Virus record (IMG/VR): IMGVR_UViG_3300048599_000897
Coordinates: 17,477-81,476 of that record
Source of the DNA: a virus
Length of the DNA stretch: 64,000 nucleotides
Direction: 5' to 3' (one strand)
Under the pieces are notes generated by a model. It saw only the letters and a program-made list of their open reading frames with translations, was not told the origin of the DNA and did no database searches. The position numbers were made by a program, and so were the translations under genes. This document shows, piece after piece, positions 1 to 64,000 of this stretch (its first letter is position 1; each line of letters starts with the position of its first letter).

Positions 1-55
1 TCATCACCAGGTCGTGGCCCAGGTCCAGATCGTCGTGGTTTTGGTTCGTGGTCAT
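1..55 (-). CDS. Partial (N-terminus) of hypothetical protein, paralog of 55710..56048
   Basis: Reverse strand reads MTTNQNHDDLDLGHDLVM, matching MKTTKQNHDDLDLGSDLQI of the second copy. Confidence 0.8.
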   Translation of the reverse strand, partial: MTTNQNHDDLDLGHDLVM

Positions 56-75
56 CGCGATCTCCTTTGCGTAAT

Positions 76-97
76 CACATGCACATTAAGCCATGCG
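76..97. promoter_or_regulatory. Candidate operator, CACATG-N10-CATGCG, in the divergent intergenic region
   Basis: Imperfect inverted repeat conserved at the same position in copy 2 (56069..56090). Confidence 0.45.
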
Positions 98-164
98 TTC
101 CGGTACACATCAAGCGGAATAATGACATAACTCGTTTAATTTCAACATGTTAGGTTGGTGCAAA

Positions 165-398
165 ATGCCCGACTCGCCCCTGCAAAACCCGGTCCAATCA
201 GCTGTTCCCGCAACGGTGAATCCATTGGCCCTGAGCGTCGAGGAAACCGCCCGGATGCTCTCGGCGGGTGGTGGTAGGCGCGTGACGCCCGAACAGGTGC
301 AGGCGGACATCGACGCCGGCGCGCCGCTCGGGCGCGATGGCCGGATCAACCTGGTCCACTATGCGGCATGGCTGGTGCGGGAGGTACAAGCGCGGTGA
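165..398 (+). CDS. HTH protein, putative terminase small subunit
   Basis: LSVEETARMLS...GRINLVHYAAWL HTH-like motif; GTGA overlap with the terminase; paralog at 56149. Confidence 0.7.
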   Translation: MPDSPLQNPVQSAVPATVNPLALSVEETARMLSAGGGRRVTPEQVQADIDAGAPLGRDGRINLVHYAAWLVREVQAR

Positions 399-2674
399 AA
401 GTCGATCCCCGAAATCTTCGCGTGGCGGAAGCGGTGCGCCTGCTCAACTCCTCCCCCTTGGGCGAGGTGGTCCAGCCGCATGTGGTCTACCGCCATCTCA
501 ACCGCGCCGCCTACAAGATCGGCGACGGGCGGAAGATCGACCTGGTGCGGTATGCCGCATGGTTGTTCCATGCGCGGCGGGAAACGTTCGAGGCGGGCTG
601 GACGGAGAAGGATTACGAAGCGCACAAGGACGCTGTCAACGCGCGCAGCCGCGCCGCCTCCGAATCGTCGCGCGACATCGCCGCTGAGGGTTGGGTCCAT
701 GAGCCCAAGAACCTGGAGCGCAAGAACGCCTGCCGTCATTCGTTCCGCAACTTCTGCGAGGCGTACTTCCCGCAGACCTTCCACCTGGCCTGGTCGCCGG
801 ACCACCTCAAGGTGATCGGCAAGATCGAGACCGCCGTCATCGATGGCGGGCTCTTTGCGATGGCCATGCCCCGCGGGTCAGGCAAGACCACGCTCTGCGA
901 GACGGCCTGCCTGTGGGCTCTTGCTTATGGGCACCGAGAGTTCGTGGCGCTGATCGGCTCGGACGAAGAACACGCCGCAGACATGCTCGACTCGATCAAA
1001 TCGGAGCTGGAGAACAATGACCTGCTGGAGGAGGACTTCTCCGAGGTGTGCGGCCCGATCCGCGCCCTGGAAGGCATCCACCAACGCGCCGCCGGCCAGC
1101 TCTATCGCGGCGCGCGGACCCACGTCGGGTGGACGGCCAAGGAGATCGTGCTGCCGACCATCGAAGGCTCTGTGGCCTCCAGTGCCATCATCAAGGTCGC
1201 CGGTATCACTGGGCGCATCCGGGGCATGAAGCACAAGCGGGCCGACGGCAAGACCACCCGGCCGTCACTGGTATTGCTGGACGATCCGCAGACCGATGAG
1301 TCGGCGCGGTCGCCCTCACAATGCGCCACGCGGGAACAGATCCTCGCCGGGGCGATCCTGGGTCTGGCCGGCCCCGGGCGGAAGATCGCCGGCCTCATGA
1401 CCCTCACGGTCGTGCGCCCTGATGACATGGCCGACCGCATCCTCGACCGCGAGAAGCATCCGCAGTGGCAGGGCGAGCGGACCAAGATGGTCTACGCATT
1501 CCCCGCCAATGAAAAACTCTGGCAGCAGTACGCCCAGTTGCGGGCCGAAGGCCAGCGGTCGGATCGTGGCGTGGGCGAGGCGACGGAGTTCTACCGCGCC
1601 AACCAGGTCGACATGAACGCCGGCGCAATTGTCGCCTGGCCCCAGCGCCACAACCCCGATGAACTCACCGCCATCCAGCACGCGATGAACCTCAAACTCG
1701 ACCTGGGGGATGCCGCGTTCTGGGCCGAATACCAGAACGAACCGTTGCCCGACGAGGTCGACGGCGAGACTCTGTCGGCCGACACCATCGCCGCCAAGAC
1801 CAATGGCATGAAGCGCGGCGAGGTGCCGGTGGGCGTCAACCACCTGACGATGTTCATCGACGTCCAGGGCACGCTCCTCTTCTGGATGGTCTGCGGGTGG
1901 GAGGAGGATTTCACGGGGTATGTGCTGGACTATGGAGAGCATCCAGACCAAAAACGCCCGTACTACACGCTGCGGGACGCCCGGCGGACGCTCATGTTGG
2001 CGCACAAGGGCACCGGCCAGGAGGGCGCAATCTTCGCGGGCCTTGATGCGCTGACCCAGGACCGGCTGAAGCGCAAGTACCGCCGCGACGACGGTGCGGA
2101 AATGACTGTCGAACGCTGCTTAATCGACGCCAACTGGGGCAACAGCACGGACATCGTCTATCAGTTCTGCCGTCAAAGCGCCCATGCCGCCATCCTCATG
2201 CCCAGTCACGGGCGCTACGTCGGCGCGGCCAGCACGCCGTTCTCCGAGTACAAGCCCAAGCGCGGTGACCGCGTCGGACTCCACTGGCGCGTTCCGGGCA
2301 CCACCGGCAAGCGCGCGGTGCGTTACGCCCTGATTGACACCAACTACTGGAAGAGTTTCGTACGTGCCCGCCTGGCGGTGCCGATGGGTGATCCGGGTTG
2401 CCTGTCGCTCTTTGCCCCAGGCCCCGGAAGTGGCCACCGGCTGCTTGCCGAGCACCTGTCCGCAGAATATCGCGTGAAGACCCAGGGACGCGGGCGTGAG
2501 TTGGAGGAATGGAAACTCCGAACGCCGGGGGCGGATAACCATTGGCTCGACTGTCTCGTCGGTTGCGCCATGGCCGCGTCCATGCAGGGCGCGGTGCTCT
2601 TTGGCACCGATGCGCGGGGTGAAGCGCGTAAGCCCCGGATGCGGCTTTCCGAGTTGCAGAGGAGTCAGCGATGA
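395..2674 (+). CDS. terL: Terminase large subunit, GpA-like
   Basis: Walker A MPRGSGKT, Walker B LLDDPQ, C-terminal nuclease motifs FIDVQ / CLIDANWG / DNHWLDC; GTG start at 395 overlaps the upstream stop. Confidence 0.9.
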   Translation: MKVDPRNLRVAEAVRLLNSSPLGEVVQPHVVYRHLNRAAYKIGDGRKIDLVRYAAWLFHARRETFEAGWTEKDYEAHKDAVNARSRAASESSRDIAAEGWVHEPKNLERKNACRHSFRNFCEAYFPQTFHLAWSPDHLKVIGKIETAVIDGGLFAMAMPRGSGKTTLCETACLWALAYGHREFVALIGSDEEHAADMLDSIKSELENNDLLEEDFSEVCGPIRALEGIHQRAAGQLYRGARTHVGWTAKEIVLPTIEGSVASSAIIKVAGITGRIRGMKHKRADGKTTRPSLVLLDDPQTDESARSPSQCATREQILAGAILGLAGPGRKIAGLMTLTVVRPDDMADRILDREKHPQWQGERTKMVYAFPANEKLWQQYAQLRAEGQRSDRGVGEATEFYRANQVDMNAGAIVAWPQRHNPDELTAIQHAMNLKLDLGDAAFWAEYQNEPLPDEVDGETLSADTIAAKTNGMKRGEVPVGVNHLTMFIDVQGTLLFWMVCGWEEDFTGYVLDYGEHPDQKRPYYTLRDARRTLMLAHKGTGQEGAIFAGLDALTQDRLKRKYRRDDGAEMTVERCLIDANWGNSTDIVYQFCRQSAHAAILMPSHGRYVGAASTPFSEYKPKRGDRVGLHWRVPGTTGKRAVRYALIDTNYWKSFVRARLAVPMGDPGCLSLFAPGPGSGHRLLAEHLSAEYRVKTQGRGRELEEWKLRTPGADNHWLDCLVGCAMAASMQGAVLFGTDARGEARKPRMRLSELQRSQR

Positions 2675-2862
2675 AAGGTGATCTTTCCAGCGACAGCAAT
2701 CTTAAGGAGGTGGATCGTGCGTCCCTCCGGGGCCTCGCCTGCCCCAAGTGCGGTTGCCGACACCTTTATGTTGTTTACACGCGAGCGAGGGCGGGCTGCA
2801 TTTTGCGGCTACGGGAATGCCGTCACTGTGGAAGGCGGATTCCGACGCGTGAACGGCTGTGA
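2671..2862 (+). CDS. Zinc-ribbon protein (NrdR N-terminal/Ogr-like)
   Basis: CPKCGC...RLRECRHCGRRIPTRE; ATGA overlap; paralog at 58637. Confidence 0.75.
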   Translation: MKGDLSSDSNLKEVDRASLRGLACPKCGCRHLYVVYTRARAGCILRLRECRHCGRRIPTRERL

Positions 2863-3002
2863 TCTCGTCACCGGCCATTCCATTAGTGTAACGAACTGCC
2901 TTCCCACCCCAATTCCGCAGCATTGTCCCAGCAGAAAATTCGAATTGCCCGTTCATCACGCCGTCCTTCCACGAAAAAACAATAGTGAAGGACACGACGT
3001 GT

Positions 3003-3200
3003 ATGGCTGACGAACTCGACGAGCAAATCCGCGAAAACGCCGCCGGCCCCAAACGGGCCAAAGGCGACTCGGTTGAGGTCGAGCAGCACTCGTTGCCCGA
3101 CCAGATCGCCGCCGACAAGTACCTGGCTAGCAAGCAGGCCAGCCGGAAAAAGGGTTTGGGAATCGCGTTCAAGAAGCTCTCTCCCCCGAGCGCCGAATAA
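3003..3200 (+). CDS. Small head-completion (gpW-position) protein
   Basis: Immediately upstream of the portal; near-identical paralog at 61006. Confidence 0.75.
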   Translation: MADELDEQIRENAAGPKRAKGDSVEVEQHSLPDQIAADKYLASKQASRKKGLGIAFKKLSPPSAE

Positions 3201-3208
3201 GGACACGG

Positions 3209-4714
3209 ATGTTTAATTGGCTCACATCTCGGAAGACGCGACCGCAGCCGGCCAAGGAAGGCCGGCGCGCGGTCCGCATTCCCAACTTCATCAAGGCGCG
3301 GTTCGATTCGGCACAGACCAATACCGAGAACCGCCGCCACTGGGCCGCCGCCGATGGACTCTCGCCCAACGCCGCCATCCGGCCGGAGATCCGCCGCATC
3401 CTCCGCAATCGCGCCCGCTATGAAGTTGCCAACAACTCCTACGCCCGCGGGATCGTCCTGACCCTGGCCAACGACACCATCGGCACCGGCCCTCGGTTGC
3501 AGATGCTCCTTACGGACCCCCTGGCCAATCGCCAGGTGGAACAGGCGTTCGGACAATGGGCTCAGGCCGTCGGTTTGGCCGACAAGCTCCGCACTATGCG
3601 GATGACCCGCGCCGACAGTGGCGAGGCCTTTGGCGTCTTTACCAGTAATCCGCTGCTGCCCACGCCGGTAAAACTCGATCTCAAGCCCGTGGAGGCCGAC
3701 CAGGTCGCCACGCCCTACGGCGGATGGTTTGATCCCCGCTTCATCGACGGGATCGTCTTTGACCCGTACGGCAACCCGGTGGAATACCACGTCCTCAAGA
3801 GTCATCCGGGCGACGCCATCGCCTGGGCCTTTGCACCCCTGGACTTCGACCGCGTTCCGGCCAGCGCCGTGATCCACTACTTCCGTGCGGACCGGCCCGG
3901 CCAGCGCCGAGGCATTCCGGAGATCACACCGGCGTTGCCGCTGTTCGCCCAACTCCGGCGTTACACGCTGGCGGTGATTGCCGCCGCCGAGACGGCCGCC
4001 GACTTTGCCGCCGTGCTCTATACCGACAGTCCCGCCAACGGCGAAGCCGATCCGGTTGAGCCGATGGATATTGTCGATCTCGAACGTCGCATGGCGACCG
4101 TACTTCCGGGCGGCTGGAAACTCGGCCAAATCACCGCCGAGCAACCCGCGACCACCTATGCCGAGTTCAAGAAAGAGATCCTCAACGAGATCGCCCGCTG
4201 TTTGAACATGCCCTTCAACGTCGCAGCCGGCAATTCCTCGGGCTATAACTACGCCTCGGGGAGACTCGACCACCAGACCTATTTCAAATCCATCCGCGTG
4301 GACCAGTCGCACATCGAGACGGCGATTCTGGATCGCATCCTGACCGCGTGGCTGAATGAAGCCATTTTGATTGAGGGTTACCTGCCCCAATCACTCAGGG
4401 CCATCGGAGCAGACTACTCGCACCAATGGTTCTGGGATGGCCAGGAACATGTGGACCCGGCCAAAGAAGCCAACGCTCAGGCGACGCGCCTGCAGAACAA
4501 CACGACCACCCTCGCTGACGAATACGCCCGCAAGGGTCAGGACTGGGAAGTTCAGTTGCGCCAGCGTGCCAAAGAAGTGGCCCTCATGAACCAACTAGGT
4601 TTGACACCGCCGCAGCCCGCCTCGCAGCCGGGCGCGCCCAATCCCGCTCCGGCTCCGACCGGGGACAACACCAACGTGGAGGAGCTCGATGAGCAACCGC
4701 TTGGAGACGAATAG
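3209..4714 (+). CDS. Phage portal protein, lambda family
   Basis: LRNRARYEVANN, DRPGQRRGIPE, NYASGRLD, HVDPAKE signatures. Confidence 0.92.
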   Translation: MFNWLTSRKTRPQPAKEGRRAVRIPNFIKARFDSAQTNTENRRHWAAADGLSPNAAIRPEIRRILRNRARYEVANNSYARGIVLTLANDTIGTGPRLQMLLTDPLANRQVEQAFGQWAQAVGLADKLRTMRMTRADSGEAFGVFTSNPLLPTPVKLDLKPVEADQVATPYGGWFDPRFIDGIVFDPYGNPVEYHVLKSHPGDAIAWAFAPLDFDRVPASAVIHYFRADRPGQRRGIPEITPALPLFAQLRRYTLAVIAAAETAADFAAVLYTDSPANGEADPVEPMDIVDLERRMATVLPGGWKLGQITAEQPATTYAEFKKEILNEIARCLNMPFNVAAGNSSGYNYASGRLDHQTYFKSIRVDQSHIETAILDRILTAWLNEAILIEGYLPQSLRAIGADYSHQWFWDGQEHVDPAKEANAQATRLQNNTTTLADEYARKGQDWEVQLRQRAKEVALMNQLGLTPPQPASQPGAPNPAPAPTGDNTNVEELDEQPLGDE

Positions 4715-6767
4715 CGACGGCGTAATCGCCGCTGCGCCCAGTGACGTGCAATGGATCGAAGCCGGTGCTGATCCCAAGACGGCCACGGCGCTACGCCGCT
4801 TTCAGATGACCGCCTATACGGGTGGGGCCATGCAACTGGCCGGCTGGCGCTTTCCCGTGGTGGTGGACATGGCGGGCATGCAAATGTCGGCCAAGCCCAA
4901 GGTCTTCCTGGAACACGACCGCACGGCGCGGGTGGGCCATATCGACCAGGTCCAGGCCTCCGAAAGCGGTCTGGCCGTGAGTGGTTTGATCTCCGCCTCC
5001 GGCAAGGCCGCTCAGGAAGTTATCGCCGACGCGATGGCGGGGTTCCCCTGGCAGGCCAGCCTGGGAGCCCGGGCGACGCAGGTCGAATGGGTGCCCGAGG
5101 GCAAGAGCGCCAAGGCGAATGGCCGCGAATTCCCAGGTCCCGTGAATATCGCACGCAAGAGCGTGCTCGGTGAAGTCAGTTTTGTCGCGCTGGGGGCGGA
5201 TGACGCCACCACGGCGCAGATCGCGGCCAAGGCCGCAGAAAGTAAGGAGCAATCGACTATGGAAACCAAGACGCCCCCCGCCCCCGTTCCCACGACCTCG
5301 GAAACGCCTGCCACCCCGGCAACGATTGCCGCCGCAGCGCCGGCAACGCAGCCGGCCTCGTTGCCCACGCCGGTGGAACAGATGCGGGCGGAGGCGGCTG
5401 CCGAGACGCTGCGTATCGCGGCCGTGCGCAAAGCGTGCGCAGGAGGGGGAGGCAAATATGCCGACCTCGAGGCCCGGGCAATTACCGAGGGGTGGGATGC
5501 GGCACGGACTGAACTGGAGGTCCTGCGCGCCAGTCGGCCCGCGACGCCGGTCACCGGTGTCATGGCAGGCGGCGGGGCCGGGGGTGGCGGAGCGCCGGTT
5601 GCGGTCATCCGGGGGAGCGATGCTCCGGTGACGGGCCGCATGTTGGAAGCCGCCTGCTTCATGACGGCCAAGCTCGCCAGCATTGAGAAACTTTTCGACG
5701 CCCAGACCCTGGAGGCGGCGGATCGGAAGTTCCACGGCAGCCTGGGTCTGCAGGAACTACTGCTGGAGGCTGCGTGGGCCAATGGTTACACGGGCCGCAA
5801 CTTCCGCGATTCCCGTGCGGTCATGCAGTATGCCTTCGCCGGCAATTGGGGCGGGCAGGATGTGCGCGCCGCGGATTCCTCCACCATCGACATCGGCGGC
5901 ATCCTCTCCAACGTCGCCAACAAGTTCCTGCTCGAAGGATTCTTCAGCGTCGAACGCACCTGGCGGAACATCTGCGCCGTGCGCAACGTCAACGACTTCA
6001 AGACCGTGACGAGTTACCGGCTCATCGGCACCGACCAGTACGAGCAGGTTGCCCCCGGCGGCGAACTCAAGCACGGCAACTTGGGCAACGAGACCTACAC
6101 GAACAAGGCCGACACCTACGGGTTGCTCTTGTCCGCTGATCGCCGGGACATCATCAACGACGACCTGGGCGCGATCACCACGGTGCCCCGGAAGTTGGGG
6201 CGCGGCAGCGGCCTGAAGATCAACGATGTCTTCTGGACGATTTTTCTGGCGAATTCCGCGTTCTTCGCGACGGGCAACAAGAACTATCTCTCCGGTGCGA
6301 CCACCGCACTCACCATCGACGGCCTTACCGTCGCCGAGCAGACCTTCATGGACCAGGTGGACTCCGATGGCAAGCCCATTGGGATCATGCCCTCCGTCGT
6401 GCTGGTGCCCACGGCGCTGTCGGCGATGGGTACGCAGCTCAACAAGTCCCTGGAAATCCGTGACACCACAGCTTCGACCAAGTACCCCATCGCCAACCCC
6501 CACCAGGGCAAGTACCGCACCGAAGTCAGCCGCTACCTGGGCAACACCAAGTACACCGGCAACTCCACCAAGGCCTGGTATCTGCTGGCCGACCCCGTCG
6601 ATCTCCCGGTGATTGAGGTCGCCTTCCTCAACGGCCAGGAGTCGCCCACCATCGAGACGGCGGAGGCGGACTTCAATTACCTGGGTATCCAGATGCGCGG
6701 CTATCACGATTTCGGCGTGGCGTTGCAGGACCCGCGCGGGGGCGTGAAGAGCAAGGGCGAGGCGTAA
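4689..6767 (+). CDS. Prohead protease-scaffold-major capsid fusion
   Basis: N-terminal protease motifs (AYTGG, EHD...VGH, WQASLGA, EVSFVALGAD), Ala/Pro-rich linker, C-terminal capsid-like domain ending RGYHDFGV. Confidence 0.85.
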   Translation: MSNRLETNSDGVIAAAPSDVQWIEAGADPKTATALRRFQMTAYTGGAMQLAGWRFPVVVDMAGMQMSAKPKVFLEHDRTARVGHIDQVQASESGLAVSGLISASGKAAQEVIADAMAGFPWQASLGARATQVEWVPEGKSAKANGREFPGPVNIARKSVLGEVSFVALGADDATTAQIAAKAAESKEQSTMETKTPPAPVPTTSETPATPATIAAAAPATQPASLPTPVEQMRAEAAAETLRIAAVRKACAGGGGKYADLEARAITEGWDAARTELEVLRASRPATPVTGVMAGGGAGGGGAPVAVIRGSDAPVTGRMLEAACFMTAKLASIEKLFDAQTLEAADRKFHGSLGLQELLLEAAWANGYTGRNFRDSRAVMQYAFAGNWGGQDVRAADSSTIDIGGILSNVANKFLLEGFFSVERTWRNICAVRNVNDFKTVTSYRLIGTDQYEQVAPGGELKHGNLGNETYTNKADTYGLLLSADRRDIINDDLGAITTVPRKLGRGSGLKINDVFWTIFLANSAFFATGNKNYLSGATTALTIDGLTVAEQTFMDQVDSDGKPIGIMPSVVLVPTALSAMGTQLNKSLEIRDTTASTKYPIANPHQGKYRTEVSRYLGNTKYTGNSTKAWYLLADPVDLPVIEVAFLNGQESPTIETAEADFNYLGIQMRGYHDFGVALQDPRGGVKSKGEA

Positions 6768-6779
6768 GCGCCGCCCTGA

Positions 6780-6802
6780 CCCTCCCCCGGCTTGGGGGAG
6801 GG
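6780..6802 (+). other. Stem-loop after the capsid gene (CCCTCCCCC/GGGGGAGGG); no U-tract, so possibly an mRNA stabiliser or REP-like palindrome
   Basis: 9-bp perfect stem with a 5-nt loop. Confidence 0.4.
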
Positions 6803-6848
6803 GGCAGATGATTCCAACTTCAGTCAAATCATTCGAAAGGATTCCGAT

Positions 6849-7181
6849 ATGGGTGCAATTTTTGTGCAAGACGACGAGATGGTCGACTACACGCCCGGGT
6901 CCGATGTGGCCGCAGGCGCTGTGGTAGTCCAGAACGATCTGGTGGGTGTGGCGCTGCGGCCCATCCCGGCCAACTCGCTGGGCAGCCTGGCCGTCGAGGG
7001 CGTTTTTGACTTCCCCAAATCGACCGCCGGCGGCAGCGCCATCGCTGCCGGCATTACGGTCTATTGGGCCGCCGGCGCACAGCAGGCCACCGCAACATCC
7101 GCGGGTAACAAGCTCCTGGGCAAAGTGGTCCGCGCCGCGGCCGACGCCGACGCGACCGTACGCGTTCGCCTCATGCAGTAA
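6849..7181 (+). CDS. DUF2190-like capsid cement/decoration protein
   Basis: DYTPGSDVAAGAVV...GVFDFPK...VRVRL pattern; located after the capsid gene. Confidence 0.8.
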   Translation: MGAIFVQDDEMVDYTPGSDVAAGAVVVQNDLVGVALRPIPANSLGSLAVEGVFDFPKSTAGGSAIAAGITVYWAAGAQQATATSAGNKLLGKVVRAAADADATVRVRLMQ

Positions 7182-7190
7182 GGAGCCCCT

Positions 7191-7577
7191 ATGGCCGATC
7201 TTCTGCAAAAAGCATCGGCCTGGCTGGAAGACCAACGGGCGCGTCACATGACGCAGCCCGTGGTCTACCAGCGGGGCGCTCCTCCCGGCAACACGGTCTC
7301 GGTCTTCGCCACGATCGGCGAAACGATCTTTCGGATCGATGACGGGGCCGGAGCGCTGCTACGAGTGGAGTCGCGGGACTATTTGATCACGGCATCGGAC
7401 CTGGTGATCAACGGATCGCCAGTCATTCCCCGGCGTGGGGATCGCATCCTGGAGACTCAAGGGAACCGGACCTTCATCTACGAAGTGTCGGCTCCCGGCG
7501 ATGAACCCGAATGGCGCTGGAGCGATCCGTACCGGCGAACACTCCGCATTCACACCCTGCAGGTGGATACGCAATGA
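7191..7577 (+). CDS. Head-tail joining protein
   Basis: Position; PRRGDRI and WRWSDP motifs typical of head-closure proteins. Confidence 0.7.
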   Translation: MADLLQKASAWLEDQRARHMTQPVVYQRGAPPGNTVSVFATIGETIFRIDDGAGALLRVESRDYLITASDLVINGSPVIPRRGDRILETQGNRTFIYEVSAPGDEPEWRWSDPYRRTLRIHTLQVDTQ

Positions 7578-7813
7578 GCAAACGAACCAGCACTCGAGTC
7601 TCCGGCCGCGAAATGGCCGAGGTTCACGACAAACTCGACCGCCTCGATGAGGCGATCCGCGGTAACGGCCGCCCGGGCCTGCGCCAGCGCCTCGAACGGT
7701 TGGAAGAGGCGGCCGCGTCCCGCAGCCGGTTGACGTGGATTGTCATTGGCGCGTTCGTCAGCGCCGGTGCCTCGGCCGTTATGCAACTTCTTCAGTTCTT
7801 CGGAAAACACTGA
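7574..7813 (+). CDS. Small coiled-coil protein with a C-terminal TM helix (holin/XhlA-like)
   Basis: LDEAIRGNGRPGL coiled coil plus hydrophobic WIVIGAFVSAGASAVM; ATGA overlap. Confidence 0.6.
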   Translation: MSKRTSTRVSGREMAEVHDKLDRLDEAIRGNGRPGLRQRLERLEEAAASRSRLTWIVIGAFVSAGASAVMQLLQFFGKH

Positions 7814-7824
7814 AAGCGAGACCC

Positions 7825-8271
7825 ATGCCCCTACCTCTCGACATTGCCGACGCGGTTGTTGCCGAACTCAATGCGGCACAGGTTGACCCCGCTCCCGGCT
7901 TCGGCCAGACGTTCACCGCCACGCGGGCCTACCGCCCCGTGTTTGACCTGGCGGACCTGAAAACACTGCGGGTGACGGTGGTGCCCAAGGGTATCGAAAT
8001 TATCAACATCACCCGCAACGCCAACCAGAACGACGTATCCGTGGACGTGGCGGTGCAGAAGAAGGTCAATCCCGCCGACGCCGCCGAGATGGATGCCTTG
8101 ATGACGCTGGTAGAAAAGCTCGGCGACTTCTTCCGCCTCCGGCGATTGGCGGCACTCCCTACCGCGCTGTGGACCAAGACCGAGAATGTTCCGATTTACT
8201 CGCCCGAGCATTTGGAGACCAAGCAGGTCTTCACCAGTGTCCTGACGCTGACCTTCCGCGTCGTGAAGTGA
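7825..8271 (+). CDS. Tail terminator / minor tail protein
   Basis: Position in the head-tail block; VDVAVQKK and SVLTLTFRV motifs. Confidence 0.65.
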   Translation: MPLPLDIADAVVAELNAAQVDPAPGFGQTFTATRAYRPVFDLADLKTLRVTVVPKGIEIINITRNANQNDVSVDVAVQKKVNPADAAEMDALMTLVEKLGDFFRLRRLAALPTALWTKTENVPIYSPEHLETKQVFTSVLTLTFRVVK

Positions 8272-8295
8272 ACGCTTCCGCTCATCGGAGAAACC

Positions 8296-8550
8296 ATGAA
8301 CAACTTCATCATGCGCAAGATCGTCGTCAATGGAGCCTACCAGGCGATCTCGTCGACCAAGCTCATCGCGACGGTGACGATCTCCTGCCCCCCGGCCAAT
8401 ACCGGCACCGTCTACTTCAAGGGCGACAACGGCCTGGACGTGCCGTGGATTCCTGGCGAGTGGCATGAATTCAAGAACATCGACCTGTCGGGAATCCAGG
8501 TCAAAGGCAACACCAACGATGTGGTGACTGTAGTTGGAGGGACCTGGTGA
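8296..8550 (+). CDS. Small beta-rich hypothetical virion protein
   Basis: RBS (ggag) and tight packing. Confidence 0.65.
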   Translation: MNNFIMRKIVVNGAYQAISSTKLIATVTISCPPANTGTVYFKGDNGLDVPWIPGEWHEFKNIDLSGIQVKGNTNDVVTVVGGTW

Positions 8551-8553
8551 ACT

Positions 8554-8832
8554 ATGGGATACGGCGGCAGCACATTTTCCGGCACGCTCAGCGTGGATTT
8601 GGTCACGGCGGACGTGAACGCCATCGTCAGCGGCATCTGTGGCTATTACGGCAGCACGCTGTCGGACCTGGCCACGCAACTGGGAGTCATTCAGGGCAAC
8701 CTTTTTGATTTCACGTACTACCGCTCCATCGCGGATGTTCTCGTGAGCATTGAACAGGCGGTCTGGGGCATCCGCTACCAGACCGACCGTTTCCAGTTCG
8801 ATTGGAATAACCGGTTGTACATCACCTCGTAA
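8554..8832 (+). CDS. Hypothetical protein
   Basis: Tightly packed + strand ORF. Confidence 0.6.
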   Translation: MGYGGSTFSGTLSVDLVTADVNAIVSGICGYYGSTLSDLATQLGVIQGNLFDFTYYRSIADVLVSIEQAVWGIRYQTDRFQFDWNNRLYITS

Positions 8833-8848
8833 TTTGCGGAGTGCATTC

Positions 8849-9382
8849 ATGGCTAGCGCCCCCTTACAAGCAGCACCTCAATCCACCATCGTCTCCATAA
8901 GCGATGGCACCACTACCACCAAGGCGATCCAGGATGTCTCGGGTCGGATCATCACGGCCACGCAGGTGACACAGATTCGCGATGGGCAGCAACTCGAGCT
9001 AGATAAGGTCACGGCGATCCGCGATCAACTGGTCGCCGGTGAAGCGTCGGCCGTCGATTTGATTGTCAATCAGGCCCGCGATGAGTTCCAACGCCGTCTG
9101 GCCGTTCTGGACTTGCAGAAGGCGGATCTGAATGCCTCGCTGCAGAAACTCAAGGACGGCGATGTCTCACTGCGCCAGGAGATCATCCAGAAGATGGTCA
9201 CTCGGCTCAGCGCCCGGATCGATTTGATGACCGGGTCGCGCGACCGCTCCAACCAAATCCTCGACCAACTGCAGACGGCTGTCGCCGGGGATGCCGCCCC
9301 AGTCATGGCACCCAACACCGCCATCGCGCCCAAGGTATCGGCTCCTCCGGACAGCGCCCCCAGTACCGAGACGCCGGGATGA
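8849..9382 (+). CDS. Coiled-coil hypothetical protein
   Basis: Heptad-rich ORF overlapping the next start. Confidence 0.6.
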   Translation: MASAPLQAAPQSTIVSISDGTTTTKAIQDVSGRIITATQVTQIRDGQQLELDKVTAIRDQLVAGEASAVDLIVNQARDEFQRRLAVLDLQKADLNASLQKLKDGDVSLRQEIIQKMVTRLSARIDLMTGSRDRSNQILDQLQTAVAGDAAPVMAPNTAIAPKVSAPPDSAPSTETPG

Positions 9383-9765
9383 TGAAGGCAACCACCAGGT
9401 TCGACGGCAAAAAGGTCCGGGACGCCGCCAGAAAAGGCAGCATCACCAGCCTGGGCCACGCCGGTGCCGCGATCCGCCTGCAGGCCAGGCACTCGATTCG
9501 CAAGGGCAAGAAGCCCTCGCCCGCGGGTACGCCGCCGCATACCAGGAAGGGACGCCTGCGAAACGCCATCAAGTACGCCGTGACGGAAGGCAAACAGTCG
9601 GTGGTGATTGGACCGGATTACGTGGTAGCGGCCGATTCCGGCGTGGCCCACGAATTCGGCGGCCGGTTTCGCCGCGAGCGCTACGACAAACGCCCCTTCA
9701 TGGGGCCGGCTCTGGAGAACGTGAAAGACCGCCTGCCCTCAATGTGGGCGGGCTCCGTGAAATAG
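9379..9765 (+). CDS. Tail-completion / virion morphogenesis protein (HK97 gp10-like)
   Basis: Basic protein with AHEFGG and RPFMGPAL motifs. Confidence 0.75.
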   Translation: MMKATTRFDGKKVRDAARKGSITSLGHAGAAIRLQARHSIRKGKKPSPAGTPPHTRKGRLRNAIKYAVTEGKQSVVIGPDYVVAADSGVAHEFGGRFRRERYDKRPFMGPALENVKDRLPSMWAGSVK

Positions 9766-9789
9766 CCCCCTCGAAATGGAGAACCAACC

Positions 9790-10236
9790 ATGCCTGTCAA
9801 ACTCGGCCTCGACGCCAAGCTCTACTTTTGCGCCGCCGGCATCGGCGGCACCCCGACCTGGACGGAACTGACCAACGTCAAGAACGTCACGCTCAACCTC
9901 CAGAAGGGTGAGGCGGACGTGACCACCCGGGCCAACAATGGCTGGAAGGCCACGGCTGCCACACTCAAGGAAGGCAGTATCGAATTCGAGATGGTGTGGG
10001 ACACCACCGACGCGGGGTTCACTGCCATCAAGAACGCCTGGTTCAACAACACCGTCATCGGCCTGGCGGTCATGGACGGCGGCATCGCCGTCACCGGCAG
10101 CCAGGGACTCTGGGCGGATTGCGCCATCATCGACTTCACGCGTGACGAACCGCTGGAAGATGCGCTGACCGTCAAGGTGACGGCCAAACCCGCTTATTCG
10201 ACCAACGCGCCACAATGGAAGACGATCGGTCCGTAA
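9790..10236 (+). CDS. Major tail tube protein
   Basis: ELTNVKNVTLNL...EADVTTR...FTRDEPLED tube-like pattern; no sheath gene seen. Confidence 0.8.
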   Translation: MPVKLGLDAKLYFCAAGIGGTPTWTELTNVKNVTLNLQKGEADVTTRANNGWKATAATLKEGSIEFEMVWDTTDAGFTAIKNAWFNNTVIGLAVMDGGIAVTGSQGLWADCAIIDFTRDEPLEDALTVKVTAKPAYSTNAPQWKTIGP

Positions 10237-10300
10237 GCCGTAGAAACTTCCTGACCGTCACGTCCCGCCCCCTCCTCCGCAATCTCACAAGGAGCATTCG

Positions 10301-10822
10301 ATGAAGACCTTTTGCGATAACGCCGGCCGCAACTGGACGGTGCAGATCAATGTCGACACCATCAAGCGCGTCCGCGATCTGGCCAAGGTAAACCTGCTGG
10401 AAGTGGTGGAAGGCAAGCTGCTGGAGCGTCTCGTGTCCGATCCGGTATTGCTCTGCGACTTGATCTACTGTGTCTGCCAGCCGGAAGCGGACGCCAAAAA
10501 CGTCTCGGACGAAGATTTCGGAAGAGCAATGGCAGGCGACGCCATCGATGGCGCGACTACGGCGCTATTGGAGGAACTCGTCGATTTTTTCCCCCAAGGC
10601 AAGCGCCGCGTGCTGGGCAAGGCGCTGGCCAAACTCCGCAGCCTGGAGTCGGCGGCGCTGACGGCGGTCGAGGCGAGGCTGGAGAGCCCGGAACTGGAGA
10701 AGCGGATGGCGGCGGAACTGGCAGCCCTGGAATCGCCGCCCCTGTCGCCAGCGCCGGATGCGTCGCCGAGCAACTCATCTGGCAATGCGCCGGGATTCTT
10801 GCGCTTGACCCCAGCCGACTAA
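10301..10822 (+). CDS. Tail assembly chaperone (gpG-like)
   Basis: Lies between tail tube and tape measure; LVDFF motif. Confidence 0.75.
   Translation: MKTFCDNAGRNWTVQINVDTIKRVRDLAKVNLLEVVEGKLLERLVSDPVLLCDLIYCVCQPEADAKNVSDEDFGRAMAGDAIDGATTALLEELVDFFPQGKRRVLGKALAKLRSLESAALTAVEARLESPELEKRMAAELAALESPPLSPAPDASPSNSSGNAPGFLRLTPAD
10570..10591 (+). other. Candidate -1 ribosomal frameshift signal: internal SD GGAGGA (10570-10575) plus T TTT TTC heptamer (10585-10591)
   Basis: In-phase XXXYYYZ heptamer; the -1 frame is open from 10591 to 11058. Confidence 0.55.
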
Positions 10823-10836
10823 CGCTGCGCCAACTC

Positions 10837-11058
10837 GTGGCGATGGCCCAGGCCCGCCAGGTCGAGAACTGGAACCACACCGCGGCGCTGCTGGCGATGC
10901 TCGCCAATGTGCATCGCGACCCCAAGAAGGGTCGAGCGCTCAAACCTGCGGACTTTCATCCGCTCCCCAAATCCAAATCCCACGCGGATGCCTCGGTGCC
11001 CCCACTCAAGGGCGACATCCGCATGCTCAAAACTCTTTTTGTTGATCGGAGGATCTAA
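10837..11058 (+). CDS. gpT-like C-terminal tail-chaperone extension (-1 frame of the chaperone; real coding probably starts upstream, LIWQCAGILALDPSRLTLRQLV)
   Basis: Frame -1 relative to 10301..10822; no RBS-supported start. Confidence 0.6.
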   Translation: MAMAQARQVENWNHTAALLAMLANVHRDPKKGRALKPADFHPLPKSKSHADASVPPLKGDIRMLKTLFVDRRI

Positions 11059-11061
11059 ATC

Positions 11062-11739
11062 ATGGACAGCAAGTTCATTCTCACGTCCAAGACCATCATC
11101 GGTCTCCTGGTTGCGGCGCTGGCGCTGTTCTGCCAGTTCAAAGGGGTAACCTTCACCGGTGATGACCAGGGTCAGGTCAGCGACACCATCTTCAAGGCCG
11201 TAGAGGCGGTGGGTCTGGCGGTGGCGCTGGTCGGCCGTTTCGTCGCCAGCCAGCCCCTCCATATCGTCCCAAAGTCGGATGACAGTGCGTCTCCGCCCAG
11301 TGCGCCCAGCGCTGGAATGCTGCTAATCGTGGGGATGTTGTCTTTGGGGATGCTCGGCGCTGGGGCCCTGCCGGGTTGTTCCACCTTCGTGACATCGACG
11401 CCGGCGACGCCGCAGGATCAGGCGATCAAGGAGGTCCGGCAGGCGACCGTCCTGTATATCGCTGCCGTCACCACGTTCAACGACCTGGTTGCCACCGGCA
11501 AGATCGACAAACAGACCGCCGCTGATCTGGAAATCGTCCGCCACCGGGCCTGGGCACGGCTGACTGCGGCCAAGCAGGCTGCCGAAGCTGGCACCCCGGT
11601 GGATTCCACCACGAGCCTCCAGCTCTTTATGGACGATCTCAATGCCATTAACGCGATCATCCTGAAGGTGCCGTTCACCCCGACTACATTGCCAGCGCCG
11701 GTTCCGGCGACGATTCCCGCAACACGACCTGAGGCGTAG
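11062..11739 (+). CDS. Membrane protein: N-terminal two-TM holin-like segment plus internal lipoprotein-like signal (LPGC) and helical domain
   Basis: SKTIIGLLVA...ALVGRFVA TM pair; MLLIVGMLSLGMLGAGALPGC lipobox-like segment. Confidence 0.55.
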   Translation: MDSKFILTSKTIIGLLVAALALFCQFKGVTFTGDDQGQVSDTIFKAVEAVGLAVALVGRFVASQPLHIVPKSDDSASPPSAPSAGMLLIVGMLSLGMLGAGALPGCSTFVTSTPATPQDQAIKEVRQATVLYIAAVTTFNDLVATGKIDKQTAADLEIVRHRAWARLTAAKQAAEAGTPVDSTTSLQLFMDDLNAINAIILKVPFTPTTLPAPVPATIPATRPEA

Positions 11740-11746
11740 GAGGGCC

Positions 11747-11791
11747 GGGTCAGTGGCCAGCCTTCCAGAGTGGCCGCTGCGCCACTGACCC
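11747..11791 (+). terminator. Strong hairpin, possible terminator/attenuator in the late operon
   Basis: 11-bp perfect inverted repeat GGGTCAGTGGC/GCCACTGACCC; weak U-tract. Confidence 0.4.
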
Positions 11792-11852
11792 ATTGTTCAC
11801 TTTCGGCGAATCGGTTCCCCATCGAACATCTGCCCAAAATTCGGAGGTCCTT

Positions 11853-12074
11853 ATGGAAACGGCCCTCATCATCGCTGGCATCAACGCCGCCGTGACACTC
11901 CTGCAGACCCAGATGCAATTGGCGGCGGCGCAGGCGGCAGTGGCCCAAGGCCAGGAACGCCAGGCGCTGCTCAGCGCCATGCAAGCAGCCTACACCCAGG
12001 CCACGGCACTCAATAGCACGCTGGCCAAGACCCTCGCGGATCATGGCATCCTCGCACCCAAGGAGCCGGCATGA
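11853..12074 (+). CDS. Small Ala/Gln-rich helical protein
   Basis: GGAGG RBS; ATGA overlap with the next gene. Confidence 0.65.
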   Translation: METALIIAGINAAVTLLQTQMQLAAAQAAVAQGQERQALLSAMQAAYTQATALNSTLAKTLADHGILAPKEPA

Positions 12075-12631
12075 AGACTGCCCTCGTATACATTCGCGGC
12101 CTCAACACCCACGCGGATTCCGATTGGTGTGGCATCCGCAGCTTCTTGGAAAGCCTCGCCACACTACTTGGGGGGGGCGGGGCCGATCTCATCGGTTTGG
12201 ATTATGACGATGAGGACGGCATCGCGGCGTTGGACGCGCGCCTGACGGATTACGACGTCATCCATGCCGCCGGTCACAGCCACGGTGCCGCTGCCTTGTA
12301 CGATTGGCTTACGCACACCGCCCACCAGGTTCAAGTCGCTGCTTTTTTGGATTTGTGCCCGCCGTGGAATCCCACCGCGTGGATGGGACCGGCGTGGGAT
12401 GCCCCGGCATACGCGCAGAAGGTTCTGGTTTTCTACCAGCGCAACGACATCCCCCTCGCTGGCGTGCGCCTGGCGGGGGTCAACGTCCAGGAATGCAACG
12501 TCACTCCTTGGGGTCTCCACCATTCCAGCATGTGCGGTGACGCCAGAGTCCAGGATCGCATCGCCCTGGCCATGTTGTGGCAGCGTGCGGGTGTGGTAAC
12601 GAGAGCGGCCGTGGCTGCCTCGGGAGGGTGA
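12071..12631 (+). CDS. Alpha/beta hydrolase (esterase/lipase-like)
   Basis: GHSHG nucleophile elbow; candidate Asp (FLDLC) and His (GLHHS). Confidence 0.75.
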   Translation: MKTALVYIRGLNTHADSDWCGIRSFLESLATLLGGGGADLIGLDYDDEDGIAALDARLTDYDVIHAAGHSHGAAALYDWLTHTAHQVQVAAFLDLCPPWNPTAWMGPAWDAPAYAQKVLVFYQRNDIPLAGVRLAGVNVQECNVTPWGLHHSSMCGDARVQDRIALAMLWQRAGVVTRAAVAASGG

Positions 12632-12634
12632 CGC

Positions 12635-14629
12635 ATGGCTTCTGCCCGTAACATCCGCGCCGGCGCGGCCTATATCGAGCTGTTCGTCAACGACTCGCGG
12701 CTCGTGCGGGGCCTCCAGAGCGCTTCCAAAAAGCTCAAGGCATTCGGGGAGGCGATTACCGGCTGGGGCGAAAAACTCGCTGCCATCGGCACCGCCGTGG
12801 CCGCGCCCCTGATCGCCTCGGCAAAAGTCTTCGCCGAGATGGGCGACCAAATGGCCAAGATGAGCCAGAGGACCGGAATTTCGGTCGAGGCTCTCTCGGA
12901 ATTGGCCTATGCCGCCCAGGTCTCGGGCACGGATATCGAGACCTTGGAAACGGCCATCAAGCGGATGCAGAAGGTCATCATCGCGGCGGCGGAAGGTTCT
13001 GACGGCGCTACTCAGGCGCTGGCCGACCTGGGTTTGACCGTGGAAGACCTGCGCGGATTGTCGCCGGACCAGCAATTCAAACTCATCGCCGAGCGACTTT
13101 CGCAAATCCAAAGCCCCGCCATGAAGGCGGCGCTGGCCCTCAAACTCTTCGGGAAATCAGGCACCCAGCTTCTGCCACTCCTGACCAACGGAGCCGCTGG
13201 CATCGAGGCCCTGCAGGAAGAGGCCCGGGCACTGGGCCTCACCATGTCTACCGAGGATGCCAAGGCGGCGGCCGCCTTCCACGAGAGCCTGGAAACGCTC
13301 TGGAAGGTGATCAAGCAAGGGGTGTTTGTCATCGGGTCGGCGCTGGCCCCGCTCCTGCGGCAGGTGACGGAATGGGTGATTCGCACGGTGGTCAGTACTA
13401 CCGACTGGATCAAGAAGAACAAAGACCTGGTGGTCACCATCTTCGAGGTTGCCGTGGGCATCATCGCCGGCGGCTTTGCGCTGATTGCGCTGGGGGTGGC
13501 GATCACCACGGTCGGCACCATCATAGGCGCGCTGGCGGGGATCATTGCCGGCGTCGGCACCGCCCTGAGCGTCCTGGGATCGATCATTGCCTGGTTGGTG
13601 ACGCCGATTGGGTTGGTAACAGTCGCGATTGCGGCGCTGGGCGCATACCTTATCTATGCCTCGGGGGCGGGAGGTAAGGCGCTCCAATGGCTGGGGGACC
13701 GGTTCACCGACTTGTCGGACTTCGCCACCCAATCATTCCAGGGTATCTCCGACGCCCTCATGGCCGGCGATATTGCCCTAGCGGCGAAAATCCTGTGGTT
13801 GTCGCTGAAGGTCGCGTGGTACACGGGGGTGCTGGCGCTGACCAAGTTATGGGAAGGGCTCAAAACTGCCAGCCTGAAGATCATCTTTGACCTCTGGTAT
13901 GGGGCGCAGGCGGCGTGGGAAATCGGCATTGCGTCGGTCTCGGAGGTGATGCTGAAGTTGTACTACTTCGTCCAAGGCGTGTGGAACCGCATGGCCACCG
14001 GTGCGAAGAACGTGTGGGATGAAATTACCACCTGGGTCGCCAAGCGCATCGTGGACATTCAGGGGGCCTTCGACAGTTCCCTCGACACGGAAGGGATGAA
14101 GCAGAGCCTCGACGAAGATACGCAGGCCCGCGTGAACGAACGCAACAACGCCGCCGACGCGGAAGCCAAGCGCATCGACGAGGAACGTGACACCGCCCTG
14201 AAATACGCCCAAGAGGAACATGATGCCCGCATGGCGGAAATCGGCCAGGCTGCCGACGACAAGGAAAACCAGCTCGACACCGACGCCCAGAAGAAAATCG
14301 ACGATACGCAGGCCCAACTCGATCAAGCCAAGGCCGAGTGGCAGGACGCCATCGCCAAAGCGCGGAAGGAACGCGAAATCAGCGAACAGGAGGGGCCGGA
14401 CCGGATCAAACCACCGCCCGGCCTGCCGGACATGCTGGAGGGATTGGGTCCTACGCTCGAACAGACGCAGAAGACGATCGGCGTCAGCGGCACGTTCAAC
14501 GCGATGGAGGCCCGCGGACTGGGCGCGGGTGGTGTGACCGATCGAATTGCCAAGGCGTCGGAGGACACGGCTCGCAACACCAAGCAAATGCTTCAGGAGA
14601 TCCAGTTGGGCGGTGGGGAATTTGAATAG
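12635..14629 (+). CDS. Tail tape measure protein
   Basis: RAGAAYIEL N-terminus, Ala/Leu-rich helical repeats, central hydrophobic segment. Confidence 0.9.
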   Translation: MASARNIRAGAAYIELFVNDSRLVRGLQSASKKLKAFGEAITGWGEKLAAIGTAVAAPLIASAKVFAEMGDQMAKMSQRTGISVEALSELAYAAQVSGTDIETLETAIKRMQKVIIAAAEGSDGATQALADLGLTVEDLRGLSPDQQFKLIAERLSQIQSPAMKAALALKLFGKSGTQLLPLLTNGAAGIEALQEEARALGLTMSTEDAKAAAAFHESLETLWKVIKQGVFVIGSALAPLLRQVTEWVIRTVVSTTDWIKKNKDLVVTIFEVAVGIIAGGFALIALGVAITTVGTIIGALAGIIAGVGTALSVLGSIIAWLVTPIGLVTVAIAALGAYLIYASGAGGKALQWLGDRFTDLSDFATQSFQGISDALMAGDIALAAKILWLSLKVAWYTGVLALTKLWEGLKTASLKIIFDLWYGAQAAWEIGIASVSEVMLKLYYFVQGVWNRMATGAKNVWDEITTWVAKRIVDIQGAFDSSLDTEGMKQSLDEDTQARVNERNNAADAEAKRIDEERDTALKYAQEEHDARMAEIGQAADDKENQLDTDAQKKIDDTQAQLDQAKAEWQDAIAKARKEREISEQEGPDRIKPPPGLPDMLEGLGPTLEQTQKTIGVSGTFNAMEARGLGAGGVTDRIAKASEDTARNTKQMLQEIQLGGGEFE

Positions 14630-14637
14630 GAACTTCT

Positions 14638-15441
14638 ATGGCCCTGGTCATTGAAAAATTCGCCAGCCGTCAATCCACTGTGGGCGACGGTGCCCAGGTG
14701 GATATGGTCTACTTCGTCTCCGGCACGGATGACGATCTGGCCGCCAAATCTGCCCTCATCGCGGGTTCGCCGACGGTGTATGACGGCCTGGTGCGCCAGA
14801 GCGCCCGGATCGAACCAGTCGGCCCGGGTCTGTGGGAAGGGACTGTCCGTTATTCCCCTTTCGTCTACCAGCCGCCGCAGACGGGCCAGTCCACCTTCAC
14901 CTTCGACACCGGCGGCGGCACCCAACACATCACGCAGTCCATTCAGACGATGGGCAAATACCCCGCGGCGACGGCTCCGGATTTCGCCGGGGCGGTCGGT
15001 GTCACCCACGACAATGTCGAGGGGGTGGACATCACCATCCCCGTGTTCCAGTTCTCGGAAACGCATTACCTTGATCCGACGCTGGTGACGCCGTCCTACC
15101 AGGGAACGTTGTTCGCTTTGACGGGGAAGGTGAACAACGCGCCCTTCCGCGCCTGCGATACGGGCGAGTGCCTGTTCCTGGGGGCCTCCGGCTCGCGCCG
15201 CGGCACCAGTCTCGATGCCGATTGGGAAATCACCTTCCGTTTTGCCGGCAGCCCCAACAAGACCAATCTGACCATCGGCACCATCACCGGCATCAACAAG
15301 AAGGGGTGGGAATACATGTGGGTCCGCTACGCGGATTCGGAGGACGCCACGGCCAAGGTGCTGGTGAAGAAGCCCGTCGCCGTCTACGTCGAGAAGGTGT
15401 ACGAGTTGGCGAACTTCTCGCTCCTGGGCATTGGCACTTGA
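14638..15441 (+). CDS. Distal tail / tail-tip protein
   Basis: Directly after the tape measure; beta-rich. Confidence 0.65.
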   Translation: MALVIEKFASRQSTVGDGAQVDMVYFVSGTDDDLAAKSALIAGSPTVYDGLVRQSARIEPVGPGLWEGTVRYSPFVYQPPQTGQSTFTFDTGGGTQHITQSIQTMGKYPAATAPDFAGAVGVTHDNVEGVDITIPVFQFSETHYLDPTLVTPSYQGTLFALTGKVNNAPFRACDTGECLFLGASGSRRGTSLDADWEITFRFAGSPNKTNLTIGTITGINKKGWEYMWVRYADSEDATAKVLVKKPVAVYVEKVYELANFSLLGIGT

Positions 15442-15450
15442 GGAGACCCC

Positions 15451-16263
15451 ATGGGCGATGCCCTGCAAAAAGTCAAAGTCGGTGACAAACTGCGCATGCC
15501 GGCGGCGACGTACAACGCCTTTATCGACGCGGCGCGGGACTTTCAGAACCGCCAGCAGAATAGCGATGGCAGCGCCAGACCAGGCACTGGCCCGGATAGC
15601 ACCGTCGTCTTGGTGAAGAACGCCTCGGGCGCGGACCAGAATCGTTACGCCGTCCTGGGCGTCAGCGGTCCCATTTATACGCCCACCGATAACCTCGACA
15701 GCTTCAAGAACAAGCTCGCCTTCATCGGCGCGCTCCCGACCACCGCCAGTTACACCGGCAAGTTCGTGGTGTTGCTGGAACCCGCCGTCAATGGGGCCAT
15801 CGTCCGCGCGGTGATTGCCGGCGTCGTGCCCGTCCAGGTGGATTTCGGCGACGCCAGCCATACCTTTGCCGACGTCAAGAACAGCAGCAGTGCGAGTTTG
15901 AAGAGTGGCCCGTCCGGATCGGCCCAGGTTCTCTGGAAGCAATCTGGCACGGGCGTGATATGGGCGCTGGTGCGGCTCTCCAACATCCTCCCGACCGGGA
16001 CGCTCGCGAGCCCCGCAACATTGGGCAGCAATGCCGAAGGCTCCGAAACCGCCTCCACCGATACCTGGACCCGCGATGGCACCACGTCGGGCACCAACTA
16101 TGCCGGAGTGCCGCTGGATATGTGGACCGTCACCCGCGTGGTCTACAACGACACCGGCACCCAGGTCCTCTACGCGTTCGTCCGCAAAATGAGCTTCGAT
16201 TCGCTGGGGCTGCTGCGGTCCGTCAGCGCCGAGACCCGTTACGTCATCGACACACCCGCTTAA
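15451..16263 (+). CDS. Tail-tip / fiber-associated protein
   Basis: Position; Gly/Ser/Thr-rich. Confidence 0.55.
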   Translation: MGDALQKVKVGDKLRMPAATYNAFIDAARDFQNRQQNSDGSARPGTGPDSTVVLVKNASGADQNRYAVLGVSGPIYTPTDNLDSFKNKLAFIGALPTTASYTGKFVVLLEPAVNGAIVRAVIAGVVPVQVDFGDASHTFADVKNSSSASLKSGPSGSAQVLWKQSGTGVIWALVRLSNILPTGTLASPATLGSNAEGSETASTDTWTRDGTTSGTNYAGVPLDMWTVTRVVYNDTGTQVLYAFVRKMSFDSLGLLRSVSAETRYVIDTPA

Positions 16264-16272
16264 AGGTGACCT

Positions 16273-17181
16273 ATGGCCCATTTGAAGAAGAAAGCCAACG
16301 GGCACCTGTGCAAGAAGGTGGGGCACCTGGTGAATACGACCTGCGCCGAGGTGCCGCCTACGCTGTTCCTGATCACTCTTGATGGCGTAACGCCGTGCTG
16401 TCATTGGGGCATCTACAATTATCCCGACTTCGGCAGTTCCAACATCGTCCTCAACGACAGCGCGATTGTCGATGATTTGCCGGTCTTCACGGTTGGCGGT
16501 TATGGCTACATGCCCAACGAGACTTCCGTCCGCGTACCACTGGATTCGTTTGGGCACTATGACACGTTTCCCGCGAATTGTGCGGCCACCTTGTGGGGCC
16601 ATCTGATCATCAACATGCAAATCACGGCGGGATATACCGGCGGCGGCACCCCGGTCGTCAACGGGTTCGTGGGCTCGTGGGACGAAATCGCCTCGGGCAT
16701 GGAGTATTTCTATGGGAGCGGCCCCGCAAGCACGGATGACGTCACGGTCAGTAGTGAAGAGCCTGCCTGCAATCCGTCTGGCGGATATGGCCCCAACGGT
16801 CTGGCCATTGGTGGCACCGGCGGCACGATGCGGATCAAAATCTATCGCGTGCCTGTCCTCTTGGATGGCTATGCCGTAGGGGACCATCCTGGGTACACCA
16901 TTGGCCACGGGGGAGGGTCGGTCGATATCGCCGTGACCGCGCCGGGACTCTGGCGGACCGGCAAGGCCTACTCGCACGCCGGCGACGGCGGGGGCATATA
17001 CCTGCCCGGTGACACGCTGGATAACACCGGGGGCGACATCTCGTTTTTCAATATTTCGACCACGGGTGGTACGGGCAACGACACCGTGACCGTCACCATG
17101 CCGCCCAACACCACGGGCTACCCCCGTGGCATGTATCTGGTGATCAACAACAACTTCCTGAACGTGGGGCAGTCCGCATGA
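16273..17181 (+). CDS. Putative receptor-binding / fiber protein (Gly/Thr/Cys-rich)
   Basis: Position at the end of the tail module; N-terminal GHLCKKVGHLVNTTC. Confidence 0.5.
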   Translation: MAHLKKKANGHLCKKVGHLVNTTCAEVPPTLFLITLDGVTPCCHWGIYNYPDFGSSNIVLNDSAIVDDLPVFTVGGYGYMPNETSVRVPLDSFGHYDTFPANCAATLWGHLIINMQITAGYTGGGTPVVNGFVGSWDEIASGMEYFYGSGPASTDDVTVSSEEPACNPSGGYGPNGLAIGGTGGTMRIKIYRVPVLLDGYAVGDHPGYTIGHGGGSVDIAVTAPGLWRTGKAYSHAGDGGGIYLPGDTLDNTGGDISFFNISTTGGTGNDTVTVTMPPNTTGYPRGMYLVINNNFLNVGQSA

Positions 17182-17483
17182 ACACGATCATCGTGTCATC
17201 GAAAGGGCGCGTCCGTCGATTCCCCCCGCGACTGACCGGGTTGGCCCTGGCGTCATTAAAGCTCAAGACGATCCCGATCCTGGCACCCGACCAGGTGGAC
17301 GCCCGGCTGGCGATCTGCCGCGCATGCGACGCGCGGGGCCGCTTTGATGAGCAGGGCCGATTGATCGGCTGCGTTGCCTGTGGCTGTGGCATTCAAATCG
17401 CCCGCGCCATCGTGCAGTGGCCACGATACGAAGGCCAATGGTGTCCCCTGGATCGGTGGCCCAAGCTCGCGTTCAAAGAGTAA
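17178..17483 (+). CDS. Small Cys-rich protein (RLAICRAC...CVACGC...CPLDRW)
   Basis: Conserved Cys spacing; ATGA overlap. Confidence 0.65.
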   Translation: MNTIIVSSKGRVRRFPPRLTGLALASLKLKTIPILAPDQVDARLAICRACDARGRFDEQGRLIGCVACGCGIQIARAIVQWPRYEGQWCPLDRWPKLAFKE

Positions 17484-17530
17484 ATCGTTTGCGGCAATGT
17501 GACATTCCCCCCCAGCAGATTGGAGACCCT

Positions 17531-18559
17531 ATGCCCATCGAAGAATTGGCTTTCCAGACCGCCCGGAACTGGCACTTGGCGGTCGGTGGTCACTATCAAA
17601 TGCGCAGCACCAATAATCTGATCATTCATCCCAATGGTCGATTGTATGGAGAACTGGCCCAGGTGGGTTTCCAAACCTGGCGAATGGAGGGGGATCGCCT
17701 CATCTTTCAGGGACGCCATCGGTGGGATACCTGGGAATTTCACCGCGAGGCTGATGGCCAATGGATCGGGTGGCCGGTAAATATCAGCAGCCTCGTCGCC
17801 GCATTGGCACGGCCCTCACAAGTTTCCAACATCGACTCGCTTCCGGAGTTGGAGCAAAGTGGGCATCGGCTGGAGTCGCTTCCCGAGATTGACGTAGGCA
17901 AGGCCCGCTTTGAGATCGTGGTGGCGAAACACCGCGAGGATTTGGCTTGGACCGATTGCTACCGCGACAACGTCACGATCTATTCCAAGGACCCGGGGGA
18001 CTTGGGCCGCTTCCCAATCCTCCCCAACCGTGGGCGCGATGCTGGTACCCAGCTCTATCACATCGTTCAGCACTATGATGATCTGGCCGACCGCACGCTG
18101 TTCCTCCAAGGCCACCCTTGGGACCACCCGGTCCTAGCCATTCCGCTGTATGCCAAAGATCTATCGCCCTTCACAGTTGCCTCGATAATCGAGAACCACA
18201 TGGGGTGGTCGCCGCATTGGACCGAGCCCGACCAGATGATCGACGAACCGGTCATGCGGGCGTTCCTGAAGTTGATCGAATGTGATCCGACAATCACGAC
18301 GATTCACTGGACGCAGGGGATGCAGTTTGCCGCGTCGCGTGAGCAAATCCGCAAGCGGCCCCACGACTACTACCGCCGGCTATTCCATCTGAGCCAGCGG
18401 GAATCGGTCGAACTGGACGGACGGCGGTTCGACAATCTGCATATCATCTTCCTGCTCGAGTTGTTTTGGCGGGACGTATTTATGGCCCGAGAGCAATCAA
18501 CGGCTGTTCAACCCTGTAGACCTAATCCTCGAGGCATACCAATTCGACAAGGCGTTTGA
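17531..18559 (+). CDS. DUF3431-like (GT-A-related) protein with an extra N-terminal domain
   Basis: VVAKHREDLAW, IYSK, LPNRGRD..TQLYHIVQHYDDLAD.TLFLQGHPWDH match the DUF3431 pattern. Confidence 0.7.
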   Translation: MPIEELAFQTARNWHLAVGGHYQMRSTNNLIIHPNGRLYGELAQVGFQTWRMEGDRLIFQGRHRWDTWEFHREADGQWIGWPVNISSLVAALARPSQVSNIDSLPELEQSGHRLESLPEIDVGKARFEIVVAKHREDLAWTDCYRDNVTIYSKDPGDLGRFPILPNRGRDAGTQLYHIVQHYDDLADRTLFLQGHPWDHPVLAIPLYAKDLSPFTVASIIENHMGWSPHWTEPDQMIDEPVMRAFLKLIECDPTITTIHWTQGMQFAASREQIRKRPHDYYRRLFHLSQRESVELDGRRFDNLHIIFLLELFWRDVFMAREQSTAVQPCRPNPRGIPIRQGV

Positions 18560-20528
18560 CGTTGCGGTGCATCTCGATCACCTCGTCCTCAGTTGGCGTG
18601 CGATTCTGCGGTGCCGCCCATAGAGTTTGCGCCCAGGCGATCATGTCGTGGGTGATCCAGCCATCGATGAGCCTCTCCGATCCCGAAGAACTATGCACTG
18701 GCAGTCTCGCGGCATATCCTCCGCTGCTCGCAGCTGCGGCGTTGTAGAAAGACGGCTCGCACCCCGGCAGGGCGGATACGCCGTTGCCCCCAAGAGGAAT
18801 CCACGTTTGGCTGACGACCAACTTCACGCGACATGTGCGAACGCTGCCGTTGCCGATCCTGCCGATCCGACGCAGGTCTGGCAGACGGCGTGCCAGCATG
18901 TGAGCGTCAATACCGCTGGCGTGGCTGAGTTCCCACGCAGTGAGGCCGGGGTGCTTCCAGACCGCTACGCAGCAGCTCTGGGTGTCCGATGGACTTCCCG
19001 CTAAAGCGCCGGCGCTCCTGTTCGGGTCGGCTAGAGGTAGCGCATCCCGCATGGCCTCGACCCTTACCTCCCAACCAAACGGGGCCAGTTTTTCCATTTG
19101 GAGCCGCGCTGTCGTAACGCGACGGTTCGCCGTAAGCACCGCGAGGAGTTCGCGTCGTCGCTTGGGATCAAGCCGGTACCAAGCCACACCGGGCTGGTCC
19201 AGGAAACTCAAAAGAGCGATGGATGCCCTGCCCATCAGCGATTCGGTCGCTCCTTCGATCTTCAACTGGCCTTCAAGAACCGCCCGTTCTTTCTGGAATG
19301 CGGCGATTCTCGTGGTGTACGTCGCCTCGTCGATTGCGCCGGAGAGACACATGCCCAAGAGGCGCTCTGTCATTGATCTTAGATCGCTCACGCGTTTCCG
19401 CGTCGCAGCGGATTTTTGGACTGCGAGTCGTGTTCGTTGCTCCAGAGCGCTCAGGGCCGTTTGGCGGAACCACTCTCGCGCCGCGGTATTGGTGACTTGC
19501 ATGGCCGCAAGGTGGTTCATGACTGCCTTTTCCAGGTCGCCAACGCGCCAGCGGCACAACCGGTGATCCGTGGGCTTCTCGATGTTGCCGCACCGGTAAT
19601 ACAGGTATTCCTTGATCGTGCCATCGCTAAGCGGACGGCGCACCCGCTCCCCGGTCATCGAGTAGCCACAGACGGCACATTGAAACAGTCCGCCGGCCAG
19701 ATATAGGTCGGGGGACCCCGTACGCCGGTTCTTGCCGCGTTTAATCTCCTGACATCGGTCGAAGGTTTTCTGGTCGATGAACACGGGGAATTTCCCAGTG
19801 TAGACTTCCCCATGTCTAACGACCTGACCGATGTAGAAGCGGTTGTCGAGGACGGCTGCAACCACCGACCTAGTAAATCGGGGCTGGCTGGGGCGGTAGA
19901 CGAAGCCCTCTTGGGCCAGAATGTCCGCGATCTGGGCAAATGTCTTTGTTCCACTGGCGTAGAGTTCGAATATGCGATGGACAGCCTTGATGTTCGTCGG
20001 GTGGGGCTGGACTGGCGCTTCCCGATCACCTTTCACATTCCGGTAACCGAAGGGGGCCAGGCCGGTGGGCCACCCCTGGCGTGCCCGCTCGTTTATGCCC
20101 TTGATGACCTCCGTCCGAAGGTTGTCGGAGTAGTACTGCGCGACGGCGGCCATCACGTTGAATGAGAACGCCCCGGCAGCCCCAGGGCCGAAATGGTTGT
20201 CGACGAAGGCCATGTGGACACCGCAGGCATCTTCCAGTTCCTGCATCCGTACGGCGTCCCGCATGTTCCGGCATACCCGGTCCAGCTTGTGGCTGACGAT
20301 ATACCCGATCTGGCACCGCCGCGCGTTGCCGCGGACCCACTTGTACATGTCGTTGAACACTTCTCGCTCCGCTCCGCGCTTCGCCGATTCGGCGACTTCG
20401 AACTCCCGGATGACGGTCCAGCCCTCACAGTGCGCCTTTTCCCGCGTGAGGCGAAGCTGCGCGTCGATGGAGTAACCTTCTCGTTGTTCGCGCGATGAGA
20501 CGCGAGCCCAGATAACGGCGTTTGTCAT
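18522..20528 (-). CDS. Large serine recombinase (integrase) with extra C-terminal wHTH and small helical domains
   Basis: WARVSS catalytic Ser, KLDRVCRN, recombinase domain, CAVC...YYRC zinc ribbon, coiled coil. Confidence 0.88.
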   Translation of the reverse strand: MTNAVIWARVSSREQREGYSIDAQLRLTREKAHCEGWTVIREFEVAESAKRGAEREVFNDMYKWVRGNARRCQIGYIVSHKLDRVCRNMRDAVRMQELEDACGVHMAFVDNHFGPGAAGAFSFNVMAAVAQYYSDNLRTEVIKGINERARQGWPTGLAPFGYRNVKGDREAPVQPHPTNIKAVHRIFELYASGTKTFAQIADILAQEGFVYRPSQPRFTRSVVAAVLDNRFYIGQVVRHGEVYTGKFPVFIDQKTFDRCQEIKRGKNRRTGSPDLYLAGGLFQCAVCGYSMTGERVRRPLSDGTIKEYLYYRCGNIEKPTDHRLCRWRVGDLEKAVMNHLAAMQVTNTAAREWFRQTALSALEQRTRLAVQKSAATRKRVSDLRSMTERLLGMCLSGAIDEATYTTRIAAFQKERAVLEGQLKIEGATESLMGRASIALLSFLDQPGVAWYRLDPKRRRELLAVLTANRRVTTARLQMEKLAPFGWEVRVEAMRDALPLADPNRSAGALAGSPSDTQSCCVAVWKHPGLTAWELSHASGIDAHMLARRLPDLRRIGRIGNGSVRTCRVKLVVSQTWIPLGGNGVSALPGCEPSFYNAAAASSGGYAARLPVHSSSGSERLIDGWITHDMIAWAQTLWAAPQNRTPTEDEVIEMHRNVKRLVELVCLED

Positions 20529-20664
20529 GAGTATTCCTCGAAAATTCGTCCTAATAAGTCAATTGCGGCGGCTGGAGGGCGCTCGCCAACCGAATGCCCG
20601 TCGCGTCAACGTGGATTCTGCCGCCACTGACTACGTCATGTCATGCCTCCGCTCTTCCGGGTGA

Positions 20665-20693
20665 TTGACACCAACTGCGAATAACCGTGAAAT
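20665..20693 (+). promoter_or_regulatory. Sigma70-like promoter for the HTH-defence operon
   Basis: TTGACA-N17-TGAAAT. Confidence 0.55.
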
Positions 20694-20759
20694 ACTCACT
20701 CGATGCTCGCGAGGCCGACAGGGCGGCACTGCCCCATGCTCCAAAGCGGAGGAAAGCAG

Positions 20760-20948
20760 ATGGCCAAGCAGACACAAGACGTGGTGATGACCATTGACGA
20801 CCTGGCGGTTTACCTGAAACTGTCGACATCCACGCTCTACAAACTGTGCGCCGAGGGCAAGGTGCCGGGCACGAAAGTTGGCCGTCACTGGCGGTTCCAC
20901 AAGGCGGTGATCGACCGGTGGCTTGGAGACAAGACCACGAAGGTTTGA
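20760..20948 (+). CDS. Excisionase/AlpA-like HTH DNA-binding protein
   Basis: MTIDDLAVYLKLSTSTLYKL...KVGRHWRF; GGAGGA RBS. Confidence 0.88.
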   Translation: MAKQTQDVVMTIDDLAVYLKLSTSTLYKLCAEGKVPGTKVGRHWRFHKAVIDRWLGDKTTKV

Positions 20949-21016
20949 TCCCTCCAATAGGCAATCATCAGGCATCGTGTTTGGATCACCAATGAAGCGA
21001 TCCGAGAGGAAACAAG

Positions 21017-24000
21017 ATGAGTCAACAAAGACCAAGCCCGATCCTGCCACGTGTGGGCATGCTCGCCGTCACGCGGAATCGACGCGGGATCGTGAGCGAG
21101 GTGCGGCCATTTGGGGGGACACATGGCCCGCTCCAGCACCTGGTTCGCCTCGAATACAAGGACGACCTGCGGCCCGAACGAGATGACTTGATCTGGGAAC
21201 TGGAGCCGGCACCGCAGCTGCTGGAACCGGGCGAGTTGCCTTCATCGCGCAATAACCCGATGCCAGCGGCAGATTTTGACGCGTTAGTTCGGGCGGCGCG
21301 ATGGACGGCCATTAATCCTTTCATCGATCCCGACGATACTGGCCCCGCCACACGCCAGCCCATTTCGGCTCCGTTTCATGGCGCTGTTGAGATTGACGAT
21401 TTTCAGCTTGTTCCGCTGCTCAAGGCGCTGCGGATGCCGCGTGTTAGCCTGCTCATCGCTGACGACGTTGGGCTCGGGAAGACCATTGAAGCCGGCCTGA
21501 TCGTCAGCGAACTGATCATCCGACGCCGCGTAAACCGGGTTCTGATCCTCACCCCGGCATCGCTGCGTATCCAGTGGCGCGATGAAATGTGGTCGAAGTT
21601 TGCAATGCCCTTCGATGTTGTCGACAAGAACTCGTCGCTCAAACTGAAGCGCTCCCTGGGAATCGACGCCAATCCGTGGCGTTGCTCCAACCGAGCCATC
21701 GCCTCGTACCATTATCTGCGTCAGCCCGATGTCCTTGAGCAGTTCCTCAGTGCCAGCAGAACTGCCGAAGGAAGCGCGCACCTGCCGTGGGATCTGTTGA
21801 TCGTCGATGAAGTCCACAACCTCATGCCGGCCCCAATCGGCGAAGACAGCCAGCTTTGTCGGATGCTGCGGCAAATTGCTCCGCTGTTTGAGCACCGGCT
21901 GTTCCTGACCGCCACGCCGCATAATGGCCACACCCGTTCGTTCACGGGGCTACTGGAATCTCTGGACCCCGTCCGCTTCACTCAGACCGATGAACTGCGG
22001 CCGGCGGAACGCGAGCGTGTAAAGCAGGTCGTGATCCGCCGACTTAAACGCGAGATCAACCAGCGCACTAGTCCCCCGCGATTCTGCACCCGCAAGCCAC
22101 CCCAAGCGATTGTGCTGAGCCTATCCCCGGCCGAGCTGGCCTTGGTGACCGCGTTTGACGGCCTGCGTAGCAAGGTGCGGTCGCTAGTGGCGCAGGCGTC
22201 CAAGCAGCGGCGATTAGCCGGGACGTTCGCCATCGAAATCCTCGGCAAACGCTTGCTCAGCGGCCCGACGACCTTTCTAGAATCCTGGCGTCGCTGCAAG
22301 GCGGGTATGATGGAGGAAGCCGCTGCCGCCGATGAAGAAGTGTTGGCCGCAGAGAAGGTCGTCAACGAAGATACTGCCGATGACCGCGAGGCCCAACAAA
22401 GGGAATCCACCGCTGCCGGCGTCGTCGGGGCGTGGATGAAACCCATTGCAGCGGACATTGCCGCCGAAATCGACCAGATCGACTCCGCTGCGGTTAAGCT
22501 CAAAGTCAAACTCGACCAGGATATCGTCGCCCAAGATCCCGCAAGCGATGCCCGCTATAAGGCGTTGTTCGATCTCATCAACAGTTCCCTTCGCTCGGAT
22601 GGCAAATGGCTCGTGGATGAGCGCATTGTCGTCTTCACGGAATACAAGACGACACTCGACTACCTGTTGCGTCGCCTTCGCCACGACTTCGTGGATGCCG
22701 ACCGGTTCCTGTGCCTCTTCGGCGGCATGGATGACCCTCAACGCGAGCAAATCAAGCAGGCGTTCAATGACCCGGAGAACAAAGTGCGTGTACTGGTTGC
22801 CACGGACGCGGCGTCCGAAGGCCTGAACCTCCAGAGTACCGCCCGTTACCTTCTGCATTACGACTGCCCATGGAATCCCTCTCGCCTAGAGCAACGCAAT
22901 GGCCGGCTGGATCGCCACGGCCAGGCGCGGGATGTGCAGACCTACCACTTTGCCAGTACTCAGCATGCTGATCTGCATTTCATGGACTATCTGATTCGCA
23001 AGGTCGATCAGATTCGCGAGGATCTGGGCGCTACCGGGGACCTGTTCGATGAGGCCACGCATCGTCGCTTGATCGAGGGCGAGGATGTCACCGCTGTCCA
23101 GCAGGCCCTGGAACTCGGGTTGGCTAAGGTGAAGACCGCCACAACGGTCCCGGTGGACGACACAATTCGCGACGGCGACGGCAGCGGCGACGACCAAGCC
23201 CAGCAACAGCTCAAGGCTCTGGCAGAGGAACTCGACCTGGACGGCGATGCCGCCTACGGCACGCTCGAAACAGCTCTGGCGGACAAGGTCGGCCATCCGC
23301 AGCTTGGCGAACTTGATAATCTGAAACGCTTCGATCTGAAACGCCCCGACCTCCCGGGCTGGAAGGATTTGATTGACCAGTCCGTCCGCCTGCAGAATCC
23401 CGGCGGCACCCTTGGCCCAGTGCCCAAATTGACCTTCACTCCCGAAGCATTCATGGTGAAGGTCGGGCCGCGCAGTGTTTTCCGGCCGCGTAACGATACG
23501 CTCATGCTGCACCTCGCGCATCCCATCATGCGTAAGGCAACCGGCAGTCTCACCCGCCTTCGGTTCCCCGGCCCCATGTCGGTGTCGCGTTGGGCTGTGC
23601 GAATGGGACCTGTGCCCAAGGGTGCGGATGCCTTGATCGTGCTGTATTTAGAAGAACTCGCGGTCAACGACCTGCGCGAGACGTTCCATCACTGGATTCG
23701 CACGATTCAGTTCCCGGTAAATGGCGACACGCTTGGCCCGTCGTTGCCACATGTGCCCGCGATTAAGCTGCGGAAGGCAACTGCCTGCCGCGATGAAGTT
23801 CTTACCGCCAAGGCTGCTGCGATTCTCGATGACCTCCAGCCCGAGTTACGCAGGTTCATCAACGAGTGGCGCAAGACCATGACGGCGACGCTGAAGAAGC
23901 AACTCAGCATTGACGGAGAACAGGCCCGCAAAGATGAGGACCAGCGATACCAAAGCCGCCAGGGCGAAGTATCCAGCCTGATCGCGGAGAACACACTGGC

Positions 24001-24280
24001 CAAGCTCGAACGCGAAATCGGCTTGCTCAAGTCGCAGCGCAGCCAGGGATTACTATTCGCCAGTCAAGGCGACCTCGACGCGATTGACCGCTCCATCGAA
24101 ATGCGGCAAGAAGAACTGAATCGACGCCGGGCGCATTACGAGGAGATACGCGAACAACTCGCCCGCGAACGGGAACGCGTCGTCAAAGTGCTGTTGCCCA
24201 ACCGCTATGCCCTTCAGGGTGAAGCACAGGTCTTCCCCGTGGCTGTAGAAGTCCGGTTCCCCGCAGGAGGTGCCCAATGA
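21017..24280 (+). CDS. drmD: SNF2-family helicase, DISARM DrmD-like
   Basis: LIADDVGLGKT, IVDEVHN, TATPHNG, SEGLNLQ, WNPSRLEQRNGRLDR. Confidence 0.8.
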   Translation: MSQQRPSPILPRVGMLAVTRNRRGIVSEVRPFGGTHGPLQHLVRLEYKDDLRPERDDLIWELEPAPQLLEPGELPSSRNNPMPAADFDALVRAARWTAINPFIDPDDTGPATRQPISAPFHGAVEIDDFQLVPLLKALRMPRVSLLIADDVGLGKTIEAGLIVSELIIRRRVNRVLILTPASLRIQWRDEMWSKFAMPFDVVDKNSSLKLKRSLGIDANPWRCSNRAIASYHYLRQPDVLEQFLSASRTAEGSAHLPWDLLIVDEVHNLMPAPIGEDSQLCRMLRQIAPLFEHRLFLTATPHNGHTRSFTGLLESLDPVRFTQTDELRPAERERVKQVVIRRLKREINQRTSPPRFCTRKPPQAIVLSLSPAELALVTAFDGLRSKVRSLVAQASKQRRLAGTFAIEILGKRLLSGPTTFLESWRRCKAGMMEEAAAADEEVLAAEKVVNEDTADDREAQQRESTAAGVVGAWMKPIAADIAAEIDQIDSAAVKLKVKLDQDIVAQDPASDARYKALFDLINSSLRSDGKWLVDERIVVFTEYKTTLDYLLRRLRHDFVDADRFLCLFGGMDDPQREQIKQAFNDPENKVRVLVATDAASEGLNLQSTARYLLHYDCPWNPSRLEQRNGRLDRHGQARDVQTYHFASTQHADLHFMDYLIRKVDQIREDLGATGDLFDEATHRRLIEGEDVTAVQQALELGLAKVKTATTVPVDDTIRDGDGSGDDQAQQQLKALAEELDLDGDAAYGTLETALADKVGHPQLGELDNLKRFDLKRPDLPGWKDLIDQSVRLQNPGGTLGPVPKLTFTPEAFMVKVGPRSVFRPRNDTLMLHLAHPIMRKATGSLTRLRFPGPMSVSRWAVRMGPVPKGADALIVLYLEELAVNDLRETFHHWIRTIQFPVNGDTLGPSLPHVPAIKLRKATACRDEVLTAKAAAILDDLQPELRRFINEWRKTMTATLKKQLSIDGEQARKDEDQRYQSRQGEVSSLIAENTLAKLEREIGLLKSQRSQGLLFASQGDLDAIDRSIEMRQEELNRRRAHYEEIREQLARERERVVKVLLPNRYALQGEAQVFPVAVEVRFPAGGAQ

Positions 24281-27200
24281 GCACGGACACTCTCCAGTGG
24301 TGGGGTAATCTTCTTCACGGCGGAATGCTGCTGGACCTGCCCCGGCTCAATCAGGTTTTGACCCCGCCAGTCGATCCATTGCCCTGGTTCACGGTAGACC
24401 GCCTGCGGCGCGAACTCGCCGCATTCGCCAGCGACCCGAGCAAGACTCGCAGCAACTTCGTGGCCTTCGTCCTGGAGAAGGTTTGCATCTTCCATCCGCC
24501 GGAGGGCACCTGGCACCGTGGATCAAAGGTCGACGCCTCCTGGACCCGGCGCGGCTTTGGCAACGAAGCTATCCGCCCTTCCCACCTTTGGGTCGGCCCG
24601 CACGATTCGTACTTGCCGGTCTTCCTCGATGACAACAAGCGGCTGGGTATGGGTCGGGGCAAGCGCATCCACTCGCAGGCCCTGCAATGGCTTCGCGCTA
24701 CGGGCCAATCCCTCGCTATTCTCACCAACGGCCAACAGTGGCGTCTGCTCTTCGCTGGGCTGGATTTTGATGCGTTCGTCGAATGGGACAACAGCCAGTG
24801 GTTTGCCGAGGGCGAGGCCTCCCCCGAACTGGCGGGCTTTCGTTCATTGCTCCAACCACGCCTGTGGCACAATCCGCAACCCGGAACTGCGTCGCCCCTG
24901 CTGGCTGCCATCCGCGAAAGCCGCAAGGGCCAGGCCGATCTGTCAAAGGTTCTCGGCGAACGTGTCCGTCAGGCTGCCGAACACCTCGTCCAGGCCCACT
25001 ACGCTGCGCTCGCCGGCGAGAAGGATCTCCCCCCGGCCGACATCTACCGCGCCGCCGTGCGCATGATCATGCGCCTGGTGGTTGTGCTTTTTGCCGAAAG
25101 CCGCGAGGGCCTGCTCCCTCGCGACAACACTGTCTATTATGGCACCTACAGCCTTCACGGCCTGCGCGAACTACTGGAACGCATCAGCCCACATCGTCTG
25201 GCGGATGCCTACGCAGCCTATCCACGCATTCTGTCGCTGCTGCGGCTGATCCACGGCGGCTCCTACCACGAAGCAATGCCGGTGCCGGCGTATGGTGGCG
25301 AACTTTTCGCACCCGGCCGCGCCGACAGCCCTGACCCCATGAGCCGGGCGCTGTATCTCTTTGAGACGGCGTGCCTGAACCAGAGCCTCATGAGCGATCT
25401 GGACGTCCGCAAGACGCTCGACCTGCTCACCCGCACCCGCGTCAAGATTCGCCAGGGGCGCACGGCAACCTGGATGACCGCGCCGGTGGACTTCTCCGGT
25501 CTGGACAGTGAATACATAGGCATTCTTTATGAAGGTCTGCTCGATTTTGAGCTCCGCTGCGCCGCAAACGACGAACCCATCGTCTTCCTCGCCGTAGGTA
25601 ACGAGCCGGCCCTTCCGCTGAGCACTCTGGAGCAGATGGACGATAGCGCCATCAAGAACCTCTTGGAGAAACTCAAAGACACCTCCGCCGATGACGAGGA
25701 GGAAGAGGCCGAAGATGAGCCCGATGAATCGGCCGAGGCCGAAGATAATGCTGAAGCCGAAGTTGAGGAAGTCGCGGAAGTAACCGCCGAAGAAGAAGCC
25801 GTCGAGGCGCAACCCGACGCCGATTCGCACTACACGCTCCAGGCTCGCGCCGAGAATTGGGCCAAACGGGTGTGCCAGATCGCCAACCTGGTCGCCCGAC
25901 CTCGCGGCACAATGACGCCGGAAAAGCAGATGCAGTACGAACGGGCGCTGGCGGCCAAGGCTCGGCAACTGGTCGTCAAGGTTGTTCTGCCCGGCGAGTG
26001 GTATCTGGTTCGATGGGGAGGGACCCGCAAGGGCTCGGGCACGTTCTACACCCGGCCGCCATTGGCTGTGCCTACCGTGCATCGCACGTTGCGTCCCCTT
26101 GCCTATGACCCACCTGTGGGCGCAGATGGCAAACCTAACACGATGGCTCCGCCCCATGTGTGGAAGGTCAAGATGCCAGAAGCCATTTTGTCTCTGAAGG
26201 TCTGCGACCCAGCCTGCGGTTCGGGCTCGTTCGATCTGGCGGCGCTGCGTTTTCTCACCCAGGCACTTTACGAGTCAATGCAGAAGCATGGCCGTTTCCG
26301 GCAGCACAACGGCCGCGACATCATGGACCTCATCATGGACAGCCAGGGCCGCGAATCCCTGGTCAACGAAGCCTTGCCTTGCCGCCCGGATGATGATGAT
26401 TTTGAGCCGCGAGTGAAAGCCATCCTCCGCCGGTACGTGGTGGAGCGCTGCATCTATGGCGTCGATCTCGACCCACTGGCCGTGGAGTTGTGCCGCCTGT
26501 CGCTCTGGATCGAAACCCTCGACCGCTCCTTGCCCCTGACCTTCCTCAACCACAAAATCAAGGTCGGTAACTCTCTCGTGGGCGCGTGGTTCGACCAATT
26601 CCTCCACTACCCGGCGATGGCATGGGAGCGCGAGGGCGGAGACAAGAACCACACTAATGGTGTTCACTTCCAGAAGGAATCATGGACCAAGGCGATCAAA
26701 GAATTTGCCAAAAAGGTCAAGATAGACCTGATCCACTTCATCGAAGGGGCGCAGCTCTTCTACCCCGTGGACCTCGCCACCGTTCGCAATGGTCACGATG
26801 CTGCCGAGGCCGCGCTCAAGGAAATCCACAACCTTGGCATCGCACAGGTGGATCAGCGTGCTGAGAAATACGAAACACTGCGTGCTGACACCGCGTTTTT
26901 GAAGCTCAAGGAGGCCTTTGATCTCTGGTGTGCCATGTGGTTCTGGCCCGCCGACCAGCTCGCCCACGCTCCACTTCCCACGCAGTTTGCCGAAGGAAAG
27001 CTTAACAACACCGCCCGTGAGGTCGTCTATGGGCTATCTCGGCAGATGCGGTTTTTCCACTGGGAGTTGGAGTTCCCTGACGTGTTCAACGTGGGCTCGG
27101 GCGGTTTTGACGCCGTGTTGGGCAATCCGCCGTGGGACATTTCCAAGCCCAATAGCGCTGAATTTTTTTCTACGGTCGATCCCCTTTACCGTGGGTACGG

Positions 27201-29289
27201 CAAGCAAGAGGCAGTCGGTATGCAACGTCGCTATTTTGAACGCGATGCCACGACTGAGCGCCGATGGCTAGAGTATACCGCCCGTCTCAAAGGCATGAGT
27301 AACTGGGTCAAGTACGCCGGTTTCCCATTTGGCGACCGGGTCTCAACAGATGAAGATGGAAAACAGTCGCACGACCTGAACCTCGGCGACCGTGGCCGCG
27401 ACAGCTTCCATAGCTCCGAGCGCCGGCACAAAAAATGGAAGCAGAAACGAGAGGAATCCTCTGGCTACGCCGACGTTTGCCATAGCTTCCGCCACCAAGG
27501 TTCCGCCGACTTGAACTTGTACAAACTCTTTTTGGAGCAGGCCCACTCAATCCTGGCGGACGGCGGACGACTGGGTTTTGTTGTCCCTTCTGGGCTCTAC
27601 TCCGACGTCGGCACAGGTAGCCTACGCCGTCTTTTCATCGGCAATTGTCGCTGGGAATGGCTCTTTGGCTTTGAGAACCGCGCTGGCATCTTCGACATTC
27701 ATCGGTCGTTCAAGTTCAACCTTGTTATTATCGCCAAGGGTGGGCAGACGGACACAATCCGTACGGCATTCATGCGTCGAGACCTAGCAGATTGGGAGCG
27801 AGGGGAAGCGTTGGCCACGCTGTATCCACGCGAGCAAGTGATTCGATTCAGTCCCGTATCGCTGGCAATCTTAGAATTGACTACACAGAAAGACTTGGAC
27901 CTTCACAGTCAGATGTACGCAACTTCCACGCCAATTGGCGGCAAGGATGCCTGCATCCCGGTCAGGTATTTTAATGACGAGTTCCACATCACAAAGGACT
28001 CCCGGCTCTTTCCACCCTTGCCAAAATGGATTAACGAGGGCTTCCAGATGACCGAGGAGGGTGTCTGGCGAAGAGGATCTGATGTTGCGGTCCCGCTCTA
28101 CGAAGGACGGATGATTGACAGCTTTGATTTCAGTGCCAAAGCTTGGATAAGCGGGAAAGGCCGGACCGCAGTATGGGATGAAGTCCCTTGGCAAAACAAG
28201 CGATTCGGGCCGCAATATTTGATGAGCCAGCCTGATTCGTGCAAGAGCAAGTACGTGGATCTCAAGCGTCCCGTAATCGTCTACAAAAAGGTTACATCGA
28301 GCACAAACCGACGAACCCTCTATGCCACAATAAGCACACGAATACCAAGTTGCGACTCCGCGCCGGTGCTCATGCCACTTGCCAACCGACTGCGCAACTG
28401 CTTACGACTGTGCGCTGTACTCAACTCGTTGGCTTGTGATTACACGTTCCGGCGACGAATGTCAGGCGTGACAGTTACGTGGCAGTATATGTCTGAAACG
28501 CCTTGTCCAAAACGCATCGATGATTCGTTAACAATGTTTGTTGCTCGCCTCGCACTTGCCCATGCACATTTTGCACCAGAGTGGTTGATGCTTTGTGCGG
28601 GGCAACCACTGCAATCATGGAAAGCGAAATGGGCTTGCACCGAGCACGAGCGTCGGCGGCTGCGTGCAATCGTTGATGCTGTTGTCGCCGCCTCATACAA
28701 CCTCAGTGCCGGTGATTTGCTCTGGATCCTCGACGAGTGCGACTGGCCCAAAGTGTGGCTACGCAGCAACCTGTCCTCCCGCGGACGGAATCCAAAAGGC
28801 TTCTGGCGTGTCGACAATGACCTGGACCCAGAGCACCGCCATACCGTTCTCTCCCTAGTGGCTTTCCGGGACCTCCAGAAACAGATTGACACATGCGGCG
28901 GCGACGAAGCCGAGGGCATAAAAGCGTTCTGTAGCCAGAACGACGGTGATGGATGGATGCTGCCTGAAACGCTCCGCTTGGCCGACTATGGTCTTGGCCA
29001 TGACGACCGTGCCAAGGAGTACCAGCCCGTTCGCGAGTGCTTTGGCCCGCGATTCTACGACTGGCAACTCGCCCAAACCTCCGAGGAAAGCTGGAAGGAA
29101 TGCCATCTCCACGCCCGCAGTCTCTTGGGCGCGGCGGGTTATGAACGCCTTCTTGCTGAGATTGAAGGCAAGCCTGCCCCAGATGCCGGTCCCGCTGCTG
29201 CCCCCAACACCATCGACCACCGAAGCGGCACGCTCTTCGACACGGACGATGCACCCCTATTTCAGAAATCCGTCAGGAAGGAAAAATAG
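24277..29289 (+). CDS. Large N6-adenine DNA methyltransferase (DrmMI / Type IIG-like) with a variable TRD
   Basis: RKGSGTFYT, DPACGSGSF, IYGVDLDP, FHWELEFP, GNPPW; AT-richer TRD segment at ~27.85-28.75 kb. Confidence 0.88.
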   Translation: MSTDTLQWWGNLLHGGMLLDLPRLNQVLTPPVDPLPWFTVDRLRRELAAFASDPSKTRSNFVAFVLEKVCIFHPPEGTWHRGSKVDASWTRRGFGNEAIRPSHLWVGPHDSYLPVFLDDNKRLGMGRGKRIHSQALQWLRATGQSLAILTNGQQWRLLFAGLDFDAFVEWDNSQWFAEGEASPELAGFRSLLQPRLWHNPQPGTASPLLAAIRESRKGQADLSKVLGERVRQAAEHLVQAHYAALAGEKDLPPADIYRAAVRMIMRLVVVLFAESREGLLPRDNTVYYGTYSLHGLRELLERISPHRLADAYAAYPRILSLLRLIHGGSYHEAMPVPAYGGELFAPGRADSPDPMSRALYLFETACLNQSLMSDLDVRKTLDLLTRTRVKIRQGRTATWMTAPVDFSGLDSEYIGILYEGLLDFELRCAANDEPIVFLAVGNEPALPLSTLEQMDDSAIKNLLEKLKDTSADDEEEEAEDEPDESAEAEDNAEAEVEEVAEVTAEEEAVEAQPDADSHYTLQARAENWAKRVCQIANLVARPRGTMTPEKQMQYERALAAKARQLVVKVVLPGEWYLVRWGGTRKGSGTFYTRPPLAVPTVHRTLRPLAYDPPVGADGKPNTMAPPHVWKVKMPEAILSLKVCDPACGSGSFDLAALRFLTQALYESMQKHGRFRQHNGRDIMDLIMDSQGRESLVNEALPCRPDDDDFEPRVKAILRRYVVERCIYGVDLDPLAVELCRLSLWIETLDRSLPLTFLNHKIKVGNSLVGAWFDQFLHYPAMAWEREGGDKNHTNGVHFQKESWTKAIKEFAKKVKIDLIHFIEGAQLFYPVDLATVRNGHDAAEAALKEIHNLGIAQVDQRAEKYETLRADTAFLKLKEAFDLWCAMWFWPADQLAHAPLPTQFAEGKLNNTAREVVYGLSRQMRFFHWELEFPDVFNVGSGGFDAVLGNPPWDISKPNSAEFFSTVDPLYRGYGKQEAVGMQRRYFERDATTERRWLEYTARLKGMSNWVKYAGFPFGDRVSTDEDGKQSHDLNLGDRGRDSFHSSERRHKKWKQKREESSGYADVCHSFRHQGSADLNLYKLFLEQAHSILADGGRLGFVVPSGLYSDVGTGSLRRLFIGNCRWEWLFGFENRAGIFDIHRSFKFNLVIIAKGGQTDTIRTAFMRRDLADWERGEALATLYPREQVIRFSPVSLAILELTTQKDLDLHSQMYATSTPIGGKDACIPVRYFNDEFHITKDSRLFPPLPKWINEGFQMTEEGVWRRGSDVAVPLYEGRMIDSFDFSAKAWISGKGRTAVWDEVPWQNKRFGPQYLMSQPDSCKSKYVDLKRPVIVYKKVTSSTNRRTLYATISTRIPSCDSAPVLMPLANRLRNCLRLCAVLNSLACDYTFRRRMSGVTVTWQYMSETPCPKRIDDSLTMFVARLALAHAHFAPEWLMLCAGQPLQSWKAKWACTEHERRRLRAIVDAVVAASYNLSAGDLLWILDECDWPKVWLRSNLSSRGRNPKGFWRVDNDLDPEHRHTVLSLVAFRDLQKQIDTCGGDEAEGIKAFCSQNDGDGWMLPETLRLADYGLGHDDRAKEYQPVRECFGPRFYDWQLAQTSEESWKECHLHARSLLGAAGYERLLAEIEGKPAPDAGPAAAPNTIDHRSGTLFDTDDAPLFQKSVRKEK

Positions 29290-29850
29290 ATGCCGGCCAC
29301 ACAAATCCATTCCATTCCTGGTCTGAAAAACCTGTTTAACGGGTGTTCCGATGAAGTGCGGGCGCATTTTGAACATCTCCCGTCGCTGCTGGACAACTAT
29401 CCGCTTGAGGTTGCTCTCGGTTATGTGTTTCACCGCCTGGAGCTGGGACAGAACATGGCGCTTTATTGCGGGGTAGTCAAACTCCACCGCGCCTGCTGCA
29501 AGGTTGCCAGCAACACCATCGATTCGCACCACATGACGCGAGAAGGGTTCGTTGAGCTGTACAAGACGGTGTTCGACCTCGATCTGCCAGCCGATGCCAC
29601 CCGAGAACTTCGCACTGCCGAAAAGACGCGCGATGCAGTAATGCACGGAGGGGACGCGTCCGAGGCTCGTCTTCGCAATGCCATTGGTCGAGTTCTCGAA
29701 TTCGCCGAGGCACTAAACGACGAATTACATAATCACCACCAGTGCAAGCCATTTTCTGGGTATTGGAGGGGTTTTGCTGGCCGACTCAAAAAACTCGACG
29801 CAAGAACGACACGGTACATGCTGAAAGGCATGGGCTTCAGCCTAGCTTGA
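29290..29850 (+). CDS. HEPN-motif protein (putative RNase)
   Basis: All-helical ~186 aa with R-x4-H motif RDAVMH (29629-29646) and upstream Glu (LELG). Confidence 0.65.
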   Translation: MPATQIHSIPGLKNLFNGCSDEVRAHFEHLPSLLDNYPLEVALGYVFHRLELGQNMALYCGVVKLHRACCKVASNTIDSHHMTREGFVELYKTVFDLDLPADATRELRTAEKTRDAVMHGGDASEARLRNAIGRVLEFAEALNDELHNHHQCKPFSGYWRGFAGRLKKLDARTTRYMLKGMGFSLA

Positions 29851-29860
29851 AGATGGAGGA

Positions 29861-30877
29861 ATGACTATGCCGGCCGACATTGGCGAAATGTTCTACACGG
29901 GCGAGACACCGTGGCACGGACTTGGCATTGCCCTGGCAAAGCCTGCCACGCTCGACGAAGCCATCAAAGTCGGCGGCTTGGACTGGCAGGTGGGTCAGGT
30001 GGACCTCATGACGGCCGATGATCCGCCCTCACCCGTCAGCAAGCGGCGGGCGATTGTGCGCCTGGACCGGCCCGCGGGGCACGAAGGGCGGGTGCTGGGC
30101 GTCGCCCATCTGGGTTTCCAGCCCGTGCAGAACCGGGACGGGGCGCTGCTCTTTGATGCGATCTTTGGCCACGGCAAGCCCGTGTATCACACTGGCGGTT
30201 ACCTGGGCAATGGTGAGGTGGTGTGGCTTCTGGCGAAGATTGACAAGCCGCTGGAGGTCGCCCCCGGCGACATCGTCCAACCGTATGCACTGTTTGCCAA
30301 CAGCCACGACGGCTCGATGGCGTTCAACATCCGCCTGACGACGGTGCGCGTGGTCTGTCGCAACACGCTGGCGCTATCCATGCGAGAGAAGCGGTTCGGC
30401 AAGCAGTTCCGCCGCGCCCACCAGGGAACGCTTCGCGAGCATGCGGAGGCCGCGCAGGAGTTTTTCGCCGCCACACTGAAGGAATTGGACTTTGTCGCTG
30501 GTGCCTTCACCGACTTGACCAAGCGGTCGTGTAGCGACGAGAAATACCTCCAGATCATCGAGGCGATCCTGCCCGAACCTGCGAAGCCCCGCAATGCCGA
30601 GCGTAGCCCCGGGTTACTGAAGGCGTGGGAAAACCGCGTGGCCGACGTGCGGGCCGCACGAAAGAAGATCGGCGAGTTGCGTGCCGGCGGCAAGGGGATG
30701 GACCTGGCCGGATCGCGCGGGACGTTCTGGGGCGTGCTTAACGCGGTGCTGGAGTTCATCGACCACCATCGGGTGATCAAGGGCTCGCGTCTGTCCTACG
30801 CCTTGATGGGCGATGGGATGGAGCTGAAGGTGCGAGCGTTCAACATGATTCGTGACGAGGCCGCGAAGGCCGCATAA
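29861..30877 (+). CDS. DUF932 family protein
   Basis: TPWHGLG...GGLDWQV, NSHDGS, VRVVCRNT, H..TFWGVLNAV signatures. Confidence 0.85.
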   Translation: MTMPADIGEMFYTGETPWHGLGIALAKPATLDEAIKVGGLDWQVGQVDLMTADDPPSPVSKRRAIVRLDRPAGHEGRVLGVAHLGFQPVQNRDGALLFDAIFGHGKPVYHTGGYLGNGEVVWLLAKIDKPLEVAPGDIVQPYALFANSHDGSMAFNIRLTTVRVVCRNTLALSMREKRFGKQFRRAHQGTLREHAEAAQEFFAATLKELDFVAGAFTDLTKRSCSDEKYLQIIEAILPEPAKPRNAERSPGLLKAWENRVADVRAARKKIGELRAGGKGMDLAGSRGTFWGVLNAVLEFIDHHRVIKGSRLSYALMGDGMELKVRAFNMIRDEAAKAA

Positions 30878-30940
30878 GAAGGGTCGCTGTTCTCCAGCCG
30901 TAATTGCGAAGATAATGGAAATCGCCAACAAGGAGCACCA

Positions 30941-32572
30941 ATGGGAACATCGCAGTATCTCTCCGGCCTGACAGAAGCACAACGAGCGGAATTGCAGGTG
31001 CGCCTGTACAAGCGCCAGGATCACCGCTGCTTCATCTGCGATGAGAAGATCGACCTGGTGCTTCACAAGGGGCAGCTGGACATCGACCATATCGATCCCA
31101 CCGCTAAGGATGGCCTCGATGCGGAGAATAACTTCGCTTTGACCCATTTGTCGTGCAATCGGAGCAAGGGGGCCTCCAATCTTGAAGTCGCCCGGCGGTT
31201 GGCCGAGTTCGAGCGATTACAGGAACGGGCGCAAAACGAGCGCCGCCGTGGTGCAAATCTTGGAGATGTCCTGCAATGCCACAACGGCGCAAAATCGATG
31301 CTGCGGCTGCGGCACGAAAATGGCGTGGCGCAATACGCGTTATCTCACGTGGGCGACAATGCCGTTCGCACCGCAATTATCTTCAAGGACAAGCTCAGTG
31401 GCATGGAGTCATTTTTTGCGATGATGCCGTTGGAGTATCTGCATCATGATGACCGGATCAATCCGCGAACCATCGGGTCCAATATTCGTGGATTGATCGA
31501 GGAGTTTCTGGAAAAGCGACCACAGCTTCATGTGGCATTGGCCTGGTGGGCTCCAGAGAGGGATGGTGCGGGACCGGTGAAGGTCTTTGACGGTCAGCAC
31601 AAGGCGGCGGCACAGATACTGCTGGGAGTGCGGGAGTTGCCAGTCCGTATCTTTGTCCAACCGGACACCAACGTGTTGCTGCAGGCAAATACCAATGCCG
31701 GAAGCACGCTGCGGCAGGTTGCATTCGACACCGCTGTCCTTCGTCATCTAGGAAGCTCGCTCTACGCGGAGAGAGTGGAGAAATATCGGAAAATGAGGGG
31801 GCTTTCGGAAACAGATTACACCTTTTCGGAATCCGATCTGGTCCGGTTCTTTCGCGGTGAACGTCGAGAAATGGAACGATATATCATTGACGCTCAGCGC
31901 GATTCAGTAGGCCACGACCCCAATAACAAACTTCTGGAGTTCGTTGAATGGGCTGGCAAAGGTGCCGACAGGCCTTTGTCGTACAATTCGGTGGAACGCG
32001 CCATCTTTAAGTGGTTTCTCTACAAAAAGGCCTTGGATACTCCCATTGGGTCAGGGATGGAAGAGGGCACAAACCCGCGTGTGTTGGAGCGCGAACAACT
32101 GGTCCGCGTCATGAGCCTTTTTGCGGAGATTTTCTTTGTTGGGCAATGGGACCCCGAGCTTGGCGGTCGCCAGCTGGAGGCTCGGCTCCTAAAGGGCGAC
32201 GTGATTCCGCCCGGTCATCTTCGGGCATGGCGCATCGCCAGAGAGGAAATACTGACGAACGTCATGAGGAGGTTGTTACTTGTCATCACTAACTACTTTG
32301 CATGGACAGGTAAAGTTATTCATGAAGATCGGGTGCTGCATACCCGGCTGCCGGATGAATTGTGGGAACGCATTCGGAATTTCCTTCAGTGTCTGGCGAA
32401 GCTGCCGTGTTGGATTGATAAGGGCCTTGGCACGAGTGTCTTTGGTCCCAAGCAGAATTTCGACTTCTGGGAGAAAGTATTCGAGACCGGCAAATCGCCG
32501 TCAGGGATTCAGATTTTGGCGAGCCCCCTAGACATCAACCAAATGATCCAGGGCCCTCATGCGCACAGATGA
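30941..32572 (+). CDS. HNH endonuclease fused to a DGQH (ParB/DndB/DUF262-like) domain
   Basis: CFICD...DIDHIDP...NNFALTHLSCNRSKG and VFDGQHK. Confidence 0.75.
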   Translation: MGTSQYLSGLTEAQRAELQVRLYKRQDHRCFICDEKIDLVLHKGQLDIDHIDPTAKDGLDAENNFALTHLSCNRSKGASNLEVARRLAEFERLQERAQNERRRGANLGDVLQCHNGAKSMLRLRHENGVAQYALSHVGDNAVRTAIIFKDKLSGMESFFAMMPLEYLHHDDRINPRTIGSNIRGLIEEFLEKRPQLHVALAWWAPERDGAGPVKVFDGQHKAAAQILLGVRELPVRIFVQPDTNVLLQANTNAGSTLRQVAFDTAVLRHLGSSLYAERVEKYRKMRGLSETDYTFSESDLVRFFRGERREMERYIIDAQRDSVGHDPNNKLLEFVEWAGKGADRPLSYNSVERAIFKWFLYKKALDTPIGSGMEEGTNPRVLEREQLVRVMSLFAEIFFVGQWDPELGGRQLEARLLKGDVIPPGHLRAWRIAREEILTNVMRRLLLVITNYFAWTGKVIHEDRVLHTRLPDELWERIRNFLQCLAKLPCWIDKGLGTSVFGPKQNFDFWEKVFETGKSPSGIQILASPLDINQMIQGPHAHR

Positions 32573-32605
32573 TACACGGCGTGACAAATTCAAGGAGTTG
32601 ATGAA

Positions 32606-33151
32606 ATGAATCTTCCTCGTAGTGGTTCGATCCGTCGGGCGCTCAAAGGAACAATCCGTGAGATCAAAGCCGCGCGGAAAGAGCTCAATGGCCGAATTTC
32701 CAAGTTGATGGCCCACGGCGAATATGAGAAGGCCCAGGCGATGATTGCCCAGGCCAAACAGACCCAAAGTTTCGAGGATGAAGTGCAAACTTTACGGAAA
32801 CGGCTTTCGGCTCTGAATGGCGGAGTCGGTGATTCTAAACCTGCCCCATCGGAAAGCCGTGCGGATTGGGAGTACTACCAGCCGATCTTGAAATGCCTGG
32901 CTGATTTTCCTGGCGAGGTGACGCGTCCACAAATTGAAAGGTCGTTCTCGGAACGATTTGATTCCTGGTTACTTCCAGGGGATCGCGAGGCGATGAGCGG
33001 CGGGACGCGATGGCAAGTAATGATCAAGCGATCAAAAAAACACATGCTATCAGAGGGATGGATCGAAGCACGAAACAAGCTATCGTGGAATATCACGCCC
33101 GCCGGAAGAAAAGTCGCCCAGCAAGACCAACCGACCACACAAACGAAATGA
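32606..33151 (+). CDS. Coiled coil plus Mrr_N-like winged-helix protein
   Basis: PILKCLAD...RW...LSEGWI...W.ITPAGR, the Mrr N-terminal wHTH pattern; no catalytic domain. Confidence 0.65.
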   Translation: MNLPRSGSIRRALKGTIREIKAARKELNGRISKLMAHGEYEKAQAMIAQAKQTQSFEDEVQTLRKRLSALNGGVGDSKPAPSESRADWEYYQPILKCLADFPGEVTRPQIERSFSERFDSWLLPGDREAMSGGTRWQVMIKRSKKHMLSEGWIEARNKLSWNITPAGRKVAQQDQPTTQTK

Positions 33152-33157
33152 GCAACT

Positions 33158-36100
33158 ATGGCCATTAATCCTATCACTTACACTGAAAAAGTTGTGCGCA
33201 GCTTTCTGCGATATCAGTTGACGGCATATCCGTTTACCGATCCTCGGCTGCATAGCCAGATGCGTGACCTCCTGAACATGGACTCGGCGCGGCACACGCC
33301 GCTGTTGCAGGGGCCGTATATCAGTCTTTCTCGGAGTTTCAAGCAAGGTGCATCCATTGCCGACCTTGTGAGCGCCGGCATTTTCCACGGTCACATGAAG
33401 GCGATCATCGGCGAGCGGGTATCGCACCTCTATGGGCATCAGGAGAACGCGATCCGCGCCGTGGTCAGTGGGAAGACAACGCTGGTCTCGACGGGGACGG
33501 GCTCAGGTAAGACCGAGTGCTTCTTGTACCCGATTATCAGCAAATGCCTGCAGATTCGGGACGCCGGTGAACCGGCTGGAATCTCGGCGGTGATCGTCTA
33601 CCCGATGAACGCGCTGGCGGAGGACCAACTCGACCGTTTGCGGGGGCTACTGGCCGGCAGCGGGATCACGTTCGGCATGTATGTCGGCAAGACGCCGGAG
33701 TATGAGCGCGAAGTGTCGGGACACAGATTGCAACCAGGCTCAACGCGAGCCGACTACGAGGCGGTTTTAAAGAAATATCGGGAACAGGGCCGCCCCGATG
33801 CCGTGCATCCCACTGAAGAGGTCTGCTCGCGTGAGAAGATGCGCACGCCCGGCAGCCAGCCAAGGATTCTGCTGACCAACGTGAAACAGCTTGAACTGCT
33901 GCTGACACGGCAGATGGACGTGGAGCTGTTTGAGAAGGCCCGGCTGGACTACTTGGTGTTCGACGAGGCACACACGTTTACCGGGATCAATGGGGCGGAA
34001 ACAGCGTGCCTGATCCGCCGCCTTCGCAAGTATTGTGGCAAGACCGCGAAGCAGACAACCTGCGTGGCGACTTCGGCGACGATTGTGGATGTGTCCGATC
34101 CGGATGCGGGACGGAAATTTGCCTCCCGGTTCTTCGGGACACCAGCGGAAGACGTCGTGTGCGTCCACGAGGAATATGAATCAGAGACCTTTAAGCCCAA
34201 GGGGGGCGTGCCCAACGCTCCGAGTAATCCGGGAGAATTGCTTAAGCGCACACTTGCGGCGGTGGACGCGGAGAGCCCGGAGCCTGAAATCCGCGATATC
34301 TATGCCAAGTTGTGCGGGGTCAAATTACCCGTTGGGGACTGGCAAATCGCACTGCATGATGCCCTTTTGGAAAATGTCATTGCATCGAGAATCCGCGTTG
34401 GTCTCCAAGGAGTCCGGCGGATGGAGCTGTTGATGGATGAACTGGAACATTCAGTCAAGCGGGCGGTTTCTGAAGAAGAACTCTTGACCTATCTGGCGCT
34501 GGGGGCAACGGCGTTTCGTGATGGGCGTCCTATCTTCCGGCCCGTCGTGCATGCCTTTGTTCGTGGTATTCCCGGTGCCGTCGTGACCTTCCCGCTGGAT
34601 GCTGACATTAAGCTATGGCTTAGCAGCGAGGATGAGATCGCGAGGTGTGGCGACAAGGGAACATGGCGCGTGCCGGCACACACATGCACTACCTGCGGCC
34701 AACACTACTTCGTCACCTGGCTCAAAGACTTTAAATTCATAGGCAAGGAACCCGAAGGCGGGCAACTGGACGATGATGGCCACGTGTGGTGGGAGGCGAT
34801 GGCTCAAACGAACGGTGGCAAGCGGGTGGTGCTGGTGGATCGGGTTATCTGCCAGGAAGAGGACGAAGATCTTGAGGACCATGAACGCCTCACGCCGCTG
34901 TTCTTCTGTCGCCATTGCGGGGCTGCGTTCTCCCATGAGACGACCAAGTGCCGGGGTTGCGGCAGCATGGAGAAGCCGGTGCGGTTGTACGCGGCACGTA
35001 GCTCTAAGGATCATCCTGGATACCTGAGCAGTTGCCTGTCATGCACGTCCAAGGGCAGACCTATGGGGCGGCGCTACCGTGAGCCGATGCGCCCAGTGCG
35101 TGCGGTGAACGTAGCAGATGTGCATGTTCTGGCGCAGGACATGGTGCATCATGCCGAGCGCAAGCGGCTGTTGCTCTTTGCTGACAATCGGCAGGACGCC
35201 GCTTTCCAGGCGGGGTGGATGAAGGACCACGCTCGCCGCTTCCGCTTACGACGGTTGATGGCCGATTCGATGAAGGGCGGTCCAGTCTCAATTGGCGATA
35301 TGGTTAACAAGATTGATATTGAACTTGATGCCAATGATGCGCTGTCGCGGGCATTAATTCCGGAGGTCTGGCGCGTCGTGCCAAAGGAAGGAACCGGAGG
35401 CACGCATGCTGACGAGCGGCGGCACTACCTTCGTATTCAGGTTTTGCGGGAAATCGCCACGCCGGCCAATGAACAGCGTGGCCTAGAACCGTGGGGCCGT
35501 CTCCGCGTGACGTATATCGGACTGGAAGTCGGAGCCCAGTTCATTCAGAAGTGGGCTAACAAGCTTGGCTTACCTCCGGAAGACTTGAAGGGCGGCATCG
35601 AAACCCTTCTGGACCAACTGCGCCGCCAGCGCATGTTGCACGACCCGCACCGCGAGATTTTCGGCCGCTGGTGGAATGAGGGCGACCGCGAGATTCAGCG
35701 TGGTTATTTGCCCGTTCTGCCCGGTGGGCCGCAGGGGATGAAGTTGCGGATCGACACTGGCGACAATCGAGACCGCGTGCGCCCGTGGTTAGGAGATCGA
35801 AACACAATCGTACGGCAAATTGCTCGTAAGTGGGGAGTGGCCGATGCGGAAATCCCGCACTTCTTGGAGGCTTTGTGGGATTACCTGCGCGCCGATTCGC
35901 TTGGCATCCTGTCGCCAGTTACGCTCAAGAGTAATAAGGACAGACCGCTGCCGGCATGTAGCGGTGTTTACCAGATTGAGTCGTCGTGCCTTCAGTTGAG
36001 TGAAAACCACGGTTATCACCGATGTAAGAAGTGCCGGCGCAAGGTGTCCCGTCGGGCACCCCATAATCGATGCTTAGCGTGGCAGTGCGATGGCGAGATG

Positions 36101-38605
36101 GAATTTGTCAAAGAGGACCCGGATAACTATGACCTCCAGTTGCTCGATCAGGGATACTCGATGCTGCGGCCCGAGGAACACACCGCGATGGTGCCCCAGG
36201 ACCAGCGGGAGCGTGTCGAGAACTACTTCAAAGGCTCCGGTGATGCGGTAAACACGCTGGTCTGCACTCCCACGCTCGAACTTGGCGTGGATATCGGGTC
36301 GCTCGATTCAGTGTTGATGAGAAATGTTCCGCCATTGCCGGCGAACTACTGGCAGCGGGCAGGCCGCGCTGGTCGCCGGCATCGGATGGCAGTGAACCTA
36401 TGCTATTGCCGGCCCGTGTCACACGACCGTGCATATTATGGCGAACCACTGAAGATGCTGCAGGGTAAGGTCGATCCGCCGGCGTTCAATCTGCGGAACG
36501 ACCTAATGGTCGCCAAACACGTCCACGCAACGGTCTTCACACGCCTGTTCCAACTTACCCGTGGAGGATCGGGGCTACTCGATGCAGACCGCGAGAAGAT
36601 TCAGGCAACGCTCACCGAGATGTTACCCAGAAGGATTTCCTCCTACCTTTTTGAATCGACCGGTCATGTCCGCAGCGGACCGTTCGACGTGTCACCGCTG
36701 GCGCAGCTCATCCAGGCCTATCGTGCGGACCTTCTGCAATACCTGGTCGGTGCTTTCCAGCAGGGATGGCCCGCCGCCGACCAGGCAGCGACGTCCACCT
36801 CGGCATTGGAGCAACACCTCGATGCGATGCCTGGCCAGATGGCTGCAGTACTCAAGCGACTGCGGAAGCGGTTGCAATGGGCGCATGCCGAGATCACTCG
36901 GCTCAACGAGATCCGCGCGAAATTTGGCACGCTCGAAAGCGAAGATGATGCGCACTACAAGCGCTGCGACCGACTGATCAAGAAACTCAAGGGATTTCAG
37001 ACCCGCAAGCGTGCCGAAGCCGAGGGTATAGACGACATCAATACGTACGGGGTCTTGGCGGTAGAAGGCTTTCTCCCCGGCTATGGGTTGGATACGGGGT
37101 CCGTTACCGGCATGGCAGAAGTTCCATATTGGCAACTTGGCAGTATGGACTTTGAATTGCCGCGTCCCACCAGCATGGCAGTTCGGGAATACGTGCCAGG
37201 AAACCTGATTTATGCTAATGGGCACCGCTTCGTCGCCCGCCGATTTCATCGTGAGGCTGAAGAAGAGCGATCCGAAATGCCGGTCTTTGAGGTCAATGTG
37301 GACCGCGAAGCAGTGTCGGAGACCAGCATCGCGGCAGCTCCGGGGGTAATTGCGTCAGCAACCTTGCGAACCATCTCCGTCTGTGATGTGGACTTGGTTC
37401 ACATATCCCAGATCTCCGATGAGGAAGAAACGCGATTCCAGATGCCGGTCTCCGTGTACGGCCGCGAAAAAGGACGGCACAACGGCGGTGTTGCGCTCAA
37501 ATGGGGAACACGTAAGCTCCTGCATCGGCGGGGAGTCCATCTTCGGCTGGTGAATGTTGGTTCCACACCGGTGATCGAACAGAATCTGGAACTCGGTTAT
37601 CCGATCTGCGCCGTTTGCGGCCAGAGCGTGTCGCCACTTTCCTCCACGGCCCAAATCGACAGCTTCAGCAAGCAGCACGAGGAGCGTTGCGGGCGAAAAC
37701 CAGAGCGACTCGGGTTTTTCGCCGATGTTGTGGCCGATTGCCTGGTGATGCCGGATTGCCCAAGCCGTGAGGAAGCCTATAGCGTGATGGAAACCATCCG
37801 CATGGGTGCCACACAGGTACTGGACATGCACTTGGACGACCTCCAGGTACTCGTGATCGGCCACGTTGACCGAGACGAAGTTGACGCCGTCCTGTGGGAC
37901 CCGATGCCCGGTGGATCGGGGTTGTTGGATCAGATTCGCGAGCACATGGCCGAGGTTGTCGCTGCAGCCATTGCGCTCGCAAAGGGTTGTCCCAGCGCTT
38001 GCGAGAAGGCTTGTGTGGATTGCCTGCAGACCTTCCGCAACGCTTACTACCACCGGCACCTCAATCGTCACACGGCCGCCGCCACACTAGGCGACTGCGG
38101 TGTGACCGTGACGGAGCTACACCCAATTCCGCCCCAACAGCCGACGACGCAGAACCACAACCCGTCGGCCATGCCCGTCAACGACGCGGAGACTAAACTG
38201 AAACACCTGATTGAAGCGGCTGGGTTCACAACCGGCCAGTTCCAGCAGCAGATTCGATTTAAGCAGTCTATCAGCCTGGGGCACCAAATCGGGAGCACCA
38301 CCCCCGATGTTTCTTTTGCGGGCGATGAGGATGACCCTGACGATCACGGCGTTTGCATCTACCTAGACGGAATGAGCGCTGGCCTGCATGGAAACCCGGT
38401 AACTGCGGCCAAGGACCAGGAGATCCGATCCTGGCTGAGATCGCATGGTTACGAGGTGATCGAAATCACGGCGGTCGAACTAGACGACCAGCAGGCGATG
38501 GTCAGACACTTCAGGAAACTGGCGAAGTACCTGGCGGGCAAAGAACTTGCAGACAAAGTGGTTACCGATACGACATGGTTTACGAAATCCGCACCGGCTG
38601 AATAG
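33158..38605 (+). CDS. YprA/Hrq-type DEAH helicase + DUF1998 + C-terminal Vsr/DUF559-like nuclease
   Basis: TGTGSGKTECF, YPMNALAEDQ, DEAH, TLELGVDIG, QRAGRAGR, WDPMPGGSG...C..AC..CL, TTPD...YLDG...KDQEIR..L...GYEVIEI; several CxxC pairs. Confidence 0.88.
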   Translation: MAINPITYTEKVVRSFLRYQLTAYPFTDPRLHSQMRDLLNMDSARHTPLLQGPYISLSRSFKQGASIADLVSAGIFHGHMKAIIGERVSHLYGHQENAIRAVVSGKTTLVSTGTGSGKTECFLYPIISKCLQIRDAGEPAGISAVIVYPMNALAEDQLDRLRGLLAGSGITFGMYVGKTPEYEREVSGHRLQPGSTRADYEAVLKKYREQGRPDAVHPTEEVCSREKMRTPGSQPRILLTNVKQLELLLTRQMDVELFEKARLDYLVFDEAHTFTGINGAETACLIRRLRKYCGKTAKQTTCVATSATIVDVSDPDAGRKFASRFFGTPAEDVVCVHEEYESETFKPKGGVPNAPSNPGELLKRTLAAVDAESPEPEIRDIYAKLCGVKLPVGDWQIALHDALLENVIASRIRVGLQGVRRMELLMDELEHSVKRAVSEEELLTYLALGATAFRDGRPIFRPVVHAFVRGIPGAVVTFPLDADIKLWLSSEDEIARCGDKGTWRVPAHTCTTCGQHYFVTWLKDFKFIGKEPEGGQLDDDGHVWWEAMAQTNGGKRVVLVDRVICQEEDEDLEDHERLTPLFFCRHCGAAFSHETTKCRGCGSMEKPVRLYAARSSKDHPGYLSSCLSCTSKGRPMGRRYREPMRPVRAVNVADVHVLAQDMVHHAERKRLLLFADNRQDAAFQAGWMKDHARRFRLRRLMADSMKGGPVSIGDMVNKIDIELDANDALSRALIPEVWRVVPKEGTGGTHADERRHYLRIQVLREIATPANEQRGLEPWGRLRVTYIGLEVGAQFIQKWANKLGLPPEDLKGGIETLLDQLRRQRMLHDPHREIFGRWWNEGDREIQRGYLPVLPGGPQGMKLRIDTGDNRDRVRPWLGDRNTIVRQIARKWGVADAEIPHFLEALWDYLRADSLGILSPVTLKSNKDRPLPACSGVYQIESSCLQLSENHGYHRCKKCRRKVSRRAPHNRCLAWQCDGEMEFVKEDPDNYDLQLLDQGYSMLRPEEHTAMVPQDQRERVENYFKGSGDAVNTLVCTPTLELGVDIGSLDSVLMRNVPPLPANYWQRAGRAGRRHRMAVNLCYCRPVSHDRAYYGEPLKMLQGKVDPPAFNLRNDLMVAKHVHATVFTRLFQLTRGGSGLLDADREKIQATLTEMLPRRISSYLFESTGHVRSGPFDVSPLAQLIQAYRADLLQYLVGAFQQGWPAADQAATSTSALEQHLDAMPGQMAAVLKRLRKRLQWAHAEITRLNEIRAKFGTLESEDDAHYKRCDRLIKKLKGFQTRKRAEAEGIDDINTYGVLAVEGFLPGYGLDTGSVTGMAEVPYWQLGSMDFELPRPTSMAVREYVPGNLIYANGHRFVARRFHREAEEERSEMPVFEVNVDREAVSETSIAAAPGVIASATLRTISVCDVDLVHISQISDEEETRFQMPVSVYGREKGRHNGGVALKWGTRKLLHRRGVHLRLVNVGSTPVIEQNLELGYPICAVCGQSVSPLSSTAQIDSFSKQHEERCGRKPERLGFFADVVADCLVMPDCPSREEAYSVMETIRMGATQVLDMHLDDLQVLVIGHVDRDEVDAVLWDPMPGGSGLLDQIREHMAEVVAAAIALAKGCPSACEKACVDCLQTFRNAYYHRHLNRHTAAATLGDCGVTVTELHPIPPQQPTTQNHNPSAMPVNDAETKLKHLIEAAGFTTGQFQQQIRFKQSISLGHQIGSTTPDVSFAGDEDDPDDHGVCIYLDGMSAGLHGNPVTAAKDQEIRSWLRSHGYEVIEITAVELDDQQAMVRHFRKLAKYLAGKELADKVVTDTTWFTKSAPAE

Positions 38606-38617
38606 GAGGAGTGACAA

Positions 38618-39454
38618 ATGGGCGACACAAAACTCGACCAAGTTGGGATTTGGACAGAGCTCAAGCTGCAGATTCTGCGGGACTATTCTGCCGCCTATGC
38701 GGCGATCTTGAAGAAACAGTCCGCAATCCGCCACTACGCCTACATTGATGGCTTCGCGGGAGCCGGAACTCATATTTCCAAGACGACGGGTGAGGAGATT
38801 GAGGGAAGCCCGACGATCGCGCTGGGGCAGCAGTTCACGCACTATCACTTCGTCGACCTCGACGGCACTCGGGCGGCGCGCCTAATTCAGCTCGCAAATG
38901 GCAAGACCAACGTCACCGTGCATCAAGGGGATTGCAACGATGTGCTGCTTAATAAGGTCTTTCCAACGTGTCGATACGAAGACTACCGACGTGCGCTCTG
39001 CCTGCTGGACCCTTATGGCCTCAATCCGAACTGGGAGGTCGTTCATCGCGCCGGGCAGATGAAGAGCATCGAGATCTTCCTGAATTTCATGATCATGGAC
39101 GCGAACATGAATGTCCTGTGGGAGAACCCAGACCGGGTTCCCGAGACGCAGGTTGCTCGCATGAACGCCTTTTGGGGCGATGACTCCTGGCGTGGTGCTG
39201 CGTACAAAACGAATCAGGGTCTGTTCGGAGCGATCCAGGAGAAGGGATCAAACGATGATGTCGTGAATGCGTACAGGAAACGATTGAAGGACGTCGCCGG
39301 CTTCAATTTCGTACCTGCACCGTTGCCAATGAGAAACAGCCAAGGTGCCATCGTCTACTACCTCTTCTTCGCATCCCACAATCAGACGGGGGATAAGATT
39401 GCCCAGGCGGTCTTCAACAAGTACCGAAACGGAGGACTCGCCCATGGCCAGTAA
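38618..39454 (+). CDS. tcmP: Three-Cys-motif partner protein (SAM-methyltransferase-like fold)
   Basis: WTELKLQIL, YIDGFAGAG, GSP, LLDPYG, YYLFFAS. Confidence 0.85.
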   Translation: MGDTKLDQVGIWTELKLQILRDYSAAYAAILKKQSAIRHYAYIDGFAGAGTHISKTTGEEIEGSPTIALGQQFTHYHFVDLDGTRAARLIQLANGKTNVTVHQGDCNDVLLNKVFPTCRYEDYRRALCLLDPYGLNPNWEVVHRAGQMKSIEIFLNFMIMDANMNVLWENPDRVPETQVARMNAFWGDDSWRGAAYKTNQGLFGAIQEKGSNDDVVNAYRKRLKDVAGFNFVPAPLPMRNSQGAIVYYLFFASHNQTGDKIAQAVFNKYRNGGLAHGQ

Positions 39455-40163
39455 GTCAAAGATCGAGTGGACAGAGTCCACATGGAACCCAGTCACGGGC
39501 TGTACCAAGATCAGCCCGGGGTGTAAGCACTGCTATGCCGAACGCATGGCCAAGCGGTTGCAGTCGATGGGGCAGCCCAACTACGCGAAGGGTTTCTCAC
39601 TTACCGTTCAGCCGCATGTGGTTAATGGACCGCTGTCGTGGAAAACGCCACAGATGATCTTCGTCAATTCGATGAGCGATCTCTTCCACAAGGACGTGCC
39701 CCTTGAGTTCATCCTCCAGGTGTTTGATGTCATGAACCGGGCACACTGGCACCAGTTCCAGATTCTGACGAAGCGGTCCGGTCGGCTGCTCCAACTGGCC
39801 CCGGAACTGCCCTGGGCGAAGAATATATGGATGGGGGTTTCGGTTGAGTCGGAGCAGTACACGTCACGCATTGACGATCTTCGCAATACCGAAGCGGCCA
39901 TCAAGTTTCTGTCACTCGAGCCGCTTCTGGGTCCGCTCCCGAATCTCGACCTGGCCGATATCGACTGGGTCATTGTCGGCGGGGAGTCCGGCCCCCGCGC
40001 CAGGCCGATGGATGAGGCATGGGTGGTCGAGATCAAAGAACAATGCACGGCGGCCAAGGTGCCCTTCTTTTTCAAGCAATGGGGCGGAACCAACAAGAAG
40101 AAGGCCGGTCGGACGCTGCGCGGTCGTACATGGGACCAAATGCCCGTGGGCGTGAGTGCTTGA
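39444..40163 (+). CDS. DUF5131 / phage Gp37-Gp68 family (radical-SAM-like three-Cys protein)
   Basis: TWNPVTGCTKISPGCKHCYAE, NSMSDLFH, LTKRS, SLEPLLG, GGESG, FFFKQWGG. Confidence 0.9.
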   Translation: MASKSKIEWTESTWNPVTGCTKISPGCKHCYAERMAKRLQSMGQPNYAKGFSLTVQPHVVNGPLSWKTPQMIFVNSMSDLFHKDVPLEFILQVFDVMNRAHWHQFQILTKRSGRLLQLAPELPWAKNIWMGVSVESEQYTSRIDDLRNTEAAIKFLSLEPLLGPLPNLDLADIDWVIVGGESGPRARPMDEAWVVEIKEQCTAAKVPFFFKQWGGTNKKKAGRTLRGRTWDQMPVGVSA

Positions 40164-40177
40164 GAGTGGCTATAAAG

Positions 40178-40241
40178 AGGGTTGCGTTCGCGGACTGACG
40201 CCCCGTGGCCGCTGGTGTTTGAGAAGGGTTGCGTTCGCGGA
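40178..40241. repeat. 17-bp direct repeat AGGGTTGCGTTCGCGGA (40178-40194 and 40225-40241)
   Basis: Two exact copies 30 bp apart, just after the defence operon. Confidence 0.7.
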
Positions 40242-40283
40242 GCTTTAGTCGTAGGTGCGAAACTGACGCACCGGCCAGTTAAC

Positions 40284-40326
40284 GCAGAACCCCGAGCGCG
40301 AGAGCGTTTGGGGTTCTTGCATTTTT
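40284..40326 (+). terminator. Intrinsic terminator of the defence operon
   Basis: GAACCCCGAGCGC-GAGA-GCGTTTGGGGTTC stem with G-U pairs, GNRA loop and T-rich tail. Confidence 0.6.
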
Positions 40327-40884
40327 GCCAGTATCCGCAAGGGTTTACGTGCCGTCCGCCAGGGGGCGGGATGGCGGAGAGAGCGCGATAGAGCGCCGGT
40401 TGCCGGGCGTTTGCCGACCTTGGGGCGGGGTTCGGGGGAGAACTCTCTGACTCTCGCGCAAAACACCCCCCACAAGTTAACAACCCTGTTGCTGACCAAC
40501 CCCGAAGGCAACCCCTTCATAAAGCTGGATCGCACAGCTACAATGGCCGGGTCGTGGATGCTTGGTACTGACCGTCAGGAAGCATCGTGCCGGCCTTGGC
40601 GAGTCACTCGGTCCCTGGTAATCCACGTTGGAAGGAGGTGGCTGTTGAAAGCCATTTTGACTTCCGCCCAAAACCCCATGAACAGCGGGGACAACCACAG
40701 GCCGGGCTGTCTGAAGTGACCTGGTGACCAACCACCAGAAAGGCCTTCAAGTTGTGGAATCGCGGCAAGACAAGGCACGGCGGGCGCGCCAGAGTTGGGT
40801 CTGGTTCGCCTTCTTGGTTGCCGTTGGGGGCGGGGATCTACTGCATCATGTCGCCCAAGGGCGATGCTTGAGGAATTAGCGACT

Positions 40885-41580
40885 ATGAGCTTTTCACCGA
40901 GCGAACTGAAATACGACGCTCATGGCGTGCCAATCCTCAAATTCGCCCGCATCGAAGAAATCGCCACCGAGTTGCTCCAAAAACGGTGCCCGCAGACGTT
41001 ATTAAAAGGATGCCAGACACCAGTCATGGATATTCTGGCAAGCCTGAAGGAGCACACGGACCTGAATTACGTAATCGGGGACTTGGGGGCGGTTGCCGGC
41101 AAGAAGATTCTCGGGAGAGTCAACTTCCGGAAGCGAACACTATTCCTCGATCTTACCTTGACAGCCGAGAGGGAGATTCAATTCCGTTTTACGGCAGCCC
41201 ATGAAATTGGACACTGGGTTCTACATCGGTATCGCTCTCTGCGATTTGAAGGGGAGCCCGTGCAGGAATTTACCGACGACGAGGATTCCCTCTGTCGATT
41301 GGATTCGAAAACTCCGCAGGAATGGGTGGAGCAACAGGCAAACGTGTTTGCCGCCGCCCTTGTCCTGCCCATAACCACGTTCAAGCAGGAACTTATCAAG
41401 GCACAAAAGGAAATCGGAATCACGAGGAACCTCGGTACGGTATTTCTAAATTCCCACCCGTCATCGGATCACGACTTCGGAAGCATCCTGTCAATTCTGA
41501 GCGACAGATATGGCGTCTCGAAGGAGTCGGTCAGAGTACGGCTTCGCACTCAGCGGTTCCTCGTGGGTGAGGGCGTATAA
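40885..41580 (+). CDS. ImmA/IrrE-family Zn metallopeptidase (no N-terminal HTH)
   Basis: RFTAAHEIGHWVLH, EQQANVFAAALVLP, YGVSKESVRVRL. Confidence 0.85.
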   Translation: MSFSPSELKYDAHGVPILKFARIEEIATELLQKRCPQTLLKGCQTPVMDILASLKEHTDLNYVIGDLGAVAGKKILGRVNFRKRTLFLDLTLTAEREIQFRFTAAHEIGHWVLHRYRSLRFEGEPVQEFTDDEDSLCRLDSKTPQEWVEQQANVFAAALVLPITTFKQELIKAQKEIGITRNLGTVFLNSHPSSDHDFGSILSILSDRYGVSKESVRVRLRTQRFLVGEGV

Positions 41581-41662
41581 ATGCACGCGTTAGGTGCAGT
41601 GGCTCAAGCGGGCATAAACAAGAAAGCGAAATCCAGCAGGCCGAACCATAGCGGCCTCAGGC

Positions 41663-42853
41663 CTATTCGGTCCAATTTTTCAGATCTCCGACCTTATCGG
41701 TGAATTCTCTCAATTCAAGGTCTTCAACTGACAACTCAGCCACGTCGAGGTCAACCCCATCTGCCATAACCTGATCCTCGAAACTCAGAACCATTCGCCC
41801 CCAAAATGCTGCACGTCGCGATCCGGATGCCTCAAAATAATGGTCTTCCTCAAAATCGCCAAGTCTCACTCGCACCCAATTGGGCACGGAAAACGCGTCC
41901 ATACGGTAGACTGAAAACTGAAGTTCGAGATCGGCTTCGAACGCTAACGGGACCGTCAGGAGCCCTTCTCCCGAAGATTCTGCATTCTCCCAGTCAAAGG
42001 TTATCTCGTTCGCAAGGCTGGCACCAAACACCCATGCTTGGTTATTGTCGTCGGGGATTTCAGGATGCTCTATCTCTGTACTTGACAGAGCATCAATCGC
42101 CGCATCTTCAACTGACTTTCGCAGGCGTGGTTCTTGGTCACGCAGTTTAGCAAGACTATCCGTGAAATTCTGTTCCCACCAAAGGGCAAACGCCGGGTTC
42201 GCGTGCAGTGAGGCAACGTTCGGCGATTTCAGTAAATCCGAAATCGACCCGACTACGGCCACACCCGTGGCTTTGGCGGCCTCAGAAAGGCGTGTGTCGT
42301 TGCACGCAAAGATCGCCCGCGAGTCGGATTTGAAGATGGCGGCAACACCAGCCAGCACAAAACCATCGGGTAGATCTTCTCGCTTCCTTTTTGAAGCAAA
42401 GGGCGGCTTCCCACCCGCATATGCATCCAGCACCTGTTTTGCGTCTTCAAGTGTGAGGCTTACGATCCGGAATCCCATTCGAAGGAACGCGCCTTCGTGC
42501 CAGTTCCTAGCCCCTTCACGAATCGCGTTGATATTCACTTCTGACAGCGATTCGCTGTTCAAAAGCTCCGTTGCGAGTCCCTGGCTGGCAATGCCTCTAT
42601 TACCTCGCAAATCCTCCAGTACCTTTCCAAGCTTGGCGAGCAATTCCTCGCCTCTTTCTGTTCTCTGACTCATCCATTCTCGAAACGCCATTTCCGGAAC
42701 CCATAAGGCGACTTTTCCTGCATGCGCGAGTTGCCCCAAGAGTTTGAACTCGGGTGACGGCACACCTTCGCCAATCGTTCTCAGTACAGAGGTATCGAAA
42801 ACGATTGGAATGGGGCTTGCCGGTTCAGCATTCGCGCCACTTTGGGAAGGCAT
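41663..42853 (-). CDS. PIN-domain protein (DUF4935-like) with a C-terminal domain
   Basis: IVFDTSVL, VPEMAFREW, DLPDGFV, ACNDTRL acidic PIN motifs. Confidence 0.75.
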   Translation of the reverse strand: MPSQSGANAEPASPIPIVFDTSVLRTIGEGVPSPEFKLLGQLAHAGKVALWVPEMAFREWMSQRTERGEELLAKLGKVLEDLRGNRGIASQGLATELLNSESLSEVNINAIREGARNWHEGAFLRMGFRIVSLTLEDAKQVLDAYAGGKPPFASKRKREDLPDGFVLAGVAAIFKSDSRAIFACNDTRLSEAAKATGVAVVGSISDLLKSPNVASLHANPAFALWWEQNFTDSLAKLRDQEPRLRKSVEDAAIDALSSTEIEHPEIPDDNNQAWVFGASLANEITFDWENAESSGEGLLTVPLAFEADLELQFSVYRMDAFSVPNWVRVRLGDFEEDHYFEASGSRRAAFWGRMVLSFEDQVMADGVDLDVAELSVEDLELREFTDKVGDLKNWTE

Positions 42854-43023
42854 TTGTCACCGTGCAGAAGAATTCGAATCAAGCAGCAACCATTCTAACC
42901 GCAAACCCGGTAGTTAACAGATGAGGGATCGGCATCGTGCCGGTCCCACCATCCTGTTGCCAGGCAGCACACCGGTCGCCAAGCGAAGGTCGTTGCGGGC
43001 ATCGCCTCTCACGGAGAGTGCCG

Positions 43024-43245
43024 ATGGCCTTCGCCAACGATCCTACTGATCCTGTCAACATGACCCCGGAAGAGCGCCTCACGGAGGTCGCCGCCATCTT
43101 CGCGGAGGGTGTATTACGCCTACGCCACCGGGGCGCAATCCCCGGCCCGAAGCTCGCGGTCATTCACCCTGTCGAATCTGTGGAATCCGCCGCGAATGGC
43201 CTTGAGGTTCCTTCGGAAACGAGGCTTCATGGACAACGTGGTTAA
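43024..43245 (+). CDS. Small hypothetical protein preceding DUF2924
   Basis: MTPEERLTEVAAIFAEGVLRL helical motif; GGAGAG RBS. Confidence 0.6.
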   Translation: MAFANDPTDPVNMTPEERLTEVAAIFAEGVLRLRHRGAIPGPKLAVIHPVESVESAANGLEVPSETRLHGQRG

Positions 43246-43272
43246 CGCCTCCGAGAGGCAAGGAGAACAACG

Positions 43273-43761
43273 ATGTTGAATGCCACAAACCAGATCGCGG
43301 CCCTGCGGGAAATGACCCCCGCCCAGATCCGCGAGAAATACCTGGAGGTCTTCGGCGAGCAGTCGCGCACGGGGAACAAGGATTTCCTCTTCAAGCGGAT
43401 CGCCTGGCGGATTCAATCCCTGGCCGAAGGCACCCTGTCTGAACGAGCGCGGCGGCGGGCTACGGAACTGGCCCGCGACGCGGACATCCGCACGACGATG
43501 CCACGCCCGCCCAAGTTGGCGACCGGCGCGATCGAGCGCATTAAGGCGGGACCGGTGGGTAACGGCCAGCGGGTGCCGATCCCCGGCACCGTGCTGACCC
43601 GCCAGTACCGGGGGAAGCTGATCGAGGTTACGGTTCTCCCCAAGGGATTCGAATACCGGGGCGAGATCTACCGGTCGCTTTCCGCCGTGGCCAAGGTGGT
43701 TACGGGTTCGCATTGGAACGGACACCTGTTCTTTGGCCTCAAAGACGGAGATAAGAAATGA
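43273..43761 (+). CDS. DUF2924 family protein
   Basis: LFKRIAWRIQ...EG, PGTVLTRQYRG, YRSLSAVAKVVTGSHWNG..FFGL. Confidence 0.9.
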   Translation: MLNATNQIAALREMTPAQIREKYLEVFGEQSRTGNKDFLFKRIAWRIQSLAEGTLSERARRRATELARDADIRTTMPRPPKLATGAIERIKAGPVGNGQRVPIPGTVLTRQYRGKLIEVTVLPKGFEYRGEIYRSLSAVAKVVTGSHWNGHLFFGLKDGDKK

Positions 43762-45326
43762 AGAAGCCCGCCGCCACAACAACCGCCGAGAAACCAGCTA
43801 TCCGCTGCGCTATTTACACCCGCAAGTCCACCGAGGAGGGCCTCCAGCAGGCGTTCAATACGCTCGACGCCCAGCGGGATAGTGCTGAGGCCTACATCGC
43901 CAGCCAGAAGAACGAGGGGTGGGTCTGCCTGCCGGACCGCTATGACGACGGCGGTTTCACCGGCGGCAATCTGGATCGGCCGGCCGTCCAGCGGCTCATG
44001 AAGGATATTGAAGCGGGCAAGGTAGATTGCGTGGTGGTCTACAAGGTGGACCGGCTGTCGCGCTCGCTCATGGACTTTGCCCGGATGATGGCGACGTTCG
44101 ATGACCACAAGGTTTCGTTCGTCTCGGTAACGCAGCATTTCAACACGACGCATTCGATGGGGCGTTTGACGCTCAACATCCTGTTGTCCTTCGCCCAGTT
44201 CGAGCGGGAGATCATTTCGGAGCGGACGCGGGACAAGATCGCGGCGGCGCGGCGGAAGGGGAAATTCGCGGGCGGCAAGCCGGTTCTGGGTTACGACCTG
44301 CTGAGCGACCCCACGGGATCGAAACTGGTGGTCAACGACGACGAGGCGGCGCGAGTGCGCGAGATCTTCGAGTTGTACCTGAAGCACCAGGCGTTGATCC
44401 CGACGGTCATGGAGTTGGACACACTGGGGTGGACAACCAAACGGTGGGTCTGCAAGGCGGGGGCGACCAAGGGCGGCAGGCCCTTCGACAAGAACGCTTT
44501 GTTCAAGTTGCTGACGAATGTGGTGTACATCGGCAAGGTGCGCTACCACGAGGAAATCCACCCCGGCGAGCATACGGCCATCGTGGACGAGCAGATTTGG
44601 CAGCGGGTCCAGGCCGTCCTCCAACGCAACCGGCGGACGGGCGGAGCGATGGTGAAGAACAAGCACGGGGCTTTGCTCAAGGGGTTGCTCCGGTGCGCGC
44701 CCTGCAAGTGCTCGATGGGCCACGCCTACACGTCGCACGGGACGAAACGCTACCGCTACTACGTCTGCCTCCGTGCCCAGAAGCGGGGCTGGCACAATTG
44801 CCCGACGAAATCGGTACCCGCCGGGGAAATCGAACAATTCGTCATCGAGCAGATCAGGAGTATGGGCCGCGATCCGCGGGTGTTGGCCGAAATCGTGCGG
44901 CAGTCGCGGGGGCAGGGCGAGCGGTCCCTGGCCGAATTGCAGCGGGAGGAGCAATCGCTCAAACGCGAACTGGGCCGCCACGTCGCGGAATTGGGGAATT
45001 TGCCCGGCGACTCCGGGGACGGCCAGAGGGCAGGGCATTTGGCCAGCATTCAGGACCGCATCCGCGCGGCCGAGCAACGGACCATCGAAGTCCGCGAGCA
45101 GATCGTGGCGCTCAGCCGGGAGATGGTGAACGAACGGGAGGTGGAGGCGGCGATGGCCATGTTCTCGCCGGTATGGGAAACGCTTAACCCGCAGGAACAG
45201 GCCCGCATCATCCATCTGCTGGTTGAACGGGTCGATTATGACGGGGGGCACGGGACGGTCTCGGTGACCTTCCGGGCCAACGGGATCAAGACGCTGGCAC
45301 AACACCCCAAGGAGATCGCGGCATGA
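43758..45326 (+). CDS. Large serine recombinase (prophage integrase)
   Basis: CAIYTRKS, YKVDRLSRS, FAQFERE, CAPC...YYVC zinc ribbon. Confidence 0.92.
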   Translation: MKKPAATTTAEKPAIRCAIYTRKSTEEGLQQAFNTLDAQRDSAEAYIASQKNEGWVCLPDRYDDGGFTGGNLDRPAVQRLMKDIEAGKVDCVVVYKVDRLSRSLMDFARMMATFDDHKVSFVSVTQHFNTTHSMGRLTLNILLSFAQFEREIISERTRDKIAAARRKGKFAGGKPVLGYDLLSDPTGSKLVVNDDEAARVREIFELYLKHQALIPTVMELDTLGWTTKRWVCKAGATKGGRPFDKNALFKLLTNVVYIGKVRYHEEIHPGEHTAIVDEQIWQRVQAVLQRNRRTGGAMVKNKHGALLKGLLRCAPCKCSMGHAYTSHGTKRYRYYVCLRAQKRGWHNCPTKSVPAGEIEQFVIEQIRSMGRDPRVLAEIVRQSRGQGERSLAELQREEQSLKRELGRHVAELGNLPGDSGDGQRAGHLASIQDRIRAAEQRTIEVREQIVALSREMVNEREVEAAMAMFSPVWETLNPQEQARIIHLLVERVDYDGGHGTVSVTFRANGIKTLAQHPKEIAA

Positions 45327-45784
45327 TCATGACGCAGCCCAGTTTGACGGTCGAATGTAAGGTTCATTTCTCGCAGGCACGCCACGGGCGCATACGCATG
45401 GCCGAAGGTGAAGCCCCGGCCCCCGCCCCGGTGCCGCTGGGCCGCGTCCCTCGGATTGCCCGCATGATGGCCCTGGCGATCCGGTTCGAGGGGCTGATCC
45501 AGCAAGGGGAGGTCCACGACTACGCCGACCTGGCCCGGCTTGGCCACATCACGCGGGCGAGGGCGACGCAGATCATGAACTTCCTGAATCTTGCAGTCGA
45601 CATTCAGGAAGAGATTCTCTTTATGCCGTTGATTGAGGCGGGCCGGGAGCAAGTAAAAGAGTGGCAGGTTCGCCCGATTGCCGCCGAACCAGAATGGGGG
45701 AAACAGCGGCGAATGTGGAAGGATCTCCTTGCGGGTACTGCGACCACCTCTTCTAGGGGGCTTCGGCGTGCATCACGGTTGTAA
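45323..45784 (+). CDS. Conserved recombinase-associated HTH-like protein
   Basis: RVPRIARMMALA...YADLARLGHITRARATQIMNFLNLA. Confidence 0.8.
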   Translation: MIMTQPSLTVECKVHFSQARHGRIRMAEGEAPAPAPVPLGRVPRIARMMALAIRFEGLIQQGEVHDYADLARLGHITRARATQIMNFLNLAVDIQEEILFMPLIEAGREQVKEWQVRPIAAEPEWGKQRRMWKDLLAGTATTSSRGLRRASRL

Positions 45785-45986
45785 ACCGGCCAGTTAACTA
45801 GATAATGCATGAGGTGGCTTGGCTGGCTGCCGACCGCATCGGCATACGTGTGATGCTCTCCCGCTGACAAGTAAGTGGCATATGCATCGCGCGGAATCTT
45901 TATGCGGGGAGCAGCCTTGTTGCCCAGCACGTCAGTCCACACAGGTTCTGTGGATGACTTCCGGTACTTGAAGACTGGGATCATGC

Positions 45987-48842
45987 ATGTCGAAACGAAG
46001 GAAGTCGCAGAAGACGCCGGCTGGTCCGTCGATCAAGGAATTGATGGGCAAAGGAGAATACGAAGAGGCGGTCCCCCTTCTCCAACAGGAACTGGACGCA
46101 CGTCCATCAGACACAACGCGTCGCCTTCTGGTGGAATGCCAGATCCAGTTGGAAAAGTACGATGATGCCCTGGCCCAGATTGGATTGTTAGTCTGTCCAA
46201 ATAACGACGACCTACTCAGAACCGGCTGGTTGCAGTTTCAAAAGGAAGATATTGAGACAGCGAAGGTCACGCTCACCGAGTTCACGACTTTGGTGCCCAA
46301 TTTTGCTGGGGGGCATTACTGGCTGGGTCGCGTATACGACCATTGGAAGTTCCATGACGATCAATCCAAGCAGATGGCTACCAGTTGCTATCGCAAGGCG
46401 GTGGCGTGCGAGGGTTGTCGTGCCGATGCCTTTATCCGCTTGGCTTATCAGTCGTCGTGGACCGAAGAAGGATGTCGCGAAAAAGTAACCGTGTTAACCG
46501 CGGGTTTGGCCAAGCACCCGGATTCTGCGGAAATTAGGCTATTTCTGAGCCGCATATACGTACTCGAACTAAATCAACCTCGTCAGGCATTGGAAATTCT
46601 CGCTCCCCTTTTGCATGGTGCTCAACCGCTTCCGTCCGCTAGTTGGTATGCCTATTGTGCATATCGCGATTTGGAGGAATATGAAGATGCGAGGCGGTCG
46701 TTGGACGCAATCTCGACGGAGCACCTGGACGATTGCTTGCGAGCCCATGCTCTGGGTGATCTTGAGTTGCGGGATGGCCAATTTGAAGAGGCGTTCAAGA
46801 CATTTTCTGAGGGTTTGCCGACGGCCTCCCCCGCGCAGCGCTGGACGCTCGGATTTGCTCGCGTTGCCGCTCTCTTAGGGGCGGAGAGAATTGGACCGGC
46901 GATTGATGAGGCGAGAGAGGCCGTTTTTGGATTTCTTGACGCATTTGATGACCAACATTACATCGATGACATCGTTCACATCGGTGGCGAGCCGCACATA
47001 TTCGACTCAACACGTCACGCGATTTGTGTATGCAAGGATCTGCTAGAAGACCAACGGGAATTTGTAAGAAATAGCATTGATGTGAAAATGCGGGGGGCAC
47101 TGACGTTTTCCCTTTACAAGTTGACCGAAAACGCTGACGAGCCGCGGAATGATTTGCTCATCCAAGCGAGCAAACTTGCCTGCCACCCGGCGATGTCAAA
47201 CGATTTGGCGAACGCTTGTCTTGAAGCGAGGGATTTCCCGGGCGCTATCCGGCATCACGTTTCGTGGTGCCGCTGGTTGATCCGGAAGGGGCGGAAACAC
47301 ATCGATGTCGGCAAGTGCCATGCCCATATCTACGTTGATGACGGAGGTCATCCGAATTCAAAGGCGGAATGTGCCGCCCTTATGAAGGCTTTTATGGAGG
47401 AGTTGCAGAGCGCTTGCGATGATGCAGAAATTACAGCCATCTTTTTGCCGACCTATGACTTCATACGCAATAGCCTCAGGGCGAACGAACAGTATGCTGA
47501 ACTCCGCGATGCTGCGGCAAGGTTGCTCAAAGTGGCACCGGATGCCCCTGATCTCCTCTGGGATCACGCGTACGCCCATCATTGCAGGGGAAATAGCCAA
47601 GAAGCCGAAAGTGGGTATCGCCACCTGCTTGAGCTCAATCCAAAGGACAGCGCGGCGCTGCACAATTTGTCGTTATTGCTGAATGAGAGGGGCGAGTTAG
47701 AGGAGGCCGTGTTGCTTTCCCAGAAGGCGGCGGAGTTGTCTCCGGACATTGCCAACATCAAAAATTGGCATTCAAAGCTCCAGTCGCGAAAGGAGGCGCA
47801 GGATGAGGCGAAACGACGGCATGAGGATTTCCTGCGTACAGCAGTGCTGCGCTGGCCCAAGCTCGACTACTACAAGCGCCAACTGGCTTGCGCGCTGTCC
47901 CTCATTTCCGGGTACAAGGGCTTAGACCACTTGGCAAAACTTTCTGGAATCGACGAGCGATATCTGGCGGGGCACCTGCGCGTGCTCGAGGAGGAGGGGA
48001 TTATCATCTATCCGCGAGAAGGCACATTTGAGCTCAACAAACATCTCACGACACTCATTGAACGGGAAAACACCCACGCCATCATTACGAAAATAATCCA
48101 CGGCGACGAGAGCGTCGCTTTCCGGCCGATCTTCAATTCAAGGCAGGATTATACGGTCTATAGCATCCTGATCAGTCTCTTCCCGAATCATTTGATCTTC
48201 CCGAATATGGCACTACAGACAATCTTCCAATTCGAGCGGATGAAAGCCCTCCTCGATCCGGATGAGTTCACCTTTATGCTCCGATCCCAGGTGGATTTTT
48301 GCGTCACGTCAACGGCGAACTATCTCCCGCTGGTTGCCTTCGAGCTGGACAGCCGCTTCCACGAGGATGACGAGCAGAAGAAGCGCGACGCGAAGAAAGA
48401 AGAGATTTTCCGCGTGGGCGGCGTGCCCCTGTTGCGGTTGAGGGGTTACGGTCGGCCGACCGCCAGTGCTTTCCGAAGTCAGATCGTGCACGATGTGACT
48501 GCTTTAGGGAAGGTGATCCGGGGGATGGCGGAAAAATCGGTCATTCTGTCCACCCTTGAGCGCGAGGTCGACTTCGATAGCTTTGGCACGCAAGGTGCGG
48601 ACAACGACTCCCTACGGTGGATTACCGTTTCCGATGCCGCAAAGATCGCTGGAATCAATGCGGGCGTGGTTTCCAGGGCGCTGGACGATGGCGAGTTGAT
48701 GGGGAACGGGCTGACTGGCCGTCAGCGTCGGGTCGATGCGGTCGATCTCGCCCAGTGGCAGCTACGTCGCGCAGCTAAGCCTGACATACAGGAAAGTCAG
48801 GAGCAGGTCGAAAAACTGGTTGAAAAACACGTGCGCGACTAG
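45987..48842 (+). CDS. TPR-repeat protein + wHTH + DUF2726 (PD-(D/E)xK-like) + C-terminal MerR/Xis-type HTH
   Basis: TPR-like repeats; QVDFCV...VAFELDSRFH...RDAKKEEIF..GGVPLLRL; WITVSDAAKIAGIN. Confidence 0.7.
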   Translation: MSKRRKSQKTPAGPSIKELMGKGEYEEAVPLLQQELDARPSDTTRRLLVECQIQLEKYDDALAQIGLLVCPNNDDLLRTGWLQFQKEDIETAKVTLTEFTTLVPNFAGGHYWLGRVYDHWKFHDDQSKQMATSCYRKAVACEGCRADAFIRLAYQSSWTEEGCREKVTVLTAGLAKHPDSAEIRLFLSRIYVLELNQPRQALEILAPLLHGAQPLPSASWYAYCAYRDLEEYEDARRSLDAISTEHLDDCLRAHALGDLELRDGQFEEAFKTFSEGLPTASPAQRWTLGFARVAALLGAERIGPAIDEAREAVFGFLDAFDDQHYIDDIVHIGGEPHIFDSTRHAICVCKDLLEDQREFVRNSIDVKMRGALTFSLYKLTENADEPRNDLLIQASKLACHPAMSNDLANACLEARDFPGAIRHHVSWCRWLIRKGRKHIDVGKCHAHIYVDDGGHPNSKAECAALMKAFMEELQSACDDAEITAIFLPTYDFIRNSLRANEQYAELRDAAARLLKVAPDAPDLLWDHAYAHHCRGNSQEAESGYRHLLELNPKDSAALHNLSLLLNERGELEEAVLLSQKAAELSPDIANIKNWHSKLQSRKEAQDEAKRRHEDFLRTAVLRWPKLDYYKRQLACALSLISGYKGLDHLAKLSGIDERYLAGHLRVLEEEGIIIYPREGTFELNKHLTTLIERENTHAIITKIIHGDESVAFRPIFNSRQDYTVYSILISLFPNHLIFPNMALQTIFQFERMKALLDPDEFTFMLRSQVDFCVTSTANYLPLVAFELDSRFHEDDEQKKRDAKKEEIFRVGGVPLLRLRGYGRPTASAFRSQIVHDVTALGKVIRGMAEKSVILSTLEREVDFDSFGTQGADNDSLRWITVSDAAKIAGINAGVVSRALDDGELMGNGLTGRQRRVDAVDLAQWQLRRAAKPDIQESQEQVEKLVEKHVRD

Positions 48843-49073
48843 ATGGCACTCGTTACGCTTTTGTTGCGCCTTATGTTTTTTATTGACTTCGGCGGACGTT
48901 CGCATTTCGGAATTTAACTGAACTGCGGGGCAATAGCCGCATTTCCCCCTCCAAACCAAGGATTTCTCCCACTTTGCGCTTCCATTGCGCTCAAAATCCA
49001 TAGTTCAGACTTGGCCCCCATGAATTGCAGCCAACGGAACGGCCGCACATCTTCTTTCATGGAGACCCTTCCT

Positions 49074-49400
49074 ATGGACAAACGAAATTTGTCGAGACCG
49101 AAGCGATGGATTGTTGAACGTTGTCAGCAGATCAATTTTGGCTGCCTCACGTTTTATGTGCGTGGTGGTGAGCCCGATTTTACCCAACCCCACCATATTT
49201 CGCGCACGATCAGACTCGCCGGCGGGGACAACGGCCCACGGCCGGAGCTGGCTAGCACGGACTTCGAACTTCGGCATGAGCATATCGCGTTGCTCTCCCA
49301 ATTGGAGCGCCTCCCTGACGGCATGCGCGTGAGGGTCAAAGTTACCCACGGCCTCCCCGGAGCTTCCATCGACATTGAGGAAGATCACCAGGCGGCATAG
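49074..49400 (+). CDS. Conserved hypothetical protein
   Basis: GGAG RBS; CQQINFG...VKVTHGLP. Confidence 0.65.
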   Translation: MDKRNLSRPKRWIVERCQQINFGCLTFYVRGGEPDFTQPHHISRTIRLAGGDNGPRPELASTDFELRHEHIALLSQLERLPDGMRVRVKVTHGLPGASIDIEEDHQAA

Positions 49401-49447
49401 TCCCTTGATCACAATCTAACCACCAGGCAATTAGCCGGCCGAAGAGG

Positions 49448-49550
49448 AGGCGTTGCGGGTGTCGCGTAGAACCGCGAACTCGCAACGTCTTTCCCTCGTC
49501 CTCGCGCGACCTCCGTTGGCACCCACAAAAGCCCTCCCCGGCCGGGGAGG
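49448..49550 (+). promoter_or_regulatory. Structured leader: long hairpin (49448-49490) and an 18-bp palindrome (49533-49550) containing the SD of the next gene
   Basis: AGGCGTTGCG/CGCAACGTCT outer stem; CCTCCCCGGCCGGGGAGG perfect palindrome 6 nt before ATG 49557. Confidence 0.55.
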
Positions 49551-49556
49551 AAAGAC

Positions 49557-50084
49557 ATGGGTGTCGTTCCCGACCCAAGATACCAACCGGAAGACGCAGA
49601 AATCATTAAAAAGAAGGCCAAACGGCTCGTCGGCCACTATGGGTACCGTCAAGATGACGTGGATGATCTCGAGCAGGAACTAGCATTGCATGTGTTTCCA
49701 CGGATTCATCTCCACAGGCCAGAGCGTGGATCGCGGGAGGGTTTTGTCGGCAAAATGGCCAGCAACAAGTTGCTCAATGTTATTGAGCAGCGCACCGCCC
49801 AAAAGCGGGATCGAAGGTATGACACGCGAATTGACGATGCGGGCGAAGATGCCTTGAACGATGGCAGTACGTCTCAAGATCGCATTGACCTTCAGATCGA
49901 CATGCGGCAAGTCCTTGCGCGTATGCCGGCGGATCTCCACAAAGTCGCCCTTCTCCGCACGCAGCATAGTGAACGCGAACTGGAAGGCCTTCTTCACCTA
50001 ACCCGGGCCGAAGTCCGCACCCGCATCGCGAAGGTCGAGAAGTTCCTGCGGGACGCTGGCCTCGATCCAGACGCCTCGGATTAA
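49557..50084 (+). CDS. Sigma70/ECF-like DNA-binding protein
   Basis: IKKKAKRL...DDLEQEL region-2-like and C-terminal region-4-like HTH. Confidence 0.7.
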   Translation: MGVVPDPRYQPEDAEIIKKKAKRLVGHYGYRQDDVDDLEQELALHVFPRIHLHRPERGSREGFVGKMASNKLLNVIEQRTAQKRDRRYDTRIDDAGEDALNDGSTSQDRIDLQIDMRQVLARMPADLHKVALLRTQHSERELEGLLHLTRAEVRTRIAKVEKFLRDAGLDPDASD

Positions 50085-50152
50085 CAGCCAATCCCTCGGC
50101 GGTTCCGGTAGATGACTATTGGAGGTCGATGGCCCTTTTGGAGTAGCTGATC

Positions 50153-50449
50153 ATGCCAAAGACGATGCAATTCATACTTGGTCCGTTAGTTCCGCTGGCG
50201 GAAGCGGTGGATACGCTCCGGTTGGCACGGATGGCGGCTGAAAGCCTGCACGGACGCGAACGGATCGACTTGGAAGCGTCCGTCGCCGTCGACCGTGTAC
50301 GGCGCGTGTTTTCGTTCGACACGTCACGACGGCCCGGACGCACATTGGCATTGGTGTTCGCAGGTTATGCCCGGCGTGAATTCGGGCCGGAGAACGTCGT
50401 GGTCGAACATGAGATGAACCAGCGTCAGTTTGCCGCGGAGAACGCATGA
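50153..50449 (+). CDS. Conserved hypothetical protein
   Basis: LARMAAESLHG...RREFG motif; ATGA overlap with primase. Confidence 0.65.
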   Translation: MPKTMQFILGPLVPLAEAVDTLRLARMAAESLHGRERIDLEASVAVDRVRRVFSFDTSRRPGRTLALVFAGYARREFGPENVVVEHEMNQRQFAAENA

Positions 50450-52932
50450 CCCCGCACGATGCCGCCATTTCGTATTGTCGCCGAGGCTGGTCGCCCTTGC
50501 CGATCCCGTACAGAAGCAAAAATCCCGGCTTCAATGGTTGGGAGCGGTGCCGGATTAAGGAGGCGAATGTTTCCGCCCACTTCAACAGCAAGCCGCAGAA
50601 TATCGGCATCTTGATGGGCGAGCCATCGGGGTGGACTGTGGATGTGGATCTGGATCACCCCCGATGCGTGGAACTGGCGGACCAGTATTTGCCGCCGACG
50701 CCTGCAGTGTTCGGAAGGCCCAGCAAGCCGCGTTCTCACCGTATCTACCGCGTGAGCGCCCCCGTCGCCACGAAGAAGCACAAGAGCAAATCCGCTGGCA
50801 TGCTTGTCGAGCTTCGGTCCACTGGTGCGCAAACCGTCTTTCCGCCCAGCACGCATGCGTGCGGCGAGGCCATTACCTGGGAGGCCGACGACGCGGAGCC
50901 TGCCCAGGTTGACCCAGCCGAACTGCTGGCGGCGGTCGAACGCCTGGCTAACGCGGTGAAGGTGGAGATCGGCGAGAGGGTTGCATCCAATCCACCAAAG
51001 GCTCCAAAACCTGCGGCGAAGGCTGCGGCCAGCCCGAAGGCCAACGGCGGCGGCAACATCGGCGCCTGCGTCGCCTCGATGCTCCGTATGACCATCGAGG
51101 ATCACAAGGATGGATCGGGACGGTTGTTCGCCGCCGCCTGCCGTGTGGTTGAACATGACCTTTCCGACGTCGACGGGGTGGCGGCGATCCGCGATTATGC
51201 CCGGCAGAAACCGTTCCCCACCGAATGGACGGACCAGCAGATCCTCGACCGCATCCGTGACGCGGAGCAGAAGACCCGGCGCGGCGTCATTCGACGCATT
51301 GCGGAAAGGGAAAGTACTCCCACCATCCTGATCGACACCGACGAGCATCGCGTGGTGACGGCGACGGTCAAGGCGTTGGCGGCGGACCCGGACCTCTACC
51401 AACGTGGCGGCATGCTTGTGCGTGTACTGCGCGAACAGCAGCCCGACGATGGGATCGTGCGGTGCAACGGGTCGGCGACGATTGCGGCGGTTCCGCAAGC
51501 CCATCTCCGGGAACGCATGACACGATTCGCGACGTTCAGCAAGTACGTCCGGCAGGGCGACGCGGTGGTCGAGATCGCGGCACACCCCACTCCCTGGCTG
51601 GTTGCTGGCGTTGATGCCCGCGGCAATTGGCCTGGTATCCGACAATTAATGGCTGTTTCGGATTGCCCCGTTATCCGCGCTGACGGCACCATCTGGCAGA
51701 ACCCCGGTTATGACCCGGCCACCGGCGTGTTGTACGAGCCCTCCGAGCAATTCCCCACAATCCCCGACGACCTGACGGCGGATGACGTGTGGGCGGCGGT
51801 GGAGACGCTGCTGGAGGTCGTCTGCGATTTTCGGTTCGAGAATGAGGAACATCGGGCCGCGTGGCTGGGAGCACTGCTCACACCCTTGGCGAGGTTCGCC
51901 TTCCTCGGCCCCTCACCCTTATTTCTCGTTGATGCGAACGTCCGTGGTGCGGGCAAGGGCCTGCTGGTCCAGGTCATCGCCTGGATTGTGCTGGGGCGGG
52001 AGATGCCCGTCTTCAGCTACGCCCATGAATCCGAGGAGATGCGGAAGAAGATAACCTCCATCGCCATTGCTGGCGATGGGCTCGTGTTGCTCGACAATCT
52101 GGAAGGCAACTTCGGCAACGACGCCCTGGACCGGGCGCTGACCAGCACGCGGTGGAAGGACCGTATCCTCGGCAAAAGCGAGATGGTGGACCTGCCCCTC
52201 ATGCCCGCCTGGTATGGCACCGGTAACAACGTCGCCGTCGCCGCCGACACCACCCGCCGCATCATTCACGTGCGCCTCGACGTGCTTGAGGAGCATCCCG
52301 AGGATCGCAAGGATTTCAAGCATCCCGACTTGCTGGAATGGATACGCCGGAACCGGGGCAAGCTGCTTTGCAGCGCCATCACGATCCTCGCGGCCTACTG
52401 CCGCGCGGGGCGGCCGTCGCAGAACCTGTCTTCCTTCGGTAGTTTTGAGGGGTGGTCGAGCATCGTGCGTCAGGCGGTCGTGTGGGCGGGATTGCCCGAT
52501 CCCTGCAAAACGCGCACGCGGTTGGTGGAGTTCTCCGACACGACATCCGACGCGATTGGTCAGCTTATTCACGCCTGGCAGGCCTATGACCCCGGCGGCA
52601 GGGGTCTCGTTGTGTCCGATCTGCTGGCTGTTATTTACCGGCGTGATTTCCAGCCCAGTGACGACGCCAGCGTCGCCATGCGTGCCGCCATCGAGAACTT
52701 CGTTGGTTGCCCACCGGGCAAAGTGCCCAACGCGCGGCAGGTCGGCAATAAGCTCCGCACCGCACGCCGCCGCGTGATCGCCGGGTTCATGCTGGATGCC
52801 AACCCCCATGATCAGTGCCGGAACGGGGCTGTTTGGAAGGTACAAGCCGCCGAAGGGTCGGTTGTCTGCGACTCTCGCGACTCTCGCGAGTCTTTTTCAG
52901 CCCCCTTCGCGCATGAGGGGGAAGCAAAATGA
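50446..52932 (+). CDS. Bifunctional primase/polymerase (Prim-Pol) fused to a P-loop ATPase/helicase
   Basis: PLPIPYRSKNP, NIGILMG...VDVDLD, SHRIY, QTVFPPSTH; DANVRGAGKG Walker A; LLDN. Confidence 0.85.
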   Translation: MTPHDAAISYCRRGWSPLPIPYRSKNPGFNGWERCRIKEANVSAHFNSKPQNIGILMGEPSGWTVDVDLDHPRCVELADQYLPPTPAVFGRPSKPRSHRIYRVSAPVATKKHKSKSAGMLVELRSTGAQTVFPPSTHACGEAITWEADDAEPAQVDPAELLAAVERLANAVKVEIGERVASNPPKAPKPAAKAAASPKANGGGNIGACVASMLRMTIEDHKDGSGRLFAAACRVVEHDLSDVDGVAAIRDYARQKPFPTEWTDQQILDRIRDAEQKTRRGVIRRIAERESTPTILIDTDEHRVVTATVKALAADPDLYQRGGMLVRVLREQQPDDGIVRCNGSATIAAVPQAHLRERMTRFATFSKYVRQGDAVVEIAAHPTPWLVAGVDARGNWPGIRQLMAVSDCPVIRADGTIWQNPGYDPATGVLYEPSEQFPTIPDDLTADDVWAAVETLLEVVCDFRFENEEHRAAWLGALLTPLARFAFLGPSPLFLVDANVRGAGKGLLVQVIAWIVLGREMPVFSYAHESEEMRKKITSIAIAGDGLVLLDNLEGNFGNDALDRALTSTRWKDRILGKSEMVDLPLMPAWYGTGNNVAVAADTTRRIIHVRLDVLEEHPEDRKDFKHPDLLEWIRRNRGKLLCSAITILAAYCRAGRPSQNLSSFGSFEGWSSIVRQAVVWAGLPDPCKTRTRLVEFSDTTSDAIGQLIHAWQAYDPGGRGLVVSDLLAVIYRRDFQPSDDASVAMRAAIENFVGCPPGKVPNARQVGNKLRTARRRVIAGFMLDANPHDQCRNGAVWKVQAAEGSVVCDSRDSRESFSAPFAHEGEAK

Positions 52933-52997
52933 AAAAGAAAGAATATAGAAATATGGGAGGGGGCGGAAACACACTCGCCAGAGTCGCCAGAGTCGCA
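52868..52997. repeat. Inverted iteron-like arrays flanking an A-rich spacer (candidate replication origin)
   Basis: GCGACTCTC x2 (52868-52885) and GCCAGAGTC x2 (52977-52994); core GCGACTCT/AGAGTCGC in opposite orientations. Confidence 0.55.
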
Positions 52998-53012
52998 GGT
53001 AGATCGGTGAGT

Positions 53013-53357
53013 TCACTTTGCAGGGACGGATTTCAGCTCTGTTATCTGCTGTTCCAATCGACTCAGCCTCTCTGCAAGGGCCGTAAGTTCAGGAAGAACC
53101 AGATCACGAATAGCTCGACGCACATTGAGACGATTCGCAATCAGATCATGGCGGCGACGACGTTCTTCACAATCAGGTTCGCGGAACGTATGCCAGTCAT
53201 TTTTCAGGGTCTCGAACCCTACGCCATCGGTGTCGATCTCGACCCGGTAATCCTTGAGCACTCGGCGAGAAGGTTTTCGCACCGGGCACGCCAGCAGAAT
53301 CGTGCCGTCCGCGAGGGAGAATGCTTCATAGTAGGTGGGTTTGCGACGTTTCTTCAC
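53013..53357 (-). CDS. Hypothetical protein with a C-terminal coiled coil
   Basis: Protein-like composition; no overlapping confident gene. Confidence 0.45.
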   Translation of the reverse strand: MKKRRKPTYYEAFSLADGTILLACPVRKPSRRVLKDYRVEIDTDGVGFETLKNDWHTFREPDCEERRRRHDLIANRLNVRRAIRDLVLPELTALAERLSRLEQQITELKSVPAK

Positions 53358-53587
53358 GTTACGACCTCCAGCATAGCCCTTGCCGCTATTGCCGCTTCGT
53401 TGGGGTTACGGCCACGTTCGCCACGTTTGGCCCACGTTGCGTCGTTGGCGTTGGGGTGGCCAATGACCCCGACCACGCCTACGCCCCGCCGTGTGGCGAA
53501 CGTTGTGATCACCCACGACGGTGAATCACTCACCCATGTGTATGCCCACGAACGTGAGTCATTCACCTTGGGGGGATATTCGCGAAT

Positions 53588-53606
53588 AGGTACTCCCGGG
53601 CGATGC
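53588..53606 (+). other. cosQ-like sequence (AGGTACTCCCGGGCGATGC), candidate packaging site
   Basis: 12/19 ungapped identity to the lambda cosQ region as recalled (GGGTCCTTTCCGGTGATCC); upstream of the packaging operon. Confidence 0.35.
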
Positions 53607-53682
53607 TCGGCCGGAGATGGCCGTGGGAACGCCAACCGAGTTAGACAGTCTTTCTTTCGTAAAAAAAACATAGGAGAGCCCC

Positions 53683-55053
53683 ATGCAAATTGAGCTTCGA
53701 CCCATCGACCAGATCAAGCCCTACCCCGGTAACCCCCGCCAGAACGACGAGGCGGTAGACGCCGTCGCGGCAAGTTTAAAGGAGTTCGGATTCCGCCAGC
53801 CCATCGTGGTGGATGGCGACGGCGTCATCATCGTCGGGCACACCCGGTACAAGGCGGCAGTGAAATTGGGGCTCAAACAGGTGCCCGTGCATGTCGCCAC
53901 GGATCTGTCGCCCGAGAAGGTGCGGGCCTACCGGATCGCTGACAACCAGACCGCCAGCATCGCGGAGTGGGATTATGAACTGCTGCCCATCGAGTTGTCC
54001 GCGTTGCAGGAGGTGAACTACAACCTCGACCTGCTGGGGTTCGATCAGGAGGAACTGACGCGGATCATGTCCGGCGACGTCCAAGAGGGTTTGACCGATC
54101 CCGATGACGTGCCAGCGCCTCCGGACGCCGCCACCACGCAACCGGGCGACCTGTGGATCCTGGGCAACCACCGATTGCTCTGCGGTGACAGCAGCAAGCC
54201 CGAGGATTTGGATCGGCTACTCGACGGCGCACGCATTCAACTGGTCAACACGGACCCGCCATACAACGTCAAGGTCGAGCCGCGCAGCAATAACGCCATC
54301 GCCGCTGGCCTGTCGTCCTTCCAATCCACGACCCATCACCAGAAATTCGATGTCGAACGTCATCCGGAAAAAGCCAAGCCGACGCAGAAGAAGCTTCGCG
54401 CCAAAGACCGGCCCCTGGCCAACGACTTTGTCAGCGATGCCTCCTTCGACGAGATGCTCGACGCCTGGTTTGGCAATATGGCGCGCGTGCTCGAGGAGGG
54501 CCGGGGCTTTTACATCTGGGGCGGCTATGCCAACCTGGGCAACTACCCGCCGTTTCTTAAGAAGCACGGGCTGTATTTCAGCCAGGGAATCATCTGGGAC
54601 AAGCAGCATCCGGTGTTGACGCGGAAGGATTTTATGGGGGCTTTCGAGATAGCGTTCTATGGGTGGAAAGAAGGCGCCGGCCACAAGTTTTACGGTCCCA
54701 ACAACGCCACCGACTTGTGGCACGTCAAGAAGGTCAACCCGCAGTCGATGGTGCATTTGACGGAAAAGCCGGTGGAGTTGGCGGTGCGGGCGCTGCAGTA
54801 TTCGTCGCTGAACGGGGAGAACGTGCTGGACCTCTTTGGCGGCTCTGGCTCGACGTTGATCGCCGCCGAGCAGACGGGGCGGCACGCGTTCCTCATGGAA
54901 CTCGACACGCTCTATTGTGATGTGATCGTGCAGCGGTTCGAGAAGTTCACCGGGAAGAAGGCGGAACGGATCGCGGCCCCCCCGACGACGGAAACCGTCC
55001 TGCCGCAGAAAACCCCAGCCGTTGCAGCCGGGGTGGAAGGTGGACAGGAATGA
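53683..55053 (+). CDS. ParB-like N-terminal domain + beta-class N4/N6 DNA methyltransferase
   Basis: IKPYPGNPR...GHTR ParB; NTDPPY; H.TEKP; LDLFGGSGSTL. Confidence 0.9.
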   Translation: MQIELRPIDQIKPYPGNPRQNDEAVDAVAASLKEFGFRQPIVVDGDGVIIVGHTRYKAAVKLGLKQVPVHVATDLSPEKVRAYRIADNQTASIAEWDYELLPIELSALQEVNYNLDLLGFDQEELTRIMSGDVQEGLTDPDDVPAPPDAATTQPGDLWILGNHRLLCGDSSKPEDLDRLLDGARIQLVNTDPPYNVKVEPRSNNAIAAGLSSFQSTTHHQKFDVERHPEKAKPTQKKLRAKDRPLANDFVSDASFDEMLDAWFGNMARVLEEGRGFYIWGGYANLGNYPPFLKKHGLYFSQGIIWDKQHPVLTRKDFMGAFEIAFYGWKEGAGHKFYGPNNATDLWHVKKVNPQSMVHLTEKPVELAVRALQYSSLNGENVLDLFGGSGSTLIAAEQTGRHAFLMELDTLYCDVIVQRFEKFTGKKAERIAAPPTTETVLPQKTPAVAAGVEGGQE

Positions 55054-55097
55054 AGGCGGGGTCAGATCATTTTTTCGCCGGTACGCATGGCGGGTCC

Positions 55098-55634
55098 TCA
55101 AGCCTTCTTCGGGGGGGCGGCGGTGAACAGGCCCCGGCCGGTCTTGGCGAAGCGGCTTTCGCCTGGCTTGCCGTCGATCTCCCGGAGCATGGCGCTGTAG
55201 ATGGTGGCGGAAGGGGTCTTGCCGTTGGTCTTCCACATTCCCTTGGCGAGCATTTCGTCCACGATGGCCTTGCAGGTCATGGGCTCCCCCTTGGCGAGCA
55301 GAACGTTGTAGGCGGCGTCGAGGCCGGAGACCTTCTTGGTCTTGGGCTCCTTGGGCTGCTTGGGGGCCTTCTTCCCCTTGGTGGCCGTGCCCGATTCCGC
55401 TGCCGCCTGGGCCTGCTGGGCTTCCGCCGCCACCTCGGCCATTCTCCGGGGGGCACGTTCCGTGGCCGGCCCGCGCAGGCGCTGGGCGCTCTTGATGCGG
55501 ACCTTCTTGCCCGTGGCCAAGTTGGTGGCGTCCCATCCGCTGTGCGGGTTTTCCGCGTCGAGCCGGACCGAGACCACCTTGTCGCTGACCTTGGCGAGGT
55601 AGGTGCCGCCGATTTGGACTTCGTTCTTCTTCAT
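55098..55634 (-). CDS. HARE-HTH (HB1/ASXL-type) winged-helix protein
   Basis: LDAAYNVL...EPMTCKAIV...[16 protein letters not shown]. Confidence 0.8.
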
Positions 55635-55709
55635 AATAAAAACTCCTATGGCCGCGTTTGGGCTGGCCAGGCCCTTGAAAAATCCCCGGGGCAACATGCC
55701 CCGAGGCGG

Positions 55710-56048
55710 TTATTTCCCGTAGGTGTGTTCCGCCAGGCCGGCACAGAGGAACCCGACGATGGCGGCGACCGTTTTGTCGGCGGCGGGGATGTCCATCCCG
55801 CGATCCCAATTGAAAACCGTCTTCTTGTCGGCCAGTCGCTGAATCCAGAGCTTGGAGATGCGGCTGTCGCCTTCGACCTCGTAGTCGGGGTTGTCGGCAT
55901 GTTCGGGGAAGACCAGGGCGTCGAAGCGGTGCCCGTGGATGGTCCCGCAGACCCACAGGCCCGCGCCTGCAGCGCGGCGGGTGGTCTTGGTGATCTGCAG
56001 GTCACTTCCCAGGTCCAGGTCGTCGTGGTTTTGTTTCGTGGTCTTCAT
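55710..56048 (-). CDS. Conserved hypothetical protein
   Basis: SRISKLWIQR...FNWDRG.D motif; paralog at the window start. Confidence 0.75.
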   Translation of the reverse strand: MKTTKQNHDDLDLGSDLQITKTTRRAAGAGLWVCGTIHGHRFDALVFPEHADNPDYEVEGDSRISKLWIQRLADKKTVFNWDRGMDIPAADKTVAAIVGFLCAGLAEHTYGK

Positions 56049-56068
56049 CGTGATCTCCTTTGCGTTAT

Positions 56069-56090
56069 CACATGTACATTAAGCCATGTG
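56069..56090. promoter_or_regulatory. Candidate operator CACATG-N10-CATGTG
   Basis: Perfect 6-bp inverted repeat; conserved in copy 1. Confidence 0.5.
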
Positions 56091-56148
56091 TTTCGCCGAC
56101 CGGCAAGGCAAATAAACATCAATTACGAGATTTCTGGAGCGATTCACC

Positions 56149-56367
56149 ATGTCGAATGAGGCCGTACAGAATCGGGGGGGCGGGGTGAATCCCGCGTCCC
56201 TATCGATAGAGGACATGTCGCGGCTGTTATCTGCATCCGGGGGTAAGCGGATTACGCCGGAGGAGGTCCAAGCGGACATTGAGGCCGGTGCGCCGGTGGG
56301 GACGGACGGGCGGATGAACCTGGTGTATTACGCCGCGTGGCTCGTGCGGGAGGTCCAGACGAGTTGA
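56149..56367 (+). CDS. HTH protein, putative terminase small subunit (copy 2)
   Basis: LSIEDMSRLLS...GRMNLVYYAAWL; paralog of 165..398. Confidence 0.7.
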   Translation: MSNEAVQNRGGGVNPASLSIEDMSRLLSASGGKRITPEEVQADIEAGAPVGTDGRMNLVYYAAWLVREVQTS

Positions 56368-58640
56368 AGATCGATTCCCGACAACTGCGTGTCGCCGAGG
56401 CCGTCCGGCTGCTGAACAACACCCCGCTGGGCGAGGTGGTCCAGCCGCAGTTGGTTTACCGCCACCTCAACCGCGCCGCCTACAAGATCGGTGACGGCAA
56501 ACGTATCGATCTCGTGCGCTACGCGGCGTGGTTGTTCCATGCTCGTCGGCAGGCGTTCGAACCGGGCTGGACGGAGGGCGATTACGAATCGCACAAAGAG
56601 TCGGTGAACGCTCGCAGCCGGGAGCAGTCGGAATCGTCGCGGGACATCGGGGCGGCGGGGTGGGTGCATCCGCCGGTGAATCCCGCGCGGAAAGATGCGT
56701 GCTGGGGATCGTTCCGGGGGTTCTGCGAGGCGTATTTTCCGCAGACGTTTCATCTGGCGTGGTCGCCGGACCACCTGAAGGTGATCGCAAAGATCGAGGC
56801 GGCGGTCCTGGATGGGGGACTGTTCGCGATGGCGATGCCTCGGGGGAGCGGCAAGACGACGTTGTGCGAGACGGCCTGTTTGTGGGCGCTGCTCTACGGG
56901 CACCGGGACTTCGTGGCGCTGATTGGGGCCGACGAGGAACACGCCGAGGACATGCTCGATTCCATCAAAAGCGAGATGGAGAACAATGACCTCTTGGAGG
57001 AGGACTTTTCCGAGGTCTGCGGGCCGATCCGGGCGCTGGAAGGTATCCACCAACGTGCCGCCGGGCAGCTCTATCGGGGGGCACGCACGCATGTGGGGTG
57101 GACGGCCAAGGAGATCGTGCTGCCGACCATCGAGGGGAGCGTGGCCTCCAGCGCCATCATCAAGGTCGCCGGCATCACCGGTCGCATCCGGGGGATGAAA
57201 CACAAGCGGGCCGACGGCAAGACGGCGCGGCCGTCACTGGTATTGCTGGACGATCCGCAAAGTGACGAATCGGCCCGCTCGCCTTCGCAGTGTACCACGC
57301 GCGAACAGATCCTCGCCGGCGCCATCCTGGGGCTGGCCGGGCCCGGGCGGAAGATCGCCGGACTCATGACGCTGACCGTCGTGCGCCCGGACGACATGGC
57401 CGACCGCATCCTCGACCGCGACAAGCACCCCCAGTGGCAGGGGGAACGCACCAAGATGGTCTACCACTTCCCGACCAATGATAAACTGTGGCAGGAATAT
57501 GGACGTTCGCGGTCGGAGGGGTTGCGGACGGATCGCGGCACGCAGGACGCCACGGCATTCTACCGGCAAAACCAGGCGGACATGGATGCCGGGGCGGTCG
57601 TGGCCTGGCCCCAGCGCCACAATCCCGATGAGCTTTCCGCCATTCAGCACGCCATGAATCTCAAACTGGATCAGGGGGATGCGGCGTTCTGGGCGGAATA
57701 CCAGAATGAGCCCTTGCCGGACCAGATCGAAGGCGAAACCATCAGCGCCGAGGTGATCGCTGGCAAGACCAATGGCCTCAAGCGTGGCGAGGTTCCCGCC
57801 GGCGTCAATCACCTGACCATGTTCATCGACGTCCAGGGGGCGCTCTTGTTCTGGATGGTCTGCGGATGGGAGGAGGATTTCACGGGGTACGTGCTGGATT
57901 ACGGGGCTTATCCGGACCAGAAACGAGGGTATTACACGCTCCGGGATGCCAAGCGCACCCTCTTGGCGTTGCATAAGGGCACGGGGCAGGAGGGGGCGAT
58001 CTATGCGGGCCTGACGGCGCTGACCGGGGAGGCGTTGGCTCGCAAGTTCCGGCGCGATGACGGCGCCGAGATGGCGATTGAGCGCTGCCTGATTGACGCC
58101 AACTGGGGCAACTCCACCGACGTAGTCTACCAGTTCTGCCGCCAGTCATCGCATGCGGCCGTGCTCATGCCCAGCCACGGGCGGTATGTCGGGGCGGCGA
58201 GCACCCCGTTCTCCGACTATAAGCCCAAACGGGGAGATCGCGTGGGCCTGCATTGGCGGATTCCGGGGGTGACCGGGAAACGCGCCACGCGCTACGCGCT
58301 GATTGATACCAACTACTGGAAGTCGTTCGTCCATGCCCGCCTGGCCGTGCCCATGGGCGATCCAGGGTGTTTGTCGTTTTTTGCCCCGCCCCCCGGTGTG
58401 GATCACCGGCTCTTGGCCGAGCACCTGTCGGCCGAGTACCGGGTGAAGACCCAGGGGCGCGGCCGGGAACTTGATGAATGGAAGATCCGCACCCCCGGGG
58501 CCGACAACCACTGGCTCGATTGCCTAGTCGCCTGCGCCGTCGCCGCGTCGATGCACGGGGCGATCCTGTTCGGCACCGACGCCCGGCGCGAGGTCCGCCC
58601 GCGGATCCGGCTCTCCTCCTTGCAGGGGAGGCGAAGATGA
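56364..58640 (+). CDS. terL: Terminase large subunit, GpA-like (copy 2)
   Basis: Same motifs as copy 1; TTG start overlaps the upstream TGA. Confidence 0.9.
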   Translation: MKIDSRQLRVAEAVRLLNNTPLGEVVQPQLVYRHLNRAAYKIGDGKRIDLVRYAAWLFHARRQAFEPGWTEGDYESHKESVNARSREQSESSRDIGAAGWVHPPVNPARKDACWGSFRGFCEAYFPQTFHLAWSPDHLKVIAKIEAAVLDGGLFAMAMPRGSGKTTLCETACLWALLYGHRDFVALIGADEEHAEDMLDSIKSEMENNDLLEEDFSEVCGPIRALEGIHQRAAGQLYRGARTHVGWTAKEIVLPTIEGSVASSAIIKVAGITGRIRGMKHKRADGKTARPSLVLLDDPQSDESARSPSQCTTREQILAGAILGLAGPGRKIAGLMTLTVVRPDDMADRILDRDKHPQWQGERTKMVYHFPTNDKLWQEYGRSRSEGLRTDRGTQDATAFYRQNQADMDAGAVVAWPQRHNPDELSAIQHAMNLKLDQGDAAFWAEYQNEPLPDQIEGETISAEVIAGKTNGLKRGEVPAGVNHLTMFIDVQGALLFWMVCGWEEDFTGYVLDYGAYPDQKRGYYTLRDAKRTLLALHKGTGQEGAIYAGLTALTGEALARKFRRDDGAEMAIERCLIDANWGNSTDVVYQFCRQSSHAAVLMPSHGRYVGAASTPFSDYKPKRGDRVGLHWRIPGVTGKRATRYALIDTNYWKSFVHARLAVPMGDPGCLSFFAPPPGVDHRLLAEHLSAEYRVKTQGRGRELDEWKIRTPGADNHWLDCLVACAVAASMHGAILFGTDARREVRPRIRLSSLQGRRR

Positions 58641-58846
58641 AGACCAACCCCAAGTCATCAGCTTCGTTGCGTGGATTGGTGTGTCCTAAGTGCGGCTGTC
58701 GTCACTTCGCAGTTGTCTATACGCGTCCTGCCAAGGGTGGGAAAATAATTCGCCGGCGTGCGTGCAGATTCTGTCAAAAACGAATTACAACTTGGGAAAG
58801 TGCCTTGGGCGCGGCGTTAGGTGATGAAAATAACGCTATTCATTAA
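58637..58846 (+). CDS. Zinc-ribbon protein (copy 2)
   Basis: CPKCGC...RRRACRFCQKRITTWE. Confidence 0.75.
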   Translation: MKTNPKSSASLRGLVCPKCGCRHFAVVYTRPAKGGKIIRRRACRFCQKRITTWESALGAALGDENNAIH

Positions 58847-58971
58847 AACGAATTAAAGAAGTTGTCCTTTAATGTTGGCGCGAGGCAGAAGCCGATCATT
58901 GACAGGACGGATGGCAACCTGTGACAATGAGGGCCGTTCTGCCTGCTCTTAGGATCAGAATGGACGGTACC

Positions 58972-60039
58972 ATGAGCAGTTCCAGCAACCAGGTGAGAGT
59001 GAATAATCAACCTCCCAATCCTATGCGTCGGCTTTACCAACGTCTCGAACAGGCGAAGCTCGACTCCAAGTACGTCTCGAAGGTCGCGTTACCCGAGTGG
59101 TGGGATGATAGCATCGCGGAGTCTGAGGCAGGTTATGCGCGAGCTTTGGGGTTTCTTGCTACGTACCTTGGTATCGACCTGAAGACGCTTTGGAATGACT
59201 CTGCCCCACTCGGGTGCATGGACTTCGGGAAGACTAATTTCAAAAAGAGTCAGGGCGTTTCGGAGGCAGATGTGCAATGGCCAAAGTGCGTTGCATTAAG
59301 CGCTGCGAGAATTGCCCTCCAAGCAATGAATTCTGATTTCATGGACCTTCCAACGACGGGTGCCGAAGTTCGCGACGAAATCCTTCGCCTTGGAAAGAGC
59401 TGGGTGGACTTAGAGAGCCTTCTTGATTTCCTTTGGGCCCGCGGCGTGCCAGTGCTCCATGTTTCCGAATTCCCGTCACATGCGAAGAAGATGCAGGGTT
59501 TGGCAGCAAAGGTCGATGGACGACCAGTCATTGTCATTTCGAAGAAGCATCCGTTCAGCGCCCTCGTCCTTTTTGATATTGCGCACGAACTTGGGCATAT
59601 TTTATGCAAACATGTGGATCAGAATTCTATCGTATTGGATTCTGCAATAGACCGCGTTTCAGATACGAATAATGATCCTGAGGAGACGGCTGCGAACAAT
59701 AGCGCGGTCGAGACACTTACCGGAATGCCAGACCGTCGATTTACTGCCTCCGTTTCCTATGTGAATGCGCGAGCGTTAGCAGTAATGGCTACTCATGCAG
59801 GGCGCGAGCATCGCGTTGATCCGGGAGTTGTGGCGCAGAATTTTGGACATGGTCGGCAGTCATATGCACTGTCAAACGGCGCCTGCAAGATCATCGAACC
59901 TGATGCCAAACCGATTGATCTCGTTCGAAGTAAGATGGTCAGCAATCTAAATCTTGACGAGCTCTCTTTAGAAGACGGAGAGTTTCTCTTCCGGGTTACT
60001 GGAGCGGGAGCTGTGAATGGTATTGCTCTCGGACAGTGA
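58972..60039 (+). CDS. ImmA/IrrE-family metallopeptidase, inserted cassette (start uncertain, ORF open from 58921)
   Basis: LFDIAHELGH HExxH, PEETAAN; AT-richer than the flanks. Confidence 0.78.
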   Translation: MSSSSNQVRVNNQPPNPMRRLYQRLEQAKLDSKYVSKVALPEWWDDSIAESEAGYARALGFLATYLGIDLKTLWNDSAPLGCMDFGKTNFKKSQGVSEADVQWPKCVALSAARIALQAMNSDFMDLPTTGAEVRDEILRLGKSWVDLESLLDFLWARGVPVLHVSEFPSHAKKMQGLAAKVDGRPVIVISKKHPFSALVLFDIAHELGHILCKHVDQNSIVLDSAIDRVSDTNNDPEETAANNSAVETLTGMPDRRFTASVSYVNARALAVMATHAGREHRVDPGVVAQNFGHGRQSYALSNGACKIIEPDAKPIDLVRSKMVSNLNLDELSLEDGEFLFRVTGAGAVNGIALGQ

Positions 60040-60655
60040 CTTAATTATAAAACTGGCTGAATTGGATCTTCTGGACATTGCGGTTGACGCTCTTTCCGTC
60101 GACAGAAGCAATGTTCGGATACTTCCTGAACTTCGCCGAGTATTGGGATCCCCACGAGTGTGCTCAAGCCACTCAGGAGACGGGATGAGGCGAGCAATCA
60201 CGTTTGCAGAAAAGACCCGGACTCTTGACAAGATTGACAGCGCGGAACAAATCATACTGCACGGCGCATCTGCTAAATATTGCAATCGAACCATTCGGAT
60301 TGATAGCGGGGAGGCGGTACTTTACGCTGCAACGAAGTTCTTTCCCACGTTTCTCGTCGCAACGGGTGACAAACGAAGCCTCCGCGTTTTGGCCTTGTCA
60401 CAGGATTGCGCAGCAATCCACGCTCGATTGAAGAACCATGTGATCTGTCTCGAACAAATTGTACTGAAACTCATCGACAAACACGGTTATAAAGACATTC
60501 AGAATCGCGTGGCAGCTAATTGCTCGTGTGACTACTGCATCCAGAACGCCTTTGCGGACGGTAAACCGACAATGGTCGAATTGGAATGTAGGAAATGGCT
60601 CGATGGTTACGTCAGGGAATTGAAGGTCGATACCCAAGGCCTTCTCGTGGCCTAG
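60017..60655 (+). CDS. PIN-like protein, putative toxin
   Basis: LLSDSDLIIKL, IDSGEAVLY, VATGDKRSL PIN-type acidic triad; overlaps the peptidase gene. Confidence 0.7.
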   Translation: MVLLSDSDLIIKLAELDLLDIAVDALSVDRSNVRILPELRRVLGSPRVCSSHSGDGMRRAITFAEKTRTLDKIDSAEQIILHGASAKYCNRTIRIDSGEAVLYAATKFFPTFLVATGDKRSLRVLALSQDCAAIHARLKNHVICLEQIVLKLIDKHGYKDIQNRVAANCSCDYCIQNAFADGKPTMVELECRKWLDGYVRELKVDTQGLLVA

Positions 60656-60773
60656 TCCACCTACGGGTAATGGGATAGGGTGGTGCATGTCTACCCGTGT
60701 AACATTCTTCCAACTCTTCTGACATTTTCAGCCGTTTTGCCACCATTTCACCAGCCATTCCTGTCCATGATTA

Positions 60774-61001
60774 GTGATGGGCACGACTGCGTCATGGCCT
60801 TCCGGATTATCGAAAGCGGCAATCAGCCACTGCCCCCCGCCGCTGCGCGCTGACGCCCTGCAGGTCGCGTGGCTGGCCTTGTCCGAGGGCAAGAAGCCCG
60901 ATTCGGCGGTGCGTGCCCTGGTGCGACACGAGCAGAAACACGCCGCAGCCCGTCCCAACTTCGATTTATGTACCGCCAGCGGCATTCGCAAGAGGTTTTA
61001 G
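60774..61001 (+). CDS. Small hypothetical protein (absent from copy 1)
   Basis: DALQVAWLALSEGK helical motif; ends 4 nt before the next start. Confidence 0.5.
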   Translation: MMGTTASWPSGLSKAAISHCPPPLRADALQVAWLALSEGKKPDSAVRALVRHEQKHAAARPNFDLCTASGIRKRF

Positions 61002-61005
61002 CGCC

Positions 61006-61203
61006 ATGGCAGATGACCTGGAACAAGTGATTCGTGACAGCGCCGCCGGCCCCAAACGGGCCAAGGGCGACAGTGCCGAGATGGAGCAGCACTCGCTGCC
61101 CGACCAGATCGCCGCCGACCGCTACCTCCAAAGCAAGACCGCCTCCCGCCGCGCGGGCCTTGGCATCCCTTTAAAGAAACTCTCACCCCCCGGAGCGCCG
61201 TAA
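61006..61203 (+). CDS. Small head-completion protein (copy 2)
   Basis: Paralog of 3003..3200. Confidence 0.75.
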   Translation: MADDLEQVIRDSAAGPKRAKGDSAEMEQHSLPDQIAADRYLQSKTASRRAGLGIPLKKLSPPGAP

Positions 61204-62759
61204 TGTTCGGATGGTTCAAACATCGCTCCTCCTCTTCCGCCGTGGCAGCGGCCCCCTCTACGCCTGCCGCCGGGTCCGACCCGCGCCCCACGAACCTGCG
61301 CCTCATGCGGGCTCCCATTCGGGGGCGTTTCGATTCCGCCGTGACCACCGAGGAGAACCGGCGTCACTGGGCCTATGCCGACGGCCTTTCCCCCACCGCC
61401 GCCGTGAGCGTCCCGGTGCGTCTGATCCTGCGCAACCGCGCCCGTTACGAAGTTGCCAACAATTCCTACGCCAAGGGCATCGTGCTCACCTTGGCCAATG
61501 ACGTCATCGGCACCGGCCCGCGCCTCCAGATGCTCACACAGGATGACGCGGCCAACGCCACCATTGAGCAGGCGTTTGGCGATTGGGCCGATAGCGTGGG
61601 CCTGGCCGACAAGCTCCGCACCATGCGCATGGCGCGGGCGGACTCGGGCGAGGTCTTCGGCGTTCTGATCAATAATCCCCTGCTGAATTCCTCCGTTACG
61701 CTGGACCTGAAATTGGTCGAAGCTGACCAGGTCACCACGCCCGTCCTCCTGCTGCCCAATCCCCAGCCGGTGGACGGTATCGTCTTTGACGACCTCGGCA
61801 ACCCCGTCGAATATCACATTCTGCGGCAACATCCCGGCGATCTATTTGCCTTCGGCAGCACCGGGGGCATGGGAGCCGGACCCCTGGCCTTCGACCGCGT
61901 ACCCGCCGCCTCGGTGATCCACTATTTCCGCCCCGACCGGCCCGGCCAGCGCCGCGGCATTCCGGATATCACGCCGGCGCTGCCGCTGTTTGCCCAACTG
62001 CGGCGCTACACGCTGGCAGTCATTGCCGCCGCCGAGACCGCCGCCGACTTTGCTGCCGTCCTGTACACTGACGCCCCGGCCAACGGGGAAGCCGATCAGG
62101 TCGAGCCAATGGACATCATCGACCTGGAACGCCGCATGGCCACGGTTCTGCCGGGGGGTTGGAAGCTCGGCCAAATCACCGCCGAACAGCCCGCCACGAC
62201 GTATGGCGAATTCAAGAAGGAAATCCTCAACGAAATCGCCCGCTGTTTGAACATGCCCTTTAACGTCGCGGCGGGTAATTCCTCGGGCTACAACTATGCC
62301 TCGGGGCGACTCGACCATCAGACCTACTTTAAATCCATCCGCATCGATCAGGCGCAGATTGAACTGGCCATTCTCGACCGGATCCTCAAGGCGTGGCTGG
62401 ATGAAGCCGTTCTGGTCGAAGGCCTGTTGCCCCAGTCGCTGCGGTCGCTGGGTGCCAAGTTCCCCCACCAGTGGTTCTGGGACGGCCACGAGCACGTCGA
62501 TCCGGCGAAGGAAGCCAACGCCCAAGCCACGCGACTGGCCAACAACACCACCACGCTCGCTTACGAATTTGCCCGCCAGGGTCGGGATTGGGAAGCCGAA
62601 CTGCGCCAACGGGCCAAGGAAGTGGCGCTGATGGCGGAATTAGGTTTGCCCGCCTCCCCCTCCACTTCCGCTTCTCCGACCTCCCCGTCATCTTCCCCGA
62701 CCAACCCTTCTTCCAACCAGGAGCCCGAGTATGCCGACACCGGCGAAACCGACGACTGA
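61203..62759 (+). CDS. Portal protein, lambda family (copy 2)
   Basis: Same signatures as copy 1. Confidence 0.92.
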   Translation: MFGWFKHRSSSSAVAAAPSTPAAGSDPRPTNLRLMRAPIRGRFDSAVTTEENRRHWAYADGLSPTAAVSVPVRLILRNRARYEVANNSYAKGIVLTLANDVIGTGPRLQMLTQDDAANATIEQAFGDWADSVGLADKLRTMRMARADSGEVFGVLINNPLLNSSVTLDLKLVEADQVTTPVLLLPNPQPVDGIVFDDLGNPVEYHILRQHPGDLFAFGSTGGMGAGPLAFDRVPAASVIHYFRPDRPGQRRGIPDITPALPLFAQLRRYTLAVIAAAETAADFAAVLYTDAPANGEADQVEPMDIIDLERRMATVLPGGWKLGQITAEQPATTYGEFKKEILNEIARCLNMPFNVAAGNSSGYNYASGRLDHQTYFKSIRIDQAQIELAILDRILKAWLDEAVLVEGLLPQSLRSLGAKFPHQWFWDGHEHVDPAKEANAQATRLANNTTTLAYEFARQGRDWEAELRQRAKEVALMAELGLPASPSTSASPTSPSSSPTNPSSNQEPEYADTGETDD

Positions 62760-64000
62760 CACCCCCGCCTCCGGCCCGCGCGATCTGGAGATTGTCGCCG
62801 CCGCCAGCGATCTAAAGTGGCTCGACGCGGCCTCAACCGAGGGCCAACCGGTGAAGCTGCGCCGCTTCGCGATGGTCGCCTATACCGGCGGGCCCATGCA
62901 GTTGGGCGGGTGGCGCTTCCCCGTGGTGGTGGATCTGGCCGGGCTTCAGGCGTCGGCCAAACCCAAGGTCTTCCTCGAACACAACCGGGCCGCACGCGTC
63001 GGCCACATCGACAACGTGCAGATCACCGAAAGCGCTCTTTCCGTCACCGGCATTGTGTCCGCCTCCGGCCAAGCCGCCCAGGAGGTCTTGAGCGACGCCG
63101 CCAACGGTTTCCCCTGGCAGGCGTCCATCGGGGCACGGGCCATCGATGTCGAATGGGTGCCCGACGGCACCAGCGCCCAGGCCAACGGCCAGACCTTCAA
63201 AGGTCCCGTCAACATTGCCCGTAAATCCCTACTTGGTGAAGTCAGCTTTGTGGCGCTGGGTGCCGACGACCGCACGTCCGCCCAGATCGCCGCGCATAAG
63301 GAGTCCATCATGCCCACCGAAACTACCCCCTCCGTCACCCCTGTGACCGCCCCTGTCACGGCTGCCGAGGCGCCGGCCCCGACCCAATCGCCGGAGGCCA
63401 TCCGCGCCGCCGCCGCTTCCGAAATGAAGCGGATCGCCGCCGTGCAGAAGGTGTGCGGCACCAAACACGCCGAGATTGCCGCCAAGGCCGTCGAGGAGAA
63501 CTGGTCGCAGGAACGCACGGAATTGGAAGTGCTGCGTGCCGACCGACCCGCCGCCCCCGCCGCCCATGTGCATGACAACCGCGTGGATCAGAAGGTGATC
63601 ATGGCGACAGCGGGGTTCGCCGGGCGTCTCCCGGAGAAGACCCTCCTGGCGTCCTTTGGTGAACAGGCGGTGGAAGCCGCCGGCAAGCTCCGGGGGATCG
63701 GCATTCAGGAACTCTTCCGCCTGTGCGCCCGGGCCGAGGGGCGGGAACTGCCGCCCTGCGTGGGCAAGGGCACCGAGTTTATTCTGGCCGCATTCTCGAC
63801 GCTTTCGTTGCCGGGCATCCTCTCGAACGTCGCCAACAAGGTGCTCTTGGACGGCTACAACTATCAGGAGGCCGCGTGGCGTGCGATCTGTCGCATCGGC
63901 AGCCTGCGGGATTTCAAACCTCATGTCCGCTACCGGCTCACCGACGACATGAAGTTCCAGAAGGTCGGGCCCGACGGCGAACTCAAGCACGGGTCGCTGG
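62731..64000 (+). CDS. Prohead protease-major capsid fusion (copy 2, truncated by the window end)
   Basis: ATG 62731 reads MPTPAKP...LRRFAMVAYTGG...WQASIGA...EVSFVALGAD...LSNVANK; not in the ORF track because it runs off the edge. Confidence 0.88.
   Translation, partial: MPTPAKPTTDTPASGPRDLEIVAAASDLKWLDAASTEGQPVKLRRFAMVAYTGGPMQLGGWRFPVVVDLAGLQASAKPKVFLEHNRAARVGHIDNVQITESALSVTGIVSASGQAAQEVLSDAANGFPWQASIGARAIDVEWVPDGTSAQANGQTFKGPVNIARKSLLGEVSFVALGADDRTSAQIAAHKESIMPTETTPSVTPVTAPVTAAEAPAPTQSPEAIRAAAASEMKRIAAVQKVCGTKHAEIAAKAVEENWSQERTELEVLRADRPAAPAAHVHDNRVDQKVIMATAGFAGRLPEKTLLASFGEQAVEAAGKLRGIGIQELFRLCARAEGRELPPCVGKGTEFILAAFSTLSLPGILSNVANKVLLDGYNYQEAAWRAICRIGSLRDFKPHVRYRLTDDMKFQKVGPDGELKHGSL

Follow-up and report, generated by a model that had tools for sequence, protein, structure and literature searches.

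A probable ARMADA type I cluster in a prophage cargo arm, with defence-type modules embedded and appended

Ten tightly packed genes in a provirus, centred on a helicase and a methyltransferase, raise the question of whether they represent an undescribed subtype of a DISARM-like system with four extra built-in effectors, as the initial annotation had it, or a known system that carries other genes with it. The window, meaning the whole stretch of 64,000 nucleotides that was analysed (positions 17,477 to 81,476 of IMG/VR record IMGVR_UViG_3300048599_000897), lists ten + strand ORFs between 20760 and 40163 (Table 1), with successive spacings from g0 to g9 of 68, −4, 0, 10, 63, 33, 6, 12 and −11 bp. 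The co-directional arrangement described earlier, with gaps of 0–70 bp or overlaps, thus holds, as does the single terminator: the hairpin at 40286–40317 is the only strong + strand site within 20600–40400, and the terminator scan found nothing comparable inside the cluster. The single sigma70-like promoter stands in part. By eye the candidate has a perfect −35 and four of six −10 positions, but a consensus scan upstream of the cluster returned zero + strand sigma-70 sites, skipping this candidate because its −10 hexamer has no A at position 2; a promoter 5′ of g0 is plausible but unproven. Judging from the spacing and the lack of internal terminators, the core, the inner genes and the appended g8–g9 pair are probably co-transcribed.

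The ORF of the first gene, g0, begins at 20703, and a GGAGG Shine-Dalgarno sequence precedes the ATG at 20760. Its product scores 57.6 bits against NCBIfam MAD1 (under the cutoff of 80) and 53 bits against an excisionase domain. A homologue lies at the same place in the related locus L008, and in L096 an HTH_17 gene is found 5′ of hsdM; g0 is likely either an operon regulator or an island excision factor.

Table 1. Features of the cluster and its left flank, in window coordinates
Feature	Position	Strand	Evidence
Large serine recombinase, left edge of cargo region	18522..20528	-	Pfam Resolvase, Recombinase, Zn_ribbon_recom
Candidate promoter, TTGACA-17 nt-TGAAAT, 5′ of g0	20665..20693	+	by eye
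g0, HTH_17 (excisionase/AlpA/MAD1-like) DNA-binding protein	20760..20948	+	Pfam HTH_17, 56 bits
g1 = ArmA, SNF2/RapA/BrxHII-like translocase (= DrmD)	21017..24280	+	NCBIfam, PADLOC
g2 = ArmB, 1670-aa PglX/DrmMI-like N6-adenine DNA methyltransferase	24277..29289	+	Pfam Eco57I, N6_Mtase
g3, 186-aa all-helical HEPN-like (DUF3644-like) putative latent RNase	29290..29850	+	motif, structure, family members
g4, DUF932/TIGR03299 phage-plasmid-like protein, embedded cargo	29861..30877	+	Pfam DUF932, 147.6 bits
g5, HNH nuclease + DGQHK-motif module (ParB/DndB-like, by lead only) + long helical region	30941..32572	+	Pfam HNH, residues 30-78
g6, coiled-coil + Mrr_N winged-helix protein, g5 partner	32606..33151	+	Pfam Mrr_N, 35.3 bits (cutoff 29.5)
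g7 = ArmC, 1815-aa YprA-family DExH helicase, DUF1998, C-terminal Vsr-type PD-(D/E)xK nuclease	33158..38605	+	Pfam DEAD, Helicase_C, MZB
Vsr-type nuclease domain of ArmC	~aa 1672-1794, 38171-38539	+	structure comparison
g8, TcmP (three-Cys-motif partner protein), PADLOC candidate PDC-M41A	38618..39454	+	TIGR04474, 186 bits (cutoff 53)
g9, DUF5131 (Gp37/Gp68-like, three-Cys), PADLOC PDC-M41B/M30B	39444..40163	+	Pfam DUF5131, 346 bits
Intrinsic terminator-like hairpin, cluster end	40286..40317	+	14-bp stem (8 GC pairs), then T run

The three-gene core

The SNF2 and N6-methyltransferase assignments of the first two core genes are well borne out. ArmA scores 648 bits against NCBIfam DISARM_DrmD (cutoff 610) and, in PADLOC, 639 bits against DrmD and 244 bits against BrxHII; its Walker A motif (GLGKT, residue 152) and DEVH (residue 264) are intact. 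The armA and armB genes overlap by 4 bp, and in related loci with long enough flank ArmA is encoded upstream of ArmB in the same orientation. ArmB, with its Eco57I/N6 methyltransferase domains, matches PADLOC DrmMI over residues 7–954 (402 bits) and the REase_MTase_IIG model PDLC03622 over its full length (1456 bits), and carries a SAM motif, DPACGSGSF, near residue 648 and a catalytic NPPW at residue 950 (27124–27135).

ArmC indeed unites DEAD, Helicase_C and MZB/DUF1998 domains in one chain that bears GSGKT (residue 115), DEAH (residue 269) and seven CxxC motifs, and relatives in 80 species are 54–83% identical to it over their full length. Its C-terminal fold, proposed as Vsr-like in a companion claim, is confirmed by VIA matches to 3r3p_A (I-Bth0305I), Vsr 1cw0_A and 3hrl (NGO0050) with Z scores of 10.9, 8.8 and 8.7, respectively, and the pattern TTPDV...YLDG.S..LHG is conserved. 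Pfam, PADLOC and NCBIfam searches found no PLD domain, separate DrmA or separate DrmB in the cluster, in agreement with the initial annotation; DrmA, DrmB and DrmC are missing because ArmC bears its own C-terminal nuclease.

These features match ARMADA, an anti-phage system related to DISARM that received its name in 2025 (accessible text of Bell et al. 2025, bioRxiv 10.1101/2025.09.15.676423, to which all statements below citing Bell et al. refer). Like ARMADA type I, the cluster combines a BrxHII/RapA-like SNF2 protein, a PglX/DrmMI-like adenine methyltransferase and a YprA helicase-DUF1998-Vsr protein, and NGO0050 is the match that the authors report for the nuclease of the type I helicase (Bell et al., 2025). 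The genomes of loci L056 and L055 each contain a single YprA homologue, 56–59% identical to ArmC over its full length, and the helicases of these genomes are listed in Table S1 as ‘ARMADA Type I helicase’ (Bell et al., 2025). Pfam and NCBIfam searches found no ArmD-like UvrD/RelE gene in the cluster, which is therefore of type I and not type II. Unlike the majority of type I systems, the genes here stand in the order A-B-C, a minority order reported mainly from archaea and cyanobacteria (Bell et al., 2025); in contrast, this order dominates in many bacterial phyla among the loci related to ours. The cluster also differs in being prophage-borne and in having four unrelated genes between armB and armC. 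We consider it very probable, altogether, that the cluster is an ARMADA type I system of gene order ArmA-ArmB-ArmC in a prophage cargo arm, with mostly independent defence-type modules embedded in it and appended to it. The earlier ‘DISARM/ARMADA-like’ label was accordingly apt.

Could it instead be a variant of class 1 DISARM (drmD-drmMI-drmA-drmB-drmC), with DrmA and DrmB fused and DrmC lost? The product of g1 exceeds the DrmD equivalog cutoff, that of g2 is recognised as DrmMI, the two genes stand in drmD-drmMI order, and both systems have a DUF1998-bearing helicase and, presumably, methylation-based discrimination. However, helicase and DUF1998 here form one chain of a different YprA clade, whose best PADLOC family is DruE (345 bits, a partial match), which matches no PADLOC DrmB profile and which meets the DrmA profiles weakly, at 52 bits and only through the generic Helicase_C motif. 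The nuclease is a fused Vsr domain rather than a separate PLD partner, and the relatives of ArmC are classed as ARMADA type I, in a clade that the published tree groups with Druantia and not with DISARM (Bell et al., 2025). This already disfavoured reading has next to no likelihood in our judgement.

ARMADA type II (armABCD of E. coli O157:H7 / NCTC 12900), the only type reported as experimentally tested (Bell et al., 2025), shares the A-B-C order and the domain logic of the ARMADA type I cluster proposed here. It provides direct, non-abortive anti-phage defence that needs the Walker motifs of ArmA and ArmC and the NPPW of ArmB, mutation of which abolishes defence (Bell et al., 2025; mBio 2026, PMC13463889); all of these motifs are intact here. 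The present cluster differs in having no ArmD (RelE-GajB helicase), and its 1815-aa ArmC is only distantly related in sequence to the 2117-aa protein of E. coli, with 26–37% identity in pieces (best E-value 2.4e-30). By analogy with type II, we would expect this type I system to have anti-phage activity that depends on methylation.

The interval between armB and armC

Our survey of this interval covered 53 related loci, comprising 48 species-level loci and five with a distant ArmB; the five at first seemed to have none, and their ArmB is encoded 12–19 kb upstream on the same strand. In the 48 loci, the distance from ArmB to ArmC ranges from 97 bp to 9.4 kb, and 143 of the 191 ORFs in these slots have no relative in any other slot. 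The contents, by Pfam and PADLOC, include M78 + HTH, AAA_15/21 (PtuA/GajA/AriA-like), Schlafen, AbiEii, Fic and ThiF/Macro/JAB families. The armB-armC interval is thus a slot for defence cargo whose content is hardly ever shared between loci, and the proposal of four built-in effectors is not supported. Nor is that of an undescribed subtype: the core matches a published type, and the embedding of defence genes in operons of DISARM, BREX and Type I RM has been published (2024, bioRxiv 10.1101/2024.01.29.577857). As in those loci and in PrrC-bearing EcoprrI, unrelated defence genes are nested here co-directionally in a multi-gene restriction system, with a HEPN-type protein directly after the modification/specificity gene. 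In term searches of Bell et al. (2025), no variable internal slot came up.

The slot of the present locus holds three modules: the HEPN-like g3, the DUF932 gene g4 and an HNH-(ParB-like) + Mrr_N nuclease cassette. Among the slots of the 48 loci, DUF932 recurs only in two (L007, 92% identity; L068, 78%) and g3 in one; no slot repeats the HNH or the Mrr_N gene. In L087, from one related ARMADA lineage (ArmC 69% identical), g3 is again accompanied by the HNH + Mrr_N pair, and some functional coupling may exist on the strength of this joint recurrence.

The domain names first given to these genes stand to different degrees. DUF932 (g4, also 205 bits to TIGR03299) and Mrr_N (g6) are confirmed by Pfam; a literature search found DUF932 in the title or abstract of none of the papers mentioning the family. 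For the HNH-DGQH gene, g5, Pfam supports the N-terminal HNH, whose profile matches only Cas9 HNH domains in the PDB, but not the DGQH/ParB-like module, to which an FDGQHK motif (31586–31603) invariant in 32 homologues and Atlas leads to GmrSD_N, ParB_N and DUF6551 (scores 0.92–0.93) point. The g5 family has more than 2200 homologues (~70–79% identity). A g6 homologue follows the g5 homologue in L087–L093 and in one locus far from ARMADA, and is absent there in L094 and one further locus. Far from any ARMADA system, the pair is found on its own, next to ATP-synthase genes and within an unrelated island. The HNH + Mrr_N pair is an autonomous two-gene cassette. It recalls GmrSD / BrxU / SspE-type nucleases (DUF262 ParB-like + HNH-like DUF1524) in combining HNH with a DGQH(K/R)-motif module predicted to resemble ParB/DUF262. 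Unlike those, g5 has the HNH first, matches neither DUF262 nor DUF1524 in Pfam, and in most cases has a separate Mrr_N winged-helix protein as its partner.

A HEPN-like gene next to armB

The HEPN label of g3 is supported by motif and, less firmly, by structure, but not by a Pfam match; no PADLOC v2 model matches it either. R114 and H119 (RDAVMH, 29629–29646; R-x4-H) are invariant in 46 homologues, two family members have precomputed matches to PF12358 (DUF3644), described as a HEPN domain, and in searches with the predicted model (pLDDT 93) HEPN chains made up eight of the best 14 VIA matches, with Z of only 5.8–6.7. RNase activity of g3 is therefore a prediction from this resemblance.

Most of its close relatives stand immediately behind a modification or specificity gene, in ARMADA or in Type I RM. 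The first base of g3 adjoins the armB stop, and close relatives (at least 54% identity) directly follow ArmB in L008, L087 and 10 metagenome loci; several of these loci have no other gene between ArmB and ArmC. Type I RM systems in six loci likewise carry relatives, placed either between hsdS and hsdR or next to them, with a start that overlaps the stop of hsdS. We take g3 not to be random cargo, because it keeps one fixed position, after the methylase/specificity gene, in ARMADA as well as in Type I RM. PrrC is likewise reported almost only as embedded in Type I RM systems. Its own slot lies between hsdS and hsdR.

Such parallels invite a layered model, in which the surrounding complex, ARMADA or Type I RM, would keep one or more embedded genes latent, above all g3. 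These would fire as a second line of defence when a phage anti-restriction protein disables the complex, as PrrC does with EcoprrI. The fixed position and the invariant R-x4-H agree with it, and there is a precedent in HEC-08, a DUF3644 HEPN protein embedded in Hma, whose defence depends on the Rx4-6H histidine. However, g3 is a minimal protein of 186 aa without the ABC-ATPase sensor domain of PrrC, its HEPN fold has low Z scores, and it occurs in one of the 48 species-level loci. Four informative close relatives (L101, L105, L106, L119) lie outside any restriction system, more distant ones have mixed neighbours, and for the other three inner genes position offers no sign of coupling. We thus entertain the layered model only tentatively, and think it rather unlikely; of the inner genes, g3 alone may still be a backup effector in the sense of the initial annotation.

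The prophage setting and a possible mode of action

The appended TcmP/DUF5131 pair (g8, g9; PADLOC candidate PDC-M41), correctly placed after the helicase from the outset, scores 236 bits against PADLOC PDC-M41A and 410 bits against PDC-M41B. The g9 ORF opens at 39345, and the start at 39444 is favoured by the Pfam match and an ATG. L007 has a homologue of g9 after ArmC, and L045 and L066 have one within the slot.

The IMG/VR record, a provirus, contains two related tandem prophages. One of them bears the cluster in its cargo arm, just after the tail genes, with the serine recombinase between the tail-end genes of prophage A and g0. At the equivalent position the sister prophage has a Type I RM in which an AbiGi-like gene is embedded. 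From this location, and since DUF932 and DUF5131 are typical phage/plasmid families, one might argue that the cluster serves the prophage, the methyltransferase guarding phage DNA from restriction in new hosts and the helicases and nucleases acting in replication or anti-defence. Yet the three-gene core also occurs in chromosomes of many phyla with no phage genes nearby, slot cargo elsewhere belongs to defence and abortive-infection families, and ARMADA II is experimentally anti-phage (Bell et al., 2025). The size of the prophage with its cargo, ~61 kb against ~36–41 kb for the sister, points to an island that was added and not to core phage functions. We find a role of this kind very improbable.

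In the ARMADA type I reading that we prefer, homology to ARMADA II and DISARM suggests how the system would work. ArmB would mark host and prophage DNA by N6-adenine methylation, so that discrimination between self and non-self would be methylation-based. The translocase ArmA and the helicase ArmC would engage unmarked incoming DNA, and the C-terminal Vsr-type nuclease of ArmC would cut it, giving direct, non-abortive immunity. Such anti-phage activity would shield the lysogen from superinfection.

The gene cluster and its ARMADA type I core

Ten closely packed ORFs (g0 to g9) were called on the + strand from 20.7 to 40.2 kb, with spacings, in order, of 68, -4, 0, 10, 63, 33, 6, 12 and -11 bp, and a strong terminator follows the last gene, with no second one of like strength on the + strand within the cluster. 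This tight co-directional arrangement with one terminator had been described in the initial annotation, and Pfam, PADLOC and NCBIfam searches bore out its parts list as well. Of the sigma70-like promoter it had proposed, less is left: the consensus scan found no + strand site for the cluster, and the TTGACA-17-TGAAAT element, read by eye, is a plausible promoter of g0-g9. The characteristic motifs of the three large proteins are intact (GLGKT and DEVH in ArmA, DPACGSGSF and NPPW in ArmB, GSGKT and DEAH in ArmC).

Features of the ARMADA region and its surroundings, in window coordinates unless otherwise stated
Feature	Position	Strand	Description
DUF3431 gene	17417-18559	+	glycosyltransferase-like
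Large serine recombinase	18522-20528	-	bounds the ARMADA region
Promoter-like element	20665-20693		plausible promoter, read by eye
g0	20760-20948	+	small HTH_17 protein (family searches)
g1 / ArmA		+	SNF2 helicase; NCBIfam DrmD equivalog, 648 bits against a cutoff of 610
g2 / ArmB		+	1670-aa Eco57I/N6-type methyltransferase; PADLOC DrmMI, 402 bits
g3		+	186 aa; without family match
g4		+	DUF932/TIGR03299
g5		+	543 aa; HNH domain at N-terminus
g6		+	coiled coil and Mrr_N
g7 / ArmC		+	single 1815-aa chain with DEAD, Helicase_C and MZB/DUF1998
g8		+	TcmP; PADLOC PDC-M41A, 236 bits; TIGR04474
g9		+	DUF5131; PADLOC PDC-M41B, 410 bits
Strong terminator	40286-40317	+	3' of last gene g9
M78 peptidase gene and divergent PIN_12 gene	40795-42853		M78 is ImmA/IrrE-like; 3' of the cluster
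Prophage B RM region	G000:C1:91684-102296 (the window's own record), equal to window coordinates 74208-84820		locus L178; hsdR 1091 aa, AbiGi-like 277 aa

According to Bell et al. 2025 (bioRxiv 10.1101/2025.09.15.676423), ARMADA combines a YprA-like helicase grouping with Druantia, a BrxHII/RapA-like SNF2 protein and a PglX-like methyltransferase, the latter two being common to class 1 DISARM. There, type II is described as adding ArmD, a RelE-GajB helicase, in a strict A-B-C-D order, and type I as being without ArmD, usually with the helicase gene first but with the A-B-C order ‘in many archaea and cyanobacteria’; in the sections covered here, anti-phage activity is reported as demonstrated for type II alone, in E. 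coli. The g1-g2-g7 core is a member of ARMADA type I; it has every feature of that type that was examined, including the absence of a UvrD/RelE gene downstream. The SNF2 and PglX-like methyltransferase genes share the operon with ArmC; the genes 3' of ArmC are those for TcmP and DUF5131, consistent with absence of ArmD, and family searches of the cluster proteins found no UvrD-type gene. Inserts of BrxA-like, zinc-binding beta-barrel and MarR-like type are a further feature of ARMADA type I helicases; the ArmC of the window has CxxC pairs at residues 510-629 and 956.

Over its full length, g7 is 59% and 57% identical to homologues in Syntrophus buswellii CP175563.1 and the Gemmatimonadales contig DASYEH010000008.1, respectively, each genome having this one g7 homologue and no other, and both accessions are entered as ‘ARMADA Type I helicase’ in Table S1 of Bell et al. 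2025. Identity to these listed members would thus place g7 within the ARMADA type I clade; its similarity to the type II ArmC of E. coli O157 and to DruE of Druantia III is only distant. A scan of species-representative genomes yielded 80 full-length relatives at 54-83% identity, from Planctomycetota, Acidobacteriota, Binatia, Gemmatimonadota, Spirochaetia, Syntrophia and others. In nearly all of these related loci with sufficient flank, ArmC is preceded by ArmA and ArmB in the same orientation, and one (L064) has the C-A-B order. Among plasmids, tblastn with ArmC found one near relative, in a Synechocystis plasmid locus full of frameshifts, and the same search of the phage collection gave nothing useful.

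The last 190 aa of ArmC, modelled by AF2 from an alignment of 19 relatives, align by VIA to the catalytic domain of I-Bth0305I (3r3p_A) at Z 10.9 (rmsd 2.3 over 97 residues), to E. coli Vsr (1cw0_A) at Z 8.8 and to NGO0050/3hrl at Z 8.7, and the PD, YLDG and H residues of this tail are invariant in the alignment. The model thus predicts a Vsr-type PD-(D/E)xK nuclease fused at the ArmC C-terminus. In Bell et al. 2025, such a nuclease ends ArmC in types I and II, and 3hrl is the match given for type I. It was the VIA re-alignment that settled on Vsr: Foldseek alone gave nothing significant for the tail, a profile search of PDB sequences gave no Vsr match, and permissive Pfam searching (E up to 5) gave no match at all.

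Two systems with related parts can be set aside. Class 1 DISARM would have separate DrmA and DrmB genes and a DrmC; the single ArmC chain scores up to 345 bits with PADLOC DruE models against 52 bits with DrmA (at Helicase_C only) and matches no PADLOC DrmB model, and family searches of the ten proteins found neither separate DrmA or DrmB nor any PLD domain, as had been initially annotated. Druantia types I-III, to which the DruE scores might point, do not fit either, since g7 matches the DruE profiles just in part and no cluster protein matches a model of the partners (DruA-D, DruM/F/G or DruH). A type IIG enzyme would join a nuclease to a methyltransferase in one chain, and PADLOC PDLC03622 (REase_MTase_IIG) spans full-length g2 at 1456 bits; the Pfam domains there are methyltransferase domains only, and residues 1-608 have no Pfam domain, even at a permissive E of up to 5. 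The label is probably the name under which the database lists the ArmB family. A reading of the cluster as anti-restriction cargo of a conjugative element, which had rested on the company of SNF2, a giant methyltransferase, DUF932 and HTH_17, was dropped, as the window is a provirus and the core matched ARMADA. The initial annotation had named the right neighbourhood of systems, DISARM/ARMADA, and its suggestion of an undescribed subtype gives way to a published one.

Cargo of the armB-armC interval

The initial annotation had further taken the inner genes g3-g6 as parts of the system. When every window protein was searched by tblastn against the 80 ArmC loci, these genes hardly recurred in the interval between ArmB and ArmC (the slot): DUF932 (g4) was found in two loci (L007, 92% identity; L068, 78%), g3 in L008 alone, and HNH (g5) and Mrr_N (g6) in none. 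In 48 loci, anything between 97 bp and 9.4 kb separates the end of ArmB from the start of ArmC, and five loci seemingly without ArmB proved to have it farther upstream, at 12-19 kb, in the same orientation. Singletons make up 143 of the 191 slot ORFs. Among the 127 slot ORFs with 150 aa or more, a Pfam census counted M78 peptidase (8), HTH_3/31 (7), AAA_15/AAA_21 (6), Schlafen AlbA_2 (5), AbiEii (4) and Fic (4), besides ThiF, Macro and JAB (2-3 each), RNA ligase and DUF3800, and PADLOC models matched in slots were RmrA, CapP, PtuA, AriA, GajA and mad3. Because distances, singletons and census all vary in this way, the slot is a site gathering varied defence-type cargo and not the home of four fixed subunits; the inner genes are embedded cargo. 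Embedded cargo in restriction loci is of a kind already described. In the genomes of L053 and L065 (G003:C2:43888-49085; G005:C1:2002098-2005095), whose slots have expanded to 12-19 kb, the ArmB reading frame is broken into two or three pieces, a sign that the core may be decaying in some loci of this kind.

The HNH and Mrr_N genes deserve separate consideration. The g5 family has more than 2200 matches at ~70-79% identity, with FDGQHK and many further residues invariant. In three comparison loci (L087-L089; ArmC 69% and HNH 79% identical to the window), the order is ArmB, g3-like, a 270-aa gene, AbiEii, HNH, Mrr_N and ArmC. In three others (L090-L092), an SNF2 gene and a methyltransferase gene (25% identical to ArmB) are followed by a 664-aa protein, two small genes, HNH and Mrr_N, with no YprA helicase; these loci may be another SNF2-methylase system with the HNH cassette as its sole nuclease, or an ARMADA-like locus minus ArmC. 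In L090 (1-10174), the SNF2 protein has 949 aa and the methyltransferase 1561 aa, ahead of the 664-aa protein. The pair also occurs alone between ATP-synthase and glycosyltransferase genes in one locus and inside an integrase/AAA_13/DUF2130/UvrD island (L093), and the HNH gene lacks an Mrr_N partner at two further sites, a conjugative element (L094) and a small insertion at another locus. These stand-alone occurrences rule out the pair as an ARMADA part, and we read it as an autonomous cassette that at times lands in restriction loci. The DGQHK module of g5 appears ParB/DndB-like, judging by the motif and by language-model leads to GmrSD_N, ParB_N and DUF6551 at scores of 0.92-0.93; outside HNH, g5 has no Pfam match at E up to 5, and among PDB sequences its profile found only Cas9-type HNH.

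At the other end of the operon, the adjacent TcmP and DUF5131 genes together make up the PADLOC candidate PDC-M41, such candidates being predictions from embedding (Payne et al. 2024, bioRxiv 10.1101/2024.01.29.577857). Relatives of DUF5131 lie 3' of ArmC in L007 and within the slot in L045 and L066. Our literature search found no paper featuring TcmP/DUF5131 or DUF932 in its title or abstract. An M78 gene lies beyond the terminator, and M78 and HTH pairs are the commonest slot cargo in other loci (8 of 127 ORFs). A small HTH_17 gene comes first in the window operon, another (L096:4401-4625) precedes a Type I RM system that bears a g3 homologue, and MADS has a similar MAD1; HTH_17 may be a regulator type shared by methylase-based systems.

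A HEPN-like gene beside modification genes

The small protein g3 has ~125 relatives, among which R114 and H119 (RDxxMH; R114-x4-H119) are invariant; the HEPN superfamily is marked by a four-helix fold and a conserved Rx4-6H motif. It has itself no Pfam match at a permissive E of up to 5, and two family members carry precomputed matches to PF12358 (DUF3644), a HEPN domain found in the validated HEC-08 (Payne et al. 2024). Its AF2 model is all-helical (pLDDT 93); Foldseek alone gave nothing significant, and 8 of the top 14 VIA rows are HEPN proteins (SsR10, AF_0298, 4nqf, HepS, TT1696 and Csm6), at Z 5.8-6.7, which is below the level safe for helical bundles.

In a metagenome scan counting relatives at 54% identity or more, close relatives were located in ARMADA loci (10), in Type I RM loci (6) and beside an SNF2 gene (1). 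Two Type I RM loci (L095, L096) have the g3 relative between hsdS and hsdR, its start overlapping the hsdS stop. In L097 the relative is placed after ArmB, in five loci (L100, L108, L115, L120, L121) the g3 match ends 13-20 bp before the ArmC match, and in two of these (L100, L108) it is the sole occupant between the ArmB match and ArmC. An obligatory embedding of g3 in restriction systems is ruled out by four informative close relatives outside them (L101, L105, L106, L119) and by the mixed neighbours of distant relatives, which include TIR, AbiJ, ApeA-HEPN and methylases. In L105 (236-2781), a 292-aa gene and then one for DUF1848 (radical-SAM-like) come after the close relative, an arrangement that echoes the TcmP/DUF5131 theme of the window.

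The place between hsdS and hsdR is also that of PrrC in the EcoprrI locus, a position common to PrrC and g3. PrrC joins an N-terminal ABC ATPase to a C-terminal HEPN nuclease, whereas g3, with 186 aa, has no ATPase domain; g3 does not belong to the PrrC family, though it may work in a PrrC-like manner. One might imagine the g3 family as specialised for life inside methylation-based restriction systems, placed directly behind the gene for modification or specificity in ARMADA type I or Type I RM, as a retaliation module that would be released when a phage inhibits the surrounding complex. That g3 is a minimal DUF3644-like HEPN RNase serving as a PrrC-like guard of both kinds of system is an idea we consider rather unlikely as it stands, and because the ATPase domain is missing despite the PrrC-like position, we offer the guard role as a reasonable hypothesis and not as a finding. 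If true, one guard family would serve two unrelated restriction machineries without a sensor ATPase of its own.

Sister prophages and layered defences

The window lies within a 102-kb IMG/VR provirus record comprising two related tandem prophages, A and B, with 70-85% nucleotide identity in packaging, head and tail genes and the same gene order (window 1-18559 and 43758-64000). Each opens with a serine integrase, and the two integrases are related; the one of A is at record positions 1-1566, upstream of the window. The ARMADA region (~18.5-43.7 kb) comes after the tail-end genes of A, and within it the M78 peptidase and PIN_12 genes stand between the ten-gene cluster and the prophage B integrase. 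At its left edge, the convergent DUF3431 and serine recombinase genes overlap by 38 bp at their 3' ends (18522-18559). In the equivalent place, beyond its own tail genes, prophage B has a Type I RM system, hsdR-AbiGi-like-hsdM-hsdS, and two Mrr_cat nucleases; prophage A with its cargo measures ~61 kb against ~36-41 kb for B. By their predicted gene content, both sister prophages thus bear in the same place a restriction system with an embedded gene of putative abortive-infection type.

The supposed new ‘DISARM variant’ is hereby reassigned to ARMADA type I, a family named in 2025, and current views are left standing by all of these results. Across many bacterial phyla, its armB-armC interval holds up to ~19 kb of varied defence cargo, and this content supports ‘guilt by embedding’ as a route to new defence genes, with the HEPN-like g3, the HNH and Mrr_N cassette and TcmP/DUF5131 as candidates worth testing. 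The locus is a good natural, prophage-borne example of layered defences, and the two sister prophages illustrate how temperate phages spread them.

Follow-up and report, generated by a model that had tools for sequence, protein, structure and literature searches.

On a prophage-linked island, a large anti-phage operon of helicase and methylase genes contains a gene for an HNH protein, directly followed by a gene for a small winged-helix protein. The question raised by this locus is whether the two genes form one nuclease module and how such a module would work. The window, meaning the whole stretch of DNA that was analysed, covers 64,000 nt of the viral record IMGVR_UViG_3300048599_000897. The original prediction had proposed a two-gene module, an HNH/DGQHK protein followed by a wHTH gene, and both co-directional ORFs were confirmed exactly where it had put them (Table 1). 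They are separated by 33 nt, and each is preceded by a Shine-Dalgarno sequence (AAGGAG) located 6–8 nt 5' of the ATG.

Table 1. Coordinates of the gene pair, its domains and the neighbouring operon genes in the window
Feature	Position	Strand	Basis
SNF2/DrmD(ArmA)-like helicase (context)	21017-24280	+	Pfam, PADLOC
PglX/DrmMI(ArmB)-like N6-adenine methylase (context)	24277-29289	+	Pfam, PADLOC
Gene, 543-aa HNH-ParB/Srx-fold nuclease (P0001)	30941-32572	+	ORF, translation, homologues, AF2 model
HNH (beta-beta-alpha-Me) nuclease domain, residues 11-93	30971-31219	+	Pfam, VIA, conserved residues
Beta-rich extension + ParB/sulfiredoxin-fold domain, residues ~107-262	31259-31726	+	Foldseek, VIA, conserved residues
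FDGQHK motif, residues 216-221	31586-31603	+	Sequence, conservation
C-terminal all-helical domain, residues ~264-540, no assigned family	31730-32560	+	AF2 secondary structure
Gene, 181-aa partner (P0002)	32606-33151	+	ORF; directly downstream of nuclease in 25 loci
Antiparallel helical hairpin (coiled coil), P0002 residues 6-71	32621-32818	+	AF2 helices 6-36 and 40-71, pLDDT ~97
Mrr_N-type winged helix, P0002 residues 87-172	32864-33121	+	Pfam, Foldseek, VIA
1815-aa YprA-family DEAD helicase with MZB/DUF1998 (DruE/ArmC-like) (context)	33158-38605	+	Pfam, PADLOC

Domains of the nuclease and its partner

The N-terminal region of the nuclease (P0001) matched Pfam HNH PF01844 (residues 30–78, E 2e-6; 28.3 bits, cut-off 21.4). 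The motif C30-x2-C33 ... D49-H50 ... N64 ... H69-x2-C72-N73 was invariant or at least 90% conserved among 71 homologues; it includes the catalytic residues (D49, H50, N64, N73) and the zinc site (C30, C33, H69, C72), all of them at least 90% conserved, and K76 of the same domain was also conserved. Superposition on Cas9 HNH domains using VIA extended over ~80 residues (Z 8.1–8.3, rmsd 2.8–3.4 Å), and a PDB profile search returned the HNH domains of Cas9 and of group II intron maturases (E 1e-10 to 1e-6). Judged by its residues, the HNH is of the complete Cas9 type with an intact nuclease site, and cleavage is predicted. PADLOC-DB 2.0 gave HNH-level models only for this protein (Cas9, PtuB) and no system-level match for either protein, the partner (P0002) matching nothing in it.

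The AF2 model of the nuclease (pLDDT 91.8, pTM 0.77) placed the FDGQHK motif inside a ParB/sulfiredoxin (Srx) fold. Q219 and H220 were invariant in the 71 sequences and F216, D217, G218 and K221 at least 90% conserved, further conserved residues being H169, D170, N174, P175, R176, E188, P194, Q195, R236, N250, A253 and Q259. The ParB/Srx-fold set (R176, Q219, H220, N250, Q259 and others) and the HNH residues are near-invariant across bacteria and archaea. Foldseek found pNOB8 ParB-N, Noc, ParB-CTP, PadC and sulfiredoxin with a probability of 1.0 (5k5d, 7ol9, 7bm8, 1xw4, 6ryk). The Z values obtained using VIA for model residues ~150–260 were 7.8–8.1 (Srx, 3cyi, 95 residues, rmsd 3.2; PadC, 99 residues, rmsd 2.1), and because these are middling, the ParB/Srx assignment is made at fold level only.

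Profile searches were run on the same protein. ParBc, DndB and DUF262 were matched neither by Pfam/NCBIfam for the whole protein, nor by Pfam at E<=10 for residues 101–543 alone, nor by hmmsearch through the PDB. The DndB profiles PF14072 and TIGR03187 gave no match at E<=0.1 (whole protein) or E<=10 (residues 101–543), and the PF03235 (DUF262) and DUF1524 profiles gave none in the protein. Using hhalign, the family profile was aligned to 12 DndB-family proteins over 34 columns around DGQH, weakly (E 0.006, probability 6%), with FDGQHK falling on their DGQHR; the alignment to a single Mrr_N-DndB fusion protein was marginal. Filing the nuclease as DndB or DUF262 was rejected, since all sequence-profile routes failed and hhalign was marginal. 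Nucleotide binding is predicted from fold and motif only, because no ParB, DndB or DUF262 profile matched; the features observed that bear on it are the conserved FDGQHK loop and basic or acidic residues.

The remaining helical domain (~280 aa) could be superposed only loosely and in part on helical regions of pNOB8 ParB-N and KorB, and Pfam at E<=10 on residues 101–543 returned nothing for it.

The partner matched Pfam Mrr_N PF14338 (residues 89–172, E 1.3e-8; 35.3 bits, cut-off 29.5), an assignment also precomputed for 12 of the 17 proteins, query included, among the matches listed. Its AF2 model (pLDDT 90.9) consists of an antiparallel helical hairpin (6–71), a disordered linker and a winged helix (87–172). 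Structural searches returned generic hairpin and winged-helix matches only, at Z ~10–11 for the hairpin, and including the DpnI winged helix, PadR and the Hel308 winged helix for the second domain (Foldseek and VIA). A Seryl_tRNA_N profile match in the hairpin was sub-threshold. The winged helix contains a basic helix, R135-W136-x-V-M-I-K-R-S-K-K, and N28, G38, Y40, L95, G103, D126, W136, E150, W161 and G167 were invariant in a 32-sequence alignment. No catalytic domain, Mrr_cat (PD-(D/E)xK) included, was detected in the partner by Pfam or in the AF2 model.

The sequence features noted for the two proteins were confirmed, and the interpretation built on them was supported in part. A zinc-binding HNH, attested by the Pfam match and the conserved Cys/His site, precedes the DGQHK motif; the order, HNH first and ParB-like second, is the opposite of that in GmrSD and SspE; and the second gene encodes a coiled coil and an Mrr N-terminal wHTH free of a catalytic domain. 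The label 'DndB-like' stands for the motif and the fold and fails by profile.

Co-inheritance of the two genes

A P0002-type gene was found directly downstream of the nuclease gene, a few tens of nt apart, in 25 of 79 genome loci, which upholds the expectation that the two genes co-occur elsewhere. In a nuclease tree from a quick IQ-TREE search, the partner-bearing rows formed one 22-row clade (support 99) with three losses, plus one outlier. Gain and loss of the partner required 4 changes on this tree against 16.9 expected, and none of 500 shuffles gave a value as low. Nuclease and partner divergences were correlated (Mantel r 0.585, 0/5000 permutations as high). In three genomes where the nuclease has no adjacent partner, no copy of the partner was present anywhere, and two genomes with an adjacent partner had exactly that one copy. 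The two genes are a conserved, co-inherited pair.

The pairing is a trait of essentially one clade and does not extend to the nuclease family at large. Some two thirds of the sampled family members have no partner, comprising all clades below ~53% identity, bar one locus. These members appear to work alone, and because most of the family appears to do so, the partner would be dispensable for basic activity. Nuclease residues specific to the partner-bearing clade were found in helix 81–101 and in residues 337–454; they are a mere lead for a docking surface, because phylogeny alone could yield them. A fusion of P0001-type and P0002-type proteins was not found, the P0002 profile giving no match in longer proteins (weak evidence), and no HNH-ParB homologue longer than ~570 aa was among the matches listed.

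Candidate functions and genomic context

Because the partner travels with the nuclease in many bacteria, the pair is probably a two-part restriction-like defence nuclease. In the reading that we prefer, and to which we give about an even chance, it is a self-contained, two-subunit, nucleotide-gated restriction-type nuclease, which would work like GmrSD, BrxU and SspE but lie outside that family. The 543-aa subunit would be the effector, its Cas9-type HNH active site cutting DNA, while the ParB/Srx-fold domain with its FDGQHK loop would bind, and perhaps hydrolyse, a nucleotide gating the nuclease, as in those enzymes. The 181-aa subunit would be a non-catalytic adaptor, whose helical hairpin may dock on the effector or dimerise and whose Mrr_N winged helix would select the DNA for cutting, possibly DNA with a foreign modification. 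The cassette would be horizontally mobile, riding in a variable slot of the ARMADA/DISARM-like operon on the prophage-linked island, and in the window it would serve as an auxiliary nuclease in a second line of defence. We infer that the two proteins form a physical complex, that a nucleotide gates cutting, that the partner reads DNA and that the pair has an anti-phage role, and any modification dependence is proposed in the same conditional sense.

It is conceivable, if rather doubtful, that the two proteins make up a type IV-like nuclease aimed at modified DNA, its Mrr_N reader being a detachable subunit, and form a complementary layer in ARMADA-like operons. ARMADA would then attack unmodified invader DNA and methylate self, and the HNH-ParB/wH enzyme would catch phages escaping via DNA hypermodification, with the ParB/Srx domain as an NTP switch licensing cutting. 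Prokaryotic winged helices of type IV enzymes read m6A (PMC11037411). An m6A-dependent reading is awkward here, because the pair is co-transcribed with an m6A methylase.

The partner may instead be a controller- or antitoxin-like regulator or inhibitor, repressing transcription of the nuclease or holding it inactive until infection (TA/abortive logic), which we consider unlikely. Winged helices are often transcription factors, and a small dimerisation-type hairpin combined with a winged helix is a common transcription-factor layout. Tight genetic linkage resembles that of a TA pair, and distant partner-like proteins adjoin unrelated systems (DpnII RM, SNF2-NOV_C, HerA+SNase). The partner also diverges ~1.8x faster than the nuclease; this rate fits an antitoxin or inhibitor as well, and counts against the preferred reading. 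Stand-alone clades, however, keep the same intact nuclease without a partner, so the nuclease would not be intrinsically lethal. No conserved operator or promoter was found 5' of the cassette, the upstream sequences being unrelated beyond the ribosome-binding site, nor was any plus-strand promoter-like site found within the window's operon. The nuclease gene comes first in the pair, an order that is atypical for C-proteins and most type II antitoxins. The winged helix is of the Mrr_N family, which is typical of restriction enzymes, and L141, a natural 825-aa single chain, fuses Mrr_N in cis to a DndB/DGQHR ParB-fold domain (hhalign against the P0002 profile, probability 96%). This fusion, together with the lack of a conserved operator or promoter, suggests that the partner is part of the enzyme rather than a free regulator.

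Quite unlikely, in our estimate, is a role of the pair as the non-autonomous effector or sensor arm of an ARMADA/DISARM-like system, providing the SNF2-methylase-YprA helicase machine with a nuclease and a DNA reader and cutting DNA flagged as unmethylated by the helicase complex. SNF2-methylase-YprA helicase operons of this kind enclosed the pair in 9 of 26 partner-bearing loci (one remnant counted), as against 1–3 of ~54 partner-less loci. In the window, the pair separates the methylase gene from the YprA-like helicase gene, which starts 7 nt past the partner stop codon; L001, L011 and L064 have the pair in this position too, with partner and helicase likewise juxtaposed. L009, L015 and L024 carry it in ARMADA-like operons with other cargo, L008 has it after SNF2+MTase, and L005 preserves a remnant that includes an N-terminal piece of a helicase. 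Within the final 215 residues of the helicase in the window, Pfam detected no nuclease domain, Vsr-type or other, which speaks for such an arm. The 9 placements could reflect functional dependence and not hitch-hiking, a point that counts against the preferred reading. Against such an arm, ARMADA-like genes are missing from the 10 kb around most partner-bearing loci, several of which are located among housekeeping genes. The methylase-helicase slot elsewhere holds DarTG, RES, HNH_5 and Schlafen-ATPase, and because unrelated self-sufficient modules also fill it, it has the appearance of a cargo site. Neither protein is listed in the publications that define and test ARMADA, and its YprA homologue is described with its own nuclease (bioRxiv 10.1101/2025.09.15.676423; PMC13463889).

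The pair appears neither to need, nor to be needed by, the surrounding helicase-methylase operon. Its neighbourhoods are rich in defence genes, other neighbours being DarTG, AbiE/AbiEii, Schlafen-ATPase and type I and type IIG RM genes. In about two thirds of the partner-bearing loci, no DNA methylase is encoded within a distance of three genes, and no conserved third gene was found beside the pair in the neighbourhoods compared.

Homologues of the nuclease number >2200 (clusters at 90% identity), are ~545 aa long, occur in many bacterial and archaeal phyla and are named solely 'HNH endonuclease' or hypothetical; many copies are broken. Searches of 72,556 plasmids and 50,697 phage genomes gave no match to the family at E<=1e-20, and 2.9 million viral contigs held 2 full-length relatives only. 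The absence of the family from the plasmid and phage genome collections also counts against the preferred reading, as do the partner-less majority of the family and the failure of ParB, DndB and DUF262 profiles to match. Very improbable is a module outside immunity, be it a free-standing, selfish HNH endonuclease of the homing type or a DNA-modification helper resembling DndB/DpdB: the patchy distribution over bacteria and archaea with 60–79% identity between phyla, the insertion among housekeeping genes and the service of the DGQHR-type ParB-fold proteins DndB and DpdB in modification systems (PMC12839542) would fit it, but the family, unlike homing endonucleases, is nearly absent from viruses and plasmids, its genes do not interrupt a conserved target gene, and no modification-synthesis genes recur near the pair in the neighbourhoods compared.

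Relation to known systems

Enzymes combining a ParB-fold NTPase with a His-Me nuclease (GmrSD, BrxU, SspE, DndI) are important modification-sensing restriction factors. The nuclease family described here, which is large, widespread and hitherto uncharacterised, has apparently reached a GmrSD-like logic independently, with a different HNH type, a reversed order and no sequence relationship. New here are the transfer of the winged-helix function, in one clade, to a separate, strictly linked subunit, and the repeated filling of the cargo slot of ARMADA/DISARM-like operons by the cassette. If confirmed, the self-contained nuclease would provide a tractable two-protein system for the control of a nuclease by a ParB/Srx switch, and an example of layered defence inside one operon. 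The type IV-like reading, if true, would add a two-component restriction class that is new and widespread and has no sequence relationship with GmrSD.

The surrounding operon shares SNF2, a PglX-like methylase and a YprA/DUF1998 helicase with ARMADA, class 1 DISARM and Druantia III (bioRxiv 10.1101/2025.09.15.676423), whereas the pair is not a described component of these systems and is mostly located outside such operons. As in DndB and DpdB, a DGQH[RK] motif in a ParB/Srx fold is followed by a helical region; those proteins have no nuclease domain, while P0001 has an HNH. With Mrr and other winged-helix-fusion type IV enzymes, the pair shares the combination of an Mrr_N-family winged helix with a nuclease, and most of the genes have no cognate methylase nearby (PMC11037411). 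It differs from them in that the winged helix is on its own 181-aa chain with a coiled-coil hairpin and the nuclease carries a ParB/Srx module.

Closest in layout are GmrSD, BrxU, SspE and DndI, which like P0001 carry a ParB/Srx-fold module with a DGQ[QH][RK]-type loop and a His-Me-finger nuclease on one chain. In SspE, GTP hydrolysis in the ParB-like domain switches on the HNH (PMC13251355), and within BREX operons, ParB+HNH enzymes of the GmrSD type serve as embedded auxiliary effectors (PMC12839542). Like BrxU in BREX, P0001 is found in defence islands, inside larger methylase-helicase systems (PMC12839542; PMC4619093; PMC13251355). In GmrSD, DUF262 precedes DUF1524 (PMC4619093), whereas in P0001 the nuclease comes first and is an HNH of the Cas9/PF01844 type, zinc site included, rather than a DUF1524 domain. 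P0001 further differs from GmrSD, BrxU and SspE in matching no DUF262, DUF1524 or DndB profile, in its different helical C-terminal domain of ~280 aa and, in one clade of the family, in having a separate winged-helix subunit.

Domain structure of the two proteins

P0001, the HNH protein encoded by the first gene of the pair, has an intact nuclease site and a conserved ParB/sulfiredoxin (Srx)-type pocket. HNH was its sole Pfam match (residues 30-78, above the gathering score), and the motif C30xxC33...D49-H50...N64...H69xxC72-N73 is conserved across 71 diverse homologues. An AlphaFold2 (AF2) model was confident (pLDDT 91.8, pTM 0.77; input, the 71-sequence alignment), and Foldseek with VIA realignment gave two independent domain matches. 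Residues 11-93 resemble Cas9 HNH domains (VIA Z 8.1-8.3), and residues ~150-260 resemble sulfiredoxin, PadC, Noc, ParB-CTP complexes and pNOB8 ParB-N (Foldseek probability 1.0; Z 7.8-8.1). The FDGQHK box (216-221) lies within the ParB/Srx fold, with Q219 and H220 invariant; H169, D170, N174, P175, R176, E188, P194, Q195, R236, N250, A253 and Q259 are also (near-)invariant. Residues 264-540 are modelled as a helical domain, with no family assigned.

The original prediction of an HNH and DGQHK reading frame directly followed by an Mrr_N one was confirmed within 30941-33151 by the ORFs, the HNH match, the FDGQHK box and the Mrr_N match. The label 'ParB/DndB-like' was retained for fold and motif only, since the model matches ParB/Srx but DndB and DUF262 profiles do not match, and membership of either family by profile was rejected. 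ParBc, DndB and DUF262 profiles did not match P0001, including residues 101-543 scanned separately at E<=10, and the family profile retrieved only HNH domains from PDB sequences. Against 12 DndB-family proteins, hhalign aligned 34 columns around DGQH (E 0.006, probability 6%).

P0001 and its homologues (the nuclease family) form at least 2203 clusters at 90% identity, all of ~545 aa and with 60-79% identity between phyla, in many bacterial and several archaeal phyla. Members are annotated just as 'HNH endonuclease' or hypothetical. Viral contigs contained hardly any members (two full-length relatives), and the plasmid and phage collections searched contained none.

P0002, the product of the second gene (the partner), proved to be, as anticipated, a coiled coil plus Mrr_N winged helix with no catalytic domain. 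Pfam Mrr_N matched residues 89-172 above the gathering score, and in the AF2 model (pLDDT 90.9) a disordered linker joins a long antiparallel helical hairpin (6-71) to a winged helix (87-172). Structural searches returned generic winged helices (including those of DpnI and Hel308, and PadR) and generic hairpins. ESM-Atlas look-alikes, taken as leads only, were ~190-aa 'Mrr N-terminal domain' clusters and Mrr_cat and McrB-type restriction proteins. Distant relatives (hairpin and Mrr_N, E ~1e-25) exist without the nuclease gene, next to a DpnII RM system, a SNF2-NOV_C helicase, HerA with an SNase-like protein, or an AAA_14/DUF4143 ATPase. Several systems may share this kind of small winged-helix protein as a reusable adaptor.

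Genomic settings of the pair

The source record of the window is a 102-kb provirus in IMG/VR. Genuine phage genes lie at 0.4-15 kb (terminase, portal, head protease, tape measure), and 56-63 kb holds a further terminase/portal set. The arrangement suggests two tandem prophages, or one prophage with a satellite, on either side of a defence island. The ~23-kb region flanked by two large serine recombinases contains further defence-like genes besides the helicase-methylase operon, and this island is possibly an integrative element in its own right. The IrrE/M78 and PIN_12 genes are further defence- or regulation-type cargo. The phage-type ParB-methyltransferase is unrelated to P0001.

The pair forms genes 5 and 6 of a plus-strand cluster of eight to nine genes. 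Both run in the same direction, 33 nt apart, each with an AAGGAG ribosome-binding site ahead of it. Within the cluster, neither a promoter-like site on the plus strand nor a terminator was found; a strong terminator lies beyond its 3' end. The 186-aa protein had no Pfam, NCBIfam or PADLOC match even at E<=10. TcmP and DUF5131 are a recognised yet uncharacterised gene pair at the 3' end. The last 215 residues of the YprA-type helicase had no nuclease match in Pfam; ARMADA and Druantia homologues reportedly carry a Vsr- or PLD-type nuclease there.

Coordinates of features in the window, in other loci (L) and in genomes (G)
Location	Strand	Feature	Remarks
368-17181		First morphogenesis set	
368-2674		Terminase large subunit	
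3209-4714		Portal	
4689-6767		Head protease/major head	
12635-14629		Tape measure	
18522-20528	-	Large serine recombinase	Resolvase + Recombinase + Zn_ribbon_recom
21017-24280	+	SNF2/DrmD-like helicase	Pfam, PADLOC
24277-29289	+	PglX/DrmMI-like N6-adenine methylase	Pfam, PADLOC
29290-29850	+	186-aa protein	Directly after methylase; no family
29861-30877	+	DUF932 protein	
30941-32572	+	P0001	543 aa
32606-33151	+	P0002	181 aa
33158-38605	+	YprA-type DEAD helicase	1815 aa; MZB/DUF1998
37958-38602		Last 215 residues of helicase	
38618-39454	+	TcmP	TIGR04474; PADLOC candidate PDC-M41A, E 1e-70
39345-40163	+	DUF5131 protein	E 2e-104; overlaps TcmP gene
40286-40317		Terminator	
40795-41580	+	IrrE/M78 peptidase-domain protein	Just past terminator
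41663-42853	-	PIN_12 protein	Just past terminator
43758-45326	+	Large serine recombinase	Resolvase + Recombinase + Zn_ribbon_recom
53683-55053		ParB-like N-terminal domain fused to DNA methyltransferase	phrog_498, E 1e-126
56337-62759		Second morphogenesis set	
56337-58640		Terminase	
61203-62759		Portal	
L005:12134-13722; L009:12046-14030; L015:12648-13982; L024:13746-14216		DarT/DarG (Macro) genes	Immediately 3' of partner gene
L005:13729-13815		Helicase N-terminus remnant	29 residues
L121:5131-8891		HerA + SNase-like	Distant P0002 relative, no HNH-ParB gene
L122:397-4583		SNF2-NOV_C helicase	Distant P0002 relative, no HNH-ParB gene
L124:1395-3949		DpnII-type RM pair	Distant P0002 relative, no HNH-ParB gene
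L141:2320-4797; L142:1621-4005		DndB/DGQHR proteins	Acidobacteriota
L143:1345-3759; L144:1222-3552	-	DndB/DGQHR proteins	Acidobacteriota
G372:C1:907209-908814; G337:C1:229052-229863		Disrupted nuclease-family copies	

Across genomes, the two-gene cassette is mobile and has defence-island neighbours. It stands directly upstream of a YprA-like helicase in the window, L001, L011 and L064, in an ARMADA-like operon with DarTG, RES, HNH_5 or Schlafen-ATPase genes between in L009, L015 and L024, after SNF2 and a methylase in L008, and with DarTG and the helicase remnant in L005; the last arrangement suggests joint excision of pair and DarTG from such an operon. This association (9/26 partner-bearing loci) favours one main rival reading, dependence of the pair on the ARMADA-like machine; the many loci without ARMADA-like genes weaken that reading. 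At the remaining loci no such genes occur within 10 kb. There the settings are housekeeping genes (Mfd, PdxA, asparagine synthase, haem biosynthesis), or a type I RM, type IIG-like methylase, AbiEii or D5-type primase adjoins the pair. Roughly two in three partner-bearing loci lack a DNA methylase within three genes of the pair.

Many nuclease-family copies are broken, by stops or frameshifts (L015, L025, L033, L039, L042) or truncation (L024, L072), and 401 Acidobacteriota genomes yielded four copies, two of them disrupted. The breaks could reflect the decay that costly defence genes typically undergo, or errors in MAG assembly.

Linkage of the partner to the nuclease

Co-occurrence, one of the checks proposed with the original prediction, was run, and the non-catalytic Mrr_N protein is strictly linked to the nuclease in one main clade. 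A partner HMM placed its gene directly downstream in 25/79 loci. A quick maximum-likelihood tree gathers the partner-bearing rows into a single, well-supported clade of 22 rows, within which the partner was lost three times (L012, L021, L046); the one outlier, L045, falls in an otherwise partner-less clade. Gain and loss took 4 changes, against 16.9 for shuffled labels. Whole-genome searches found exactly one copy, the adjacent one, in each of two partner-bearing genomes and none anywhere in three genomes lacking it beside the nuclease. The two proteins show correlated pairwise divergence (Mantel r 0.585; 0/5000 permutations as high), with the partner diverging ~1.8 times faster. No third gene is conserved alongside the pair, and no fused nuclease-partner chain was found in homologue listings or by the partner profile against longer proteins.

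An 825-aa Acidobacteriota protein (L141) carries Mrr_N (E 9e-18) and a DndB/DGQHR domain in one chain, and the P0002 profile matched its Mrr_N with 96% probability (hhalign); an Mrr_N-type winged helix and a ParB-fold module are thus also combined in cis. The other main rival, in which the partner acts as a regulator or antitoxin, is weakened by this fusion, by the viability of partner-less clades and by the lack of a conserved operator.

Four such ~800-aa proteins (L141-L144) share the central DndB/DGQHR domain and have swappable ends: Mrr_N is N-terminal in L141, L142 has a weak Card1-like endonuclease match and L144 a weak C-terminal HEPN_Swt1 match. Two adjoin Dam-class methylases. Together the four look like a single-chain, restriction-like family not yet described.

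Proposed function and known systems

From these features, together with knowledge of GmrSD, BrxU, SspE and winged-helix readers, we infer that the pair would be a two-subunit, nucleotide-gated restriction-type nuclease. The ParB/Srx domain would act as a nucleotide-dependent gate on the HNH nuclease and P0002 as an adaptor choosing its DNA. The two-component nuclease module put forward with the original prediction has partial support. Modification dependence is plausible, given the absence of a cognate methylase at most loci and the Mrr_N domain; in the window the pair is co-transcribed with an m6A methylase, so a mark targeted by the pair would have to be other than the one that the operon itself makes. 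No member of the large and conserved nuclease family is characterised, and the mechanism is proposed by analogy.

In GmrSD, BrxU and SspE, NTP binding or hydrolysis by the ParB-like domain controls a His-Me nuclease (PMC4619093; PMC13251355), and restriction-enzyme winged helices are DNA or modification readers (PMC11037411). The pair may resemble GmrSD-type enzymes in mode of action, yet membership tests did not place P0001 among them. The core of ARMADA, a DISARM relative (SNF2, PglX-like methylase, YprA/DUF1998 helicase), corresponds to that of the window's operon; ARMADA is a validated anti-phage system whose YprA homologue is described as bearing its own nuclease, and published descriptions include no HNH, ParB or Mrr component (bioRxiv 10.1101/2025.09.15.676423; PMC13463889). 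The placement of the pair inside an ARMADA-like operon parallels that of BrxU, which is embedded in BREX operons (PMC12839542), and by this analogy suggests an auxiliary, complementary layer.
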